This document shows, piece by piece, positions 1 through 44,615 of a stretch of 44,615 nt of DNA (position 1 is its first letter; every line of letters starts with the position of its first letter). Position numbers and translations under genes: made by a program. Under the pieces are notes generated by a model that saw only the letters and a list, made by a program, of their open reading frames with translations, was not told the DNA's origin and ran no database searches. This stretch comes from Promethearchaeota archaeon (GTDB lineage Archaea > Asgardarchaeota > Lokiarchaeia > Sigyniarchaeales > SOKP01), in contig JABCSY010000023.1 in NCBI GenBank assembly GCA_018238625.1, forward strand, positions 1 through 44,615. Reading direction: 5' to 3'.

Positions 1-768
1 TCCCGATTTGTTAAGATATACGGAGAGAAGATTGAGGTTAATGCAGATGGAGCTTTGGTCCTTTCAAATATGAATATTAATGACATTTCCGATATTAAGG
101 GCTTGGAATCCCTCGCTAATCTACAAAATTTAAGGCTTCATGATAATCAGATTACCGAGATCAAGGGCTTGGAATCCCTCGCTAATCTAAAATATTTAGG
201 GTTTGATGGGCTTGATGGTAATCGGATTACCGAAATCAAGGGTTTGGAATCACTCGTTAATCTACAACACTTATGGCTTTATAATAATCAGATTACCGAG
301 ATTAAGGGCTTGGAATTACTCGCTAACCTAAAAGAATTAGGGCTTGATGGTAATCTTATTACCGATATTAAAGGCTTGGACTCACTCGCTAACCTAAAAA
401 ATTTACTTCTTGATCGTAATCAGATTACCGAGATCAAGGGCTTGGACTCCCTCGCTAACCTAAAAAATTTACGTCTTGAAAGTAATCAGATTGCCGAGAT
501 CAAGGGCTTGGACTCACTCGCTAATCTACAAAAATTACTTCTTTCTGATAATCAGATTACCGAGATCAAGGGCTTGGACTCACTCGCTAACCTACAAGAG
601 TTAAGGCTTAATCGTAATCAGATTACCGAGATCAAAGGCTTGGAATCTCTCGTTAATTTAAGAATTTTAGGGCTTGATGATAATCAGATTCCAGAAGATT
701 TGGTTAAGGAATTAGGCGGTGACTCCAAAAAATATGTTGATTACTGTCAAAAAAAAAAGAACGCTTAA
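1..768 (+). CDS. Leucine-rich repeat protein (SDS22/internalin-like 22-aa LRRs), 5'-truncated by the window edge
   Basis: Frame is open from base 1. About 9 repeats of LxxLxLxxNQITEIKGLxSLAN, near-identical at DNA level (66-nt unit). Confidence 0.92.
   Translation, partial: SRFVKIYGEKIEVNADGALVLSNMNINDISDIKGLESLANLQNLRLHDNQITEIKGLESLANLKYLGFDGLDGNRITEIKGLESLVNLQHLWLYNNQITEIKGLELLANLKELGLDGNLITDIKGLDSLANLKNLLLDRNQITEIKGLDSLANLKNLRLESNQIAEIKGLDSLANLQKLLLSDNQITEIKGLDSLANLQELRLNRNQITEIKGLESLVNLRILGLDDNQIPEDLVKELGGDSKKYVDYCQKKKNA
88..690 (+). repeat. Intragenic 66-bp tandem repeat array encoding the LRRs
   Basis: Recurring aatcagattaccgagatcaagggcttgga...ctcgctaa unit. One unit has a 9-nt slippage duplication (tttgatggg cttgatggt). 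Confidence 0.9.
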
Positions 769-801
769 TCCTGATTTATTGAAGTCTTTTGTTTGAAGAA
801 A

Positions 802-821
802 TCTAATTTTTTCTTTATAAA
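802..821 (+). promoter_or_regulatory. TATA box with T-tract upstream, leaderless promoter of the 843-2681 operon
   Basis: TCTAATTTTTTC-TTTATAAA; TATA starts 29 nt before ATG 843. Confidence 0.6.
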
Positions 822-842
822 TTCTCATTATACTTTGAATTT

Positions 843-1604
843 ATGTTGGACTTATTTTTTTGGCTGTTCTTTATGCTAATCGTTTCCATCACAGTTCAAT
901 CTTGGTATAGACGCGCTCACACCCCAGGCTTTAAAACTTTTCTGCACGTTTTAGCCTTTGTTGGAGTATTTGTTCACGAAGTGGCTCATTACGCCCTCAA
1001 TGTTTTATTTGGCGTCAAAACCGGCAAATTAAAAGTTAAGTACCGTAGCCAAAACAAAGGGAGGGTCGCTCCCCACGGTTCGGTCGGTTTACCTGAGTTC
1101 GAGCGAAACTCCTTCCTACAGACATTTGTTGGCAGCGTAGCCCCATTGCTCGTATCAACCTTCCTTTTTCTCTTTTGCTTAGACGTTATTTTCAACTTAA
1201 AAACTGAGGCGTGGGTGGATGTAGTTGCCACCGTTTTCTGCGTGTCGCTTTTTATCGGTTCCGAACCTTCAGCGCAAGACATGAGATTAATCGGCATAAG
1301 TTTTAGAAAGGACACGAGCTACTCGCTTTACCAAATAGCTTTAGTCGTCGCGTCAGGGCTCGTGGTCTGGCTTTTCGTAGACCTTTATTTTATATACTTA
1401 CCGTTCGAAGTTCTATATTACATAGAATACTTCCTTTTCGTAATATTGATCTATTTCGTTTTGAAAACTACCTTTTGGATTATCAGTAGTTGTTTCAGCG
1501 CTTTAAAGAGGTCTAACCTTCCAAGTATAAAGTTATTGACTCGAAAAAGAAGGTTTAAAATGTTTACTCCAAGAAAATTGCACGAAAAAGAGGCGCAATG
1601 GTAA
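843..1604 (+). CDS. Membrane zinc metalloprotease-like protein (M50B/zincin-type)
   Basis: HEVAH (HExxH) in a hydrophobic context, later AP and PSxxD motifs, several TM segments. Confidence 0.75.
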   Translation: MLDLFFWLFFMLIVSITVQSWYRRAHTPGFKTFLHVLAFVGVFVHEVAHYALNVLFGVKTGKLKVKYRSQNKGRVAPHGSVGLPEFERNSFLQTFVGSVAPLLVSTFLFLFCLDVIFNLKTEAWVDVVATVFCVSLFIGSEPSAQDMRLIGISFRKDTSYSLYQIALVVASGLVVWLFVDLYFIYLPFEVLYYIEYFLFVILIYFVLKTTFWIISSCFSALKRSNLPSIKLLTRKRRFKMFTPRKLHEKEAQW

Positions 1605-1605
1605 A

Positions 1606-1950
1606 GTGAAAGGCTTCTGTCTAGTCGCGGTGGTAGTCGCAATGTTGATGTTTTACCAAAGAGAACCAGTTTATACCTTATTAATTATCGGCGTAGGGTT
1701 GTTCTTCTATTTGTTATATAAAGCGAAAAAGAGTGGCAACGGTCTACTAGGGACTTTTATGAGCGGAAATCAGACTTCGCAAGATAGAAGATTCGACGAT
1801 TTAATGGCGTTAATTATGCTCCAACAGCTACTCTCTAACAATTCTCAAGGCTCAAGCGCTTCGAGAGAAATATCCGAGGAGAGTCAGAAGCGTCGAGAAG
1901 AGATCGACAAAATTCAGAATGAAGTTTTAGACTTACTGGATAGCGATTAA
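1606..1950 (+). CDS. Small membrane protein (2 N-terminal TM helices, charged helical C-terminus)
   Basis: GTG start 1 nt after the upstream stop; hydrophobic N-terminus; operon context. Confidence 0.75.
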   Translation: MKGFCLVAVVVAMLMFYQREPVYTLLIIGVGLFFYLLYKAKKSGNGLLGTFMSGNQTSQDRRFDDLMALIMLQQLLSNNSQGSSASREISEESQKRREEIDKIQNEVLDLLDSD

Positions 1951-1970
1951 TTTTTGGTTGTGATTAAAGA

Positions 1971-2681
1971 ATGATCGAGCTCGAAAGATCGGCAATTATT
2001 TCTCATGTTTTCGAATTAGCTAAGGATAATGGTCTTATATCCATCGCCGGCAAATCTGGTACGGGTAAAACTACCTTGGCTCTCCAGTTTATTAGTGTTC
2101 TTATGACGCTCGAAAAGTCTTACCGAGATCAAAGCGTTTGGATACAAGCAAGCGAACAATTCCCTAAAAAAAGGTTAAGATCGCTTTTTGAAAGTTATCC
2201 TGACAAAGTTGATTACGTTCTGAAAAACATTTTTGTTGCTCCAGGAATTAAACCTTTCTCTAACTACCAAGAACAATCGTCTTACTTTAGGCGATTGAAG
2301 ACTACTATTCTTCCGAATAACGTTAAATTTATCGTTATCGACAATATTTCCCATTATTTGCGCTATATAATCTCCTCTATCTCAGATTATAAAGAAAGGG
2401 GGGCTATTTTAGACGAGTTTTTCAGCGTACAGTTGTTTCCCTTGGTAATGCGATGCCTAAGGGAAAAGATAATTCTTATTTTGGTCCACGAGGTTTCGTT
2501 CGATCCTAGCTCGGGTAAGACAAAACCTTTTTATAGCAAGTTATACGATAGAATTGACTCGATAAACGTCAACCTCTCGAAGACCATGAATTCTGGTCTA
2601 AAACAGATGGAAATTAGTTCGAAAGGTATCTCTATGAAGTTTATATACAAAATTGAAGATTCTGGAATCATAAATTTGTAA
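1971..2681 (+). CDS. RadB-like / RecA-superfamily ATPase paralog (core domain only)
   Basis: Walker A AGKSGTGKT, WIQASEQFPKKRL, Walker B FIVIDN. No N-terminal HhH. Confidence 0.8.
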   Translation: MIELERSAIISHVFELAKDNGLISIAGKSGTGKTTLALQFISVLMTLEKSYRDQSVWIQASEQFPKKRLRSLFESYPDKVDYVLKNIFVAPGIKPFSNYQEQSSYFRRLKTTILPNNVKFIVIDNISHYLRYIISSISDYKERGAILDEFFSVQLFPLVMRCLREKIILILVHEVSFDPSSGKTKPFYSKLYDRIDSINVNLSKTMNSGLKQMEISSKGISMKFIYKIEDSGIINL

Positions 2682-2774
2682 TAATGGTTAGCGTTTCCGA
2701 TTATATAAAGGCAAAATTTTGTTATACCGATTTTCCTTTTCCTTTAAATACATTGGTTAAGAATATAACTTACG

Positions 2775-3152
2775 ATGAATACGTCAAATACCACCATCAC
2801 TAACGAAATAAAATGCTCGATCTGTCGCGCCGACATAAAAGATCGCCATAATGTCTATCAATCCAGCTTAAAACTTGGTATTATTTGTAACTTGTGTAAG
2901 CAACGCTTTTCAGACGAGGACATCGAGATGATTATAAACATATTCTTTGCGTTTGGGGAATTTTTTGGGGCACGCGATCGGTCCAACTTTTCTATTGAGG
3001 ATACTATCCTTGAATTTGCCAAAAATTTAGATGAAGGAAAGGTGAATTTTCATTCGCAAAACGTTAGAATGTGGCATAAAGTGTTAACTCATGGTATTAC
3101 GCCAAAAGAGTTTTTAAAGGAATTATCGGCTTTTTCTGAGCAAGAACTGTGA
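2775..3152 (+). CDS. C2-C2 zinc-finger hypothetical protein (paralog of 30681-31064)
   Basis: CSIC...CNLC, FSDEDIEMI, FAFGEFFG and HGITPK motifs are matched in the second copy. TATA at 2743-2750. Confidence 0.8.
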   Translation: MNTSNTTITNEIKCSICRADIKDRHNVYQSSLKLGIICNLCKQRFSDEDIEMIINIFFAFGEFFGARDRSNFSIEDTILEFAKNLDEGKVNFHSQNVRMWHKVLTHGITPKEFLKELSAFSEQEL

Positions 3153-3356
3153 ACGATTAGTAATTTAAGAAATTAATACATTAATATTGAAAGAATTCTA
3201 AACTTAGCTCTTCGTTTTTGTAATTTCTTTTAAAAGTGTTATTATTATCCGTTTTTCTATACCATTGATACAAACAAGCGATTTTTAAATTAATTCTTTA
3301 AAGATTATTTTTTATGTTACGAGTATATACACATAGTTAGAAGATCGATTTATCTT

Positions 3357-3482
3357 ATGAAAAAATTAGCAGAAAAACTCAAAAAAGTAGACTTGGAACT
3401 ATCTAAATGGACTAGGGAAGTTCTGTTTGAGCATTTAGTGGAAGTTTGCCAAGATATTGAACATCAAGGGAAATTTAAATGA
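3357..3482 (+). CDS. Putative 41-aa small protein (not in the ORF track)
   Basis: MKKLAEKLKKVDLELSKWTREVLFEHLVEVCQDIEHQGKFK*; protein-like amphipathic composition in an otherwise AT-rich spacer. Confidence 0.5.
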   Translation: MKKLAEKLKKVDLELSKWTREVLFEHLVEVCQDIEHQGKFK

Positions 3483-3571
3483 GTCAAACGCCATTTTAAT
3501 TTTCCAATTCCAATTTCGTTTAAAGAGTTATAATTTTTAATCCAATTTTTTTGCATTTGGAAGTGTTAATA

Positions 3572-3592
3572 CCATATTTTTTTCTTTATTAA
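3572..3592 (+). promoter_or_regulatory. radA promoter: T-tract + TATA; a TCCAA...TTGGA inverted repeat lies just upstream (3541-3561)
   Basis: CCATATTTTTTTC-TTTATTAA; RBS-like GGAGTTGA at 3631-3638. Confidence 0.5.
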
Positions 3593-3647
3593 TAATCGTT
3601 TCTAATCTGATTTAATTCAAATTACAACATGGAGTTGATATTAAAAA

Positions 3648-4883
3648 ACGTCAGATTTAGACCAAATAAAAGGAATCAACGCTCGAATGATAAAGCTCTT
3701 GCAAGAGAGCGGCATTAGCACGGCAGAAGCTTTAGCGATGTCCCCGCACAACATTATTTCGGATATAGATGGGTTAGGCGATAAGACCGCAAAGAAGCTC
3801 ATTTGGAACGCTCGAAACGCTTTGGGCATGACAGAATTCATAACTGCAGATGACATCGACGAAAATACCGAATACATTACCACAGGCTCTTCTGAATTGA
3901 ACAGAATTTTAGGAGGGGGGTTTCAAACTGGCAAACTTACAGAAGTTTACGGGCCCTTTAAATCCGGCAAAACTAACTTAGCTCACACGATCGCCGTAAC
4001 CATCCAGCTTCCTAAAAAAAAGGGAGGTTTAGGTTCGACCGTAGCCTACATCGACACAGAAAACACTTTTTCTAAGGAGAAAATCAAAAGAATAGCTAAG
4101 AGGTTCGGGTTCGATCCTAAGAAAGTATTATCGCAAATTTACCACGCCAGGATTTATTCGTCCGACCATCAAATACAGATGATTCAAAAAGCAGAAACGC
4201 TTTGCAAAACCCGAAACGTGCGTCTAATCGTAGTAGATAGCTTAATGGCTTTACTAAGAGCGGAATACGTAGGTATTGGTATGCTCGCCCGTCGGCAAGC
4301 CGTCCTAAACAACATGATACACGGGCTTTCGCGAGTCGCGGAGACTTATAATTGCGCGATTCTTCTGACCAATCAAGTTTCGGTTAGCATGAAAGGAATG
4401 TTCTCGGCAAACGACGCCATTGGCGGAAATATAGTAGCCCATGGCTGCCACTTCCGAGTTATGTTCAAAACGAAGGGATTCTCATCGAACAATTCGCTGA
4501 AACGTAGAGCGATAATAGTGGACGCGCCAGATCTGCCACCTGAGGAAGCAGAATTCTTTATCACAAGCGTGGGAATTGCCGATACGGAAAAGGGAGACAT
4601 TCCCGAAGTTCAAGGCTTAGATTTCGAGGTCGAAACATTGTACGAAGAAGAGAGTAGCGTCGAAGATAGCGAAGTTTTCGATAATGGTAACGGTAAACAT
4701 TCGCTCATCGACGTTAAGGGAATTGGAGCCGGCACCGCAAAGAATCTAATAAAAGTTGGAGTAAGCTCTGTAGAAGGGTTGGTGAGTTCCGACCCCGAAC
4801 AGGTGGCCTCTAAGATTAGTGGAGTTTCTTCTAAGATGGTCCTTGAATGGCAAACCAACGCAAAAGCTCTTTTGAGCGCTTAA
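3648..4883 (+). CDS. radA: RadA/Rad51-family recombinase with N-terminal HhH domain and an extra C-terminal HhH domain
   Basis: ITTGSSELNRILGGG, TEVYGPFKSGKT, YIDTENTF, LIVVDS, LRAEYVGIGMLARRQ, TNQV, GGNIVAH. HhH homology (SDLDQIKGI) extends upstream of ATG 3687 to an in-frame ACG at 3648. Confidence 0.93.
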   Translation, partial: TSDLDQIKGINARMIKLLQESGISTAEALAMSPHNIISDIDGLGDKTAKKLIWNARNALGMTEFITADDIDENTEYITTGSSELNRILGGGFQTGKLTEVYGPFKSGKTNLAHTIAVTIQLPKKKGGLGSTVAYIDTENTFSKEKIKRIAKRFGFDPKKVLSQIYHARIYSSDHQIQMIQKAETLCKTRNVRLIVVDSLMALLRAEYVGIGMLARRQAVLNNMIHGLSRVAETYNCAILLTNQVSVSMKGMFSANDAIGGNIVAHGCHFRVMFKTKGFSSNNSLKRRAIIVDAPDLPPEEAEFFITSVGIADTEKGDIPEVQGLDFEVETLYEEESSVEDSEVFDNGNGKHSLIDVKGIGAGTAKNLIKVGVSSVEGLVSSDPEQVASKISGVSSKMVLEWQTNAKALLSA

Positions 4884-5034
4884 AAATTACCTTTCTTTTT
4901 TTTATTACTTACTATTTTCAAAACTTGCCAAAGTGTCTAACTCTCTTGAATCCAATTTTTTAGGAGTAGAACACTTAAATATATTTCACTAATTCTTTTT
5001 ATGTGATCTAATCTCAATCATCTGAGGACTAAAA

Positions 5035-6006
5035 ATGACAAGAAGAAATGCGTTTTTAATAAAAATTAGTATTTTACTCGTTTTTTCGGTCCTAACTTCA
5101 GGTATTCTCATAGTTGATCTTGAAAAAAACGAAGGATTTTCTGATAGCAGGTCTTATAATAACTACAATAATTTAGAAAATGCATATTTGAAATCCTTAA
5201 CAATTTCAGATAAGATTCATATAAACGGTAGTGCTGGTTGGGTTGCTTTTAGAAGTGCTGGATATTGTACGGGCGAAGGAACCCAAATCGACCCATATAT
5301 TATTGAAAATTTGGAAATAGATGCTAAATGGTTGGATAGTGGCATCTTTATCGAAAATTCGGATGCCTACTTTAAGATTGAAAATTGCATCGTTTTTAAT
5401 TCAGGTCATAATGAGTATGATGCGGGAATTAAATTGAAAAACATTCAAAATGCCCTAGTACGAAAAAACGATTGTCAACAGAATGGTATTGGTATTTATT
5501 TAATCAATAGCAATAACAACGCGATAATAGGCAACCTAGTCCACCACAGTTTATGGGAGGGAATATTCTTAGAGACCAGTGATAATAACGTGATTTCGCT
5601 AAACACAATGCACTTCAATAATTACGATGGTATATTATTACGGTATAGTAATTATAACAAAATTTGGGGAAATACGCTTTCTATTCAAGATAATATTGCG
5701 ATACAATTACATCGAAGTAATTATAACGCGATTGCAGGGAATATCCTACAGCGCAACTGGTGTGGTGGTATATTTTTAAGATGGAGCAATAAGAATATAA
5801 TAATAAGTAACATAGCAATACTAGCCGGAGGAGATTTCAGAGAAAGAGATTGCGAAGGTAACGTATATTTATTTAACATCGGAAGTTTACATCTTCTTCT
5901 TGTATTTCCTAGCCTTTTCATCTTAGCAATAGTTGTATACAAAAGTAAAAAACCAACTAAAAAAAACGAGGTTAAAGCATATGAGAAGAAAAGAAAAGGA
6001 AGTTAA
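5035..6006 (+). CDS. NosD/CASH parallel beta-helix surface protein with N-terminal signal and C-terminal TM
   Basis: IHING...CTGEGTQIDPYIIENLEID, repeated GIxLxxSxxNxIxxN. Confidence 0.88.
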   Translation: MTRRNAFLIKISILLVFSVLTSGILIVDLEKNEGFSDSRSYNNYNNLENAYLKSLTISDKIHINGSAGWVAFRSAGYCTGEGTQIDPYIIENLEIDAKWLDSGIFIENSDAYFKIENCIVFNSGHNEYDAGIKLKNIQNALVRKNDCQQNGIGIYLINSNNNAIIGNLVHHSLWEGIFLETSDNNVISLNTMHFNNYDGILLRYSNYNKIWGNTLSIQDNIAIQLHRSNYNAIAGNILQRNWCGGIFLRWSNKNIIISNIAILAGGDFRERDCEGNVYLFNIGSLHLLLVFPSLFILAIVVYKSKKPTKKNEVKAYEKKRKGS

Positions 6007-6122
6007 AACAATCCTAAACCCGTTCGGAGGATTATCTGAACTATATTTACTTCTGGACTTTAGTTACATTAAAGATAATATACAAGTTTTATAGAAATAA
6101 AAAAGGAAAAAAAAAGTAACCT

Positions 6123-7157
6123 TTAGTTTCTTAAAGATACAGAGCTCTTTTTCTTGCGAACGCTTCCTATAACGACCAAAGCGCCAACCACGAGCCCCGC
6201 GCTGACGACAAATCCGAGAGTCCATTCGATCGGCACGTAAAAATATCCTTGAATAGTTCCGTTAGTTGGTTCTGGGTCTGGCTCGGTTCCGTTTATACCG
6301 GTACTTATCGAATAATCTTCTGCTATTGCGTAAGCTACGTTTACTACGTCGACCTTGCAATAAATCTTGATTTTGACGGTGTAAACCCCGCTAACTGCGG
6401 TCCCGAAATTAAAGTGCAAAACCTCTCCAACGCTTTTCATGGTCTGGTTAGCGTATATCGTAAATTCAATATCGTCAGGATCTGTTAGATAGTAATACAC
6501 TTCGACTTCTCGGCTAATTAGTTCCCCTCCAATAGCAGAAACTCTTCCGACGTAAAACTTGTAAGATACGTCGGTTTTAAGCATAACGTTGTGTTCTACA
6601 ACCGATCCGGAGAGAAACTTGTTGACTTGGTACAACTCTAGTTTGGCGATGTATTCGGGCGACATGATGTCGTACAGGCACTTTTCATCCCTATCGAAAA
6701 AGATTTTAACGTATAAGTTTAAGTTCAGCTCGGCAATAACCGAAAAAATAAAAGTATAATTCCCCGAAATCGCCGTTCCGAACGGTATTTCGAACCACTG
6801 GTCGCCTTGCGATATGTTTACTTCGGTTTTGAATATTTCATAAACGTCTGAGTCGGGATCCACTATCGTAACGTTGATCTCGCAATCGTGTGGCGTTACG
6901 ATTTCTACTAACACGTAATAATTGAGCTCTTCGTATAAGTATAGGTCTTCGAACTGCTGAATGTCGTTCGGAGCGAGAAAAGTGAACACCTTGTCCACGA
7001 ATAACTCTTCAGAACTCGCGCTAGGTAGTTCTGCAAGTGCTAATCCGATGTTATCGTTGCCATTCATGTTAATTCGACTTTTATTAGCTAATAACCCAAT
7101 AGTTAATCCTGATACGACCAAAAAACCAAAAAAAATCGCTTTTGTGTGCGACTTAAT
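6123..7157 (-). CDS. Secreted, membrane-anchored protein with two beta-sandwich repeats
   Basis: Internal repeat (DPDSDVY..PFGTAISGNYT / DPDDIEF..NFGTAVSGVYT), C-terminal TM + RKKK. Likely start is ATT 7157 behind a perfect GGAGGTG (ORF track: TTG 7121). Confidence 0.8.
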   Translation of the reverse strand: MKSHTKAIFFGFLVVSGLTIGLLANKSRINMNGNDNIGLALAELPSASSEELFVDKVFTFLAPNDIQQFEDLYLYEELNYYVLVEIVTPHDCEINVTIVDPDSDVYEIFKTEVNISQGDQWFEIPFGTAISGNYTFIFSVIAELNLNLYVKIFFDRDEKCLYDIMSPEYIAKLELYQVNKFLSGSVVEHNVMLKTDVSYKFYVGRVSAIGGELISREVEVYYYLTDPDDIEFTIYANQTMKSVGEVLHFNFGTAVSGVYTVKIKIYCKVDVVNVAYAIAEDYSISTGINGTEPDPEPTNGTIQGYFYVPIEWTLGFVVSAGLVVGALVVIGSVRKKKSSVSLRN

Positions 7158-7488
7158 AGCCGTACACCTCCAATTCTTTGAACTCCAAGATTAATTCCTT
7201 AACGACGGGACACCTGTCAAAATCAATGCATGTAAAACACGGCTGGTCACTCCAGAAATACGCTTTTTGGTCAGCCCTTTCGACAATAAGTAGTGGGAAC
7301 TTGCTTTTTGGACATTCCAGAGCCGAATTGCTTATTTTACCTCTTTTAGGCAACGCGTACGAGAGTCCGCACACATCGCACTTAACGAACCGTTTGTAAT
7401 TATTCGTCTTAAAAACGATTAGAGAGCATTCGCAACTTGGACAGGTGCCTATCTCTTCTAGTTTTTTCAATTTGAAACGCCTTAACAA
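7153..7488 (-). CDS. Stand-alone topoisomerase-IA-type C4 zinc-ribbon protein (YrdD-like)
   Basis: IGTCPSCECSL...RFVKCDVC...YALPKRGKI...CPKS; extra CFTC..C. Confidence 0.75.
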   Translation of the reverse strand: MLRRFKLKKLEEIGTCPSCECSLIVFKTNNYKRFVKCDVCGLSYALPKRGKISNSALECPKSKFPLLIVERADQKAYFWSDQPCFTCIDFDRCPVVKELILEFKELEVYGY

Positions 7489-7702
7489 ATTTTTAATTAA
7501 ATTTACGCTTTTTCATATTTAAACAAAAAATAAATTTCCGACAAAAAATCAGAAATTAAAGTAAGACGTTTCTTTTAAATGGAAAAGTCTTCTTATTATA
7601 ACTCGCCTTAACAAAGTTTTTTCGAGATTGGTTAGAATTAAAAATCCTAACCTTTCTTTTTTTTAAGTTTTGTAAGTAATTAGTTTCAAGTAGGGGGATA
7701 AA

Positions 7703-7852
7703 ATGAAAATGAGTTTAAGTTCTTGTTTAAAGAGAAATAGGTTCTTTTTCGTCCTAAAAAGAAAGAAAAGATGGAGGAAAAGAAAATGTGCGCAAGTAAG
7801 AAGAGGCGGGCACCCATATCCTCATTTTTTTATGGAATTTGACCTTCCATAG
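7703..7852 (+). CDS. Putative 49-aa highly basic small protein (not in the ORF track)
   Basis: RBS AGGGGGAT, then MKMSLSSCLKRNRFFFVLKRKKRWRKRKCAQVRRGGHPYPHFFMEFDLP*; 15 K/R. Confidence 0.5.
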   Translation: MKMSLSSCLKRNRFFFVLKRKKRWRKRKCAQVRRGGHPYPHFFMEFDLP

Positions 7853-7867
7853 CAATTCCAATTCAAA

Positions 7868-8329
7868 TTATTTCATAAATTCCTTTAGTGTTAAAACATA
7901 TTCTCCAATTTTCGCGTCTGCACCCTCTACAGCTGGTCCTTTCTGCCCTTGCATTTTTACTTCGAGATATTCGGGACAGACTTCCTCGACACATCCAATT
8001 TTTTCAATAGTCTTTTTCATTCCTTTTATGAAGAATTTTTTCCAACCCAACGCATGGGTAGAAAAATAAGCGACTTTCGAAATCGGTTTTGTTATGACTT
8101 TATCTAAATTGGTGATAAACTCTCGAATCTCTGGATCTGACGAAAAAGCGACGATTCGAACGGCAACGATCAAACCATAAGGCTCGTCTTTAGCTATATC
8201 ATCAGGCGATATGCTTTTAATACTATCTAAACTTACGTCGTAACTATCTTTCAAACCTTCAGCAAGTTGTTTTGAAATTTTCTCAGAATTTCCATGCAGA
8301 GAGTTATGAATTATCCAAATCTTTTTCAT
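7868..8329 (-). CDS. Flavodoxin-like protein
   Basis: IIHNSLHGNSEKISKQLAEGL phosphate-binding loop; KVAYFSTH. Confidence 0.8.
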   Translation of the reverse strand: MKKIWIIHNSLHGNSEKISKQLAEGLKDSYDVSLDSIKSISPDDIAKDEPYGLIVAVRIVAFSSDPEIREFITNLDKVITKPISKVAYFSTHALGWKKFFIKGMKKTIEKIGCVEEVCPEYLEVKMQGQKGPAVEGADAKIGEYVLTLKEFMK

Positions 8330-8435
8330 TGTGATAACTTCAAATCGTAATTAATATTTAAATGTTTTTTATAGGATTGTATTATTGGGAGAATAGAATT
8401 CTATTTAAAATTTCAATAGTCCAATCTTATATCAA

Positions 8436-8455
8436 TCCTAATTTTTCTTTAAATA
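8436..8455 (+). promoter_or_regulatory. T-tract + TATA leaderless promoter
   Basis: TCCTAATTTTTC-TTTAAATA, 32 nt before ATG 8480, in a divergent intergenic region. Confidence 0.6.
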
Positions 8456-8479
8456 AAATCGTATCAAAAAAAGATCATT

Positions 8480-8704
8480 ATGGTCATGTTTGATTATTTT
8501 GAAAGCGTTTTAGAAGGAGTCGAATTTTTAATAGCCGTTGGGTCGATTGTTGGCTTGTTAGGGCTAATTATTGGGTTTATTTTTCTCGCTTGGGGGTCCA
8601 ATCGGATGCGATATAAGATGACTGGTGTTATAATAGTTTCTTTTATATTATTAGGCGTTTGCGGACCAGTCACCGGAGTAAAATACTTTAGGTTATTTAG
8701 GTAA
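8480..8704 (+). CDS. Small two-TM protein, possibly VirB2/CedA1-like pilin
   Basis: 74 aa; two Gly-rich hydrophobic helices split by a short basic loop (WGSNRMRYKM). The pilin call is architectural inference only. Confidence 0.7.
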   Translation: MVMFDYFESVLEGVEFLIAVGSIVGLLGLIIGFIFLAWGSNRMRYKMTGVIIVSFILLGVCGPVTGVKYFRLFR

Positions 8705-8777
8705 AAAGATCTAGAATTATAGAAAAAAATAAAATTCTTTATTTTAATTATTTGTTTCTTAGCTTTTATAAGAGTTA

Positions 8778-9146
8778 TTAATGATATCCTATTGGAGGTC
8801 TATCTCCCCCCATAAGAAAACCCCAAAGAATAAAAGAAGTACCTGTAAGAAAGGCTCCAATCCATAAAAGTAGAACGCTTGTTATGAATCCACCTATACT
8901 TATCTTTTTCAAAAATATCTTTAAAATGTTTATGATAAAGCCTGCACTTCCTAACATCAGGCATAGATTGCCGATATTATTGAATATATACTTGAAGGTT
9001 GTACCCGTCTGATATTGAAGGTTCGAACCAAAAAAAGGAACGTAAATCGCTATAAACACTAAAATTCCTAGAAAAGCTAAAAACACTTTATTTGGGCTTC
9101 TTCTTTTCTGATGGTAAATTACTATCCCGTTTCCTTTATTTTTCAA
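8778..9146 (-). CDS. Three-TM hypothetical membrane protein
   Basis: TTG start behind GGAGTGA; three hydrophobic segments. Confidence 0.75.
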   Translation of the reverse strand: MKNKGNGIVIYHQKRRSPNKVFLAFLGILVFIAIYVPFFGSNLQYQTGTTFKYIFNNIGNLCLMLGSAGFIINILKIFLKKISIGGFITSVLLLWIGAFLTGTSFILWGFLMGGDRPPIGYH

Positions 9147-9291
9147 TCTATTAAATCACTCCTACTTTTTCGTTTTAATTTTGATAATACTTTGTTTGTT
9201 TATAAACAAAAATTTCGAAAGCGTTTTTTTCATTTATATAAAACTATATTATTTTAGTTCTAACAACTTCGAAATAAGAGGTTAAAACAAC

Positions 9292-9405
9292 TTGATAAGC
9301 GACAAATGGAAGATAACGCTCGTTTCGGTCAGTATTATTTCGATTTCTTTTATATTGGCCTTAGCGCTAACGGCAAATAAAATTATGTTTTTACCGTTTT
9401 TCTAA
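9292..9405 (+). CDS. Putative 37-aa single-TM peptide (not in the ORF track)
   Basis: TATA 9233-9240, RBS AGAGGT, TTG start; MISDKWKITLVSVSIISISFILALALTANKIMFLPFF*. Confidence 0.6.
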   Translation: MISDKWKITLVSVSIISISFILALALTANKIMFLPFF

Positions 9406-9458
9406 ACTTTTAACCCATCTTTTTTTTTCTTTATTAAACTAAGAGATTTTCAGCTTTT

Positions 9459-10553
9459 ATGGGAGTTAAGTTAAAAGAGCTCATTGTTCGAAATAAAATA
9501 GAGTTTTCCGAGTTAGCGGGTAAAATTATGGCAATAGACGCCCCGAACATTATTATGAGCCTGTTTAACTTCGCCCGAAAAAACCCAGACGGCTCTCGTG
9601 CTGGGCTAATCCTCGATCGAACCCAAAGACCAATATCTCACCTTTATGGTCTGTTGTACAGAATTAACTTTTACTACTCCAAGAAGATTTTCCCGATTTT
9701 TTGCTTCGACGGGCTCGACTCAGAGCTCAAGAAGTTAAAAACTAAAGACCGACTTAACGACTTTATTTTCACGCAAAATTTGTATCGATCGATGATTCGT
9801 TCCGGGAACAGGGAAAGCGCAAAAGAAATCGCGATGTCCAGAGAATATCTATGGCCTAATATAATCAATGAATCGAAACAGCTCTTAGGAGCTTTAGGAA
9901 TACCTTGCATAAGTTCCCCCGCTTCGGCAGAATCTCAATGCGCTCAACTTGTCAAAGATAGGGTCGCCCATTATTCCAACTCCCAAGATTTTGATTCACT
10001 TCTCTTCGGATGTCCACACCAAATTCAAAATTTTTCGAAATCGCTGAGACGAAAAGTACAAGGAAGGTGGAAGTACGAAAAGGTCGTACCCGTGGTAATC
10101 GACTTGAAATACAATTTAAAGCGATTAGGGATAGACCAGTTCCAGCTCGTCGACATGGGAATTCTTATTGGAAACGATTATTTTTCGGGGATCAGCAAAA
10201 TTGGTCCTAAACACGCTTATAAGTTCGTAAAAATTCACAAGAATTTGGAAAACGCAATCTACCAAGAAAAAAATAATTACGATTTCTCTCCTCTTACTCA
10301 AGAACTAATCGCGAAAGTTAGAAAAATATTTTTGCTTCCCGAAGTCATCACTCAGTACCCTAGTTTAAATTGGAGCTTTCCCAACGAGCAGCAATCTTTT
10401 TCTTTATTGTGCGAAGAACACTATTTAAATAGGGAGAGGGTACAAAACAATTTAGCCAAGCTACTTGCGAATTTCGACAAGTGCCGAGACTACTTTGAAA
10501 AGCAGAAAGCAAGCCCACAAATCGTGCAAAAAACTTTAGACCAACTATCGTAG
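9459..10553 (+). CDS. fen: FEN1/XPG-family 5' nuclease, divergent paralog
   Basis: MGVKL, AIDAPN, SHLYGL, FDG, SQDFDSLLFG, GNDY..GI..IGPK; degenerate PIP box QKTLDQLS. Confidence 0.9.
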   Translation: MGVKLKELIVRNKIEFSELAGKIMAIDAPNIIMSLFNFARKNPDGSRAGLILDRTQRPISHLYGLLYRINFYYSKKIFPIFCFDGLDSELKKLKTKDRLNDFIFTQNLYRSMIRSGNRESAKEIAMSREYLWPNIINESKQLLGALGIPCISSPASAESQCAQLVKDRVAHYSNSQDFDSLLFGCPHQIQNFSKSLRRKVQGRWKYEKVVPVVIDLKYNLKRLGIDQFQLVDMGILIGNDYFSGISKIGPKHAYKFVKIHKNLENAIYQEKNNYDFSPLTQELIAKVRKIFLLPEVITQYPSLNWSFPNEQQSFSLLCEEHYLNRERVQNNLAKLLANFDKCRDYFEKQKASPQIVQKTLDQLS

Positions 10554-10638
10554 TCGTTTAGACAATTTTTATATGCGATTAATTCTTAGGAAAATTTAAG
10601 TATAAGGATAAAAACAACAACAAAAATAAGAGTCTAAA

Positions 10639-11130
10639 TTGCCGTACGTCATGGGTACTTGCGACGAGTGCAAAAGTAAATTTCCGCTAGAGAAAGAAAG
10701 GTACGATAAGCTCAAAAAGAACAACAATCTTTTTTTGTGTCCATTTTGCGAGTTGAAGTATTTTAACCTCATGGGACAAGCATTAGAGAAAGGTTTTACT
10801 TACACTATAGATCTCGTTAATTACATCCGGACCAATGGGCGAGCTAAAGTATCTCTATTACATCCAAACAAGTTAAAAGAAGGCGTAGATCATCAGAAAT
10901 TGTACGAAGATCTCGATGAATTAATCTTAAAAGAAGATGTACTCGTGGATTTCGACGAGCGCGGCAAAAAAAGTTATTCTATTTCTGACAAAGGGTTAAA
11001 CGAGAGCGACCAGGGCTTAGGCGAGTTAATAGGTCTTATTCGCATGAAGGAAAAAGATTGGAAGGCTTACGTAAAAGACGCCCAGCGCGAGTACTTAGTA
11101 GAACAAAAAAATAAAGCGTCTAAAAAGTAG
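10639..11130 (+). CDS. Zinc-finger hypothetical protein with possible winged-helix C-terminal part
   Basis: CDEC...CPFC; KKSYSISDKG wing-like motif. Confidence 0.7.
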   Translation: MPYVMGTCDECKSKFPLEKERYDKLKKNNNLFLCPFCELKYFNLMGQALEKGFTYTIDLVNYIRTNGRAKVSLLHPNKLKEGVDHQKLYEDLDELILKEDVLVDFDERGKKSYSISDKGLNESDQGLGELIGLIRMKEKDWKAYVKDAQREYLVEQKNKASKK

Positions 11131-11253
11131 AAATAAATATTACTAATTTTAAGCCCTAATTTTTCTTATTTTTTCTTTTTCTTTATATACAAGCAACGGT
11201 TTAAGCATTTAATTTTTTTTAATGATTTTAAAGTCTACGACATTGAATAAATA

Positions 11254-11859
11254 ATGGCTGGAAATACGAGCGAATCGGTATTTTTGGTGAAAAATTTAGA
11301 TGTACTAAGCGAATTATCTAAGCGTTTTTTAGCTAAAAAAAGAGTATTAGATCACTTTTTTAGGTGCGAGAGCCTAACAAACGGCGATAACAGCGTTATT
11401 GAGCTAAGTCACTTCCTCGTCAAAAATATTGCGAAACAGACGCATGTGCCTGAAATTCTCGTTTTAGACGTCATAAGCAAATTTCTAAAAGAAGTTAAAG
11501 CTTTTAACGAAATGTTACGTTCTGGTTACATCGCGTGGACTCCCGAGAGAAAGCGTCTTTATCGAAAAGTAAGAGTGTACCTTCACAAGGCTCATAAAAT
11601 CGCCCCCGTATTCGATTATCAGAGAGCAAAAAAGAATTTAGAGCTTCTACACGTCTTGCTAAGTCGCAAATTTTTTTGGCCTCACGTTCCAACTCAGCTT
11701 GCCCTGGTTATCTTTGTAACAGATCGTAACGATCCAAATTTAACCAACAACAATTATATACTCCAAAAAAATTTAAGAAGTCTGTGCTCTTGTTCCGCCT
11801 ACGCCTTCCACATGGCTCGAAATAAGTTGAAGATAAATAAATCCGGAAATCTAAAGTGA
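11254..11859 (+). CDS. Hypothetical protein, possibly a divergent TFB/TFIIB-like cyclin-fold factor lacking the Zn ribbon
   Basis: C-terminal PTQLALVIFVT...ILQKNLRSLCSCSAYAFHMARNKL resembles the TFB second-repeat pattern PxxxAAAxxYxA...TQxExAxxxxVTExTIRxRxKEL. The CDS is solid; the family call is moderate. Confidence 0.5.
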   Translation: MAGNTSESVFLVKNLDVLSELSKRFLAKKRVLDHFFRCESLTNGDNSVIELSHFLVKNIAKQTHVPEILVLDVISKFLKEVKAFNEMLRSGYIAWTPERKRLYRKVRVYLHKAHKIAPVFDYQRAKKNLELLHVLLSRKFFWPHVPTQLALVIFVTDRNDPNLTNNNYILQKNLRSLCSCSAYAFHMARNKLKINKSGNLK

Positions 11860-11893
11860 AGTTTACCTATTTATTTTCTATTGAAGAACATCT

Positions 11894-11920
11894 TTTCATC
11901 CTGAATCCATTAGAATGAAA
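11894..11920. repeat. 27-bp imperfect palindrome, copy 1 (upstream of the esterase)
   Basis: TTTCATCCTGA-ATCCAT-TAGAATGAAA; 23/27 identical to 13124-13150. Confidence 0.75.
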
Positions 11921-12011
11921 CCATATGGAATGCGAATATTAAAAAACTTCTTGGAATTGGATTAGGTTGAAATATGATAAAGTTATATAAAAAAGCATTT
12001 TTATTTTAATT

Positions 12012-13085
12012 ATGCCGGTATTGAACAAACGATTATTAAGACCAGATGTAAAGAAACTTCAACAAAGGAGTCAAAAAATAATTACAAAAGGAGCTCTCGA
12101 GATTGCGGAAAAGGAAGGAGTTGACATTATTAAAATGCTCCCTATTATTGCAAACGGAAATAAACGGTTCTACGAGATACTCGAAACTGGAGAAGGTAAA
12201 ACAGAGGATCTTTACGATCTTATAAATAGAGACCAAATGAAACAGTTAGCAAAGGTTTTTCGAGGTGCTATGGAATATAAAGGGAAAATTCTACAAGAAC
12301 AGCATCCATTATCTCCAGATGTAAAAATTGAAGATGTTGATGCCGGGGGTGTACCTGCAGAGTGGCAAATCTCTGAGGGCGTTGATGAAGATAAAGTCTT
12401 ATTGTATTTCCACGGCGGAGGACATGTGTTAGGATCTCCAATGTCCAGCCGACCTTATACCGTTGAGATTGGAAAAGCCGCACGTGTAAAGGTATTAAGC
12501 GTGGATTATGCTCTTGCTCCTGAACATCCATTCCCTGAAGGTCCAAACGATTGCTTTACATCCTATAAATGGCTCTTCGCTCAAGGATATAAATCAGAAA
12601 ATATAATTGTTGGCGGAGCTTCTGCGGGCGGAAATATGACTCTCGCAACTCTTATCAAAATAAAAGAGGAAGGTATTGCTATGCCAAAAGGCGCAATAGT
12701 TCTCTCTCCCGGTATTGATTATACGACAAACAGTAAAACAATTCTAGAGAATGCACCTACAGATTGCGTAATGGCAGATGTGGGCGTATTTTGGTGGATT
12801 CCTGCATATCTTAACGGAGCAGATCCTAATAATCCTCTCGCATGCCCGATCTTTGCAGACTTTACAGGATTCCCTCCAATTTTAGCGCAAGTAAGCACAA
12901 GTGAGATGGTCTACGATCATTCTACTCGATTAGTGGAACACGCGAAAGCTGCCGGTGTAAATGCCATTCTACAAGAATGGGATGACATGCCTCATGTTTG
13001 GCAAAATTATGGTCTTTACGACCTTCCTGAAGCAAAAGAAGCTATTGATAAAATTGGACAATTTATAAAAGGTCTGTATGATTAA
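12012..13085 (+). CDS. Alpha/beta hydrolase, HSL (family IV) esterase/lipase
   Basis: FHGGG, VDYALAPEHPFP, GASAGG nucleophile, MPHVW. Confidence 0.93.
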   Translation: MPVLNKRLLRPDVKKLQQRSQKIITKGALEIAEKEGVDIIKMLPIIANGNKRFYEILETGEGKTEDLYDLINRDQMKQLAKVFRGAMEYKGKILQEQHPLSPDVKIEDVDAGGVPAEWQISEGVDEDKVLLYFHGGGHVLGSPMSSRPYTVEIGKAARVKVLSVDYALAPEHPFPEGPNDCFTSYKWLFAQGYKSENIIVGGASAGGNMTLATLIKIKEEGIAMPKGAIVLSPGIDYTTNSKTILENAPTDCVMADVGVFWWIPAYLNGADPNNPLACPIFADFTGFPPILAQVSTSEMVYDHSTRLVEHAKAAGVNAILQEWDDMPHVWQNYGLYDLPEAKEAIDKIGQFIKGLYD

Positions 13086-13123
13086 ATATGCGCGATAAAC
13101 ATTATCCTGTTGAAGGGGTTCAA

Positions 13124-13150
13124 TTTCATCCCGAATGGATAAGAATGAAA
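13124..13150. repeat. 27-bp imperfect palindrome, copy 2 (downstream of the esterase)
   Basis: TTTCATCCCGA-ATGGAT-AAGAATGAAA; the 6-bp core is the reverse complement of the core in copy 1. Confidence 0.75.
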
Positions 13151-13343
13151 ATGATAAACTGATAACTGAACCAAACAATTAATCAAAAATATAGAATCTT
13201 TTATAAATATAATATAGAAGAGGATAAAATCATTATTATGATTGTGGTACATTGTTCTAGACAATTAAGACTTTAAAAGAGTAATATTTTACTCCGAAAT
13301 AAAGACATTTCATGATCAATAAACAATTTTTAAATATATTTAA

Positions 13344-13444
13344 TATCCAAGGCTTACTGAAAATGATATAAAAGCAGCTTTGGATTACTATTTTTTATTG
13401 TTGATCATCCAGAGGAAGAGAGAACACTGTATTTAGATTTGTGA
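13344..13444 (+). pseudogene. DUF433-like (antitoxin-type) gene remnant
   Basis: YPRLTENDIKAALDYYF, then after a frameshift VDHPEEERTLYLDL*; preceded by an in-frame TAA, no start. Confidence 0.55.
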
Positions 13445-13467
13445 GATCTCTAAGCTCTATTTTATCC

Positions 13468-13860
13468 TTATACGTAAATTTCTTTTGATTTTTTATCAAC
13501 TTCAGAATTAAAGCAATGAAACATTTTTACATCGCTTTGCCAATACTGCGGCAAATTGTGCTGGAATTTATCGTAAAATAATTGGGATAATTGTTCAAAA
13601 TTATTGTTAGCTGATTTGTAACCAATGCTAACTGAGGACATGCCAATAAAGAAAAACGGTTCTATCTTCTTAAAATGCAATCGATATTGATTCATTGATA
13701 CTTTCTGTAAGTCTCTCTGAAAACAAATATTATAGATCGCATTAATTGCGTGAAAATACGCACCTAATAGTTGTTCATCGCATTTTAACAGAGAAGAATG
13801 ACTAAAGATCACTTTACCTCCATCTGCGAGAACAAAAAAATCGATCAAAAATTCTGACAT
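13468..13860 (-). CDS. Longin/roadblock (profilin-like fold) domain protein
   Basis: FFVLADGGKVIFSH...DEQLLGAYFHAI...LQKVSM...FFFIG pattern typical of Asgard longin-like proteins. Confidence 0.7.
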   Translation of the reverse strand: MSEFLIDFFVLADGGKVIFSHSSLLKCDEQLLGAYFHAINAIYNICFQRDLQKVSMNQYRLHFKKIEPFFFIGMSSVSIGYKSANNNFEQLSQLFYDKFQHNLPQYWQSDVKMFHCFNSEVDKKSKEIYV

Positions 13861-13942
13861 AAGTTTGAGATCTCTTCAATCTTCAATTATTAATAACTAT
13901 AAGTTATAGCGAATGAAACAATAATTTAAATTAAAATTAGTA

Positions 13943-13970
13943 TAATATCAAAATGACTTCTGCGTAGTAT
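13943..13970 (+). repeat. 28-bp direct repeat, copy 1 (putative recombination site or element end)
   Basis: TAATATCAAAATGACTTCTGCGTAGTAT; 27/28 identical to 17572-17599, with unrelated flanks. Confidence 0.85.
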
Positions 13971-13988
13971 GATATTTTCTTAATAGAA

Positions 13989-14189
13989 TTAGAGAATGCG
14001 ATGACTATGTGGATCGAATTTGTCTTTAAAAAGATAATTATACTTCCACATTTTTAGATAGTTTTGAAAAAAGTCGTCTGGAAGTCCGATTGAGTTAACG
14101 ACCCTCGCTTCTTTTGGCTCGTTTTTGCGCTTATTAGAAGATTTCCTAAAACTTTTTTCCCAATCATAATAAGATGCCGGTTTTTCCAT
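13989..14189 (-). CDS. Hypothetical 66-aa basic protein
   Basis: ATG start with a TATA-like TTTAATTA about 30 nt upstream; no recognisable motif. Confidence 0.55.
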   Translation of the reverse strand: MEKPASYYDWEKSFRKSSNKRKNEPKEARVVNSIGLPDDFFQNYLKMWKYNYLFKDKFDPHSHRIL

Positions 14190-14278
14190 ATGGAAAATAA
14201 GGACTTCAGCTAATTAAACGCAAAGACTATCTACAATTTGTAATTTTTATATCGTGTTTTTTATTGTTGAGAAGTGAA

Positions 14279-15376
14279 TTATGTCGCGTTAATTTGAATT
14301 AAATTTTTATTCAATTTCTTTTTTTTAATTTTTTTACTCATAATGATTACAGCAACCGAAAGAGTACCAAGTAGAAAGAATAGATTATATCCTGGGATTA
14401 TTCCACATTCGTTATTTTCGATAATATTACCTTCACAGTCGGCTTCTCTTATGCACTCATCGTTTCCTAAAAAAATATTTCCCAAGACTTTGTTATAATC
14501 ACTTTTCCACAAATATATCCCATACACATTGTTATTTGCGGTGTTTACCGAAACAGTATTGTTATTACTCTCTATTAGAAATATCCCCTCATCGTGGTTA
14601 TTATTTGCGGTGTTTCCCGAGATGTTGTTATAATCACCATTTTCCAAAAGTATCCCACGATAGTTGCTATTTGCATTGTTTCCCGAAACAGTATTGTTAT
14701 TACTATCTATTAGAAATATCCCCTCCCAGATGTTATTATTTACGGTGTTTTCCGAAACTGTATTGTTAATACTATATCCTATTATTATTCCATAATAATT
14801 ATCATTTGCATTGTTTCCCGAAACAGTATTGTTATTACTATCCCCTAAATCTATTCCATAATAATTGTCATTTGCGGTGTTTCCCGAAATTGTATTAGCA
14901 GTACTATTATACAATTGTATTCCGACATAATTTGAAGAGCAATTGTTATCAATTAATCGACTCTTATTAACATATACTAATCTGATTCCTGCATCAGTCC
15001 ATCCACTTCCTGAATTATAGAGGGTGCAATTTTCAATCCTAAAGTATGCAGTGGAATTTTCGATCAAGATACAACTTCCCGAACCTCCCCCATTTATTAC
15101 CAAATCTTCGATGACATAAGGGTCGGAATAAGTGCCTTCCCCAGTACAAAACCCCGCACTCTTGGCAGCAGTCCAATTATTGTCAATATGAATTTTTCCC
15201 GAAATTGCTGAGATTTTTAGATTTTTATTATCTAAATTAATATCATTGTTATATTCCAAACTTTTGATGCTATTTTCCGCAATCAAACTAAAATTGACGG
15301 TAATAATTGGTGATACGGCAAAAAGGATTCCTAAAGCGATTAAAATAATTATTTTTGATTTTGCATTTGATTTCAT
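14279..15376 (-). CDS. NosD/CASH beta-helix surface protein with Loki-CTERM-like tail
   Basis: MKSNAKSK signal, CTGEGTYSDPYVIEDLVI, NNTVSGNxAN repeats, IIPGYN-TM-KK tail. Confidence 0.9.
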   Translation of the reverse strand: MKSNAKSKIIILIALGILFAVSPIITVNFSLIAENSIKSLEYNNDINLDNKNLKISAISGKIHIDNNWTAAKSAGFCTGEGTYSDPYVIEDLVINGGGSGSCILIENSTAYFRIENCTLYNSGSGWTDAGIRLVYVNKSRLIDNNCSSNYVGIQLYNSTANTISGNTANDNYYGIDLGDSNNNTVSGNNANDNYYGIIIGYSINNTVSENTVNNNIWEGIFLIDSNNNTVSGNNANSNYRGILLENGDYNNISGNTANNNHDEGIFLIESNNNTVSVNTANNNVYGIYLWKSDYNKVLGNIFLGNDECIREADCEGNIIENNECGIIPGYNLFFLLGTLSVAVIIMSKKIKKKKLNKNLIQINAT

Positions 15377-15421
15377 ATTATTTTCTCCAAATTAATAAAA
15401 TTTGATTATGTTGATTTAATT

Positions 15422-17032
15422 TTAATTCTTTTTTACATATTTTTTTTTTATACTTATTAAGATTGCTACAACGGATAGAATGCTGAGAAGAAAGAATAGA
15501 TTATATCCCGGAATTATATCATCTGCTTGACCATAAGTACAAGAACCGTTATCGCTAAATTTGTTCCCTTTACAATTTGTTTCTACGATGCATTCATCAT
15601 TTCCCAGTAAGATATTTCCCGAAACGATGTTATAGTCACTACAAAATAAATGAATCCCAGTATCCTTGTTGTTATTTGCGGTGTTTCCCGAAATGGTGCT
15701 ATAATCGCTAAAAGATAAATATATCCCCGTTTCTGAGTTATTATTTGCAATGTTTCCCATAATATTGTTATTAATACTATGAAGTAAATATATCCCATAA
15801 GCACCTAGATTTGCGGTGTTTCCTGAAATGTTGTTATAATTACTATTAATTAGATATATCCCATAGAAACCTATATTTGCGGTATTTCTTGAAATGTTGT
15901 TATAATTACTATAAATTAAATAAATTCCCTTATTACAGTAAGAAACATCTAAATTTGATATCAATGAATCGTTGCAATTAACCAAAATTACTTGCCCAGC
16001 GCTTGTAAAATTGTTTGGTCCTAAATCTTTTTCATTGAGGTAATAATACAAAGGTTTTCCATTTACTAGATTTGTAGTATCTATGATAAGTGAAGTTAGC
16101 ATCTCAAGATTTCCAGATAAATCTAATCCACTTTCGTTCATTATATTTCCCGAAATGGTATCATCATTACTATTCCTTAAATATATCCCACAATGGTTGT
16201 AATTTAAGGTGTTTCCCGTAATGTTGTTATTATCTCCCTCTAAATATATCCCAAACCAATCATTATTTACTATATTTCCAGAAATGGTGTTATAGTCACA
16301 AAAAAGTAAATGTATCCCACGAAAGTCGTTATTATTTAAGATGTTTCCTAAAATGGTGTTATAATTACTATCAAATATATCTATTCCATTGCTACCCAGA
16401 TTTATTGTGTTTCCCGAAATGGTGTTATTATTAATATTACTCAAATATATTCCAAAACTATTACTATTTGCGGTGTTTCCTGAAATGGTGTTATTATTAC
16501 AACCCGATAAATATATCCCATACAAGTTGTTATTTACTATATTTTCCGAAATTGTGTTATTATTACAACCAGATAAATTTATCCCATTTCTACTCGATGA
16601 ACAAAAATTCGTGATTATCAGAGAATTGTTTACATTTGATAACCTGATTCCTGTATTATCAGTATTATAAAGTGTACAGTTTTCAATCCTAAAGTATACA
16701 GTGGAATTTTCGATTAAGATACAACTTCCTGAACCTCCCCCATTTATTACCGAATCCTCGATGACATAAGGGTCGGAATAAGTGCCAGTCCCTGTACAAT
16801 TTCCAGCGTTTTTAAAATCAACCCATCCTGACTTATTGATTATATGTATTTTTCCCGAAACAGCTGAGATTTTTAGATTTTTATTATTTAAATTAATCTC
16901 ATTGTTATATTCCGAACCTTTGTAGTTATAGCCCGTAATTAAAATAAGATTAATAATAATTACTGGTGATAAAGCGATAAGGATTCCTACAGCGATTAAA
17001 ATAATTATTTTTGATTTTGCATTTGATTTCAT
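15422..17032 (-). CDS. NosD/CASH beta-helix surface protein with Loki-CTERM-like tail (tandem paralog)
   Basis: Start moved to ATG 17032 (MKSNAKSK, as in its paralogs); NLVNGKPLYY insert; IIPGYN-TM-KKK tail. Confidence 0.9.
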   Translation of the reverse strand: MKSNAKSKIIILIAVGILIALSPVIIINLILITGYNYKGSEYNNEINLNNKNLKISAVSGKIHIINKSGWVDFKNAGNCTGTGTYSDPYVIEDSVINGGGSGSCILIENSTVYFRIENCTLYNTDNTGIRLSNVNNSLIITNFCSSSRNGINLSGCNNNTISENIVNNNLYGIYLSGCNNNTISGNTANSNSFGIYLSNINNNTISGNTINLGSNGIDIFDSNYNTILGNILNNNDFRGIHLLFCDYNTISGNIVNNDWFGIYLEGDNNNITGNTLNYNHCGIYLRNSNDDTISGNIMNESGLDLSGNLEMLTSLIIDTTNLVNGKPLYYYLNEKDLGPNNFTSAGQVILVNCNDSLISNLDVSYCNKGIYLIYSNYNNISRNTANIGFYGIYLINSNYNNISGNTANLGAYGIYLLHSINNNIMGNIANNNSETGIYLSFSDYSTISGNTANNNKDTGIHLFCSDYNIVSGNILLGNDECIVETNCKGNKFSDNGSCTYGQADDIIPGYNLFFLLSILSVVAILISIKKKYVKKN

Positions 17033-17238
17033 ATTATTTTCGCAATATTGGAAAAATATAATTTGTATATAGTTAATAAGTAGGTTAAGTATCTTTAAAT
17101 ACATTTCAGTCTATTGCAGAGAAAAAAAGAATTACAGTAACAATGGATTACTCAATGTAAGCTAACGCTAGACATTAAATTCATCCGTTCATTTCAAATT
17201 TAAAATATCTCTCTTCTTAAATTCAAATATCAAAAAAA

Positions 17239-17574
17239 TTAAATTTCTTTTAAGAGAGGCTCTAAATATTTTTTCAGTTCTTTTACTTTCTCTGGATTTG
17301 GGGGATAGCCATTTGATATGCCTTTTGAAATTTCATTTTTCAACCATTCTTCAAACTCGTTAAATGTGTTTACATTTTTAAAAATGACATCAAATCCACC
17401 CTTTTCTTCATTCTTAATAAGTTCGGAAAGAAAAACAGAGATTATTAGATCCTTACTTTTTTCAATGTTTTCAGCTCCAATAGTTATGATGTTAAAATCA
17501 TCAAATAAATTGGCACAGTAGGTAAATATCTCGTCGTTTCCCCATCTCTGAATTTTGTCTTTTAAAAAATCTAA
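17239..17574 (-). pseudogene. 5'-truncated diverged copy of the gene at 21099-21578
   Basis: Colinear with 21099-21434 (offset 3860), 18 of 111 aa differ. Homology ends exactly at the 28-bp repeat, which supplies the spurious TTG. Confidence 0.88.
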
Positions 17575-17599
17575 TATCAAAATAACTTCTGCGTAGTAT
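17572..17599 (+). repeat. 28-bp direct repeat, copy 2, at the truncation breakpoint
   Basis: TAATATCAAAATAACTTCTGCGTAGTAT. Confidence 0.85.
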
Positions 17600-17794
17600 C
17601 ATTTGATTTTTTATTTCATATATTTGAACTACTCTTTTTCGATGACTACAAAATTTTATATGATCGATTTTCCAAACTTCTCTAAATCGACTTTAATATA
17701 ATGAAGGCGTGATGCAAAAAAACAGTCCTAATGCGTTTATATATCTTTCATGAATTGTTGAACTTAGCTAATTTAATTAAAAATGTGAATAAAT

Positions 17795-20700
17795 ATGAAG
17801 TTTAAATCAATACAGAAATTAAAAAATAATTCAAATATATTGCTGGTAATTCTACTTATTTCAATGACTACCGTAATTCCAAGTTTATTAACAAGTATAC
17901 AGAGAGAGAAAGAGATTCTCATTGACGAGAAGGATAATAACGAAATTATTAATACACGACCACCCCAAGAATCTCATGTTTACTACGAAGACACGACCGG
18001 GACTGCAAGGGGTGTTTATGTGAGCGGAGATTATGTCTATGTGGCAGATGGAGATTCGGGTTTGGCGGTCATCGATATTTCTGACCCGACAAATCCAGGA
18101 ACGCCCATCTACGCAGATACGACTGGATCTGCATGGGGCGTTTATGTGAGCGGAGATTACGCCTATGTGGCGGATGGAGATTCGGGTTTGGCGGTCATCG
18201 ATATTTCTGACCCGACAAATCCAGAAACGCTTGTTTACGAAGATACGACCAAATGGGCATGTGATCTTTATGTGAGCGGAGATTATGCCTATATGGGAGA
18301 TCATAGTAGTGGTTTGGCGATCATCGATATTTCCAACCCGACAAACCCGGAATTGGCTGCTCAACGGGATACGACAGGGTATGCACGTTTCGTCTCCGTG
18401 AGCGGAGATTACGCCTATGTGGCAGATAGTGGTTCGGGTTTGGCGGTCATCGATATTACCGACCCAACAAACCCAGGGATGCCCGTTTACGAAAACACGA
18501 CAGGATGGGCATATTGCGTTTATGTAAGTGGAGATTATGTTTATGTGGCAGATTATGATTCGGGCTTGGCGGTCATTAATATTTTCGACCCGACAAACCC
18601 GGGAGCGCCTTTTTATGAGGATACGACTGGACATGCTTTTGGTGTGCATGTAAGCGGAGATCATGCCTATCTAGCATGTACTGGAGGCTTAGCAGTCATC
18701 GACATTTCCGATCCAATAAATCCGGGAACACCCATATACGAAGACTTGATCGGATATACATATGACATCTATGTGAGCGGAGATTACGCCTATGTTGCGT
18801 GTGGTGATTCGGGTTTGGTAGTCATCGATATTTCAGAGCCCATAAACCCAGAAACGCTTGGATCCAAAGATACGGGTGGAAATGCGGTTGGCATTTATGT
18901 GGATGGAGATTATGCCTATTTAGCTGATGCTTCAAGTTTGTCGATCATCAATGTTTCCGACCCGGCAAACCCGGGAATATTTGCTCCTAAAGCCACGCTT
19001 GGAGCTACTAATGATGTTTATGTGAGCGGAGATTATGCATATGTGGCGGATGGAGCTGGCTTGGCGGTCATCGATATTTCCGACCCGATAAACCCGGGAA
19101 CGGTCTTCTACGAAGACACGACCGGATATGCATATGATATTTACGTGAGCGGGGACTACGCTTATATGGCGGCTACATCGGGCTTGGCGGTTATTAATAT
19201 TTCCGACCCGACAGACCCGGGAACGCCCGATTATGCAGACACAACTGGGGGTGCTCGTGGCGTTTATGTAAGCGGAGATTACGCTTATGTGGCAGATACT
19301 CATTCAGGTTTGGCGATCATTAATATTTCTGACCCGACAAACCCGGAAACGCTTGTCTATGCAGACACGATTGGCTTTGCACATGACGTTTACGTGAGTG
19401 GAGATTTCGCCTATGTGGCAAATGGATGGAATGGATTGGCAGTTATTAATATTTCCGACCCGACAAACCCGGGAACGCCCTTCTACGAACCCACGGGCGG
19501 AGGTGCAGATGGCATTTATGTGAGCGGAGATTACGCCTATGTGGCAGATAGTGGTTCGGGTTTGGCGGTTATTGATATTTCCGACCCGACAGACCCAGAA
19601 ACGCTCGTCTATGAAGACACGGACGCAGATGCAAATGATGTTTACGTGAGTGGAGATTACGCTTATGTAGCGGATGGGGCTTCTGGATTGGTGGTCATTC
19701 AAATTCGAAAGAGGGTTGATATGGAAGACCCAATAATAACAAACGCTCCGAGCGACATCACCGTGGAAACGATATATACGGGGCAGAGCCTATCGTGGAC
19801 AGCAACTGATGCAAATCCAGACTCTTATACGATTGAATTGATTGGAACGGGTATAGAAGTAACATCTACACCTTGGGTTAATAATACGCCAATCGTATAT
19901 GATATACCAGATGGATTTAGCATAGGATCGTATATTTATAGGGTTAATTTCACAGATGATTATGGCAATTTTATCACCAATAGCGTCGTTTTTACAGTTG
20001 AAGACAAGACCGATCCTGTTATAACCGTTAGCCCTAATAATTTCACTGTGGAAGCGGGATATACGGGGCAGAGTTTGTCGTGGACAGCAACTGATGCAAA
20101 TCCAGACACTTACACGATTGAACTCCAAGGGTCAGGAAATGTAGCGGGACCTACCACTTGGACGAGCGGAAATTTTATTAACTACAATATTTCCGTAGGA
20201 TATAATGTAGGATCGTACATTTATACGGTTACTTTCACAGACGATTATGGAAACTTCATCACCGATAGCGTCAATTTTACAGTTGAAGATACGACAGATC
20301 CAATCCTCATAAGCGCTCCGAGCGATCGAATCGTGGAATATGGATACACCTTGCAGTACATTTCTTGGACGGTAACTGACTTCAATCCAAATAACTACAC
20401 GATAAATCTTCCCGTGATAGGGATCGTAGCAGGACCAATTGTCTGGATGTCTGGCGTAGAGTTTACATATCATATCCCAGACGGTCTTGCTCTAGGCGAC
20501 TATGTGTACGAACTTATCATCTGGGATGACTTTGGTTATTATTTATTTGACACCGTTATATTTACAGTAGTTGATACGACCAATCCAATCATAATAAGCG
20601 CTCCAAACGATCTAACCTTAGAAGAGGGATACATAGGGCAGAGTCTGTCTTGGACGGCAACGGACTTAGATTCTTGCTCTTACACGATTGAGCTTATTGG

Positions 20701-20977
20701 GTCAGGGATAGTATTACTACCAATTTCCTGGACATCTGGCGTACCAATTACATATGACATCCCGGAAGGCTTGACTCCTGGTGTTTATATATATAACATA
20801 ACTTTTAGAGACCAAAGCGTAAATACTATCTCGGACACAGTTACGGTAACTATTAATTCAATCGATGATGAAACGCCTGCAATTCCATTTGGTAATTATT
20901 TCTTAATATTCATTGGATTCAGCATAATTTACTTAAGTTTTAAGAAAAAACGCCAAATTGTTCGCGAATCCAAATAA
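17795..20977 (+). CDS. Large surface protein: 14 LVIVD repeats (probably two 7-blade propellers) + 4 Ig-like repeats + IPFGNY-TM-KKKR anchor
   Basis: About 42-aa units VYVSGDYAYVADxxSGLAVIDISDPTNP; about 95-aa units DxxDPII..GQSLSWTATD..FTVE. Confidence 0.93.
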   Translation: MKFKSIQKLKNNSNILLVILLISMTTVIPSLLTSIQREKEILIDEKDNNEIINTRPPQESHVYYEDTTGTARGVYVSGDYVYVADGDSGLAVIDISDPTNPGTPIYADTTGSAWGVYVSGDYAYVADGDSGLAVIDISDPTNPETLVYEDTTKWACDLYVSGDYAYMGDHSSGLAIIDISNPTNPELAAQRDTTGYARFVSVSGDYAYVADSGSGLAVIDITDPTNPGMPVYENTTGWAYCVYVSGDYVYVADYDSGLAVINIFDPTNPGAPFYEDTTGHAFGVHVSGDHAYLACTGGLAVIDISDPINPGTPIYEDLIGYTYDIYVSGDYAYVACGDSGLVVIDISEPINPETLGSKDTGGNAVGIYVDGDYAYLADASSLSIINVSDPANPGIFAPKATLGATNDVYVSGDYAYVADGAGLAVIDISDPINPGTVFYEDTTGYAYDIYVSGDYAYMAATSGLAVINISDPTDPGTPDYADTTGGARGVYVSGDYAYVADTHSGLAIINISDPTNPETLVYADTIGFAHDVYVSGDFAYVANGWNGLAVINISDPTNPGTPFYEPTGGGADGIYVSGDYAYVADSGSGLAVIDISDPTDPETLVYEDTDADANDVYVSGDYAYVADGASGLVVIQIRKRVDMEDPIITNAPSDITVETIYTGQSLSWTATDANPDSYTIELIGTGIEVTSTPWVNNTPIVYDIPDGFSIGSYIYRVNFTDDYGNFITNSVVFTVEDKTDPVITVSPNNFTVEAGYTGQSLSWTATDANPDTYTIELQGSGNVAGPTTWTSGNFINYNISVGYNVGSYIYTVTFTDDYGNFITDSVNFTVEDTTDPILISAPSDRIVEYGYTLQYISWTVTDFNPNNYTINLPVIGIVAGPIVWMSGVEFTYHIPDGLALGDYVYELIIWDDFGYYLFDTVIFTVVDTTNPIIISAPNDLTLEEGYIGQSLSWTATDLDSCSYTIELIGSGIVLLPISWTSGVPITYDIPEGLTPGVYIYNITFRDQSVNTISDTVTVTINSIDDETPAIPFGNYFLIFIGFSIIYLSFKKKRQIVRESK

Positions 20978-21098
20978 TAAACAAAAATTAACAATTTTTT
21001 TTTTTACTTATCACTTAAATAAGTATTTTCGACTTTCATATCAGCTACAAGAATATATTATGAAGGATCAAGCTTATTTTTCAATAAATTCAAATAAA

Positions 21099-21578
21099 TT
21101 AAATTTCTTTTAAGATAGTCTCTAAATGTTTTTTTAGTTCTTTTGCCTTTTCGGGATCTGGGGGATAGCCATTTGATATGCCTTTTGAGATTTCGCTTTG
21201 CAACCATTCTTCAAACTCGTTAAATTTGTTCACATTTTTAAAAATTATATCAAGTCCGCTCTCATCTTCATTCTTAATAAGGTCGGAGAGAAAAACAGAG
21301 ATTATTAGTTCCTTAGCTTTTTCAATATTTTCAACTCCAATAGTTATGATGTTAAAGTCTTCAAACAAATTGGCACAGTAAGTAAATATCTCGTCGTTTC
21401 CCCATCTCTGAATTTTGTCTTTTAAAAAATCTAACACGCCAAGAAGGTCTAAAGGGTTTTTTCCTTTTTTAAGTTTGAAAACGACGCCATTTTCGGTTAA
21501 CTCTCTATTTTTTAAGAGTAAATCGTTTAGCGCTTTAATAACTTCACTTTTTTCAGACGAAGAATCTATTATGGGCAT
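21099..21578 (-). CDS. Hypothetical protein (intact copy)
   Basis: 159-aa ORF; conservative substitutions against its partial copy support coding status. Confidence 0.85.
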   Translation of the reverse strand: MPIIDSSSEKSEVIKALNDLLLKNRELTENGVVFKLKKGKNPLDLLGVLDFLKDKIQRWGNDEIFTYCANLFEDFNIITIGVENIEKAKELIISVFLSDLIKNEDESGLDIIFKNVNKFNEFEEWLQSEISKGISNGYPPDPEKAKELKKHLETILKEI

Positions 21579-21714
21579 ATAATTATCAAATTATTCTTTT
21601 CTTTTAAGAAATTCATCTAAAACTTGATTTTAATTTTTTTATTTAAATAATTAAAACTTTAATTTGAATTTATACTAAATTGTATAATTAGTTAAAGTAG
21701 GAATAAGTAGGAAA

Positions 21715-22644
21715 ATGAGCGATTCAGTAGAAGAGTTGTACCAAAAATTGCTAGCTTCTGGCTTCACGGAGGTTGAATTGGAAAAGCAGGTCAAGAACAA
21801 AGCCAAAGAGTTCGGTGGATTCATGTCGGAGCAAGGTATTTTGTTCGTTATCGCTAAAGAAAATGGGATTTATCTTCAATCGTCCGATATTAATGAGCAA
21901 TTGTATAAAGAGTTTGAAGAAGAGATTGACTACGACGATTTCACGATCGATATATCAGAAATTAAAGAGGATATGACCATCATTGTGTTATTAGGAAAAA
22001 TACTCCAAGTTTATGAGACACGCGAATTTACAAGAAAGGACGGGACTCCGGGTATCGTTGGCTCATTTCTATTAGGAGATATTTCGCAGACGATAAAAGT
22101 TATTTTATGGGACGATAAAGTTAATATTACAAAAAATGAATTCTTCAGAAAAAACGAATTAATTCGTATAATTGGAGGATATTGTAGAATGGGTAGAGAT
22201 AGCAACCTCGAAGTACATTTAGGAAAAAAAGGTAGAATCGTACTTTCTCCTCAAAACGTAAGTAAAAATGCAGAGAGGAAATTAAATAATCTTGAATACG
22301 ATCAAAACCAAATTGATTCACCGCAGAAACTTACATCTAAAATTAAGGATTTAATAGAGCGATATAAGTACATAAAAATAATCCAAGGCTTAATTCAGAT
22401 CGAAGAATTTAAAGAAGTTAACACAAAATCAGGTGAAAAAACGTTTTTACTTAAGGTAATACTTAGCGACGAATCTAAGGAAATTCGAGTAATAATTTGG
22501 GGAATGAACGCTATTGAATGTTTAAAAGTACTAAGCAACGGAGATTTCGTCGAGATTACGAATCTCGCTGTTAAACAAAATACCTACACAGATGAAAAAG
22601 AATTATTATTTACCAAACACTCTGTTTTTAGAATAGTTTATTAA
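21715..22644 (+). CDS. Replication protein A-like ssDNA-binding protein (two OB folds)
   Basis: EFTRKDGTPGIVGSFLLGD..IKVILWD; second OB fold LSDESKEIRVIIWG; N-terminal FGGFMSEQGILFVIAKENG domain. Confidence 0.88.
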   Translation: MSDSVEELYQKLLASGFTEVELEKQVKNKAKEFGGFMSEQGILFVIAKENGIYLQSSDINEQLYKEFEEEIDYDDFTIDISEIKEDMTIIVLLGKILQVYETREFTRKDGTPGIVGSFLLGDISQTIKVILWDDKVNITKNEFFRKNELIRIIGGYCRMGRDSNLEVHLGKKGRIVLSPQNVSKNAERKLNNLEYDQNQIDSPQKLTSKIKDLIERYKYIKIIQGLIQIEEFKEVNTKSGEKTFLLKVILSDESKEIRVIIWGMNAIECLKVLSNGDFVEITNLAVKQNTYTDEKELLFTKHSVFRIVY

Positions 22645-22698
22645 CCTAAAGATTAGATATTAAAAAAAAAGATTTATGTAAATAATTGCAGACTTAAG

Positions 22699-23211
22699 TT
22701 AAAATCTATTTAACATTATTCTTGTTAAATTTTCAAACGATTTTTCTACGTTTTCACCCGTCTTGCTAGAGCATTCCGTAAAACCGCTAAATCCCTTTAC
22801 TTTAGCTATTTTTTTTCCTTCTTTAAAAGTAATTTCTCTAATTATATCTAAATCCGCTTTACCGCCAAGTAAAAGAAGTGGAATTTGGTCCTCTCTACCA
22901 TTTATAACGGATAACCAATTGTCAATGTGAGCAAGAGATGGATAATTTGTAACATCATACATTAAGATTGCTCCCATAGCGCCATTTATATATTTAGGTA
23001 AGATGAATCGAAATCTTTCCTCCCCACCAAAATCCCAGATCATAAGCTTTACCTTTTTTCCATCAACTTCAAAGGTTTTAGTTTCAAAATCAACTCCGAT
23101 AGTCATCTGAGAATCTGATATGAATAAATCTGTTTTAAATCTTTTTGTTAATGTTGTTTTTCCGCAACCTGCATCACCGAATATAACAATCTTAAAAATA
23201 GCGTCAAGCAT
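22699..23211 (-). CDS. Rab-like small GTPase (Ras superfamily)
   Basis: GDAGCGKT, TIGVDF, WDFGGEERF, GKADL, ECSSKTG; no prenylation tail. Confidence 0.93.
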   Translation of the reverse strand: MLDAIFKIVIFGDAGCGKTTLTKRFKTDLFISDSQMTIGVDFETKTFEVDGKKVKLMIWDFGGEERFRFILPKYINGAMGAILMYDVTNYPSLAHIDNWLSVINGREDQIPLLLLGGKADLDIIREITFKEGKKIAKVKGFSGFTECSSKTGENVEKSFENLTRIMLNRF

Positions 23212-23581
23212 GTTATCCTAATTAAAACTCTTTAATTTTCTTAAATACGCCTTTTTTATAAAAAATAATACAAATCTAGACATAAAAGTTTTAATATTTA
23301 AATCTTTTCTAAATACTTAACCCGTTTTATATTTTTTCCATGCTGATTAATGAAAAAAGCATATACAGAAATTTTTATAGTTGGTTTTCCTTTTTGTCCT
23401 ATGAATTGAAGGAAAAGATTTTTCATCTAAATAATCTCATATATAATAGATTCTTCTTTTCAAGATTAGAGGAGAGGAGCTTAGTTAATTATTAACGAAT
23501 TAAACATTGTAGAAATCTTTTTTTATTTATATATTCAAGATTAGTTTTATCGAATAGATATTTTTTATTCAAATTAACAGG

Positions 23582-24271
23582 TTGGATAGCGTGATAACCG
23601 AGCAAAAATTAAAGTCTAATGTAGATTTCGGGTTAATAGCAAAAAAAAGTTCGGAAGAGCGAGTTTTAGAACTCTTAAATAAATTATTGTTGTACGGAAG
23701 CTTTTTTTACGTGTTTTGCCTTTCTACTAGCATAATAACTGCTTATTTTTTCGGTTATAGCATTTTCACCCACTACATCAGCGACCTCGGTCGCAAAGCC
23801 GTGTTTCCTTTTTCGTGGTCGCACGACGCTTTTTGCGTGTTTGCAGGTTTAATAAGCGTTCCGGTAACCTTTAGTTTTAACAAAAAGCTAAAGGTTCGGT
23901 ACAAAAACTCGAAGCATTCTTTATTATTTTCGAAAATTGGGTTAGTTTCAGGCGTTGCTGGCAACCTCGGGTTAGTTTTCGTAGGAATTTTTAGCTTGGA
24001 TCGAGCTGGGCCTGGACAAATATACCACGGAATTTCTGCTTTTTTCGCTTTTAGCGGCATAGCAGTTTCCATTTTCTTTTTCTCGCTAAACATAGTTTTA
24101 TCTCACGAGTGCAATTTGAAAAAGTTGGGCGCCTATGGTCTGGTAGTTCCGCTAGTTTTACTCTTTTTATATTGCGTCGTCGTGACACCTATATTAGAAT
24201 GGCTTTTTTACTACTCAATTATAGCTTTTCTCTTAGCTCTGGATTGTTACGTGTTCAAAAACACGCATTGA
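23582..24271 (+). CDS. DUF998-like multi-TM membrane protein
   Basis: YSIFTHYISDLG, VGIFS, HGISAFFAF, PILEW motifs. Confidence 0.75.
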   Translation: MDSVITEQKLKSNVDFGLIAKKSSEERVLELLNKLLLYGSFFYVFCLSTSIITAYFFGYSIFTHYISDLGRKAVFPFSWSHDAFCVFAGLISVPVTFSFNKKLKVRYKNSKHSLLFSKIGLVSGVAGNLGLVFVGIFSLDRAGPGQIYHGISAFFAFSGIAVSIFFFSLNIVLSHECNLKKLGAYGLVVPLVLLFLYCVVVTPILEWLFYYSIIAFLLALDCYVFKNTH

Positions 24272-24320
24272 TAAATTTTATTAGTTCAAAAATGAAATTT
24301 ATATCAATTTTTTAGTTTAT

Positions 24321-25136
24321 TTACAACTGCAAATAAAGATAGGTTACTTTCATGTAATGAAAATCCTCCTTGCCAACAATTTTAAGACGCCTTAACACGT
24401 CAAAGAGCAAATATAATCCAAATTGTCGCCCGAACATAGCAATGATTATGAACAATTTTTTTTGATGAGATTTTATTTTTTTAACTTTTTTGACTCTTTC
24501 TTCAACATTTTCGTAGTCTATTAAGAATTGCCCTAGAGTCTCGGTACAAGTTTTTCTAATGTTATCGTCGTGAAAGCCTGCCAATTTATATCCCTTATTT
24601 TTAAACAATTTTAGCTTAAGAGAGGGAATTTCGCTTGGAACCACGCTTTTTTTGGTTTTGGACTTTTTGTAATAGCGAAATCCGTAATCAGACATTTTTT
24701 GTTCGTAATAATTAGCAAAAGATAGGGGATAAACAGGGCTATGGACACCCGTTTTTGTCATGTTGATGTAATAAACGCGCCCGCGATATAATAAATGAGA
24801 ACTTCTCTCAAAACCTAAAATGCGTATTTTATCTTCGATCTTAGGTAATCGCTCAAAAGAACTCCCGTTAAAAACCCATAAAACGTAGCAATTATGTTCA
24901 TTGTATTCTTTAGTGCGCTGGATTAAATCTTTGGAAAGTATCATTGAATGCTGTATTTCAATTACCACTTCTTTTCCATTCTCTAGCATGCAATATACAT
25001 CGGCTATTCGATTACCAATCGAATATTCTAGTTTAATAGTTTTTACGTTGTTATCAAGTGGAAGGTTATCGTAAAAAAAATCCTTTATTTTGATGTGTTC
25101 AAAGGATTCTGATTCTTTTTTCTTCGATTTGATCAT
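24321..25136 (-). CDS. CoiA-like PD-(D/E)xK nuclease
   Basis: H..IK..., LEY..GNRIADV, VVIEIQHS, RTKEY...VLWV, the characteristic CoiA nuclease pattern. Confidence 0.8.
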   Translation of the reverse strand: MIKSKKKESESFEHIKIKDFFYDNLPLDNNVKTIKLEYSIGNRIADVYCMLENGKEVVIEIQHSMILSKDLIQRTKEYNEHNCYVLWVFNGSSFERLPKIEDKIRILGFERSSHLLYRGRVYYINMTKTGVHSPVYPLSFANYYEQKMSDYGFRYYKKSKTKKSVVPSEIPSLKLKLFKNKGYKLAGFHDDNIRKTCTETLGQFLIDYENVEERVKKVKKIKSHQKKLFIIIAMFGRQFGLYLLFDVLRRLKIVGKEDFHYMKVTYLYLQL

Positions 25137-25338
25137 AATAATAATCGTGAGTCTTTAGGGTTATCAAATAATCGAGAAGTATGCTTTTAAACCCAATAAT
25201 TTTTTTTACCAATCTAAGCCTAATCAGCAATAATGTCTTTAAATTTAAGCTTTTAAAGACAAATAAGTATAAATATTAATTGTAGATAATAGATTATCGA
25301 CAAATAATAAAATTCAATAAATTTTTGATGGAAATAAA

Positions 25339-27066
25339 ATGAAATCAAGTGCAAAATCAAAAATATTAATTTTAACCGCTTTAGGAATCTTTTTCGCATT
25401 TTCACCAATAATTACCACTAATCTTAGTTTTATTACGAGTAGTTGCATCAAAAGTTTGGAATATAGCAATGATATTAATTTAGGTAATAAAAATCTAAAA
25501 ATCTCGCAAGTATCTGAGAAAATTCATATTGATGGTAATTCAAGTTGGGTTGATTTTAAAAACGCTGGAAATTGTACGGGGAACGGTTTATATTCAGATC
25601 CTTATGTTATAGAAGATTTGGTAATAGATGGCGAAGGTTCGGGAAGCTGCATCTTGATCGAAAATTCCGATGTGTATTTTAAGATTGAAAATTGTTCGCT
25701 TTATAATTCCGGTTCAGGGCTCTATAATGCAGGAATTAAATTAAGGGACATTGTAAATGGTCAATTAATAAACAACAACTGTTCAAATAATAGCGGTGTT
25801 GGAATAGGGTTATATCAGAGTCAATATATCTCAATTGAAGAAAACATAGTCAACAATAATAATGAGGATGGAATACTTCTAGAAGCAAGTCATAATAATA
25901 ATTTTTCGAAAAACACATTAAATGAGAATTCGGATGGAATATATTTAGGCTTAAGCAATAATAACCTTATTTTAAATAATTCTGCCTATAATAATGATTT
26001 GAGAGGGATTTATCTATCCTCTTCAAGTAATAACAACACTATAATGAACAACAATGTTACCTATAACGGCTCCCAAGGAATACACATATCCGATAGTCAA
26101 GATAATAAAATTGTAGGAAATATAGCAAATCATAATGGTGGGAATGGAATATATATATGGGAAAGTAATATTAATATGATTTCAGGAAACAACGCAAATG
26201 ACAATTATTATGGAATAATAATAAGATATAGTGTTAACAATACAGTTTCGGAAAACAGTGTAAATAATAACATCTGGTATGGGATATATCTATTATATAG
26301 TAATGTTAATACTGTTTCGGGAAACATTGCAATTAACAACTATGGTGGGATAAATTTGATAAGAAGTGATTATAATACTATTTCGGGAAACACCGTAAAT
26401 AACAACAATTATGGAATACGTTTGGATAGGGGTGAGTTTAATAATGTCTTGGGAAATAACGCAAGTCATAACACTTTCGCGGGATTATATTTACGTTCAA
26501 GTAGTAATAATATTATCGAAATGAACACAATTACTAATAATAATATTGGTATTTATCTCTATGATTCTAAATACAATAACATTTTAAACAACATTTTTAG
26601 CGGTAACGGAGAAGATATTCAAGAAGTTCCCATTAATGGAAACCAATATCATCTGGAAATTATTTTTATAATAATAAGAGTAGTGACTCTCATTGTCATT
26701 ATTATGTCCATAGCTGGGATACTTATTTTAAGAAAAAGGAGGTCTATTAATAGAACTGAGATAAAAGATCCAAAAAAATCACAATCGGCTTCTCAATCAA
26801 TAGAAATTTTAAAAAGAGAATTTGGTTACGGAGTGAGGGCGTTGGAAGTTATACCAGAACATGAAGTGATAAAGAATATGTTCGAAGAACAACCTGAAGA
26901 ATTAGAAGCCTTACAAGAAGAAGTAGTAGAAATCACACCTGAAGAACAACAAGAAGTATTGAAACCGCCTGAACTTCAAATAATTAAGTGTCCTTTTTGT
27001 GGAATAGAGATCGATGAAGAAACAGCCTTTTGTCAACAATGTGGGATGAAAATTAAGAAGAAATAG
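25339..27066 (+). CDS. NosD/CASH beta-helix protein with TM and cytoplasmic acidic linker + zinc ribbon
   Basis: Same N-terminus as its paralogs; TM near aa 440-465; C-terminal CPFC...CQQC. Confidence 0.9.
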   Translation: MKSSAKSKILILTALGIFFAFSPIITTNLSFITSSCIKSLEYSNDINLGNKNLKISQVSEKIHIDGNSSWVDFKNAGNCTGNGLYSDPYVIEDLVIDGEGSGSCILIENSDVYFKIENCSLYNSGSGLYNAGIKLRDIVNGQLINNNCSNNSGVGIGLYQSQYISIEENIVNNNNEDGILLEASHNNNFSKNTLNENSDGIYLGLSNNNLILNNSAYNNDLRGIYLSSSSNNNTIMNNNVTYNGSQGIHISDSQDNKIVGNIANHNGGNGIYIWESNINMISGNNANDNYYGIIIRYSVNNTVSENSVNNNIWYGIYLLYSNVNTVSGNIAINNYGGINLIRSDYNTISGNTVNNNNYGIRLDRGEFNNVLGNNASHNTFAGLYLRSSSNNIIEMNTITNNNIGIYLYDSKYNNILNNIFSGNGEDIQEVPINGNQYHLEIIFIIIRVVTLIVIIMSIAGILILRKRRSINRTEIKDPKKSQSASQSIEILKREFGYGVRALEVIPEHEVIKNMFEEQPEELEALQEEVVEITPEEQQEVLKPPELQIIKCPFCGIEIDEETAFCQQCGMKIKKK

Positions 27067-27176
27067 ATTTCAGAATAATCTCTTTTTTTTTTGAAAAAAG
27101 CTCGATTTATGGATTAGGGTTCAGTAATAAAATTTAGTCTTCCCATAATACAATTGAAAATAACTAAGAAATATTA

Positions 27177-27196
27177 TCCAATTTTTCCTTTATATT
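27177..27196 (+). promoter_or_regulatory. T-tract + TATA promoter of the mglB-mglA-like operon
   Basis: TCCAATTTTTCC-TTTATATT; RBS AGGTG before ATG 27247. Confidence 0.55.
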
Positions 27197-27246
27197 GTCA
27201 TAGACTATTTCTTTTCTATCAATAAATAATTAGGTGTTAGAAGAAA

Positions 27247-27780
27247 ATGACTTTATTTGTTCCTAGAGCTTTATATGAAAACGAAATAACTATCGTTTTG
27301 GACGAAATTCGATATAGTTACGGAATGTTGACCAGAAGAGGATACATTTATGGGCTTATTGCGATAGATCAAGATGCAAAAATAATCGCGATCGACTCTA
27401 GATTTGATCGCAAGTTGAATTATTGGGATTTGAGCTCGATCGGCGCTGCACTATTTGGAGTGGCTCGACAAGCTCAAGACTTTTTTGAAACAGATTCATT
27501 AATAAGAGCTACACTAATTTATAAAGATTTACAACTTTATGTTAAATCAATTGGAGATGTAATGCTTCAAAAGAAAGGGAAACGAGAAATCCTCGTTGTT
27601 TTGTTGGTCGATAACATGGTAAATATTGGCGTACTTATATTGCAAATGAGGAAATTCTCGCAAAAAATCAAAGAGGCTATAACTAAAAATCAAACTATTA
27701 TGACCAAACTTCAAATGGGCGAACGTGAGCTAAAAGAATACCTTAGAAAATTAAAAAAGAAAGTATTTCAATCCGCTTAA
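27247..27780 (+). CDS. Roadblock/MglB-like protein with C-terminal helical extension
   Basis: IAIDQDAKIIA, LSSIGAALFGVARQ, VNIGVLILQMRK; directly upstream of an MglA-like GTPase. Confidence 0.8.
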   Translation: MTLFVPRALYENEITIVLDEIRYSYGMLTRRGYIYGLIAIDQDAKIIAIDSRFDRKLNYWDLSSIGAALFGVARQAQDFFETDSLIRATLIYKDLQLYVKSIGDVMLQKKGKREILVVLLVDNMVNIGVLILQMRKFSQKIKEAITKNQTIMTKLQMGERELKEYLRKLKKKVFQSA

Positions 27781-27806
27781 TTATCGAAAAAGGTGTAGCG
27801 CGAAAA

Positions 27807-28460
27807 ATGATTGTAGATTCTGATAAAGATGAAAAAAGAAAAGTAGAAATCAATAGTGAATCGGGTTTTAACGCGTTAAAAGAGGTGCTTCAATTTAAAG
27901 TCGTATATTGGGGTCCTGGCGAATCGGGAAAGACCACTAATTACTTTAGACTGCGAGAAAAGTTTGACGCCGTCAAGTTAAATAAGGGTTATTCCATAGA
28001 AACGACCGATGGTAGAACTTTGTGGCAAGATTCAATTCGACTTTCGTTTTATTTCAATCTTAAAGAGGTCAAATTCAACATAATTACGCAAATTGTTACT
28101 GCAACAGGACAAGAACGTTTTTTATCTACGCGAGAGTACGTATTAGATGGAGCCGACGGCGTAGTGTTCGTAGCTGATTCCGACCCCGAAAAAATGGAAC
28201 AAAATAAGCGAAGTTTTCGAGAATTAAGCAGTTTTACTCACGATAAAGGCATTCCTTATGTAATACAACTAAACAAGAGAGATTTGGAGAACGCGATTTC
28301 CCTAGAGGCCTTTAAAGTAGAGCTCGGGCTCCCCCAATCTGAAGAGTTCAATGATGGAGCGCCAGTAGTTTATCCAACTGTGGCTTTAAAAGGAGATAGC
28401 GTTCGGAGATGTTTTGAAGACTTGATGCTCCAAATAATTTTCAATTATTTTAGTAATTAA
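27807..28460 (+). CDS. MglA-family small GTPase
   Basis: KVVYWGPGESGKTTN, GRTLWQD, TATGQ, GADGVVFVADS, QLNKRDL. Confidence 0.9.
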   Translation: MIVDSDKDEKRKVEINSESGFNALKEVLQFKVVYWGPGESGKTTNYFRLREKFDAVKLNKGYSIETTDGRTLWQDSIRLSFYFNLKEVKFNIITQIVTATGQERFLSTREYVLDGADGVVFVADSDPEKMEQNKRSFRELSSFTHDKGIPYVIQLNKRDLENAISLEAFKVELGLPQSEEFNDGAPVVYPTVALKGDSVRRCFEDLMLQIIFNYFSN

Positions 28461-28491
28461 ATTCAACAATTTTAGGAGAATTAGACGAATT

Positions 28492-29646
28492 ATGGATACT
28501 CTATACGATTTCCAGAAACCAGAATTTCTAAACATTTTATTCTTTCAGCAAAAAAACTTGGTGATCTTTCCTTACGTCGATCTAAAACACATCCATTCGC
28601 TAGATTGTTTTACTGTAGGATACGAAGTAGTTGATTTGGATTCGACCGTGTTACATAACCTTCGCGAAATTATTGATTTTGAAGCTAGTAATACTTATTC
28701 TCAGCAACCTACTTTTTATTATATATTGAATGCCAAGGTAGAAGATATTAAAGTTTTATTAGAATCTCCTAACATCCATTGTGTAATCAATACGCACGAG
28801 AACGTAGAGTATTTAGCAAACGGCGATAATTTTATTTTTTATAATAAAAAGAACAATTCCTTTCTCAATTACGAGCCAGAAAGAGCGAACTTGTCTTTTG
28901 AGCAACATCTAATCCAAACTTCTCAAAACGAACAAATATTATCAGACGAAATCCTTAAAATTAAAAGCGTAGCAACAAAAATCTTCGTAAATTTGAATAA
29001 CCGAAATAACGCGGATAATCTTCCCAAACTTATGAGCGATTACGATCAGATTTATTGGGACAAGATTTTAACTTTTACTAAGTTATATTTTAAGATCGAT
29101 ATACCCAAATTCGAAAGACCAAGAAAAATACTCAAAAAAAAGTTTTCTAAATCGCAAAAGGATTTTTCTTTCGAATACGAGTTCATTTTGAAAACTAATC
29201 GAAGGATCGGACAAAAATTTATCCAATTAATTCACAATTATCGTTTTGACAAAGTAAACCCCGCTAATTTAGAGGTGGAACAGCTTTACTACCCTAAAAA
29301 ACTGTACAATTATTTACGAAACCACCACTGGGAAAAAGGAATTCCCCCTGAATTCGTGTCTAATTGGGTTAAAATGATCGATACTAAACTTCAAACGAAT
29401 GAAAACGATCTTTTAGATTTTCAAATTATTTTCGATAAGTTAAATATCCCACACGCTTATTTACCCGAAGTTAACGAAGAAAACAAACCTCATAAAAAGA
29501 TCCTGCATCAACCGATTAATCCTACAGTAACCACTAAGAATGAGAGCGTAAATGATACTATCGTACCAATACCTTCAGTAGAAGACTTTCAAGAGTTTAA
29601 AAGTTGGCTTTTAAAAAAATTAGATGATTTGGAAAAAATCCTGTAG
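28492..29646 (+). CDS. Hypothetical protein, third gene of the MglB/MglA-like operon
   Basis: 384-aa ORF, GGAG RBS; no recognised motif. Confidence 0.8.
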   Translation: MDTLYDFQKPEFLNILFFQQKNLVIFPYVDLKHIHSLDCFTVGYEVVDLDSTVLHNLREIIDFEASNTYSQQPTFYYILNAKVEDIKVLLESPNIHCVINTHENVEYLANGDNFIFYNKKNNSFLNYEPERANLSFEQHLIQTSQNEQILSDEILKIKSVATKIFVNLNNRNNADNLPKLMSDYDQIYWDKILTFTKLYFKIDIPKFERPRKILKKKFSKSQKDFSFEYEFILKTNRRIGQKFIQLIHNYRFDKVNPANLEVEQLYYPKKLYNYLRNHHWEKGIPPEFVSNWVKMIDTKLQTNENDLLDFQIIFDKLNIPHAYLPEVNEENKPHKKILHQPINPTVTTKNESVNDTIVPIPSVEDFQEFKSWLLKKLDDLEKIL

Positions 29647-29690
29647 GTTCTAGTATTATTACATTTCTTTAAGTTTTTAATTTAGCAGAT

Positions 29691-29894
29691 CTAAGAGATA
29701 TGTAGACAAGAAAAACGCAGCGTTAACAAACATAATTCAATTATAAATTCAGGAATTTTGCCAAAATTGTGTCTAAATATACGATATTCAAGTACCCTCT
29801 GTGCACCTTTAGGCGTTATCATGCTCCGTTAAAATAACGGGTAATAGGTATATTTCTTATGAAATCCTTCTAAAAGGTTTTTCTTTCCTTTCAA
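29691..29894 (-). pseudogene. Possible degraded gene or two in-frame micro-ORFs
   Basis: RBS GGTGAG, TTG 29894 MKGKKNLLEGFHKKYTYYPLF*, then in-frame MITPKGAQRVLEY... to TAG 29691. Confidence 0.3.
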
Positions 29895-29995
29895 AGGTTA
29901 TCTCACCATTAATTTCTAACCCCATTAGTTATAAATTTACGATTCTTAATAAAAATTAGATTATGAATTGTCCTAATTTTGTCTAGAGACAAGCT

Positions 29996-30325
29996 ATGAA
30001 AAAAACAGTACAAAATATTTTAAAGTATATTGTTATCATTATATTAGTTTATATAGTTGTAGTAGTAAATAATTTACAAAAAATTCGTGGATTTTTAGAA
30101 TTATTTACTATATTTTTTGTTATGTTTGCATTTTTATTTTATTTTGTTGTTATGTTTTTACCCATATTTGTTTTTCGATATGTTCTTATTTCTGGATTAA
30201 ATATTTTCTTTGGTACCAAAATTTATTTTTCAATTAAACGACTCTTTTATATTGCTATAATATTATCAATATTTTTAACTAGTTTATCGTGCGCATTATT
30301 AGATTTTCAGTTATTGCTATTTTGA
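29996..30325 (+). CDS. Very AT-rich small membrane protein
   Basis: 109 aa, three hydrophobic segments. Confidence 0.55.
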   Translation: MKKTVQNILKYIVIIILVYIVVVVNNLQKIRGFLELFTIFFVMFAFLFYFVVMFLPIFVFRYVLISGLNIFFGTKIYFSIKRLFYIAIILSIFLTSLSCALLDFQLLLF

Positions 30326-30680
30326 TTAATCTTTTAGATGAATGATTTTACAATGTAAGGATTGATGAAGATAGAGATAGATATGCAGATAAAGAAATTT
30401 CCTATGAGAAAAAGGTTGACACATTCCGTTATGAGATTATTAATAACATAGAAGTTCTTCATTAGAAAATTTTCTAACTCCTCGAAATATTTAAAATATT
30501 TCTTTAAACTACAATCCTGTTGTAATTTATCTTTATCTACTCTTTTAAATATGTGATTATAAACTTTAGAGAGGGTTTTGGACAAAAAAGTAAAGATTTA
30601 AATATTTTTATATCTTGATTATTTATTGAAATTCTTTGTTTCAAATTTTTATTTAAATATGCAAGATTGATCTCAATTTT

Positions 30681-31064
30681 ATGATAACACCTGTTATAAG
30701 AGAGAAGAAAAAGCTTAGCTCTGTTAGATGCGTTCTATGTCAGAGTAACACCAATTCTAACTTCAAAATTAAAAAGATTGGAATGTCTTTTAGAATAGTT
30801 TGTGAAGATTGCTTAAAATCGTTTTCTGACGAAGAAATGGAATTAATTCATAATATGTTTACTGCGTTTGGGGGGAATTTTGGATTATTAAGTGATTCCA
30901 AAGAAACCTCTTATTCGAAATTAAAAGAGATTGCAGAAGATTACAAAACTCTAAATAAGGACGTTGCTAATATTGAAAACGATGTTAAAACGCTCCATTT
31001 AGCCTTTTTATACGGGATTACTCCGAAGCAACTCGTACAAGGGTTAAACCTTTTGATTGACTAA
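30681..31064 (+). CDS. C2-C2 zinc-finger hypothetical protein (paralog of 2775-3152)
   Basis: CVLC...CEDC, FSDEEMELI, FTAFGGNFG, YGITPK; TATA 30652-30659. Confidence 0.8.
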   Translation: MITPVIREKKKLSSVRCVLCQSNTNSNFKIKKIGMSFRIVCEDCLKSFSDEEMELIHNMFTAFGGNFGLLSDSKETSYSKLKEIAEDYKTLNKDVANIENDVKTLHLAFLYGITPKQLVQGLNLLID

Positions 31065-31136
31065 TGAGAAAAGTTGAAGCTAACATATTTTTCAATACAA
31101 TAACTGAAAAAGAAAATTAATAAAAATTATATTTTT

Positions 31137-31430
31137 TTATCTTACAGCTTCATTTTTGAGTCGTGAAAAATCCATACCCCCAAGATTTTCGTAATTGAGT
31201 ATCGTGAACCCTTGCTTTCTAATCAAATCGTTCCAATACTTAGTTCTTTGAAATACTATGCCCACTATACCCGTATATAAGATTATTTGCCAAGAATATC
31301 GATTCCACTCGCCTATCAACAAATAACCCTTTGGTTTTAACACCCTGTGAATCTCTTTCATTGCCTTTTTTTTATCTTCATAATCGTGTACCTCGTGAAG
31401 CACCGAAGATAAATTTACGATATCAAAAGA
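31137..31430 (-). pseudogene. C-terminal fragment of a class I SAM methyltransferase
   Basis: SFDIVNLSSVLHEV...AMKEIHRVLKPKGYLLI; motif I is absent; probable frameshift in a G-run near the 3' end. Confidence 0.8.
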
Positions 31431-31610
31431 GGACAAATCGTAATTCCTATAGAAACCCGAAAACATTTCAACATAAACCCAGGGGATCAAGTTCTCGTAT
31501 TCGGCGATTCTAAAAAAGGGATTGCCATAGCGAAAGCAAGTTTATTAAAAAGGTTTGCTGGAAAACTCTTGGATATTTATGATTCTGAAGAATTAGAATC
31601 TAATGAATAA
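31422..31610 (+). pseudogene. N-terminally truncated AbrB/MazE/SpoVT-family regulator (not in the ORF track)
   Basis: KRGQIVIPIETRKHFNINPGDQVLVFGD...; in-frame stop at 31410, no canonical start. Confidence 0.8.
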
Positions 31611-31679
31611 CAGTTCTATTAATATATTTCTACCCAATCATTAAGTATTAATTAAAAAGTGCCATATAATTAATAACTC

Positions 31680-32204
31680 TTGTCGGTTATAACTCCGAGC
31701 ACTTTAGAAACTAAAAGATTAATGATTAGACAATTTACTCAGGAAGATTTTGATAAAGTAATTAGTTTTACGAAAGATTTGACATCTATTAGCTTCAATC
31801 GATTGTTTAAAACTATTATTGATTCTTATCAAAGTCAAGAAAAAGCAATTTCTTACGCGTTTATACTAAAAAGTACTGGAGTCTTTTTAGGATTTTATGG
31901 TTTAATTGCTTTAGAAGACAATATGCCGATGGAATGTTATTATTTTTTGCGGCCTGAGTATTGGGGAAATGGCTACGCGATAGAATCTCTTAGAAAGATT
32001 TTTGAATACGCTTTTTCAGAGCTTAAACTAGATAAAATAGTGGCGTATATAGATCAAGGCAACACACGAGGCTGGAAAGTTGCAGAAAGGTCGGGAATGA
32101 AATATATGGGCAACATTTTACGCAAAGATACCAATCTTAAGAGAAGGAATTCAATGTTTTTTTTAATAGAAAAAAACGATTATTGCAATCAATTCCAAAT
32201 TTAG
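31680..32204 (+). CDS. GNAT acetyltransferase, RimJ/RimL type
   Basis: LETKRLMIRQF, PEYWGNGYAIE, NTRGWKVAERSGM. Confidence 0.9.
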   Translation: MSVITPSTLETKRLMIRQFTQEDFDKVISFTKDLTSISFNRLFKTIIDSYQSQEKAISYAFILKSTGVFLGFYGLIALEDNMPMECYYFLRPEYWGNGYAIESLRKIFEYAFSELKLDKIVAYIDQGNTRGWKVAERSGMKYMGNILRKDTNLKRRNSMFFLIEKNDYCNQFQI

Positions 32205-32222
32205 AAGCGGTTTATCCCCTAA

Positions 32223-33164
32223 TTATAAAGATAAGATGTCTTCTAATTCCTTTTTCGTCAGATTTAACAGCCCGCTTTCGGGCAACCTTTCTGTTAGTAA
32301 ACGCCAATTGTTATCTTTCTTAAAAATGGTTTTAAATAGCTCTGACGCTTCTTTTATTTTTTGATTATTTGCCAAAGATACGGCGGTCCAGAATTTCATC
32401 TCTAAATTTTCAGGAAACATATTTAGTGCCGAATCGTATTCCTTGAGTGCTTTCCCCATGTCGTTGTGTTCTATAGCTAAATCCCCTTTATCCATGTGCT
32501 TATAAGCCCTATGGAGCTTTAACAATCTTGAGAGTTCTTTTACGGGTTGCTCGTGATCTTCGACTCTTAAATCGATGATTTTATCTTCCCACTTATTTTT
32601 GGCTACTTTACCGCCTACAATTAGAATCGCCGCTGATTGTTTTCCTCTGATATCGCCACCTGTAGTTTCTGCAGCTTCCATAGTTTTAACGATTCTTTCA
32701 GCTAAGGGTAAATTAACGCTTGATTCAAAACTTTTAGCCATTGTTGACCAGACTTTATCGGAAAGCATCATGTTAGCTTGAACTGAAAAGTTATCGCCTT
32801 CTATATGTCCTGCGTGTTTTATGCATTTCGATCCCGTATGAGCGGCAACTCTTCCTTGTGCGTCCAAAATTGCGACTTGTCTCACATTTCTGCCTTCGTC
32901 TTCGGATATTAAGAGATCTAAAGCTTCTTTTGGCGATTTACCTTGCTTTAAAAGTTCTAAACCTCGTAAACCAAACGAAGCATTTACGAGCGATTGAGTG
33001 GCTACAACTCCAACTCCAGATTCGCCCCAAGAAACGATGCTCCCAACTGAGAAATAATGACTCTGAACGCCAACTCCCATCTCTCCCGTTTTAGGATCTC
33101 TTGCCACGATAGAGTAAGTGTGAGCAATATTTCTCCCTCTACAAATAGGTTTATGCTTTTTCAT
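32223..33164 (-). CDS. DUF1028 (Ntn-hydrolase-like) protein with C-terminal TPR
   Basis: HTYSIVARDPKTGEMGVGVQS, GVGVVATQ, GGDIRGKQSAA, DLRVEDH. Confidence 0.9.
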   Translation of the reverse strand: MKKHKPICRGRNIAHTYSIVARDPKTGEMGVGVQSHYFSVGSIVSWGESGVGVVATQSLVNASFGLRGLELLKQGKSPKEALDLLISEDEGRNVRQVAILDAQGRVAAHTGSKCIKHAGHIEGDNFSVQANMMLSDKVWSTMAKSFESSVNLPLAERIVKTMEAAETTGGDIRGKQSAAILIVGGKVAKNKWEDKIIDLRVEDHEQPVKELSRLLKLHRAYKHMDKGDLAIEHNDMGKALKEYDSALNMFPENLEMKFWTAVSLANNQKIKEASELFKTIFKKDNNWRLLTERLPESGLLNLTKKELEDILSL

Positions 33165-33326
33165 TTTTGAAAATTACCTGATTATATTTTTGTGTAATTA
33201 TTTTAAATCAACAATACCAAACATTTAAAATTATTTTATAATGCGTATTTTTTCTTAATTTTAATTTTTTTAATTATTTTTGGGATAATAAAAATATTTA
33301 TTTTAAATCTGAGACTTAGTCTTAAT

Positions 33327-33677
33327 ATGTCAAGTTTAAGCGAACTGTTTAAGGAATGGAACGAGCTAAATAATAAAGCTGGAGCATCCATGGGTCAATT
33401 TGATTTTTCGACAATAAAAGAAATTCGTAAAGAGCAATCAAAACTCGAAAATTTAATATTTGAAGAATTGAAAAAGCATGCGTCCGATGAAGTTTTAAAG
33501 ATCCTTCCCGAGGAATGCGGGGACATGGAGATGGGCTATAAAACTAAAGGAAACATATTTTACTTCGTAATGCTGGATCCAGAATTTATTGAATCCGAAG
33601 AAACAATCCTATTAGCTATTACTATAAACCTTAAAAACAAAGTTGAGCTAATTAGGAATTTTGAAATTAAAGATTAA
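33327..33677 (+). CDS. Hypothetical protein
   Basis: 116-aa ORF with protein-like composition. Confidence 0.75.
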   Translation: MSSLSELFKEWNELNNKAGASMGQFDFSTIKEIRKEQSKLENLIFEELKKHASDEVLKILPEECGDMEMGYKTKGNIFYFVMLDPEFIESEETILLAITINLKNKVELIRNFEIKD

Positions 33678-33704
33678 TTAATTAATTAATTAATTAATTA
33701 ATTA
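33673..33704. repeat. (ATTA)8 self-complementary microsatellite between convergent genes
   Basis: attaattaattaattaattaattaattaatta. Confidence 0.9.
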
Positions 33705-33726
33705 GATAAAAAAAGAAGGAATATAT

Positions 33727-35256
33727 TTAAAATTTATCGGAGTTGTCGTACCAGGCTGGAAACCATTTGTAATACTCTTTTGGAAAGGCCATTTGTAATC
33801 CTTCGTAAGTGGACTTAACCAATGCTACTTTTCCCGAGCGATCGCGATGAATGACGACTAATCCTTGTTTTTCTAGGTTTTCAAAAATCTTTCTCAATTC
33901 GGAGCGACCCCCTCCTATGTCTTCTCGTACATCGTCTGGAGTCATATATAGTCCTGGGTTGATTTTGTAATCGTGAGAAATAACTTTTAGTACGTTTTCC
34001 TCGTTTACTTCTAATCCTTTGAATTTAGATTCTTTTTTCGAAATTAACGGAACATTAATTTTATCGTTCCACCTCATTCTCATTGATTTATTATAACCAG
34101 GGAGCATAGCAGAAAACCTATATATAATCATTTTTTGAACTTCGTTAGTTCCAGCAACGATCTCTCCAATCTTAGCTTCGCGTAAGATTCTTTCAGCAGG
34201 TAAAAATTTGGTAAGACCATCTCCTCCCAATAATTGAATGGCTTTAAGTCCAATATCTCTCGCAGCCTCCGTGTTAATCATTTTTGCTATAGACGCTTCC
34301 ACCATTGGTTCCCCTCCATCGTCTAATAACTTAGCACAGTGATAAGAAAACAATCTCGATACTTTTGCTATCTTTATAATCTCAGCAATTTCGTTCTGTA
34401 TCCCTGGAAATTGATTGGTTGTTCTTCTAAATTGAACCCGTCTTTTAGAAAAGTGAAATAACAAATTTATTACATCTTCAAACAAACCACCAAAAACAGC
34501 AGCGCCTATTAGTCGCTCGAAGTTTAAACCTGCCATCATCACGTTCCAACCGTTTCCAACTGCACCAATACGATTAACATCAGGGATTCTAACGTGATCA
34601 AAATCGATGTATCCGTTTGGAACGTTATCAAATCCAATCAAAGGGTTTATTTTTTCTAAAGTAAATCCAGGTCTACCTTTTTCAACCATAAACGAGGTTA
34701 TATGACCGTACTGTTTCCGTATAGTTGGATCATCGCTTGTTTTTGCGTAAATAAAATATCTATCGCTGACTCCTGCTCCAGTGATAAATCGTTTTTTCCC
34801 GTTTAATATCCACTCGTCTCCATCCTTTATAGCGGAAGTAAAAACGTTAGCAGCGTCAGATCCCGCAAAAGGTTCCGTAATGCAAACGGCTCCCAATTCT
34901 TCACCGCTCGCAATTTTGGGGAGCCAAGCTCGTTTTTGCTCTTCGGTACCAAACCTTAATAACTGTTCCAACCCCGCCAAAATACTTACTGTGAATACGT
35001 GACCTACAGCGTAAAGTCTGCCTAATTGTTCGGCAACGATACAACTTCCAGTAGCACCTAATTCTAAACCACCGTATTCTTTTGGAACTCCGACTCCAAA
35101 ATAACCTTTATCGGCAACCTTTTTTACTAAAGGCCATGGAAATTTAGTATTCCAGAAATATTCCTCCGCTTCTTCAAAATTTTCCTCAACAAAAACCCTA
35201 ACATCTTTATAAATCGCTTTTTGTGGGTCTGTCCACCAAAAAAACTCTTCACTCAA
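33727..35256 (-). CDS. Acyl-CoA dehydrogenase with C-terminal winged-helix-like extension
   Basis: VPKEYGG, CITEPFAGSD, LNGKKRFIT, RVQF, AIQLLGGDG, GTNEVQ; about 120 extra C-terminal residues. Confidence 0.93.
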   Translation of the reverse strand: MSEEFFWWTDPQKAIYKDVRVFVEENFEEAEEYFWNTKFPWPLVKKVADKGYFGVGVPKEYGGLELGATGSCIVAEQLGRLYAVGHVFTVSILAGLEQLLRFGTEEQKRAWLPKIASGEELGAVCITEPFAGSDAANVFTSAIKDGDEWILNGKKRFITGAGVSDRYFIYAKTSDDPTIRKQYGHITSFMVEKGRPGFTLEKINPLIGFDNVPNGYIDFDHVRIPDVNRIGAVGNGWNVMMAGLNFERLIGAAVFGGLFEDVINLLFHFSKRRVQFRRTTNQFPGIQNEIAEIIKIAKVSRLFSYHCAKLLDDGGEPMVEASIAKMINTEAARDIGLKAIQLLGGDGLTKFLPAERILREAKIGEIVAGTNEVQKMIIYRFSAMLPGYNKSMRMRWNDKINVPLISKKESKFKGLEVNEENVLKVISHDYKINPGLYMTPDDVREDIGGGRSELRKIFENLEKQGLVVIHRDRSGKVALVKSTYEGLQMAFPKEYYKWFPAWYDNSDKF

Positions 35257-35494
35257 CCTATTTCATCCTTTTTTCTTCGATATAAAATTGAAATAATAAT
35301 ACTGGTTTTAGTTTTTAATATATCTAAAACTTTAGGAAATTTGGTGAGAAAATTTAAAATAATATGTTATACTATGGTTTTAAATGATAATTTCTTACTA
35401 TATTATAATATCACCATAGTTATGGATAAAGTAGAGTGGATATAAAATTTCTATACCAGCTTCTTTAAGAGAAGGCCCCAGAACGACAAATACT

Positions 35495-37060
35495 TTGGCT
35501 AAAAAGTATTACATAGTCATTTATTTATTAATAATGGTTCTGAGCTCTCAACCACTTCTTTTCTGGTTTTGGTTTTATTGGAAAAACTTTTATTTGGCAG
35601 GGACAACATTTTACATTTTCTTTCCATTAATTTTCTTTGCGGGAGTTTTCATTTTAATTATCAGTTCAATTTTAGTTTCAAAAATATTTCTTTCAATTAC
35701 TAATTTAATACATTCGCCTCAAGAAGGCGTATTTTATTTTAAAAAAGATGACAAAGACTTTTGTTATTGGAGTTTAAGAGCTATAATAAAGAAGTGGCCT
35801 ATTTGGTTGTCAAGACAGTTATCTCTTCCTTTTTTTGAAATGTTAGCATATAAAATATTAGGGGTAAAAACTAGTTTTAAAAACGCTTTACACGATGGTT
35901 GGGTTGATTGTGAGTTTGTTACGCTTGGAAAAAATGTTAAGATTGGCCAAGGAACGGTTATTATGTCGAATCTGATTGTAAAAGATCGGTTGATTTTTAA
36001 ACGGGTAGTTATAAAGGACGATGTAATTATTGGAGCTCATTCTCTAATTTTGCCCGGCACTATTATCGAACCAAACACTATCCTTGATTCAAATTCTATA
36101 ACCAAAATAAATCAACATTTAGATAGTAATTCCATATATCGTGGTAGACCCGTTAAAAAAGTATTAGAAACTAACGCGATTACTAATAAAGAAGTGATTG
36201 AAAAAAGATTTTTTGAAAAGGATCCATCTATCACGCAAACCGATGAATTTTTAACAGCACATGGAACAAATTTATCAGTTCCGTTTCATTTTTATATTAT
36301 ATCTGGCATAATAATAATTGGTTTTTCCTTTTTTCTGCCTGGATTTATTTTTTACTTGTTTTTGTTTGGATTCTTAGAGCCAAATCTGTTGTCCCAACCC
36401 TTTACAATTGAAGTTTTTTTAAACCTATATAATTACAGCATATTTCTTTTAACTCCATTAATATTTATATCTTGCTATTTATTACATTTATTTTTCGTGG
36501 CATTATTTACAAGATGGTTCTATAAGTTAGCAGATAAAAGAGGTCCTTCTCAAGGTGTTTTCGATAGAAATCTAGATGAGTCATCAACTACTCTTGATTA
36601 TTATCATTTCAGGTCTTTCCTCATGAAATATCCAATTTTTGCATTCTCACGTTCTCCATTCCCGTGGTTGCTTAATTGGGAGTTGAATTTTATAAAATCC
36701 AACAAAATTGGAAAGGATACGGTGCTAGAAGAGACTTTTATCCATAGTCACATAAACTTTGGTGATAATTGTTATTTAGGTACTTCATCACATATTACAA
36801 ATCATTTAGTTGATGGAGTGTATGGAGAAGAGAACCTAATATTTGTCGGTGTAGAAATAGGTAATAAGTCTATACTTAATGCCATTACGGGGGGACTGCC
36901 CGGTACTGAGGTTGGAGAGAACTCTACACTTTTACCTGGTTGCACTACGATTAAATACGATAAACTAGATGGTGAAGGCATATATAATGGGTTTCCAGCT
37001 AGGCGGATGAAAAAAGAAGATATTATCGATTATTTAGGAGGCGATTATTCTGGAGAATAA
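35495..37060 (+). CDS. Membrane protein with two (TM pair + left-handed beta-helix) acyltransferase-like modules
   Basis: LGVK..., VTLGKNVKIG, VIKDDVIIGAHSLILPGT, YRGRP; second module VEIGNKS...LPGTEVG...YNGFPAR. Confidence 0.85.
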   Translation: MAKKYYIVIYLLIMVLSSQPLLFWFWFYWKNFYLAGTTFYIFFPLIFFAGVFILIISSILVSKIFLSITNLIHSPQEGVFYFKKDDKDFCYWSLRAIIKKWPIWLSRQLSLPFFEMLAYKILGVKTSFKNALHDGWVDCEFVTLGKNVKIGQGTVIMSNLIVKDRLIFKRVVIKDDVIIGAHSLILPGTIIEPNTILDSNSITKINQHLDSNSIYRGRPVKKVLETNAITNKEVIEKRFFEKDPSITQTDEFLTAHGTNLSVPFHFYIISGIIIIGFSFFLPGFIFYLFLFGFLEPNLLSQPFTIEVFLNLYNYSIFLLTPLIFISCYLLHLFFVALFTRWFYKLADKRGPSQGVFDRNLDESSTTLDYYHFRSFLMKYPIFAFSRSPFPWLLNWELNFIKSNKIGKDTVLEETFIHSHINFGDNCYLGTSSHITNHLVDGVYGEENLIFVGVEIGNKSILNAITGGLPGTEVGENSTLLPGCTTIKYDKLDGEGIYNGFPARRMKKEDIIDYLGGDYSGE

Positions 37061-37940
37061 AGAAAGAAATTTTTCCAAAAAGGGACAGGAGTCAAATAAG
37101 ATTGCGTCCTATCCAATAACAACAAATTCCTTTCATTGGTCTCCTGTTGCATCCCTAATGTTTATAATCTTACATGTTTTGTCTTTTCTTATGCCATCAG
37201 TCATGATTTTATCATTCTTCCCCATTGCTATGGATTCGAACTTTTTACATTGGAGGTTTTTTATAATCTTTATTGACGTCTTAGCTTGGTGGGGCGCGTA
37301 TTTGCTAGTTAGTCTTTTACTAGGAAAATTATTTTTGATTACATTGAAATTATTACACAAACCGCGGGAGGGTTTATTTAAAATCGATAAAAACAGTAAA
37401 GACTACTATTACTTTTGTTTTCGAGTTGTTGTAAAAAAGTTTGTATTTTGGATTTGGAATAATTTCTGCTTCCCTTGGGCTACCAATTTTGCTTTTAAAT
37501 TATTGGGCGTTCGTACCGATTTTAAAAGTACTCTCTTTGATGGGTGGATGGATACAGAATTTATTGAATTAGGGGACAACATAATGGTTGGTCAAGGCGC
37601 GGTTATTATGTCTAGTATGATCGTTAGAGTTGATAATACGGATCATCTTCTAATCAAAAAGGTTATTATTGGGGACCATGTTGTTTTAGGCGGACATTCA
37701 ATTGTAGCACCGGGAACGATTATAGGAAAAGGTACAACTTTGGGTATCTGGGCAGTAACTCACGTAGGACAAATATTAGAACCAAACTACATATACATTG
37801 GTCAACCCGCGAGAAAGTATCAGCCAACCCAGAAAGCATTTGAGGAAAGCAAAAAAGTATTTTTTAGAAGAATGGTCGATACAAATAAAAAAGTCCCATA
37901 TGATATATATAAGGGAGATATAGAAAATACTCAAGGATAA
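37050..37940 (+). CDS. Membrane hexapeptide-repeat acyltransferase-like protein (one module)
   Basis: IELGDNIMVGQGA, VIIGDHVVLGGHSIVAPGT, YIGQPAR. Likely CTG start at 37050 behind GGAGGCGA (ORF track: ATG 37158). Confidence 0.85.
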   Translation: MENKERNFSKKGQESNKIASYPITTNSFHWSPVASLMFIILHVLSFLMPSVMILSFFPIAMDSNFLHWRFFIIFIDVLAWWGAYLLVSLLLGKLFLITLKLLHKPREGLFKIDKNSKDYYYFCFRVVVKKFVFWIWNNFCFPWATNFAFKLLGVRTDFKSTLFDGWMDTEFIELGDNIMVGQGAVIMSSMIVRVDNTDHLLIKKVIIGDHVVLGGHSIVAPGTIIGKGTTLGIWAVTHVGQILEPNYIYIGQPARKYQPTQKAFEESKKVFFRRMVDTNKKVPYDIYKGDIENTQG

Positions 37941-37958
37941 ATAAACCAAAATAAAAAA

Positions 37959-38672
37959 TTAATGTTTGAAAGCCATCAATATCTTTTTTTTTTTAACGAT
38001 TACGAGAGACATTACGCTAATTATCAAGACGATTAAATAATAGTTTCCTAAAGGAACTTTAATAATTATTTTCTCTGTATTTAGTTCCCAACGATAAATC
38101 GTGGTGCTGTTCGTAATTCTTTCTATTATCGTAGAAATTCCAGAAGGATCTATAGTTAATTCAATAGTTGTGCTGTTTTCGTAGTCTAATATAAGTTTTT
38201 CCCCCGAAAATGAATAGTTTTGAAAAAAGCCAGCTACTTTTACTGACTCTCCAATTAGGGAATAATTAACGGGAGTTGGAAACAAAAATAGATTTCCATG
38301 TTGAAACCCTTCTGCTGACCAATTAAGAAAGTTTAGAGTTTTATTATAAGCCATATAGAATGAATTTTCATATTTTTCTATCCAATCAATATTATGATAA
38401 AATTCAAGCGTATAGTTTACGAATAGATAATTTTTATCGTCGTTAGTCTCATTATATATATTTTTAGCAGTAAATTTTATATAATCGATTTCCGTATACC
38501 ACGATTCGGTGGCATTTACAGAGTTCCAGATAAAACTATCGTCCTTTTCGGCGGGAAATACCGATTCGCCTAATACTGTGCTGCCAAATGAGTTTATTGG
38601 AAGACTTATGAAAATGATTAAAAAACATAAGGTGCTCAGCCAATAGTTTACATTGTTTTTCGCTTTCATCAT
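37959..38672 (-). CDS. Secreted protein with VPLGNY-TM-KKKK C-terminal anchor
   Basis: Signal peptide, many NxS/T sequons, tail matches that of the LVIVD protein. Confidence 0.8.
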   Translation of the reverse strand: MMKAKNNVNYWLSTLCFLIIFISLPINSFGSTVLGESVFPAEKDDSFIWNSVNATESWYTEIDYIKFTAKNIYNETNDDKNYLFVNYTLEFYHNIDWIEKYENSFYMAYNKTLNFLNWSAEGFQHGNLFLFPTPVNYSLIGESVKVAGFFQNYSFSGEKLILDYENSTTIELTIDPSGISTIIERITNSTTIYRWELNTEKIIIKVPLGNYYLIVLIISVMSLVIVKKKKILMAFKH

Positions 38673-38807
38673 TAATTTTATAAATCGTTTTAATGGCGTT
38701 TAAGTTAGCTATTTTTTAATTCACTAATTCTTAATACTTTTTTTTTATATTTAAGTTTAAACTTAAATTTTTTAAGATTTTTTAATATTTAAATATTTAT
38801 TAGAACA

Positions 38808-39479
38808 TTATTTTTCTAGGGCCTTCTTCTCTAAATCCTTAGAATAGGATTCCCATTTATCTTGTTCGTTTGGCTTTTTCTTAGTAATAACAAAATGGCA
38901 AGTATTTGCTCCAGCGGGAATCGTCGATTTGAATTCTATTTGATAGTCAGACTTTAAAATACCGGAATCTCTAAACGCATCCATTATTCCTTGGACTAAA
39001 TACCTTTGTACTCTACAATCGAACGCCTTGTAAACGTCCTGCAACGGACACCAAATTATATCGAAAGAGCATTGATCTTCCTTATCAATACGTGGATCTT
39101 CAATGGAAGTCCAAGCTTGCGTGTTAATGATAGTTGCTAAAAAACTCATTAGTTCAATATCAGAGATTTCAACGGGCAATTGAATATTTTCTAAAATCTG
39201 GTTGCCCATATTGTAACCCGTTTTGATTAAGGCGTCAATTACTACTTTTTGACCTTCTTTGCCTAATTTTTTTTCGCTTTCTTTTAAAATGTTAATTACA
39301 GCCATAGACATAAATAAACCAAATTGTAAAAGAGAAGTCGCGTCAAAATCTTTTCGCTTCAAAACATCGACTCTGAACCGATCTAGAGCTTCCTTAAAGG
39401 GTTCGCCAAGCTTAGATTTTTTCCAATTTGCTTCTTCCCGATCTGCTCCTTTTAAAATTCCTCTTTTATTCACTAACAA
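38808..39479 (-). CDS. ATC-hydrolase/V4R-like small-ligand-binding domain protein
   Basis: WCPL...DCRVQ...STIPAGANTCHF cysteine pattern. Confidence 0.7.
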   Translation of the reverse strand: MLVNKRGILKGADREEANWKKSKLGEPFKEALDRFRVDVLKRKDFDATSLLQFGLFMSMAVINILKESEKKLGKEGQKVVIDALIKTGYNMGNQILENIQLPVEISDIELMSFLATIINTQAWTSIEDPRIDKEDQCSFDIIWCPLQDVYKAFDCRVQRYLVQGIMDAFRDSGILKSDYQIEFKSTIPAGANTCHFVITKKKPNEQDKWESYSKDLEKKALEK

Positions 39480-39572
39480 AACACCTAAAAGTATAGTTTT
39501 CTTAATTTACAATATTTATATTTATTATTGATTACTTAAATAATCAAAATATTTATGAAAAAAGTGTTTATT

Positions 39573-40319
39573 ATGATAAAATTAGTACTTTTACGCCATG
39601 GAGAAAGCATTTGGAACAAAGAGAATAAATTTACTGGTTGGACTGATGTAGATCTTTCAAAAAAAGGCATTGAGGAAGCTAAGAAAGCGGGACAATTGTT
39701 AAAAGATGAGGGATTTTCATTTGATATTGCTTTTACATCTGTATTGAAACGCGGTATAAGAACTCTGTGGATCGTATTAGATGTAATGGATTTAATGTGG
39801 ATACCCGTTTACAGATCATGGCGATTAAATGAACGACATTATGGAGCTTTGCAAGGTTATTACAAGGCAAAAATGGCGAAAGAGATTGGAGAAGAACAAG
39901 TCCTTATTTGGAGAAGAAGTTACGATATTCCCCCACCAGCTCTTAAGTCGTCAGACCCAAGATATCCTGGAACCGACCCAAAATATAAGGGTTTAAATTC
40001 CGACGATATTCCTTTAACAGAATGTTTAAAAGATACTGTCGAGCGATTCTTACCATATTGGCACGAGGCGATCGTTCCCACAATTAAAGAAGGAAAAAGC
40101 GTTTTAATATCTGCACACGGGAATAGCTTACGTGCGCTCGTTCAATATTTGGATAATGTTTCTGAAGATGATATATTAAAATTAAACATTCCAACGGGAA
40201 TACCGTTAATTTACGAACTTGACGACGCCTTAAAACCCATAAAGCATTATTACTTAGGGGACGCAGAAGAAGTTAAAGAAGCGATGGAAGCGGTAGCAAA
40301 TCAAGGCAAGGCCCTATAA
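39573..40319 (+). CDS. gpmA: 2,3-bisphosphoglycerate-dependent phosphoglycerate mutase
   Basis: [56 protein letters not shown]. Start at the second Met. Confidence 0.96.
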
Positions 40320-40329
40320 ACAAAGGCTA

Positions 40330-40989
40330 TTACTTTTTTTTTCCGGACATACTGAAGATATATATCTCGTGTTCGATAATCCATGAAATTAACACAAAAA
40401 AGAGAATCCATTCTGAGATGTAAGACTCTATCGAGCAGAGTTCAGAGTCATAATAATTTATAGAACTATAGAAGATAAACACAAAGAAAAAGAAACAAAC
40501 GACAAATCCAGATAGCGCTTGATATTTAGAAATTCCAGGAGTGGTTAGTTCAGAGATCGCAAAAAATAGACAGTAAGCGAAACCTCCAAGAAAGAAAAAA
40601 CTCGCTGAAAAATTGTGCAAGTCCAAGTAAATGTTGATGGGAAAAACTCCTACGAAGAAAGTTCCAACTGAGGAAATTAAGCCTGAGATCAACGCAATTA
40701 GGATGAAAATTTTGTTTCCCTTTTTATTAATCAAATACGTGCTTAAATGTAGAAAGAAGTATATAGTCACAGCGCTAGTTATCATCATTCCTACGCTAAA
40801 TACTAAACCAACCCCATTAGGTCCTGCCCCAATATCGCTTAGATAATGAGTGATAAAGCTGAAAGAAGCGTCGTTTATAATGTATAAGGCTATAGAAATT
40901 AAAATGGATAAAGTTGGAACTAATATCGCGCTTAAAATTAGCGATTGCTTATTGAGCTTGTCGAATAAAATCTCACTTTTCTCTAAAAT
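40330..40989 (-). CDS. DUF998-like multi-TM membrane protein
   Basis: Frame stays open 69 codons above ATG 40788 and includes a TM and SFITHYLSDIG (cf. SIFTHYISDLG in 23582). Candidate ATT start at 40989 behind GAGTGA. Confidence 0.75.
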   Translation of the reverse strand: MLEKSEILFDKLNKQSLILSAILVPTLSILISIALYIINDASFSFITHYLSDIGAGPNGVGLVFSVGMMITSAVTIYFFLHLSTYLINKKGNKIFILIALISGLISSVGTFFVGVFPINIYLDLHNFSASFFFLGGFAYCLFFAISELTTPGISKYQALSGFVVCFFFFVFIFYSSINYYDSELCSIESYISEWILFFVLISWIIEHEIYIFSMSGKKK

Positions 40990-41189
40990 GACTTTTCACT
41001 CGTAACTTATTTTTTATTCTAAATTTATATGTTTAATTAATAATAAAATTCATAATTAAGCTTTTTTATTAGTTTTAAGCATTGTTTTTCCATAAAATTA
41101 TCAGAAGAATTTATTAGAATATGATGATATTTTTTAATCAAAGAATAATTGCTTTTCATTTATTAAATAAAGCCAAATGGAGCGTTACT

Positions 41190-41975
41190 ATGGAAAAGAA
41201 ATTAATTGACAATCCGGAAGTTTCAAATATCGTTTTTTATCCTCGAAAAATAGCAGTACCTAACGATTTAAACCCAAACTCAGACATTCTCAAGCTAAAT
41301 ATTGGTAATGGTGTAGAAATTGGAGGATTTTTCTATAAAAATGATGTTAAAAATCCAACAATTCTGTTATTTCACGGAAACGGTGAGATTGCTTATGATT
41401 ATCAGTATATTGCTCCAATGTTCTTTGAGATTAATGTTAATCTAGCGGTCGTTGATTTCCGTGGATACGGTTTTAGTTCTGGCGAGCCTTATTATACATG
41501 TTTAATATCTGATGCTATGCCGATTTACACCGTATTTAGAGAATGGATGGACCAAAATGGATTGTTAAATTCTCTCTTTGTTCTAGGAAGGTCCCTTGGA
41601 AGCGTATGTGCAGCAGAAATTGGTTCCCACAATCCCGCTGATTTACGCGGAATAATATTTGAAAGTGGATTCGCTAGCGTTTACAATATAATGACGAATT
41701 TATTTCGAATTAACAGCCCATATTTAACTTCCGATTCGCTAAAAAAATATTCAAACGATACTAGAGTAAGAAAATTTAAAAAATCTACCTTACTCATTCA
41801 TGGAACAATAGACAGGATAATTCCCCTTACGGAAGCTGAATTGTTATACAAAAACCTTCCAAATGATATTGACAAAAGATTAATATTAATAGAAGGTGCT
41901 GGGCATAATACGATTCTTTCATTTGAAGAAGAATATTTTCAACCTCTGTCAGAATTCATTTTAGAATATAAATAA
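41190..41975 (+). CDS. Alpha/beta hydrolase (ABHD/BEM46-like)
   Basis: FHGNGE, DFRGYG, GRSLGS, IHGTIDRII, GAGHN. Probable start MEKK. Confidence 0.9.
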   Translation: MEKKLIDNPEVSNIVFYPRKIAVPNDLNPNSDILKLNIGNGVEIGGFFYKNDVKNPTILLFHGNGEIAYDYQYIAPMFFEINVNLAVVDFRGYGFSSGEPYYTCLISDAMPIYTVFREWMDQNGLLNSLFVLGRSLGSVCAAEIGSHNPADLRGIIFESGFASVYNIMTNLFRINSPYLTSDSLKKYSNDTRVRKFKKSTLLIHGTIDRIIPLTEAELLYKNLPNDIDKRLILIEGAGHNTILSFEEEYFQPLSEFILEYK

Positions 41976-42118
41976 TTTTAAGAAATAAAATGAGATAGTT
42001 AAAATCTCTATTAAGAAAGATTTATATATGAAAGCAAATAGCATATTTTGTTGAAATTCTAATAAATTGTAAAAATCTAAACTAAAATTATAAATTAATA
42101 GTGAAGTGAAATCAAATT

Positions 42119-42526
42119 ATGAAAGAAGAAATAACAAAACTGCTTAAATTAACATTCTTAATCCATTTTTTCGTAACGATTATTTTTGGTTTAATTTTCT
42201 TATTATTTTCTGATTATTATCTAAACATTACTGGATGGCCATCCATAGACCCAATAGTAGGACAACCTTTAAGTGGGACTTTAGGTGCAGCACTCATAGG
42301 ATTCGCATTAAGCTCATTATTAGCTTGGAGAGAAACAGAATGGATTAAAGTAAAACTTATTGTACAAATGGAAATAGGTTGGCTTGCTATAGGGTTGAAT
42401 TTGAATCTATGGATTGCATTCACTTATTTTCCTCCAATTATTATCTGGTTGCATATAATTATATTTGTTGTATTCTTAATCGCATTCTCATGGTTTTATT
42501 ACATACATGAAATGAAGAAAACCTAA
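42119..42526 (+). CDS. Four-TM hypothetical membrane protein
   Basis: Hydrophobic 135-aa ORF behind a canonical promoter (GAAAGA-TTTATATA). Confidence 0.8.
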   Translation: MKEEITKLLKLTFLIHFFVTIIFGLIFLLFSDYYLNITGWPSIDPIVGQPLSGTLGAALIGFALSSLLAWRETEWIKVKLIVQMEIGWLAIGLNLNLWIAFTYFPPIIIWLHIIIFVVFLIAFSWFYYIHEMKKT

Positions 42527-42677
42527 AAAAAGATTCATTAAACGAAAACCTACTTCAAATTCTTAACTTTTTTTTCTTTTAAGATTTTTACCCCAAATAA
42601 AGTTATAATTTTAAAAAGAGAATTGACGAATATTAAGAATAACAATAATAATTTAAAAACAAATTAAGTGATTATAT

Positions 42678-44066
42678 TTGACAAAAGAAACAAGTGAAGT
42701 AAGACATTCAAAAAAAAACATGGCTTCTTATGGGTTCGGAAACTTTATGAACGAATTTTTAGCGATGGCTTTTGGTACTTATGCTTTTTATTTTTACGAG
42801 AGAGAAATTGGTTTAAATGTGGTGTTAGTAGGATTAGGATTCTTTTTATTCGCCGTTTATAACGCAATTAACGACCCCCTCGTCGGTTATCTTACTAACA
42901 AACCCTTCAGGTTTACGAAAAAATGGGGTAGGCGCTTTCCTTGGATTATAATGGGAGCAGTTCCCTTTATTTTCAGTTACATACTAATTTTTACGCCACC
43001 TGCGGTAAATCCCGAATCAGGCGCTTGGATACTATTTTTATGGCTAGTTTTCACAACTTGTGTATTTGACACCTTTAATTCGATTTTTTGGGTTAACTTT
43101 TCAGCTCTTTTCCCTGATAAATTCCGTTCAGTTAAGGAACGGAGAACTGCTACGGGATTACAAATACCAGTAGGACTTTTTGGCGTTGCTCTCGGTGCGA
43201 TTTTACCTCCACTTTTTGTTGATTTCGGAGTGCCTTCAACTTACATAACTCAAGCGGGAGTAGTAATTATTGTCGGTTTAATAGCTATAGGTTTGGCAAT
43301 CCCGGGCGTAAGAGACGACCAAGACGCAGTTGATCGATATTTAGAAACATACGATTCGATAGAAAAAGGTCCACCATTTTTTAAATCCTTGGGTGCCGCT
43401 TTGAAACAAAGGAGTTTCATTGCTTTTATTATTTCATACACTTTATATCGTACATTGGTACAATCAATGACAGCTTCAGTACCGTATTTAGTAGATAATG
43501 TATTGGAGATGACCGAAAAAGCAGCGATTCCAATTTTTGCCGGTTTTCTAATAGGTGCATTAATTTCAACGCCATTATGGGTTAAGGCAGCTCACAAGAC
43601 GAACAATAACAAAAAAATTATGGTGTACTGTGGTTTACTAATGGGCATTTTTACAATACCTTTAATATTTCTCGAAGAATTTGTGGTGATAATTATTGCT
43701 ATGGTAGTTTGGGGATTATCAATTGGTGGTTATTGGGCTATGATTGCCCCTGTATTGGCCGATGTTGTAGATGAATCTATAGTTAAGCTTAAGAGACGAC
43801 AAGAGGGCGTCTATGCCGGTTTCCAACAATTTTTTGGACGTTTAGCAATTTTCTTCCAAGCAATAAGTTTTACATTAGCCCATGTTCTTACAGACTTTGC
43901 TGTAGATCCATATAGTGCCGCTGCGAAGTTCGGTATTCACGTCCATTTAGCTGTAGTCCCAATGATATGTATTTTGATTGGTACTTTAGTATTTTGGAAG
44001 TGGTACGACCTAACTCCTGAAAAAGTTACTGAGAATCAAAGGATAATAAAAGAACTGAATTTATAG
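42678..44066 (+). CDS. MFS transporter, GPH/MelB-like family
   Basis: YNAINDPLVGYL, KKWGRRFPWI, ADVVDE...RRQEGVY. Confidence 0.92.
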   Translation: MTKETSEVRHSKKNMASYGFGNFMNEFLAMAFGTYAFYFYEREIGLNVVLVGLGFFLFAVYNAINDPLVGYLTNKPFRFTKKWGRRFPWIIMGAVPFIFSYILIFTPPAVNPESGAWILFLWLVFTTCVFDTFNSIFWVNFSALFPDKFRSVKERRTATGLQIPVGLFGVALGAILPPLFVDFGVPSTYITQAGVVIIVGLIAIGLAIPGVRDDQDAVDRYLETYDSIEKGPPFFKSLGAALKQRSFIAFIISYTLYRTLVQSMTASVPYLVDNVLEMTEKAAIPIFAGFLIGALISTPLWVKAAHKTNNNKKIMVYCGLLMGIFTIPLIFLEEFVVIIIAMVVWGLSIGGYWAMIAPVLADVVDESIVKLKRRQEGVYAGFQQFFGRLAIFFQAISFTLAHVLTDFAVDPYSAAAKFGIHVHLAVVPMICILIGTLVFWKWYDLTPEKVTENQRIIKELNL

Positions 44067-44154
44067 AGCAAAAAACTCTCAATAAAATAACGAGCGAATA
44101 ATTCGCTTTTAACTTTTTTTTTAATTTTTTTTTAATTGCTATCTGTCCTGCAAG

Positions 44155-44615
44155 TTACAATAATTTTCCTTTAGCTACTATTATAGCTTTACCGCCTATG
44201 GCTACAAAATATTTTCCTTCCTTTTCTTCGGCCCTTAATAGAAGTAGAGATTCTCTCCCTATTTCATAGCCTTGCTCGACGCGTATATCAATCTTTTTCT
44301 TGCCAAAATATTCGTGTTTTACCAAATAGGCGGCCAAACAACCGTTTGAAGAGCCTGTTGCGGGGTCCTCTGGAACGCCGTAAAAATCAGCAAAGTACCG
44401 AACGTTTAAATCGTTTTTTTTGTTATAAGTTTCGGGACAAAATACCAAGATGGTCTTAGCTTGAGTATTTTCGATTAAAGCGTAATACTTTTCGAGATCA
44501 ATTTTTACGCGTTTTACGGCGTCTAACGTTTTTAAAGGCACAATGATCGTAGGGACTCCAGTAGAAACGCCTTGAATTCTAAATCTTCCGTCAATATCGC
44601 TTTCGTTTATGTTTA
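44155..44615 (-). CDS. PhzF-family epimerase/isomerase, 5' end outside the window
   Basis: VSTGVP, VRYFA...VPEDPATGSSNG, VEQGYEIGRES. Confidence 0.9.
   Translation of the reverse strand, partial: NINESDIDGRFRIQGVSTGVPTIIVPLKTLDAVKRVKIDLEKYYALIENTQAKTILVFCPETYNKKNDLNVRYFADFYGVPEDPATGSSNGCLAAYLVKHEYFGKKKIDIRVEQGYEIGRESLLLLRAEEKEGKYFVAIGGKAIIVAKGKLL

Follow-up and report, generated by a model that had tools for sequence, protein, structure and literature searches.

A T-run/TATA promoter class marks a conserved gene island in a Lokiarchaeial family and may be read by a linked, divergent TFB

A set of transcription units in a Lokiarchaeial genome is headed by a distinct class of promoter, in which a run of T residues is joined directly to the TATA box. 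The promoters were found in a 44,615-nucleotide stretch of DNA (the window), and the genes that they mark form an island that is syntenic across one Lokiarchaeial family. With moderate confidence, we interpret these elements as the core promoters of a dedicated island regulon, most likely read by TFB-X, a very divergent paralogue of the general transcription factor TFB whose gene adjoins the island. The second promoter class proposed in an initial annotation of this DNA is upheld; the competence or DNA-uptake label that it attached to the genes is not, for reasons given below.

All 13 T-run/TATA sites listed in the initial annotation lie at the positions and on the strands given there, and each consists of a T-run followed by a TTTAWWWW box. 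The composite element approximates AAATTTTTYC joined directly to TTTAWATA. Its pyrimidine run fills the 6–8 bp upstream of the TATA box, which is the usual place of the purine-rich BRE, and 52 of 60 instances have C or G immediately before TATA. At six units the TATA box ends 21–27 nt before the start codon, a leaderless spacing, and TATA boxes peak genome-wide at −29 to −32. Four promoters that had been offered as canonical comparisons (those of the esterase, Ras/Rab and flavodoxin-like genes and the one at 42119) also read as described. In this genome the canonical BRE is itself a weak signal: AAA within positions −6 to −1, the commoner state here, occurs at 35 of 118 leaderless-position boxes vs 14% in coding DNA. 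The genome is 68% A+T.

The strict form of the element, TTTTT[ACG]TTTAWAWA, occurs 67 times on both strands of the 4.29-Mb genome. Eight of these lie in the window, where 0.7 would be expected per 44.6 kb, and the maximum in any other 30-kb stretch is 3. A looser form (T5+N1-2+TTTAWWWW) has 479 genome-wide matches, 15 of them in the window against 5.0 expected; the mirror A5 form occurs 305 times and never in the window. Among intergenic TTTAWAWA boxes, TTTTT[ACG] precedes 8 of 45 in the window and 39 of 3208 elsewhere (Fisher 1.5e-7). Genome-wide, the strict form exceeds a reversed-pattern control (67 vs 53), and most of the excess consists of island copies on contigs C73 (8), C4 (1) and C6 (1). 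Because the motif was defined on this same window, the window counts are partly circular; a position weight matrix (PWM) built from relatives only, and a window PWM scored on relatives, avoid this. The relatives-only PWM scores at least 14 at 13/13 island transcription-unit heads in the window, 11 of which were defined by synteny and two, before small ORFs, by the motif. None of the 29 other gene heads in the window reaches 12 (maximum 7.6). Outside C73, C4 and C6, 74 genome matches score at least 16, near the null level of 44–64 in four scrambled-architecture controls. Of 111 TATA boxes at leaderless position on contigs other than those of the island, one is of the T-run type, and the T-run is absent before housekeeping RadA, FEN1 and RPA and before all 9 TFB and 3 TBP genes. 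These results support a distinct promoter class over a general promoter form.

The marked units are described here from left to right, in window coordinates, on the plus strand unless noted and with promoter PWM scores in brackets. The promoter at 802..821 (20.4) has a TATA box ending 21 nt before the ATG, is kept in G000-C4, G020, G002, G007, G014 and G018, and heads a three-gene operon at 843..2681, assigned by synteny, with no motif before its internal genes. This operon encodes unk253 (843-1604), a 253-aa multi-pass membrane protein with an HExxH motif; unk114 (1606-1950), a 114-aa membrane protein; and a RadB/KaiC-like P-loop ATPase (1971-2681; RadB model 38.8 bits, cut-off 172.4). The promoter of unk125 at 2731..2750 (18.6) is a TTTTCC variant; TTTTCC-TTTAAATA is retained in 8 of 9 copies, with TTTTTC in G015. 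The predicted structure of unk125 (2775..3152; pLDDT 84.9) is a CxxC...CxxC zinc ribbon plus four helices and gave no fold match. The promoter at 3573..3592 (16.1), whose T-run is kept in 5 of 7 relatives' loci, lies upstream of RadA2 (3687..4883), a RadA paralogue with a Rad51 core and a C-terminal helix-hairpin-helix extension. RadA2 is excluded as the housekeeping RadA: it scores 286.5 bits against TIGR02236 (cut-off 361), and the housekeeping copies on C58 (433.7) and C63 (429.3) lie above the cut-off. A minus-strand promoter at 7516..7535 (19.5) serves an operon at 6123..7488 that contains unk111 (7153-7488), a double zinc ribbon weakly like the topoisomerase I zinc finger, and unk332 (6123-7121), a beta-rich protein with a C-terminal membrane anchor.

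Two promoters head small ORFs that were assigned from the motif: 8436..8455 (18.1) lies 24 nt before a putative 74-aa two-helix membrane ORF (8480-8704), and 9221..9240 (14.5) precedes a putative 37-aa hydrophobic ORF (9292-9405). Back to back with the latter, on the minus strand, is the promoter (9199..9218; 16.6) of unk122, a small membrane protein (8778..9146, minus strand). FEN1-2, a FEN1/XPG-family paralogue (9459..10553; TIGR03674 258.3 bits, cut-off 352) that is separate from the housekeeping FEN1 on C138, has its promoter at 9418..9437, 21 nt before the ATG. The promoter at 11170..11189 (20.1) precedes unk201 (11254..11859), a helical protein with a predicted cyclin fold (pLDDT 80.8), and that at 21630..21649 (15.3) precedes RPA2 (21715..22644), an RPA-like OB-fold ssDNA-binding paralogue (95 bits, cut-off 362); another RPA, of 571 aa, is encoded on C22. 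A multi-pass membrane protein, unk229 (23582..24271), lies behind the promoter at 23514..23533 (14.6), and its homologue in G095 contains DUF998. The promoter at 27177..27196 (16.3), kept in 10 of 10 copies, heads an operon (27247..29646) of unk177 (27247-27780), a small GTPase (27807-28460) and unk384 (28492-29646); the only Pfam match in it is for an Arf/Ras-like GTPase, and "MglB/MglA-like" is the label of the initial annotation. The last promoter, at 30640..30659 (14.2), lies 21 nt before the ATG of unk127 (30681..31064), a zinc-ribbon paralogue of unk125.

The island thus comprises an HExxH membrane protein, RadB-like, RadA, FEN1 and RPA paralogues, zinc-ribbon and membrane proteins, the cyclin-fold unk201 and a small-GTPase module. 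Its RadA, RadB, FEN1 and RPA are divergent second copies. In the window it is interrupted by unrelated, motif-free genes, and in other genomes it also includes Hef- and Hel308-like helicases. Motif and gene set are conserved together. When a PWM from the 13 window sites was applied to eight loci of relatives, 49 of 60 island heads scored at least 12, compared with 16 of 159 non-island heads (Fisher 3e-24, for kin that are not independent). Orthologous promoters fit T4+ [CGA]1-2 TTTAWWWW in 60 of 74 instances despite diverged flanks, and the T-run is kept at 35–50% protein identity. Upstream of FEN1-2, the T-run and a TATA box at about −29 are present in 15 of 15 orthologues (L001-L015), and are absent before the housekeeping FEN1 copies. 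At all 30 orthologue loci of unk201, which span several genera, the T-run abuts the TATA box. Clustering recurs elsewhere: 10 of 105 strict matches in G076, of another genus, fall within 20 kb around its island, and 12 of 27 in G014 lie on the 77-kb island contig.

A credible reader of the motif is encoded next to the island, in keeping with the earlier suggestion of an alternative initiation factor. TFB-X, a very divergent full-length TFB of 409–429 aa, adjoins the island at all nine loci examined. It aligns to seven canonical TFBs with an hhalign probability of 97.9% (E 4e-13, 261 columns) across the zinc ribbon and both cyclin repeats. Its four ribbon cysteines are invariant, as is an MSTI..QV helix, which departs from the VTEVTLRSRYKEL type present in 5 of the 7 canonical TFBs. 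TFB-X was found in 97 of 134 genomes of the family, in 1 of 14 of the sister family (weakly) and in 0 of 251 others in a 400-genome sample of the phylum. In the present genome the Pfam TFIIB model failed to detect it, and its gene lies on C4 rather than on the window's own contig; by synteny it belongs just past the window's left end. C4 is a roughly 80%-identical homeologous copy in a mixed bin (contamination 7.59%). The canonical general factors of the genome are nine TFBs and three TBPs, the TBPs being 49–50% identical to each other.

The association between TFB-X and the island is imperfect. Of 78 genomes that carry the island marker unk201, 11 gave no TFB-X at E 1e-20, and in four of these 11 (G139, G151, G075 and G062; 99%, 95%, 79% and 83% complete) a recheck at E 1e-3 gave canonical-TFB-like matches only. 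G139 and G151 retain the T-run before unk201. Either the gene is unassembled in such genomes or another factor reads the motif there. Conversely, 30 genomes have TFB-X without unk201, which indicates that island content varies. Whole-genome motif totals (real/control) are 84/24, 27/26, 35/26, 47/27 and 62/32 in genomes with TFB-X and 28/17, 29/24, 33/26, 32/20 and 45/42 in genomes without it. They give no clean split by TFB-X presence; among the matches listed, only clumping differs.

The T-run element heads every island transcription unit and takes the position of the BRE. We propose that TFB-X, in which the helix aligned to the BRE-reading one is rewired, would recognise the T-run and, with one of the three TBPs, recruit RNA polymerase to T-run promoters only. 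The TFB-X gene has no T-run in its own promoter; expressed from this different promoter, the factor could switch on the whole island in the manner of a sigma factor. Binding of the T-run by TFB-X and co-expression of the island genes are both predictions from sequence.

Several features of this arrangement have counterparts in known systems. The 8-bp TTTAWATA box, its leaderless or short-leader distance and the adjacent 6–8-bp upstream element in fixed register are those of the canonical archaeal BRE-TATA promoter (P. woesei complex, 1ais_B), but the upstream element here is TTTTTYC on the coding strand and not purine-rich. Haloarchaea have expanded TFB and TBP sets with partitioned regulons. 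The present genome likewise holds many general-factor paralogues (nine canonical TFBs, TFB-X and three TBPs), but here one paralogue is far more divergent and is tied to one island with a promoter variant. In Sulfolobus, TFB3 acts in the UV response with ups and ced, and its gene set includes DNA-exchange genes; it is truncated and lacks the DNA-binding core. TFB-X, in contrast, has the zinc ribbon and both cyclin repeats, plus about 140 extra residues. Sulfolobus TFB2 acts in a cell-division wave from promoters with near-identical TATA boxes and similar BREs at different spacing, according to the part of the account available (bioRxiv 10.64898/2026.09.06.749720); relative to that description, the BRE position is here itself a pyrimidine run. 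As with TFB2 and TFB3, a TFB paralogue would direct RNA polymerase to a defined gene set, but the factor gene is here physically linked to its putative target island.

It is possible, though unlikely, that the T-run is instead the operator of a separate sequence-specific regulator that overlaps the BRE, with a canonical TFB initiating. The candidates, as repressor or activator, are the zinc-ribbon proteins unk125 and unk127, unk111, and the cyclin-fold unk201. Several small zinc-ribbon proteins and unk201 are island-encoded, each under the motif, and the motif persists where TFB-X was not found. The zinc-ribbon proteins, however, have no recognisable DNA-binding fold. The initial annotation had called unk201 TFB-like, a description that holds for fold and not for sequence profile. 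In the predicted structure, residues of about 94–201 adopt a cyclin fold whose closest counterpart is repeat one of the TFIIB/TFB core (5wh1_A, Z 8.0, rmsd 2.8, 94 aligned; 1ais_B, Z 6.8), and profile comparison with TFB gave no similarity (hhalign 0.3%). Docking of the unk201 model on TBP scored 0.42 vs 0.01 for the best control, weak support given that 58 of 80 solved complexes and 2 of 110 mismatched pairs attain the docking mark, only 7 of the 80 doing so at 0.60 or below; at least 36% of contacts recur between runs, with a partner pLDDT of at least 77. Against a role as obligatory reader, G015 (100% complete) has about 90 nt between FEN1-2 and RPA2 and no unk201, yet keeps the motif at its island promoters. 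A fixed register abutting TATA is also more characteristic of a core-promoter element than of an operator.

A competence or DNA uptake/exchange programme like those of ComX or TFB3 (ups/ced) appears rather improbable. Streptococcal ComX is an alternative sigma factor that acts through one promoter box on a competence regulon rich in recombination and ssDNA-binding genes. The island resembles this in its single promoter box, its recombination and ssDNA-binding genes and, by analogy, its proposed dedicated initiation factor, although that factor is a TFB and not a sigma factor. Recombination proteins are accompanied by six or more membrane proteins and by a GTPase pair of the polarity type, and a CoiA-nuclease-domain gene lies within the island in the window, G016, G020 and G014. 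An uptake apparatus, on the other hand, was not found: the genome (97.9% complete) gave no ComEC match and no DprA over the cut-off, and the island proteins yielded no pilin or secretion ATPase. CoiA is present in 3 of 8 relatives' loci and missing from the other five, and its promoter (PWM 5.1) lies outside the motif set, as the initial annotation had conceded. A single HerA-like ATPase gene lies behind a motif match, at another locus: the match (16.7) heads a C67 operon containing this HerA/FtsK-type ATPase, which is very weakly like the CedD model (23.6 bits, cut-off 600).

A mobile-element origin, in which the island would have been integrated or domesticated and would bring its own TFB and promoter dialect as well as recombination genes that serve the element, seems quite doubtful. 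The 7H_42-like "enigmatic MGEs" of Asgard archaea are described, in the portion of the source available, as 44–59-kb CRISPR-targeted contigs, some circular, that encode a TFB homologue, a Rad51-like recombinase, nucleases, PCNA, many zinc-finger proteins, a primase-SF3 helicase and HMG proteins (Medvedeva et al. 2021, 10.1101/2021.07.29.453957). Compared with that description only, the island has a TFB homologue, a Rad51-like recombinase, nucleases and zinc proteins in common with them, while primase-SF3 helicase, PCNA and HMG were not found in it. Mobility would also accord with the 3–4 copies of FEN1-2, unk201 and TFB-X in G007, the lack of the island in between roughly a quarter and a half of the family's genomes, and a Mu-type transposase that adjoins motif matches on C7. 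Nevertheless, the island proteins revealed no integrase, capsid, terminase or replication initiator, and their PHROGs matches are to generic RecA/ATPase only. An IMG/VR scan with the TFB-X profile gave no match; RadA2 matched one 38%-identical gene there, whose contig (50% GC) carries neither the motif nor any further homologue of the island genes. The window shares its gene order and right flank (GNAT, DUF1028, HisPhos, Frag1) with G014, G016 and G020, and island divergence tracks kinship over 12 of 13 genera, which fits long vertical inheritance.

T-runs without a specific reader (upstream terminators, nucleosome-excluding poly(dT) or an AT-rich by-product) are extremely unlikely: oligo-T is an archaeal termination signal, five sites lie downstream of a co-oriented gene and A+T makes up 68% of the genome, but the sites at 8436, 9218/9221, 21630 and 30640 lie between divergent genes, as first noted, and the fixed register with C or G before TATA, the lack of mirror forms in the window, the non-island genes without a T-run in the same AT-rich loci and the conservation between diverged orthologues all speak against it.

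Matsuo et al. 2025 (PMC12722695), in the text available, report RadA paralogues within single Asgard genomes, "less robustly" for Lokiarchaea. They recognise a second RadA clade in some Asgard archaea. RadA2 is likewise a RadA paralogue within one Asgard genome; the text available mentions no island, promoter motif or linked TFB. Divergent recombination and repair copies together with membrane proteins fit a specialised DNA-transaction programme, without establishing uptake or exchange. The shared T-run promoter and the adjoining divergent TFB suggest a private on-switch for the island genes, and our best guess is that these genes serve a programme of specialised recombination/repair that is linked with the cell envelope.

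The initial annotation had placed the T-run motif, a pyrimidine run abutting a TTTAWATA-type box, at 13 sites between positions 802 and 30640 of the window. All 13 are present in the sequence as written, and the four canonical promoters offered for comparison also read as given; the observation is confirmed. The consensus is approximately AAATTTTTYC-TTTAWATA, from a matrix that is conditioned on the search expression. Across both strands of the parent genome (GCA_018238625.1, G000), the strict form TTTTT[ACG]TTTAWAWA occurs 67 times, with 8 copies in the window, which represents 1% of the genome. A looser T-run form occurs 479 times genome-wide and 15 times in the window (5.0 expected); its mirror A5 form occurs 305 times genome-wide and is absent from the window. 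Intergenic TATA-like boxes carry a T-run in 8 of 45 cases within the window versus 39 of 3208 elsewhere (Fisher 1.5e-7), and no 30-kb stretch of G000 outside the window contains more than three T-run boxes. Since the strict motif has only a small genome-wide surplus over a reversed-pattern control (67 versus 53), the copies in the conserved gene island explain most of the excess. TTTAWAWA boxes peak genome-wide at -29 to -32 from start codons, and at six window sites the TATA box ends 21–27 nt before the start codon, a spacing that suggests leaderless promoters. A reading of the motif in reverse orientation is ruled out, because the reverse complement places a GAAAAA run downstream of the TATA box and so gives no canonical promoter on the opposite strand.

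That the T-run class is not the general promoter form of this genome holds on several comparisons. The commoner state at TATA boxes in the leaderless position is AAA within -6 to -1 (35/118, versus 609/4265 in coding DNA). TTTTT[CG] or TTTTCC abuts 5 of the 118 boxes, and 1 of 111 when the window contig (C73) and contigs C4 and C6, which resemble parts of it, are set aside. Motif weight matrix (PWM) scores above 9.9 are found at none of the nine canonical TFB genes, three TBP genes, two canonical RadA genes, the housekeeping FEN1 or the RPA gene on contig C22. Outside C73, C4 and C6, 74 matches score at least 16, versus 44–64 for four controls, in which the T-block was swapped, complemented, mirrored or reverse-complemented. 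Two cross-tests avoid circularity by keeping the source of the matrix apart from the promoters scored. A PWM built from the 13 window sites reaches at least 12 at 49 of 60 island heads in relatives versus 16 of 159 non-island heads. A PWM built from relatives only reaches at least 14 at all 13 island heads of the window, two of which are small ORFs assigned from the motif, and at least 12 at none of the 29 other heads. The island genes share a promoter element that is distinct from housekeeping promoters, one of the properties of a regulon of an alternative initiation factor. The average base profile around all TATA boxes is a flat A/T mixture that discriminates nothing, and tRNA promoters, taken as a canonical reference, comprise only 12 aragorn predictions with heterogeneous upstream regions.

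Synteny was assessed from 20-kb flanks in eight relatives of the same genus. Across the window and these eight loci, the conserved syntenic island consists of exactly the motif-bearing genes. It opens with unk253, an HExxH membrane protein (the unk names give protein length in residues), unk114 and a RadB-like gene, followed by unk125 and RadA2, and then by unk332, unk111 and unk122 on the minus strand. FEN1-2, unk201, RPA2 and unk229 come next, and the order ends with unk177, a small GTPase, unk384 and unk127. The island is compact in six relatives; in the window it is broken by motif-free extras, namely four NosD beta-helix genes, an LVIVD protein, an esterase, a longin, a Ras protein, a flavodoxin-like gene and unk163. 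The expected joint conservation of motif and gene set is borne out. Every unit head in the relatives keeps the element, down to 35–50% protein identity, and T4+[CGA]1-2 TTTAWWWW is found in 60 of 74 orthologous instances, with several of the misses being locus-edge artefacts. The element is lacking at the RadB-like gene, unk384 and unk332, which are internal to operons, and at CoiA, whose promoter had already been recognized as off-motif and which is present in only three of eight relatives' loci.

Islands of other genera add two helicases, one Hef-like (558 bits, cut-off 610) and one Hel308-like (404 bits, cut-off 887), along with a 605–666-aa HhH protein, a 1270–1314-aa protein and a protein of ~900–980 aa whose toroid domain is of the prenyltransferase type. 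In G000, several of these have homologues behind motif matches on contigs C4 and C156, and a 400-aa protein at C156:69954-71156 retains the motif in three relatives (G002, G007 and G095). The regulon has several loci, since 28 of the 44 promoter-position PWM matches of at least 15 in G000 sit on seven contigs (C73, C4, C6, C7, C156, C67 and C91). For G076, a genome of a different genus, 10 of 105 strict motif matches fall within 20 kb around its island, and among the matches listed for G014, 12 of 27 are on the island contig. Comparison of sequences thus gives good support to two parts of the interpretation, the promoter class and the regulon.

The four NosD/beta-helix genes of the window are paralogous, lie within 5035-6006, 14279-17104 and 25339-27066, and resemble genes on C4. 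None of the four has a T-run motif, and none occurs in the six compact islands. The LVIVD-repeat gene, 3.2 kb long, lies in a region of 47% GC (32% for the genome) and is bracketed by ORFs at 17239-17580 (unk113) and 21099-21578 (the C-terminal part of unk159) that are 80–83% identical. The region has the appearance of an insertion within the island, one flank of which is duplicated. A 117-aa ORF at 31137-31490 aligns with SAM-methyltransferase models over their C-terminal part only and probably represents a gene fragment; C6 is rearranged at the corresponding region. A second kind of T-run promoter array is located outside the island in G095 (L091, C1:1204000-1209000), where three near-identical back-to-back promoter modules, with TGCATTTTTCTTTAAATAGG facing AAGTTTTTCCTTTAAA, recur every ~1–1.5 kb and adjoin small zinc-finger and HEPN-domain genes.

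G000 is a metagenome-assembled genome (MAG) of 4.29 Mb in 201 contigs, with 32% GC, 97.9% completeness and 7.59% contamination. It encodes TFB, TBP, Ras/Arf/Roc GTPases, longin, Gtr1/RagA, SUFU and IFT52-GIFT domains, and this content fits its Asgard (Loki-type) assignment. The 20 sequencing runs listed as containing the sequence, from cold-seep and marine sediments, are all DNA runs, with no RNA run among them. Three contigs are 80–96% identical to parts of the window: C4 is homeologous to 151-4298 (~80–85%), C6 to 26653-32218 (~92%) and C117 to 42595-44613 (88%). Given these homeologous contigs and the contamination value, two related populations probably share the bin, and caution is due in interpreting gene copy numbers for this MAG. 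TBP paralogues are present on C116, C175 and C60 with 49–50% mutual identity, one of them bearing a long acidic N-terminal tail.

By their model scores, the recombination genes of the island are divergent duplicates. RadA2 (3687-4883) scores 286.5 bits against TIGR02236, under the cut-off of 361.15, and 323.4 against NF003301, over the cut-off of 259; towards its C-terminus, residues 340-388 form an additional HhH. The RadA copies on C58 and C63 pass both models (433.7 and 429.3 bits for TIGR02236). RadA2 thus departs from the housekeeping RadA pattern of equivalog-level scores, an N-terminal HhH and no extension. FEN1-2 (258 bits, cut-off 352), RPA2 (95, cut-off 362) and the RadB-like protein (38.8, cut-off 172) also score below their models' thresholds. 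The FEN1 of the window is a second paralogue; the housekeeping FEN1, on C138, is ~36–38% identical to it and is found throughout the relatives searched. The FEN1-2 type is present at E 1e-130 or better in 14 of 24 genus genomes besides G000. All 15 FEN1-2 orthologues (57–100% identity) have a T-run and TATA box ~29 nt before the ATG in differing flanks, whereas housekeeping FEN1 copies instead have a long leader and, upstream, purine-rich sequence of the GGAAAAAATATA type. One study reports two RadA clades in some Asgard lineages (PMC12722695).

Upstream of the annotated RadA2 start (ATG at 3687), the reading frame is open through 3593-3700 and encodes an HhH-like stretch, but this extension offers none of the start codons ATG, GTG or TTG in frame. 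The ATG found at ~3629 is shifted from the frame by one base and directly precedes an A6 run. The same layout is seen in C4 and in G020, and RadA2 may use a non-canonical start or a shift at the A-run.

The candidate reader of the T-run element is TFB-X, a very divergent full-length TFB paralogue encoded outside the window at C4:13488-14777, on a different contig from the island of C73. The protein is 409–429 aa long in the loci examined. Its gene lies between the toroid-domain gene and unk253 in all nine of these loci, and the cysteines of its CxxC...CxxC zinc ribbon (C24, C27, C41 and C44) are invariant in all nine sequences. An hhalign comparison of the TFB-X profile with seven of the canonical TFBs of G000 gives a probability of 97.9% (E 4e-13) over 261 columns, positions 7-293 of 307, which take in the zinc ribbon, the linker and both cyclin repeats; a C-terminal extension brings ~140 further residues. 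The Pfam TFIIB model (PF00382) has 18 matches in nine genes of G000, none on C4, and so misses TFB-X. The G076 homologue is below cut-off for Pfam Zn_Ribbon_TF (E 4e-4) and reaches 18 bits against NF001658, versus a cut-off of 384. From these profile matches TFB-X can be classed as a divergent, not typical, member of the TFB/TFIIB family.

The C-terminal helix-turn-helix of TFB/TFIIB reads the BRE, the purine-rich element normally found upstream of archaeal TATA boxes. Aligned with this region in TFB-X is an invariant MSTI..QV helix, which is unlike the VTEVTLRSRYKEL-type helix of five of the seven canonical copies at most positions. Genomic linkage and the altered recognition-helix region suggest that TFB-X may bind the TBP-TATA complex and read the adjacent upstream element. 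The TFB-X promoter itself lacks a T-run, as expected if TFB-X is a master switch under outside control. A conserved (C/G)TGGTGATCT-like element, and no T-run, occurs upstream of the TFB-X start in five loci of the same genus (L035, L040, L038, L036 and L107); in L040 it lies just downstream of a TATA-like box. The switch may receive its controlling input at this element.

TFB-X is present in 97 of the 134 genomes examined from the Lokiarchaeial family to which the window belongs, and in 12 of its 13 genera. Outside the family, in a 400-genome sample of the phylum, it is found weakly in 1 of 14 sister-family genomes and in none of 251 others. The family genomes, which are incomplete MAGs, carry both TFB-X and unk201 in 67 cases, unk201 only in 11, TFB-X only in 30 and neither in 26. 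Four of the 11 genomes that show no TFB-X among the 78 with unk201 were rechecked at E 1e-3 and gave canonical-TFB-like matches only; they include G139 (99% complete) and G151 (95%), both with a T-run before unk201. Among the matches listed, genome-wide motif totals do not separate genomes with TFB-X from those without. G076 has two further TFB-X copies (C9:389355-390575 and C6:684077-685264), and its listed strict motif matches include C9:388279, 393747, 400566 and 403663 and C6:679551 and 681722, within a few kb to ~14 kb of each extra copy. This proximity hints at several TFB-X-linked loci per genome.

The initial annotation had called unk201 (11254-11859) TFB-like; it is a protein distinct from TFB-X, and its likeness to TFB may lie in the fold but not in the sequence. 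In the model (pLDDT 80.8) the C-terminal part adopts a cyclin fold, and its nearest VIA-align neighbors are TFIIB cores, led by 5wh1_A at Z 8.0 (rmsd 2.8, 94 aligned), although Z below ~13 in helical folds may reflect a common arrangement. Next come 5iy6_M (7.8), 3k1f_M (7.8), 8ity_V (7.6) and P. woesei TFB 1ais_B (6.8), followed by cyclins. There is no TFB profile similarity (hhalign 0.3%), no Pfam or NCBIfam match, no Foldseek match in the PDB at E 1e-3 or better and no usable lead in Protein Atlas (best score 0.86). A predicted complex of unk201 with TBP has weak support. The gene is found in 78 of 134 family genomes and in none of 26 genomes from other families of the class, and a T-run precedes the TATA box in all 30 orthologue loci listed. 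As an obligatory reader of the motif unk201 is ruled out, since G015 lacks it and keeps the motif. For unk125, Foldseek found nothing in the PDB at E 1e-3 or better, and the best VIA-align score is Z 4.2.

The island is possibly an old domesticated mobile element, since a preprint (10.1101/2021.07.29.453957) documents mobile elements of Asgard archaea that encode a TFB and a Rad51-like recombinase along with zinc-finger proteins, but its conserved order, shared flanks and family-wide, vertical-looking divergence point to a resident chromosomal system. The competence function first proposed for these genes finds no support in gene content: PF03772 (ComEC) has no match in the 97.9% complete G000, the single PF02481 (DprA) match, on C13, has 20.5 bits and is under the cut-off of 29.6, and CoiA lies outside the motif. 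One of four HerA/DUF87 genes sits in an operon behind T-run/TATA matches, but its likeness to CedD is negligible (23.6 bits versus a cut-off of 600). This operon (C67:2102-14620) encodes a TPR protein, a 1281-aa paralogue of the island's 1270–1314-aa protein, the HerA/DUF87 ATPase and a 1745-aa protein. No sign of a virus or of an established defence system came from the database searches: 20 island proteins gave only generic RecA/ATPase matches in PHROGs and PADLOC, and in IMG/VR the TFB-X profile has no match and RadA2 has one, to an unrelated 50%-GC contig.

Alternative TFB paralogues play in archaea the part that sigma factors play in bacteria, and regulons of such paralogues are known for TFB3 and the haloarchaeal TFB/TBP families. 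To our knowledge, there are few clear cases in which a TFB paralogue is tied to a recognizably different core-promoter element. The Sulfolobus TFB2 regulon, according to a preprint, has similar BREs with different spacing (bioRxiv 10.64898/2026.09.06.749720). Within the limited literature covered, we came across no report of Asgard archaea in which a pyrimidine element takes the BRE position and is tied to a divergent TFB encoded alongside. An alternative-factor mechanism is plausible for the island, with TFB-X as its named candidate. We consider it unlikely, if conceivable, that the family maintains an entire second set of recombination tools (RadA, RadB, RPA, FEN1/EXO1-like, Hef and Hel308 paralogues), coupled to membrane proteins and to a polarity GTPase, which a dedicated TFB acting through a pyrimidine BRE silences or fires en bloc.

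The promoter variant, its target set and the candidate factor can all be read from sequence and are kept in 12 of the family's 13 genera, which makes this a directly testable system. The motif is also a clean marker for annotating the regulon in MAGs. Because the targets are duplicate recombination machinery and envelope proteins, the system bears on DNA repair or exchange in Asgard archaea, and on whether specialized recombinase programmes predate eukaryotes.
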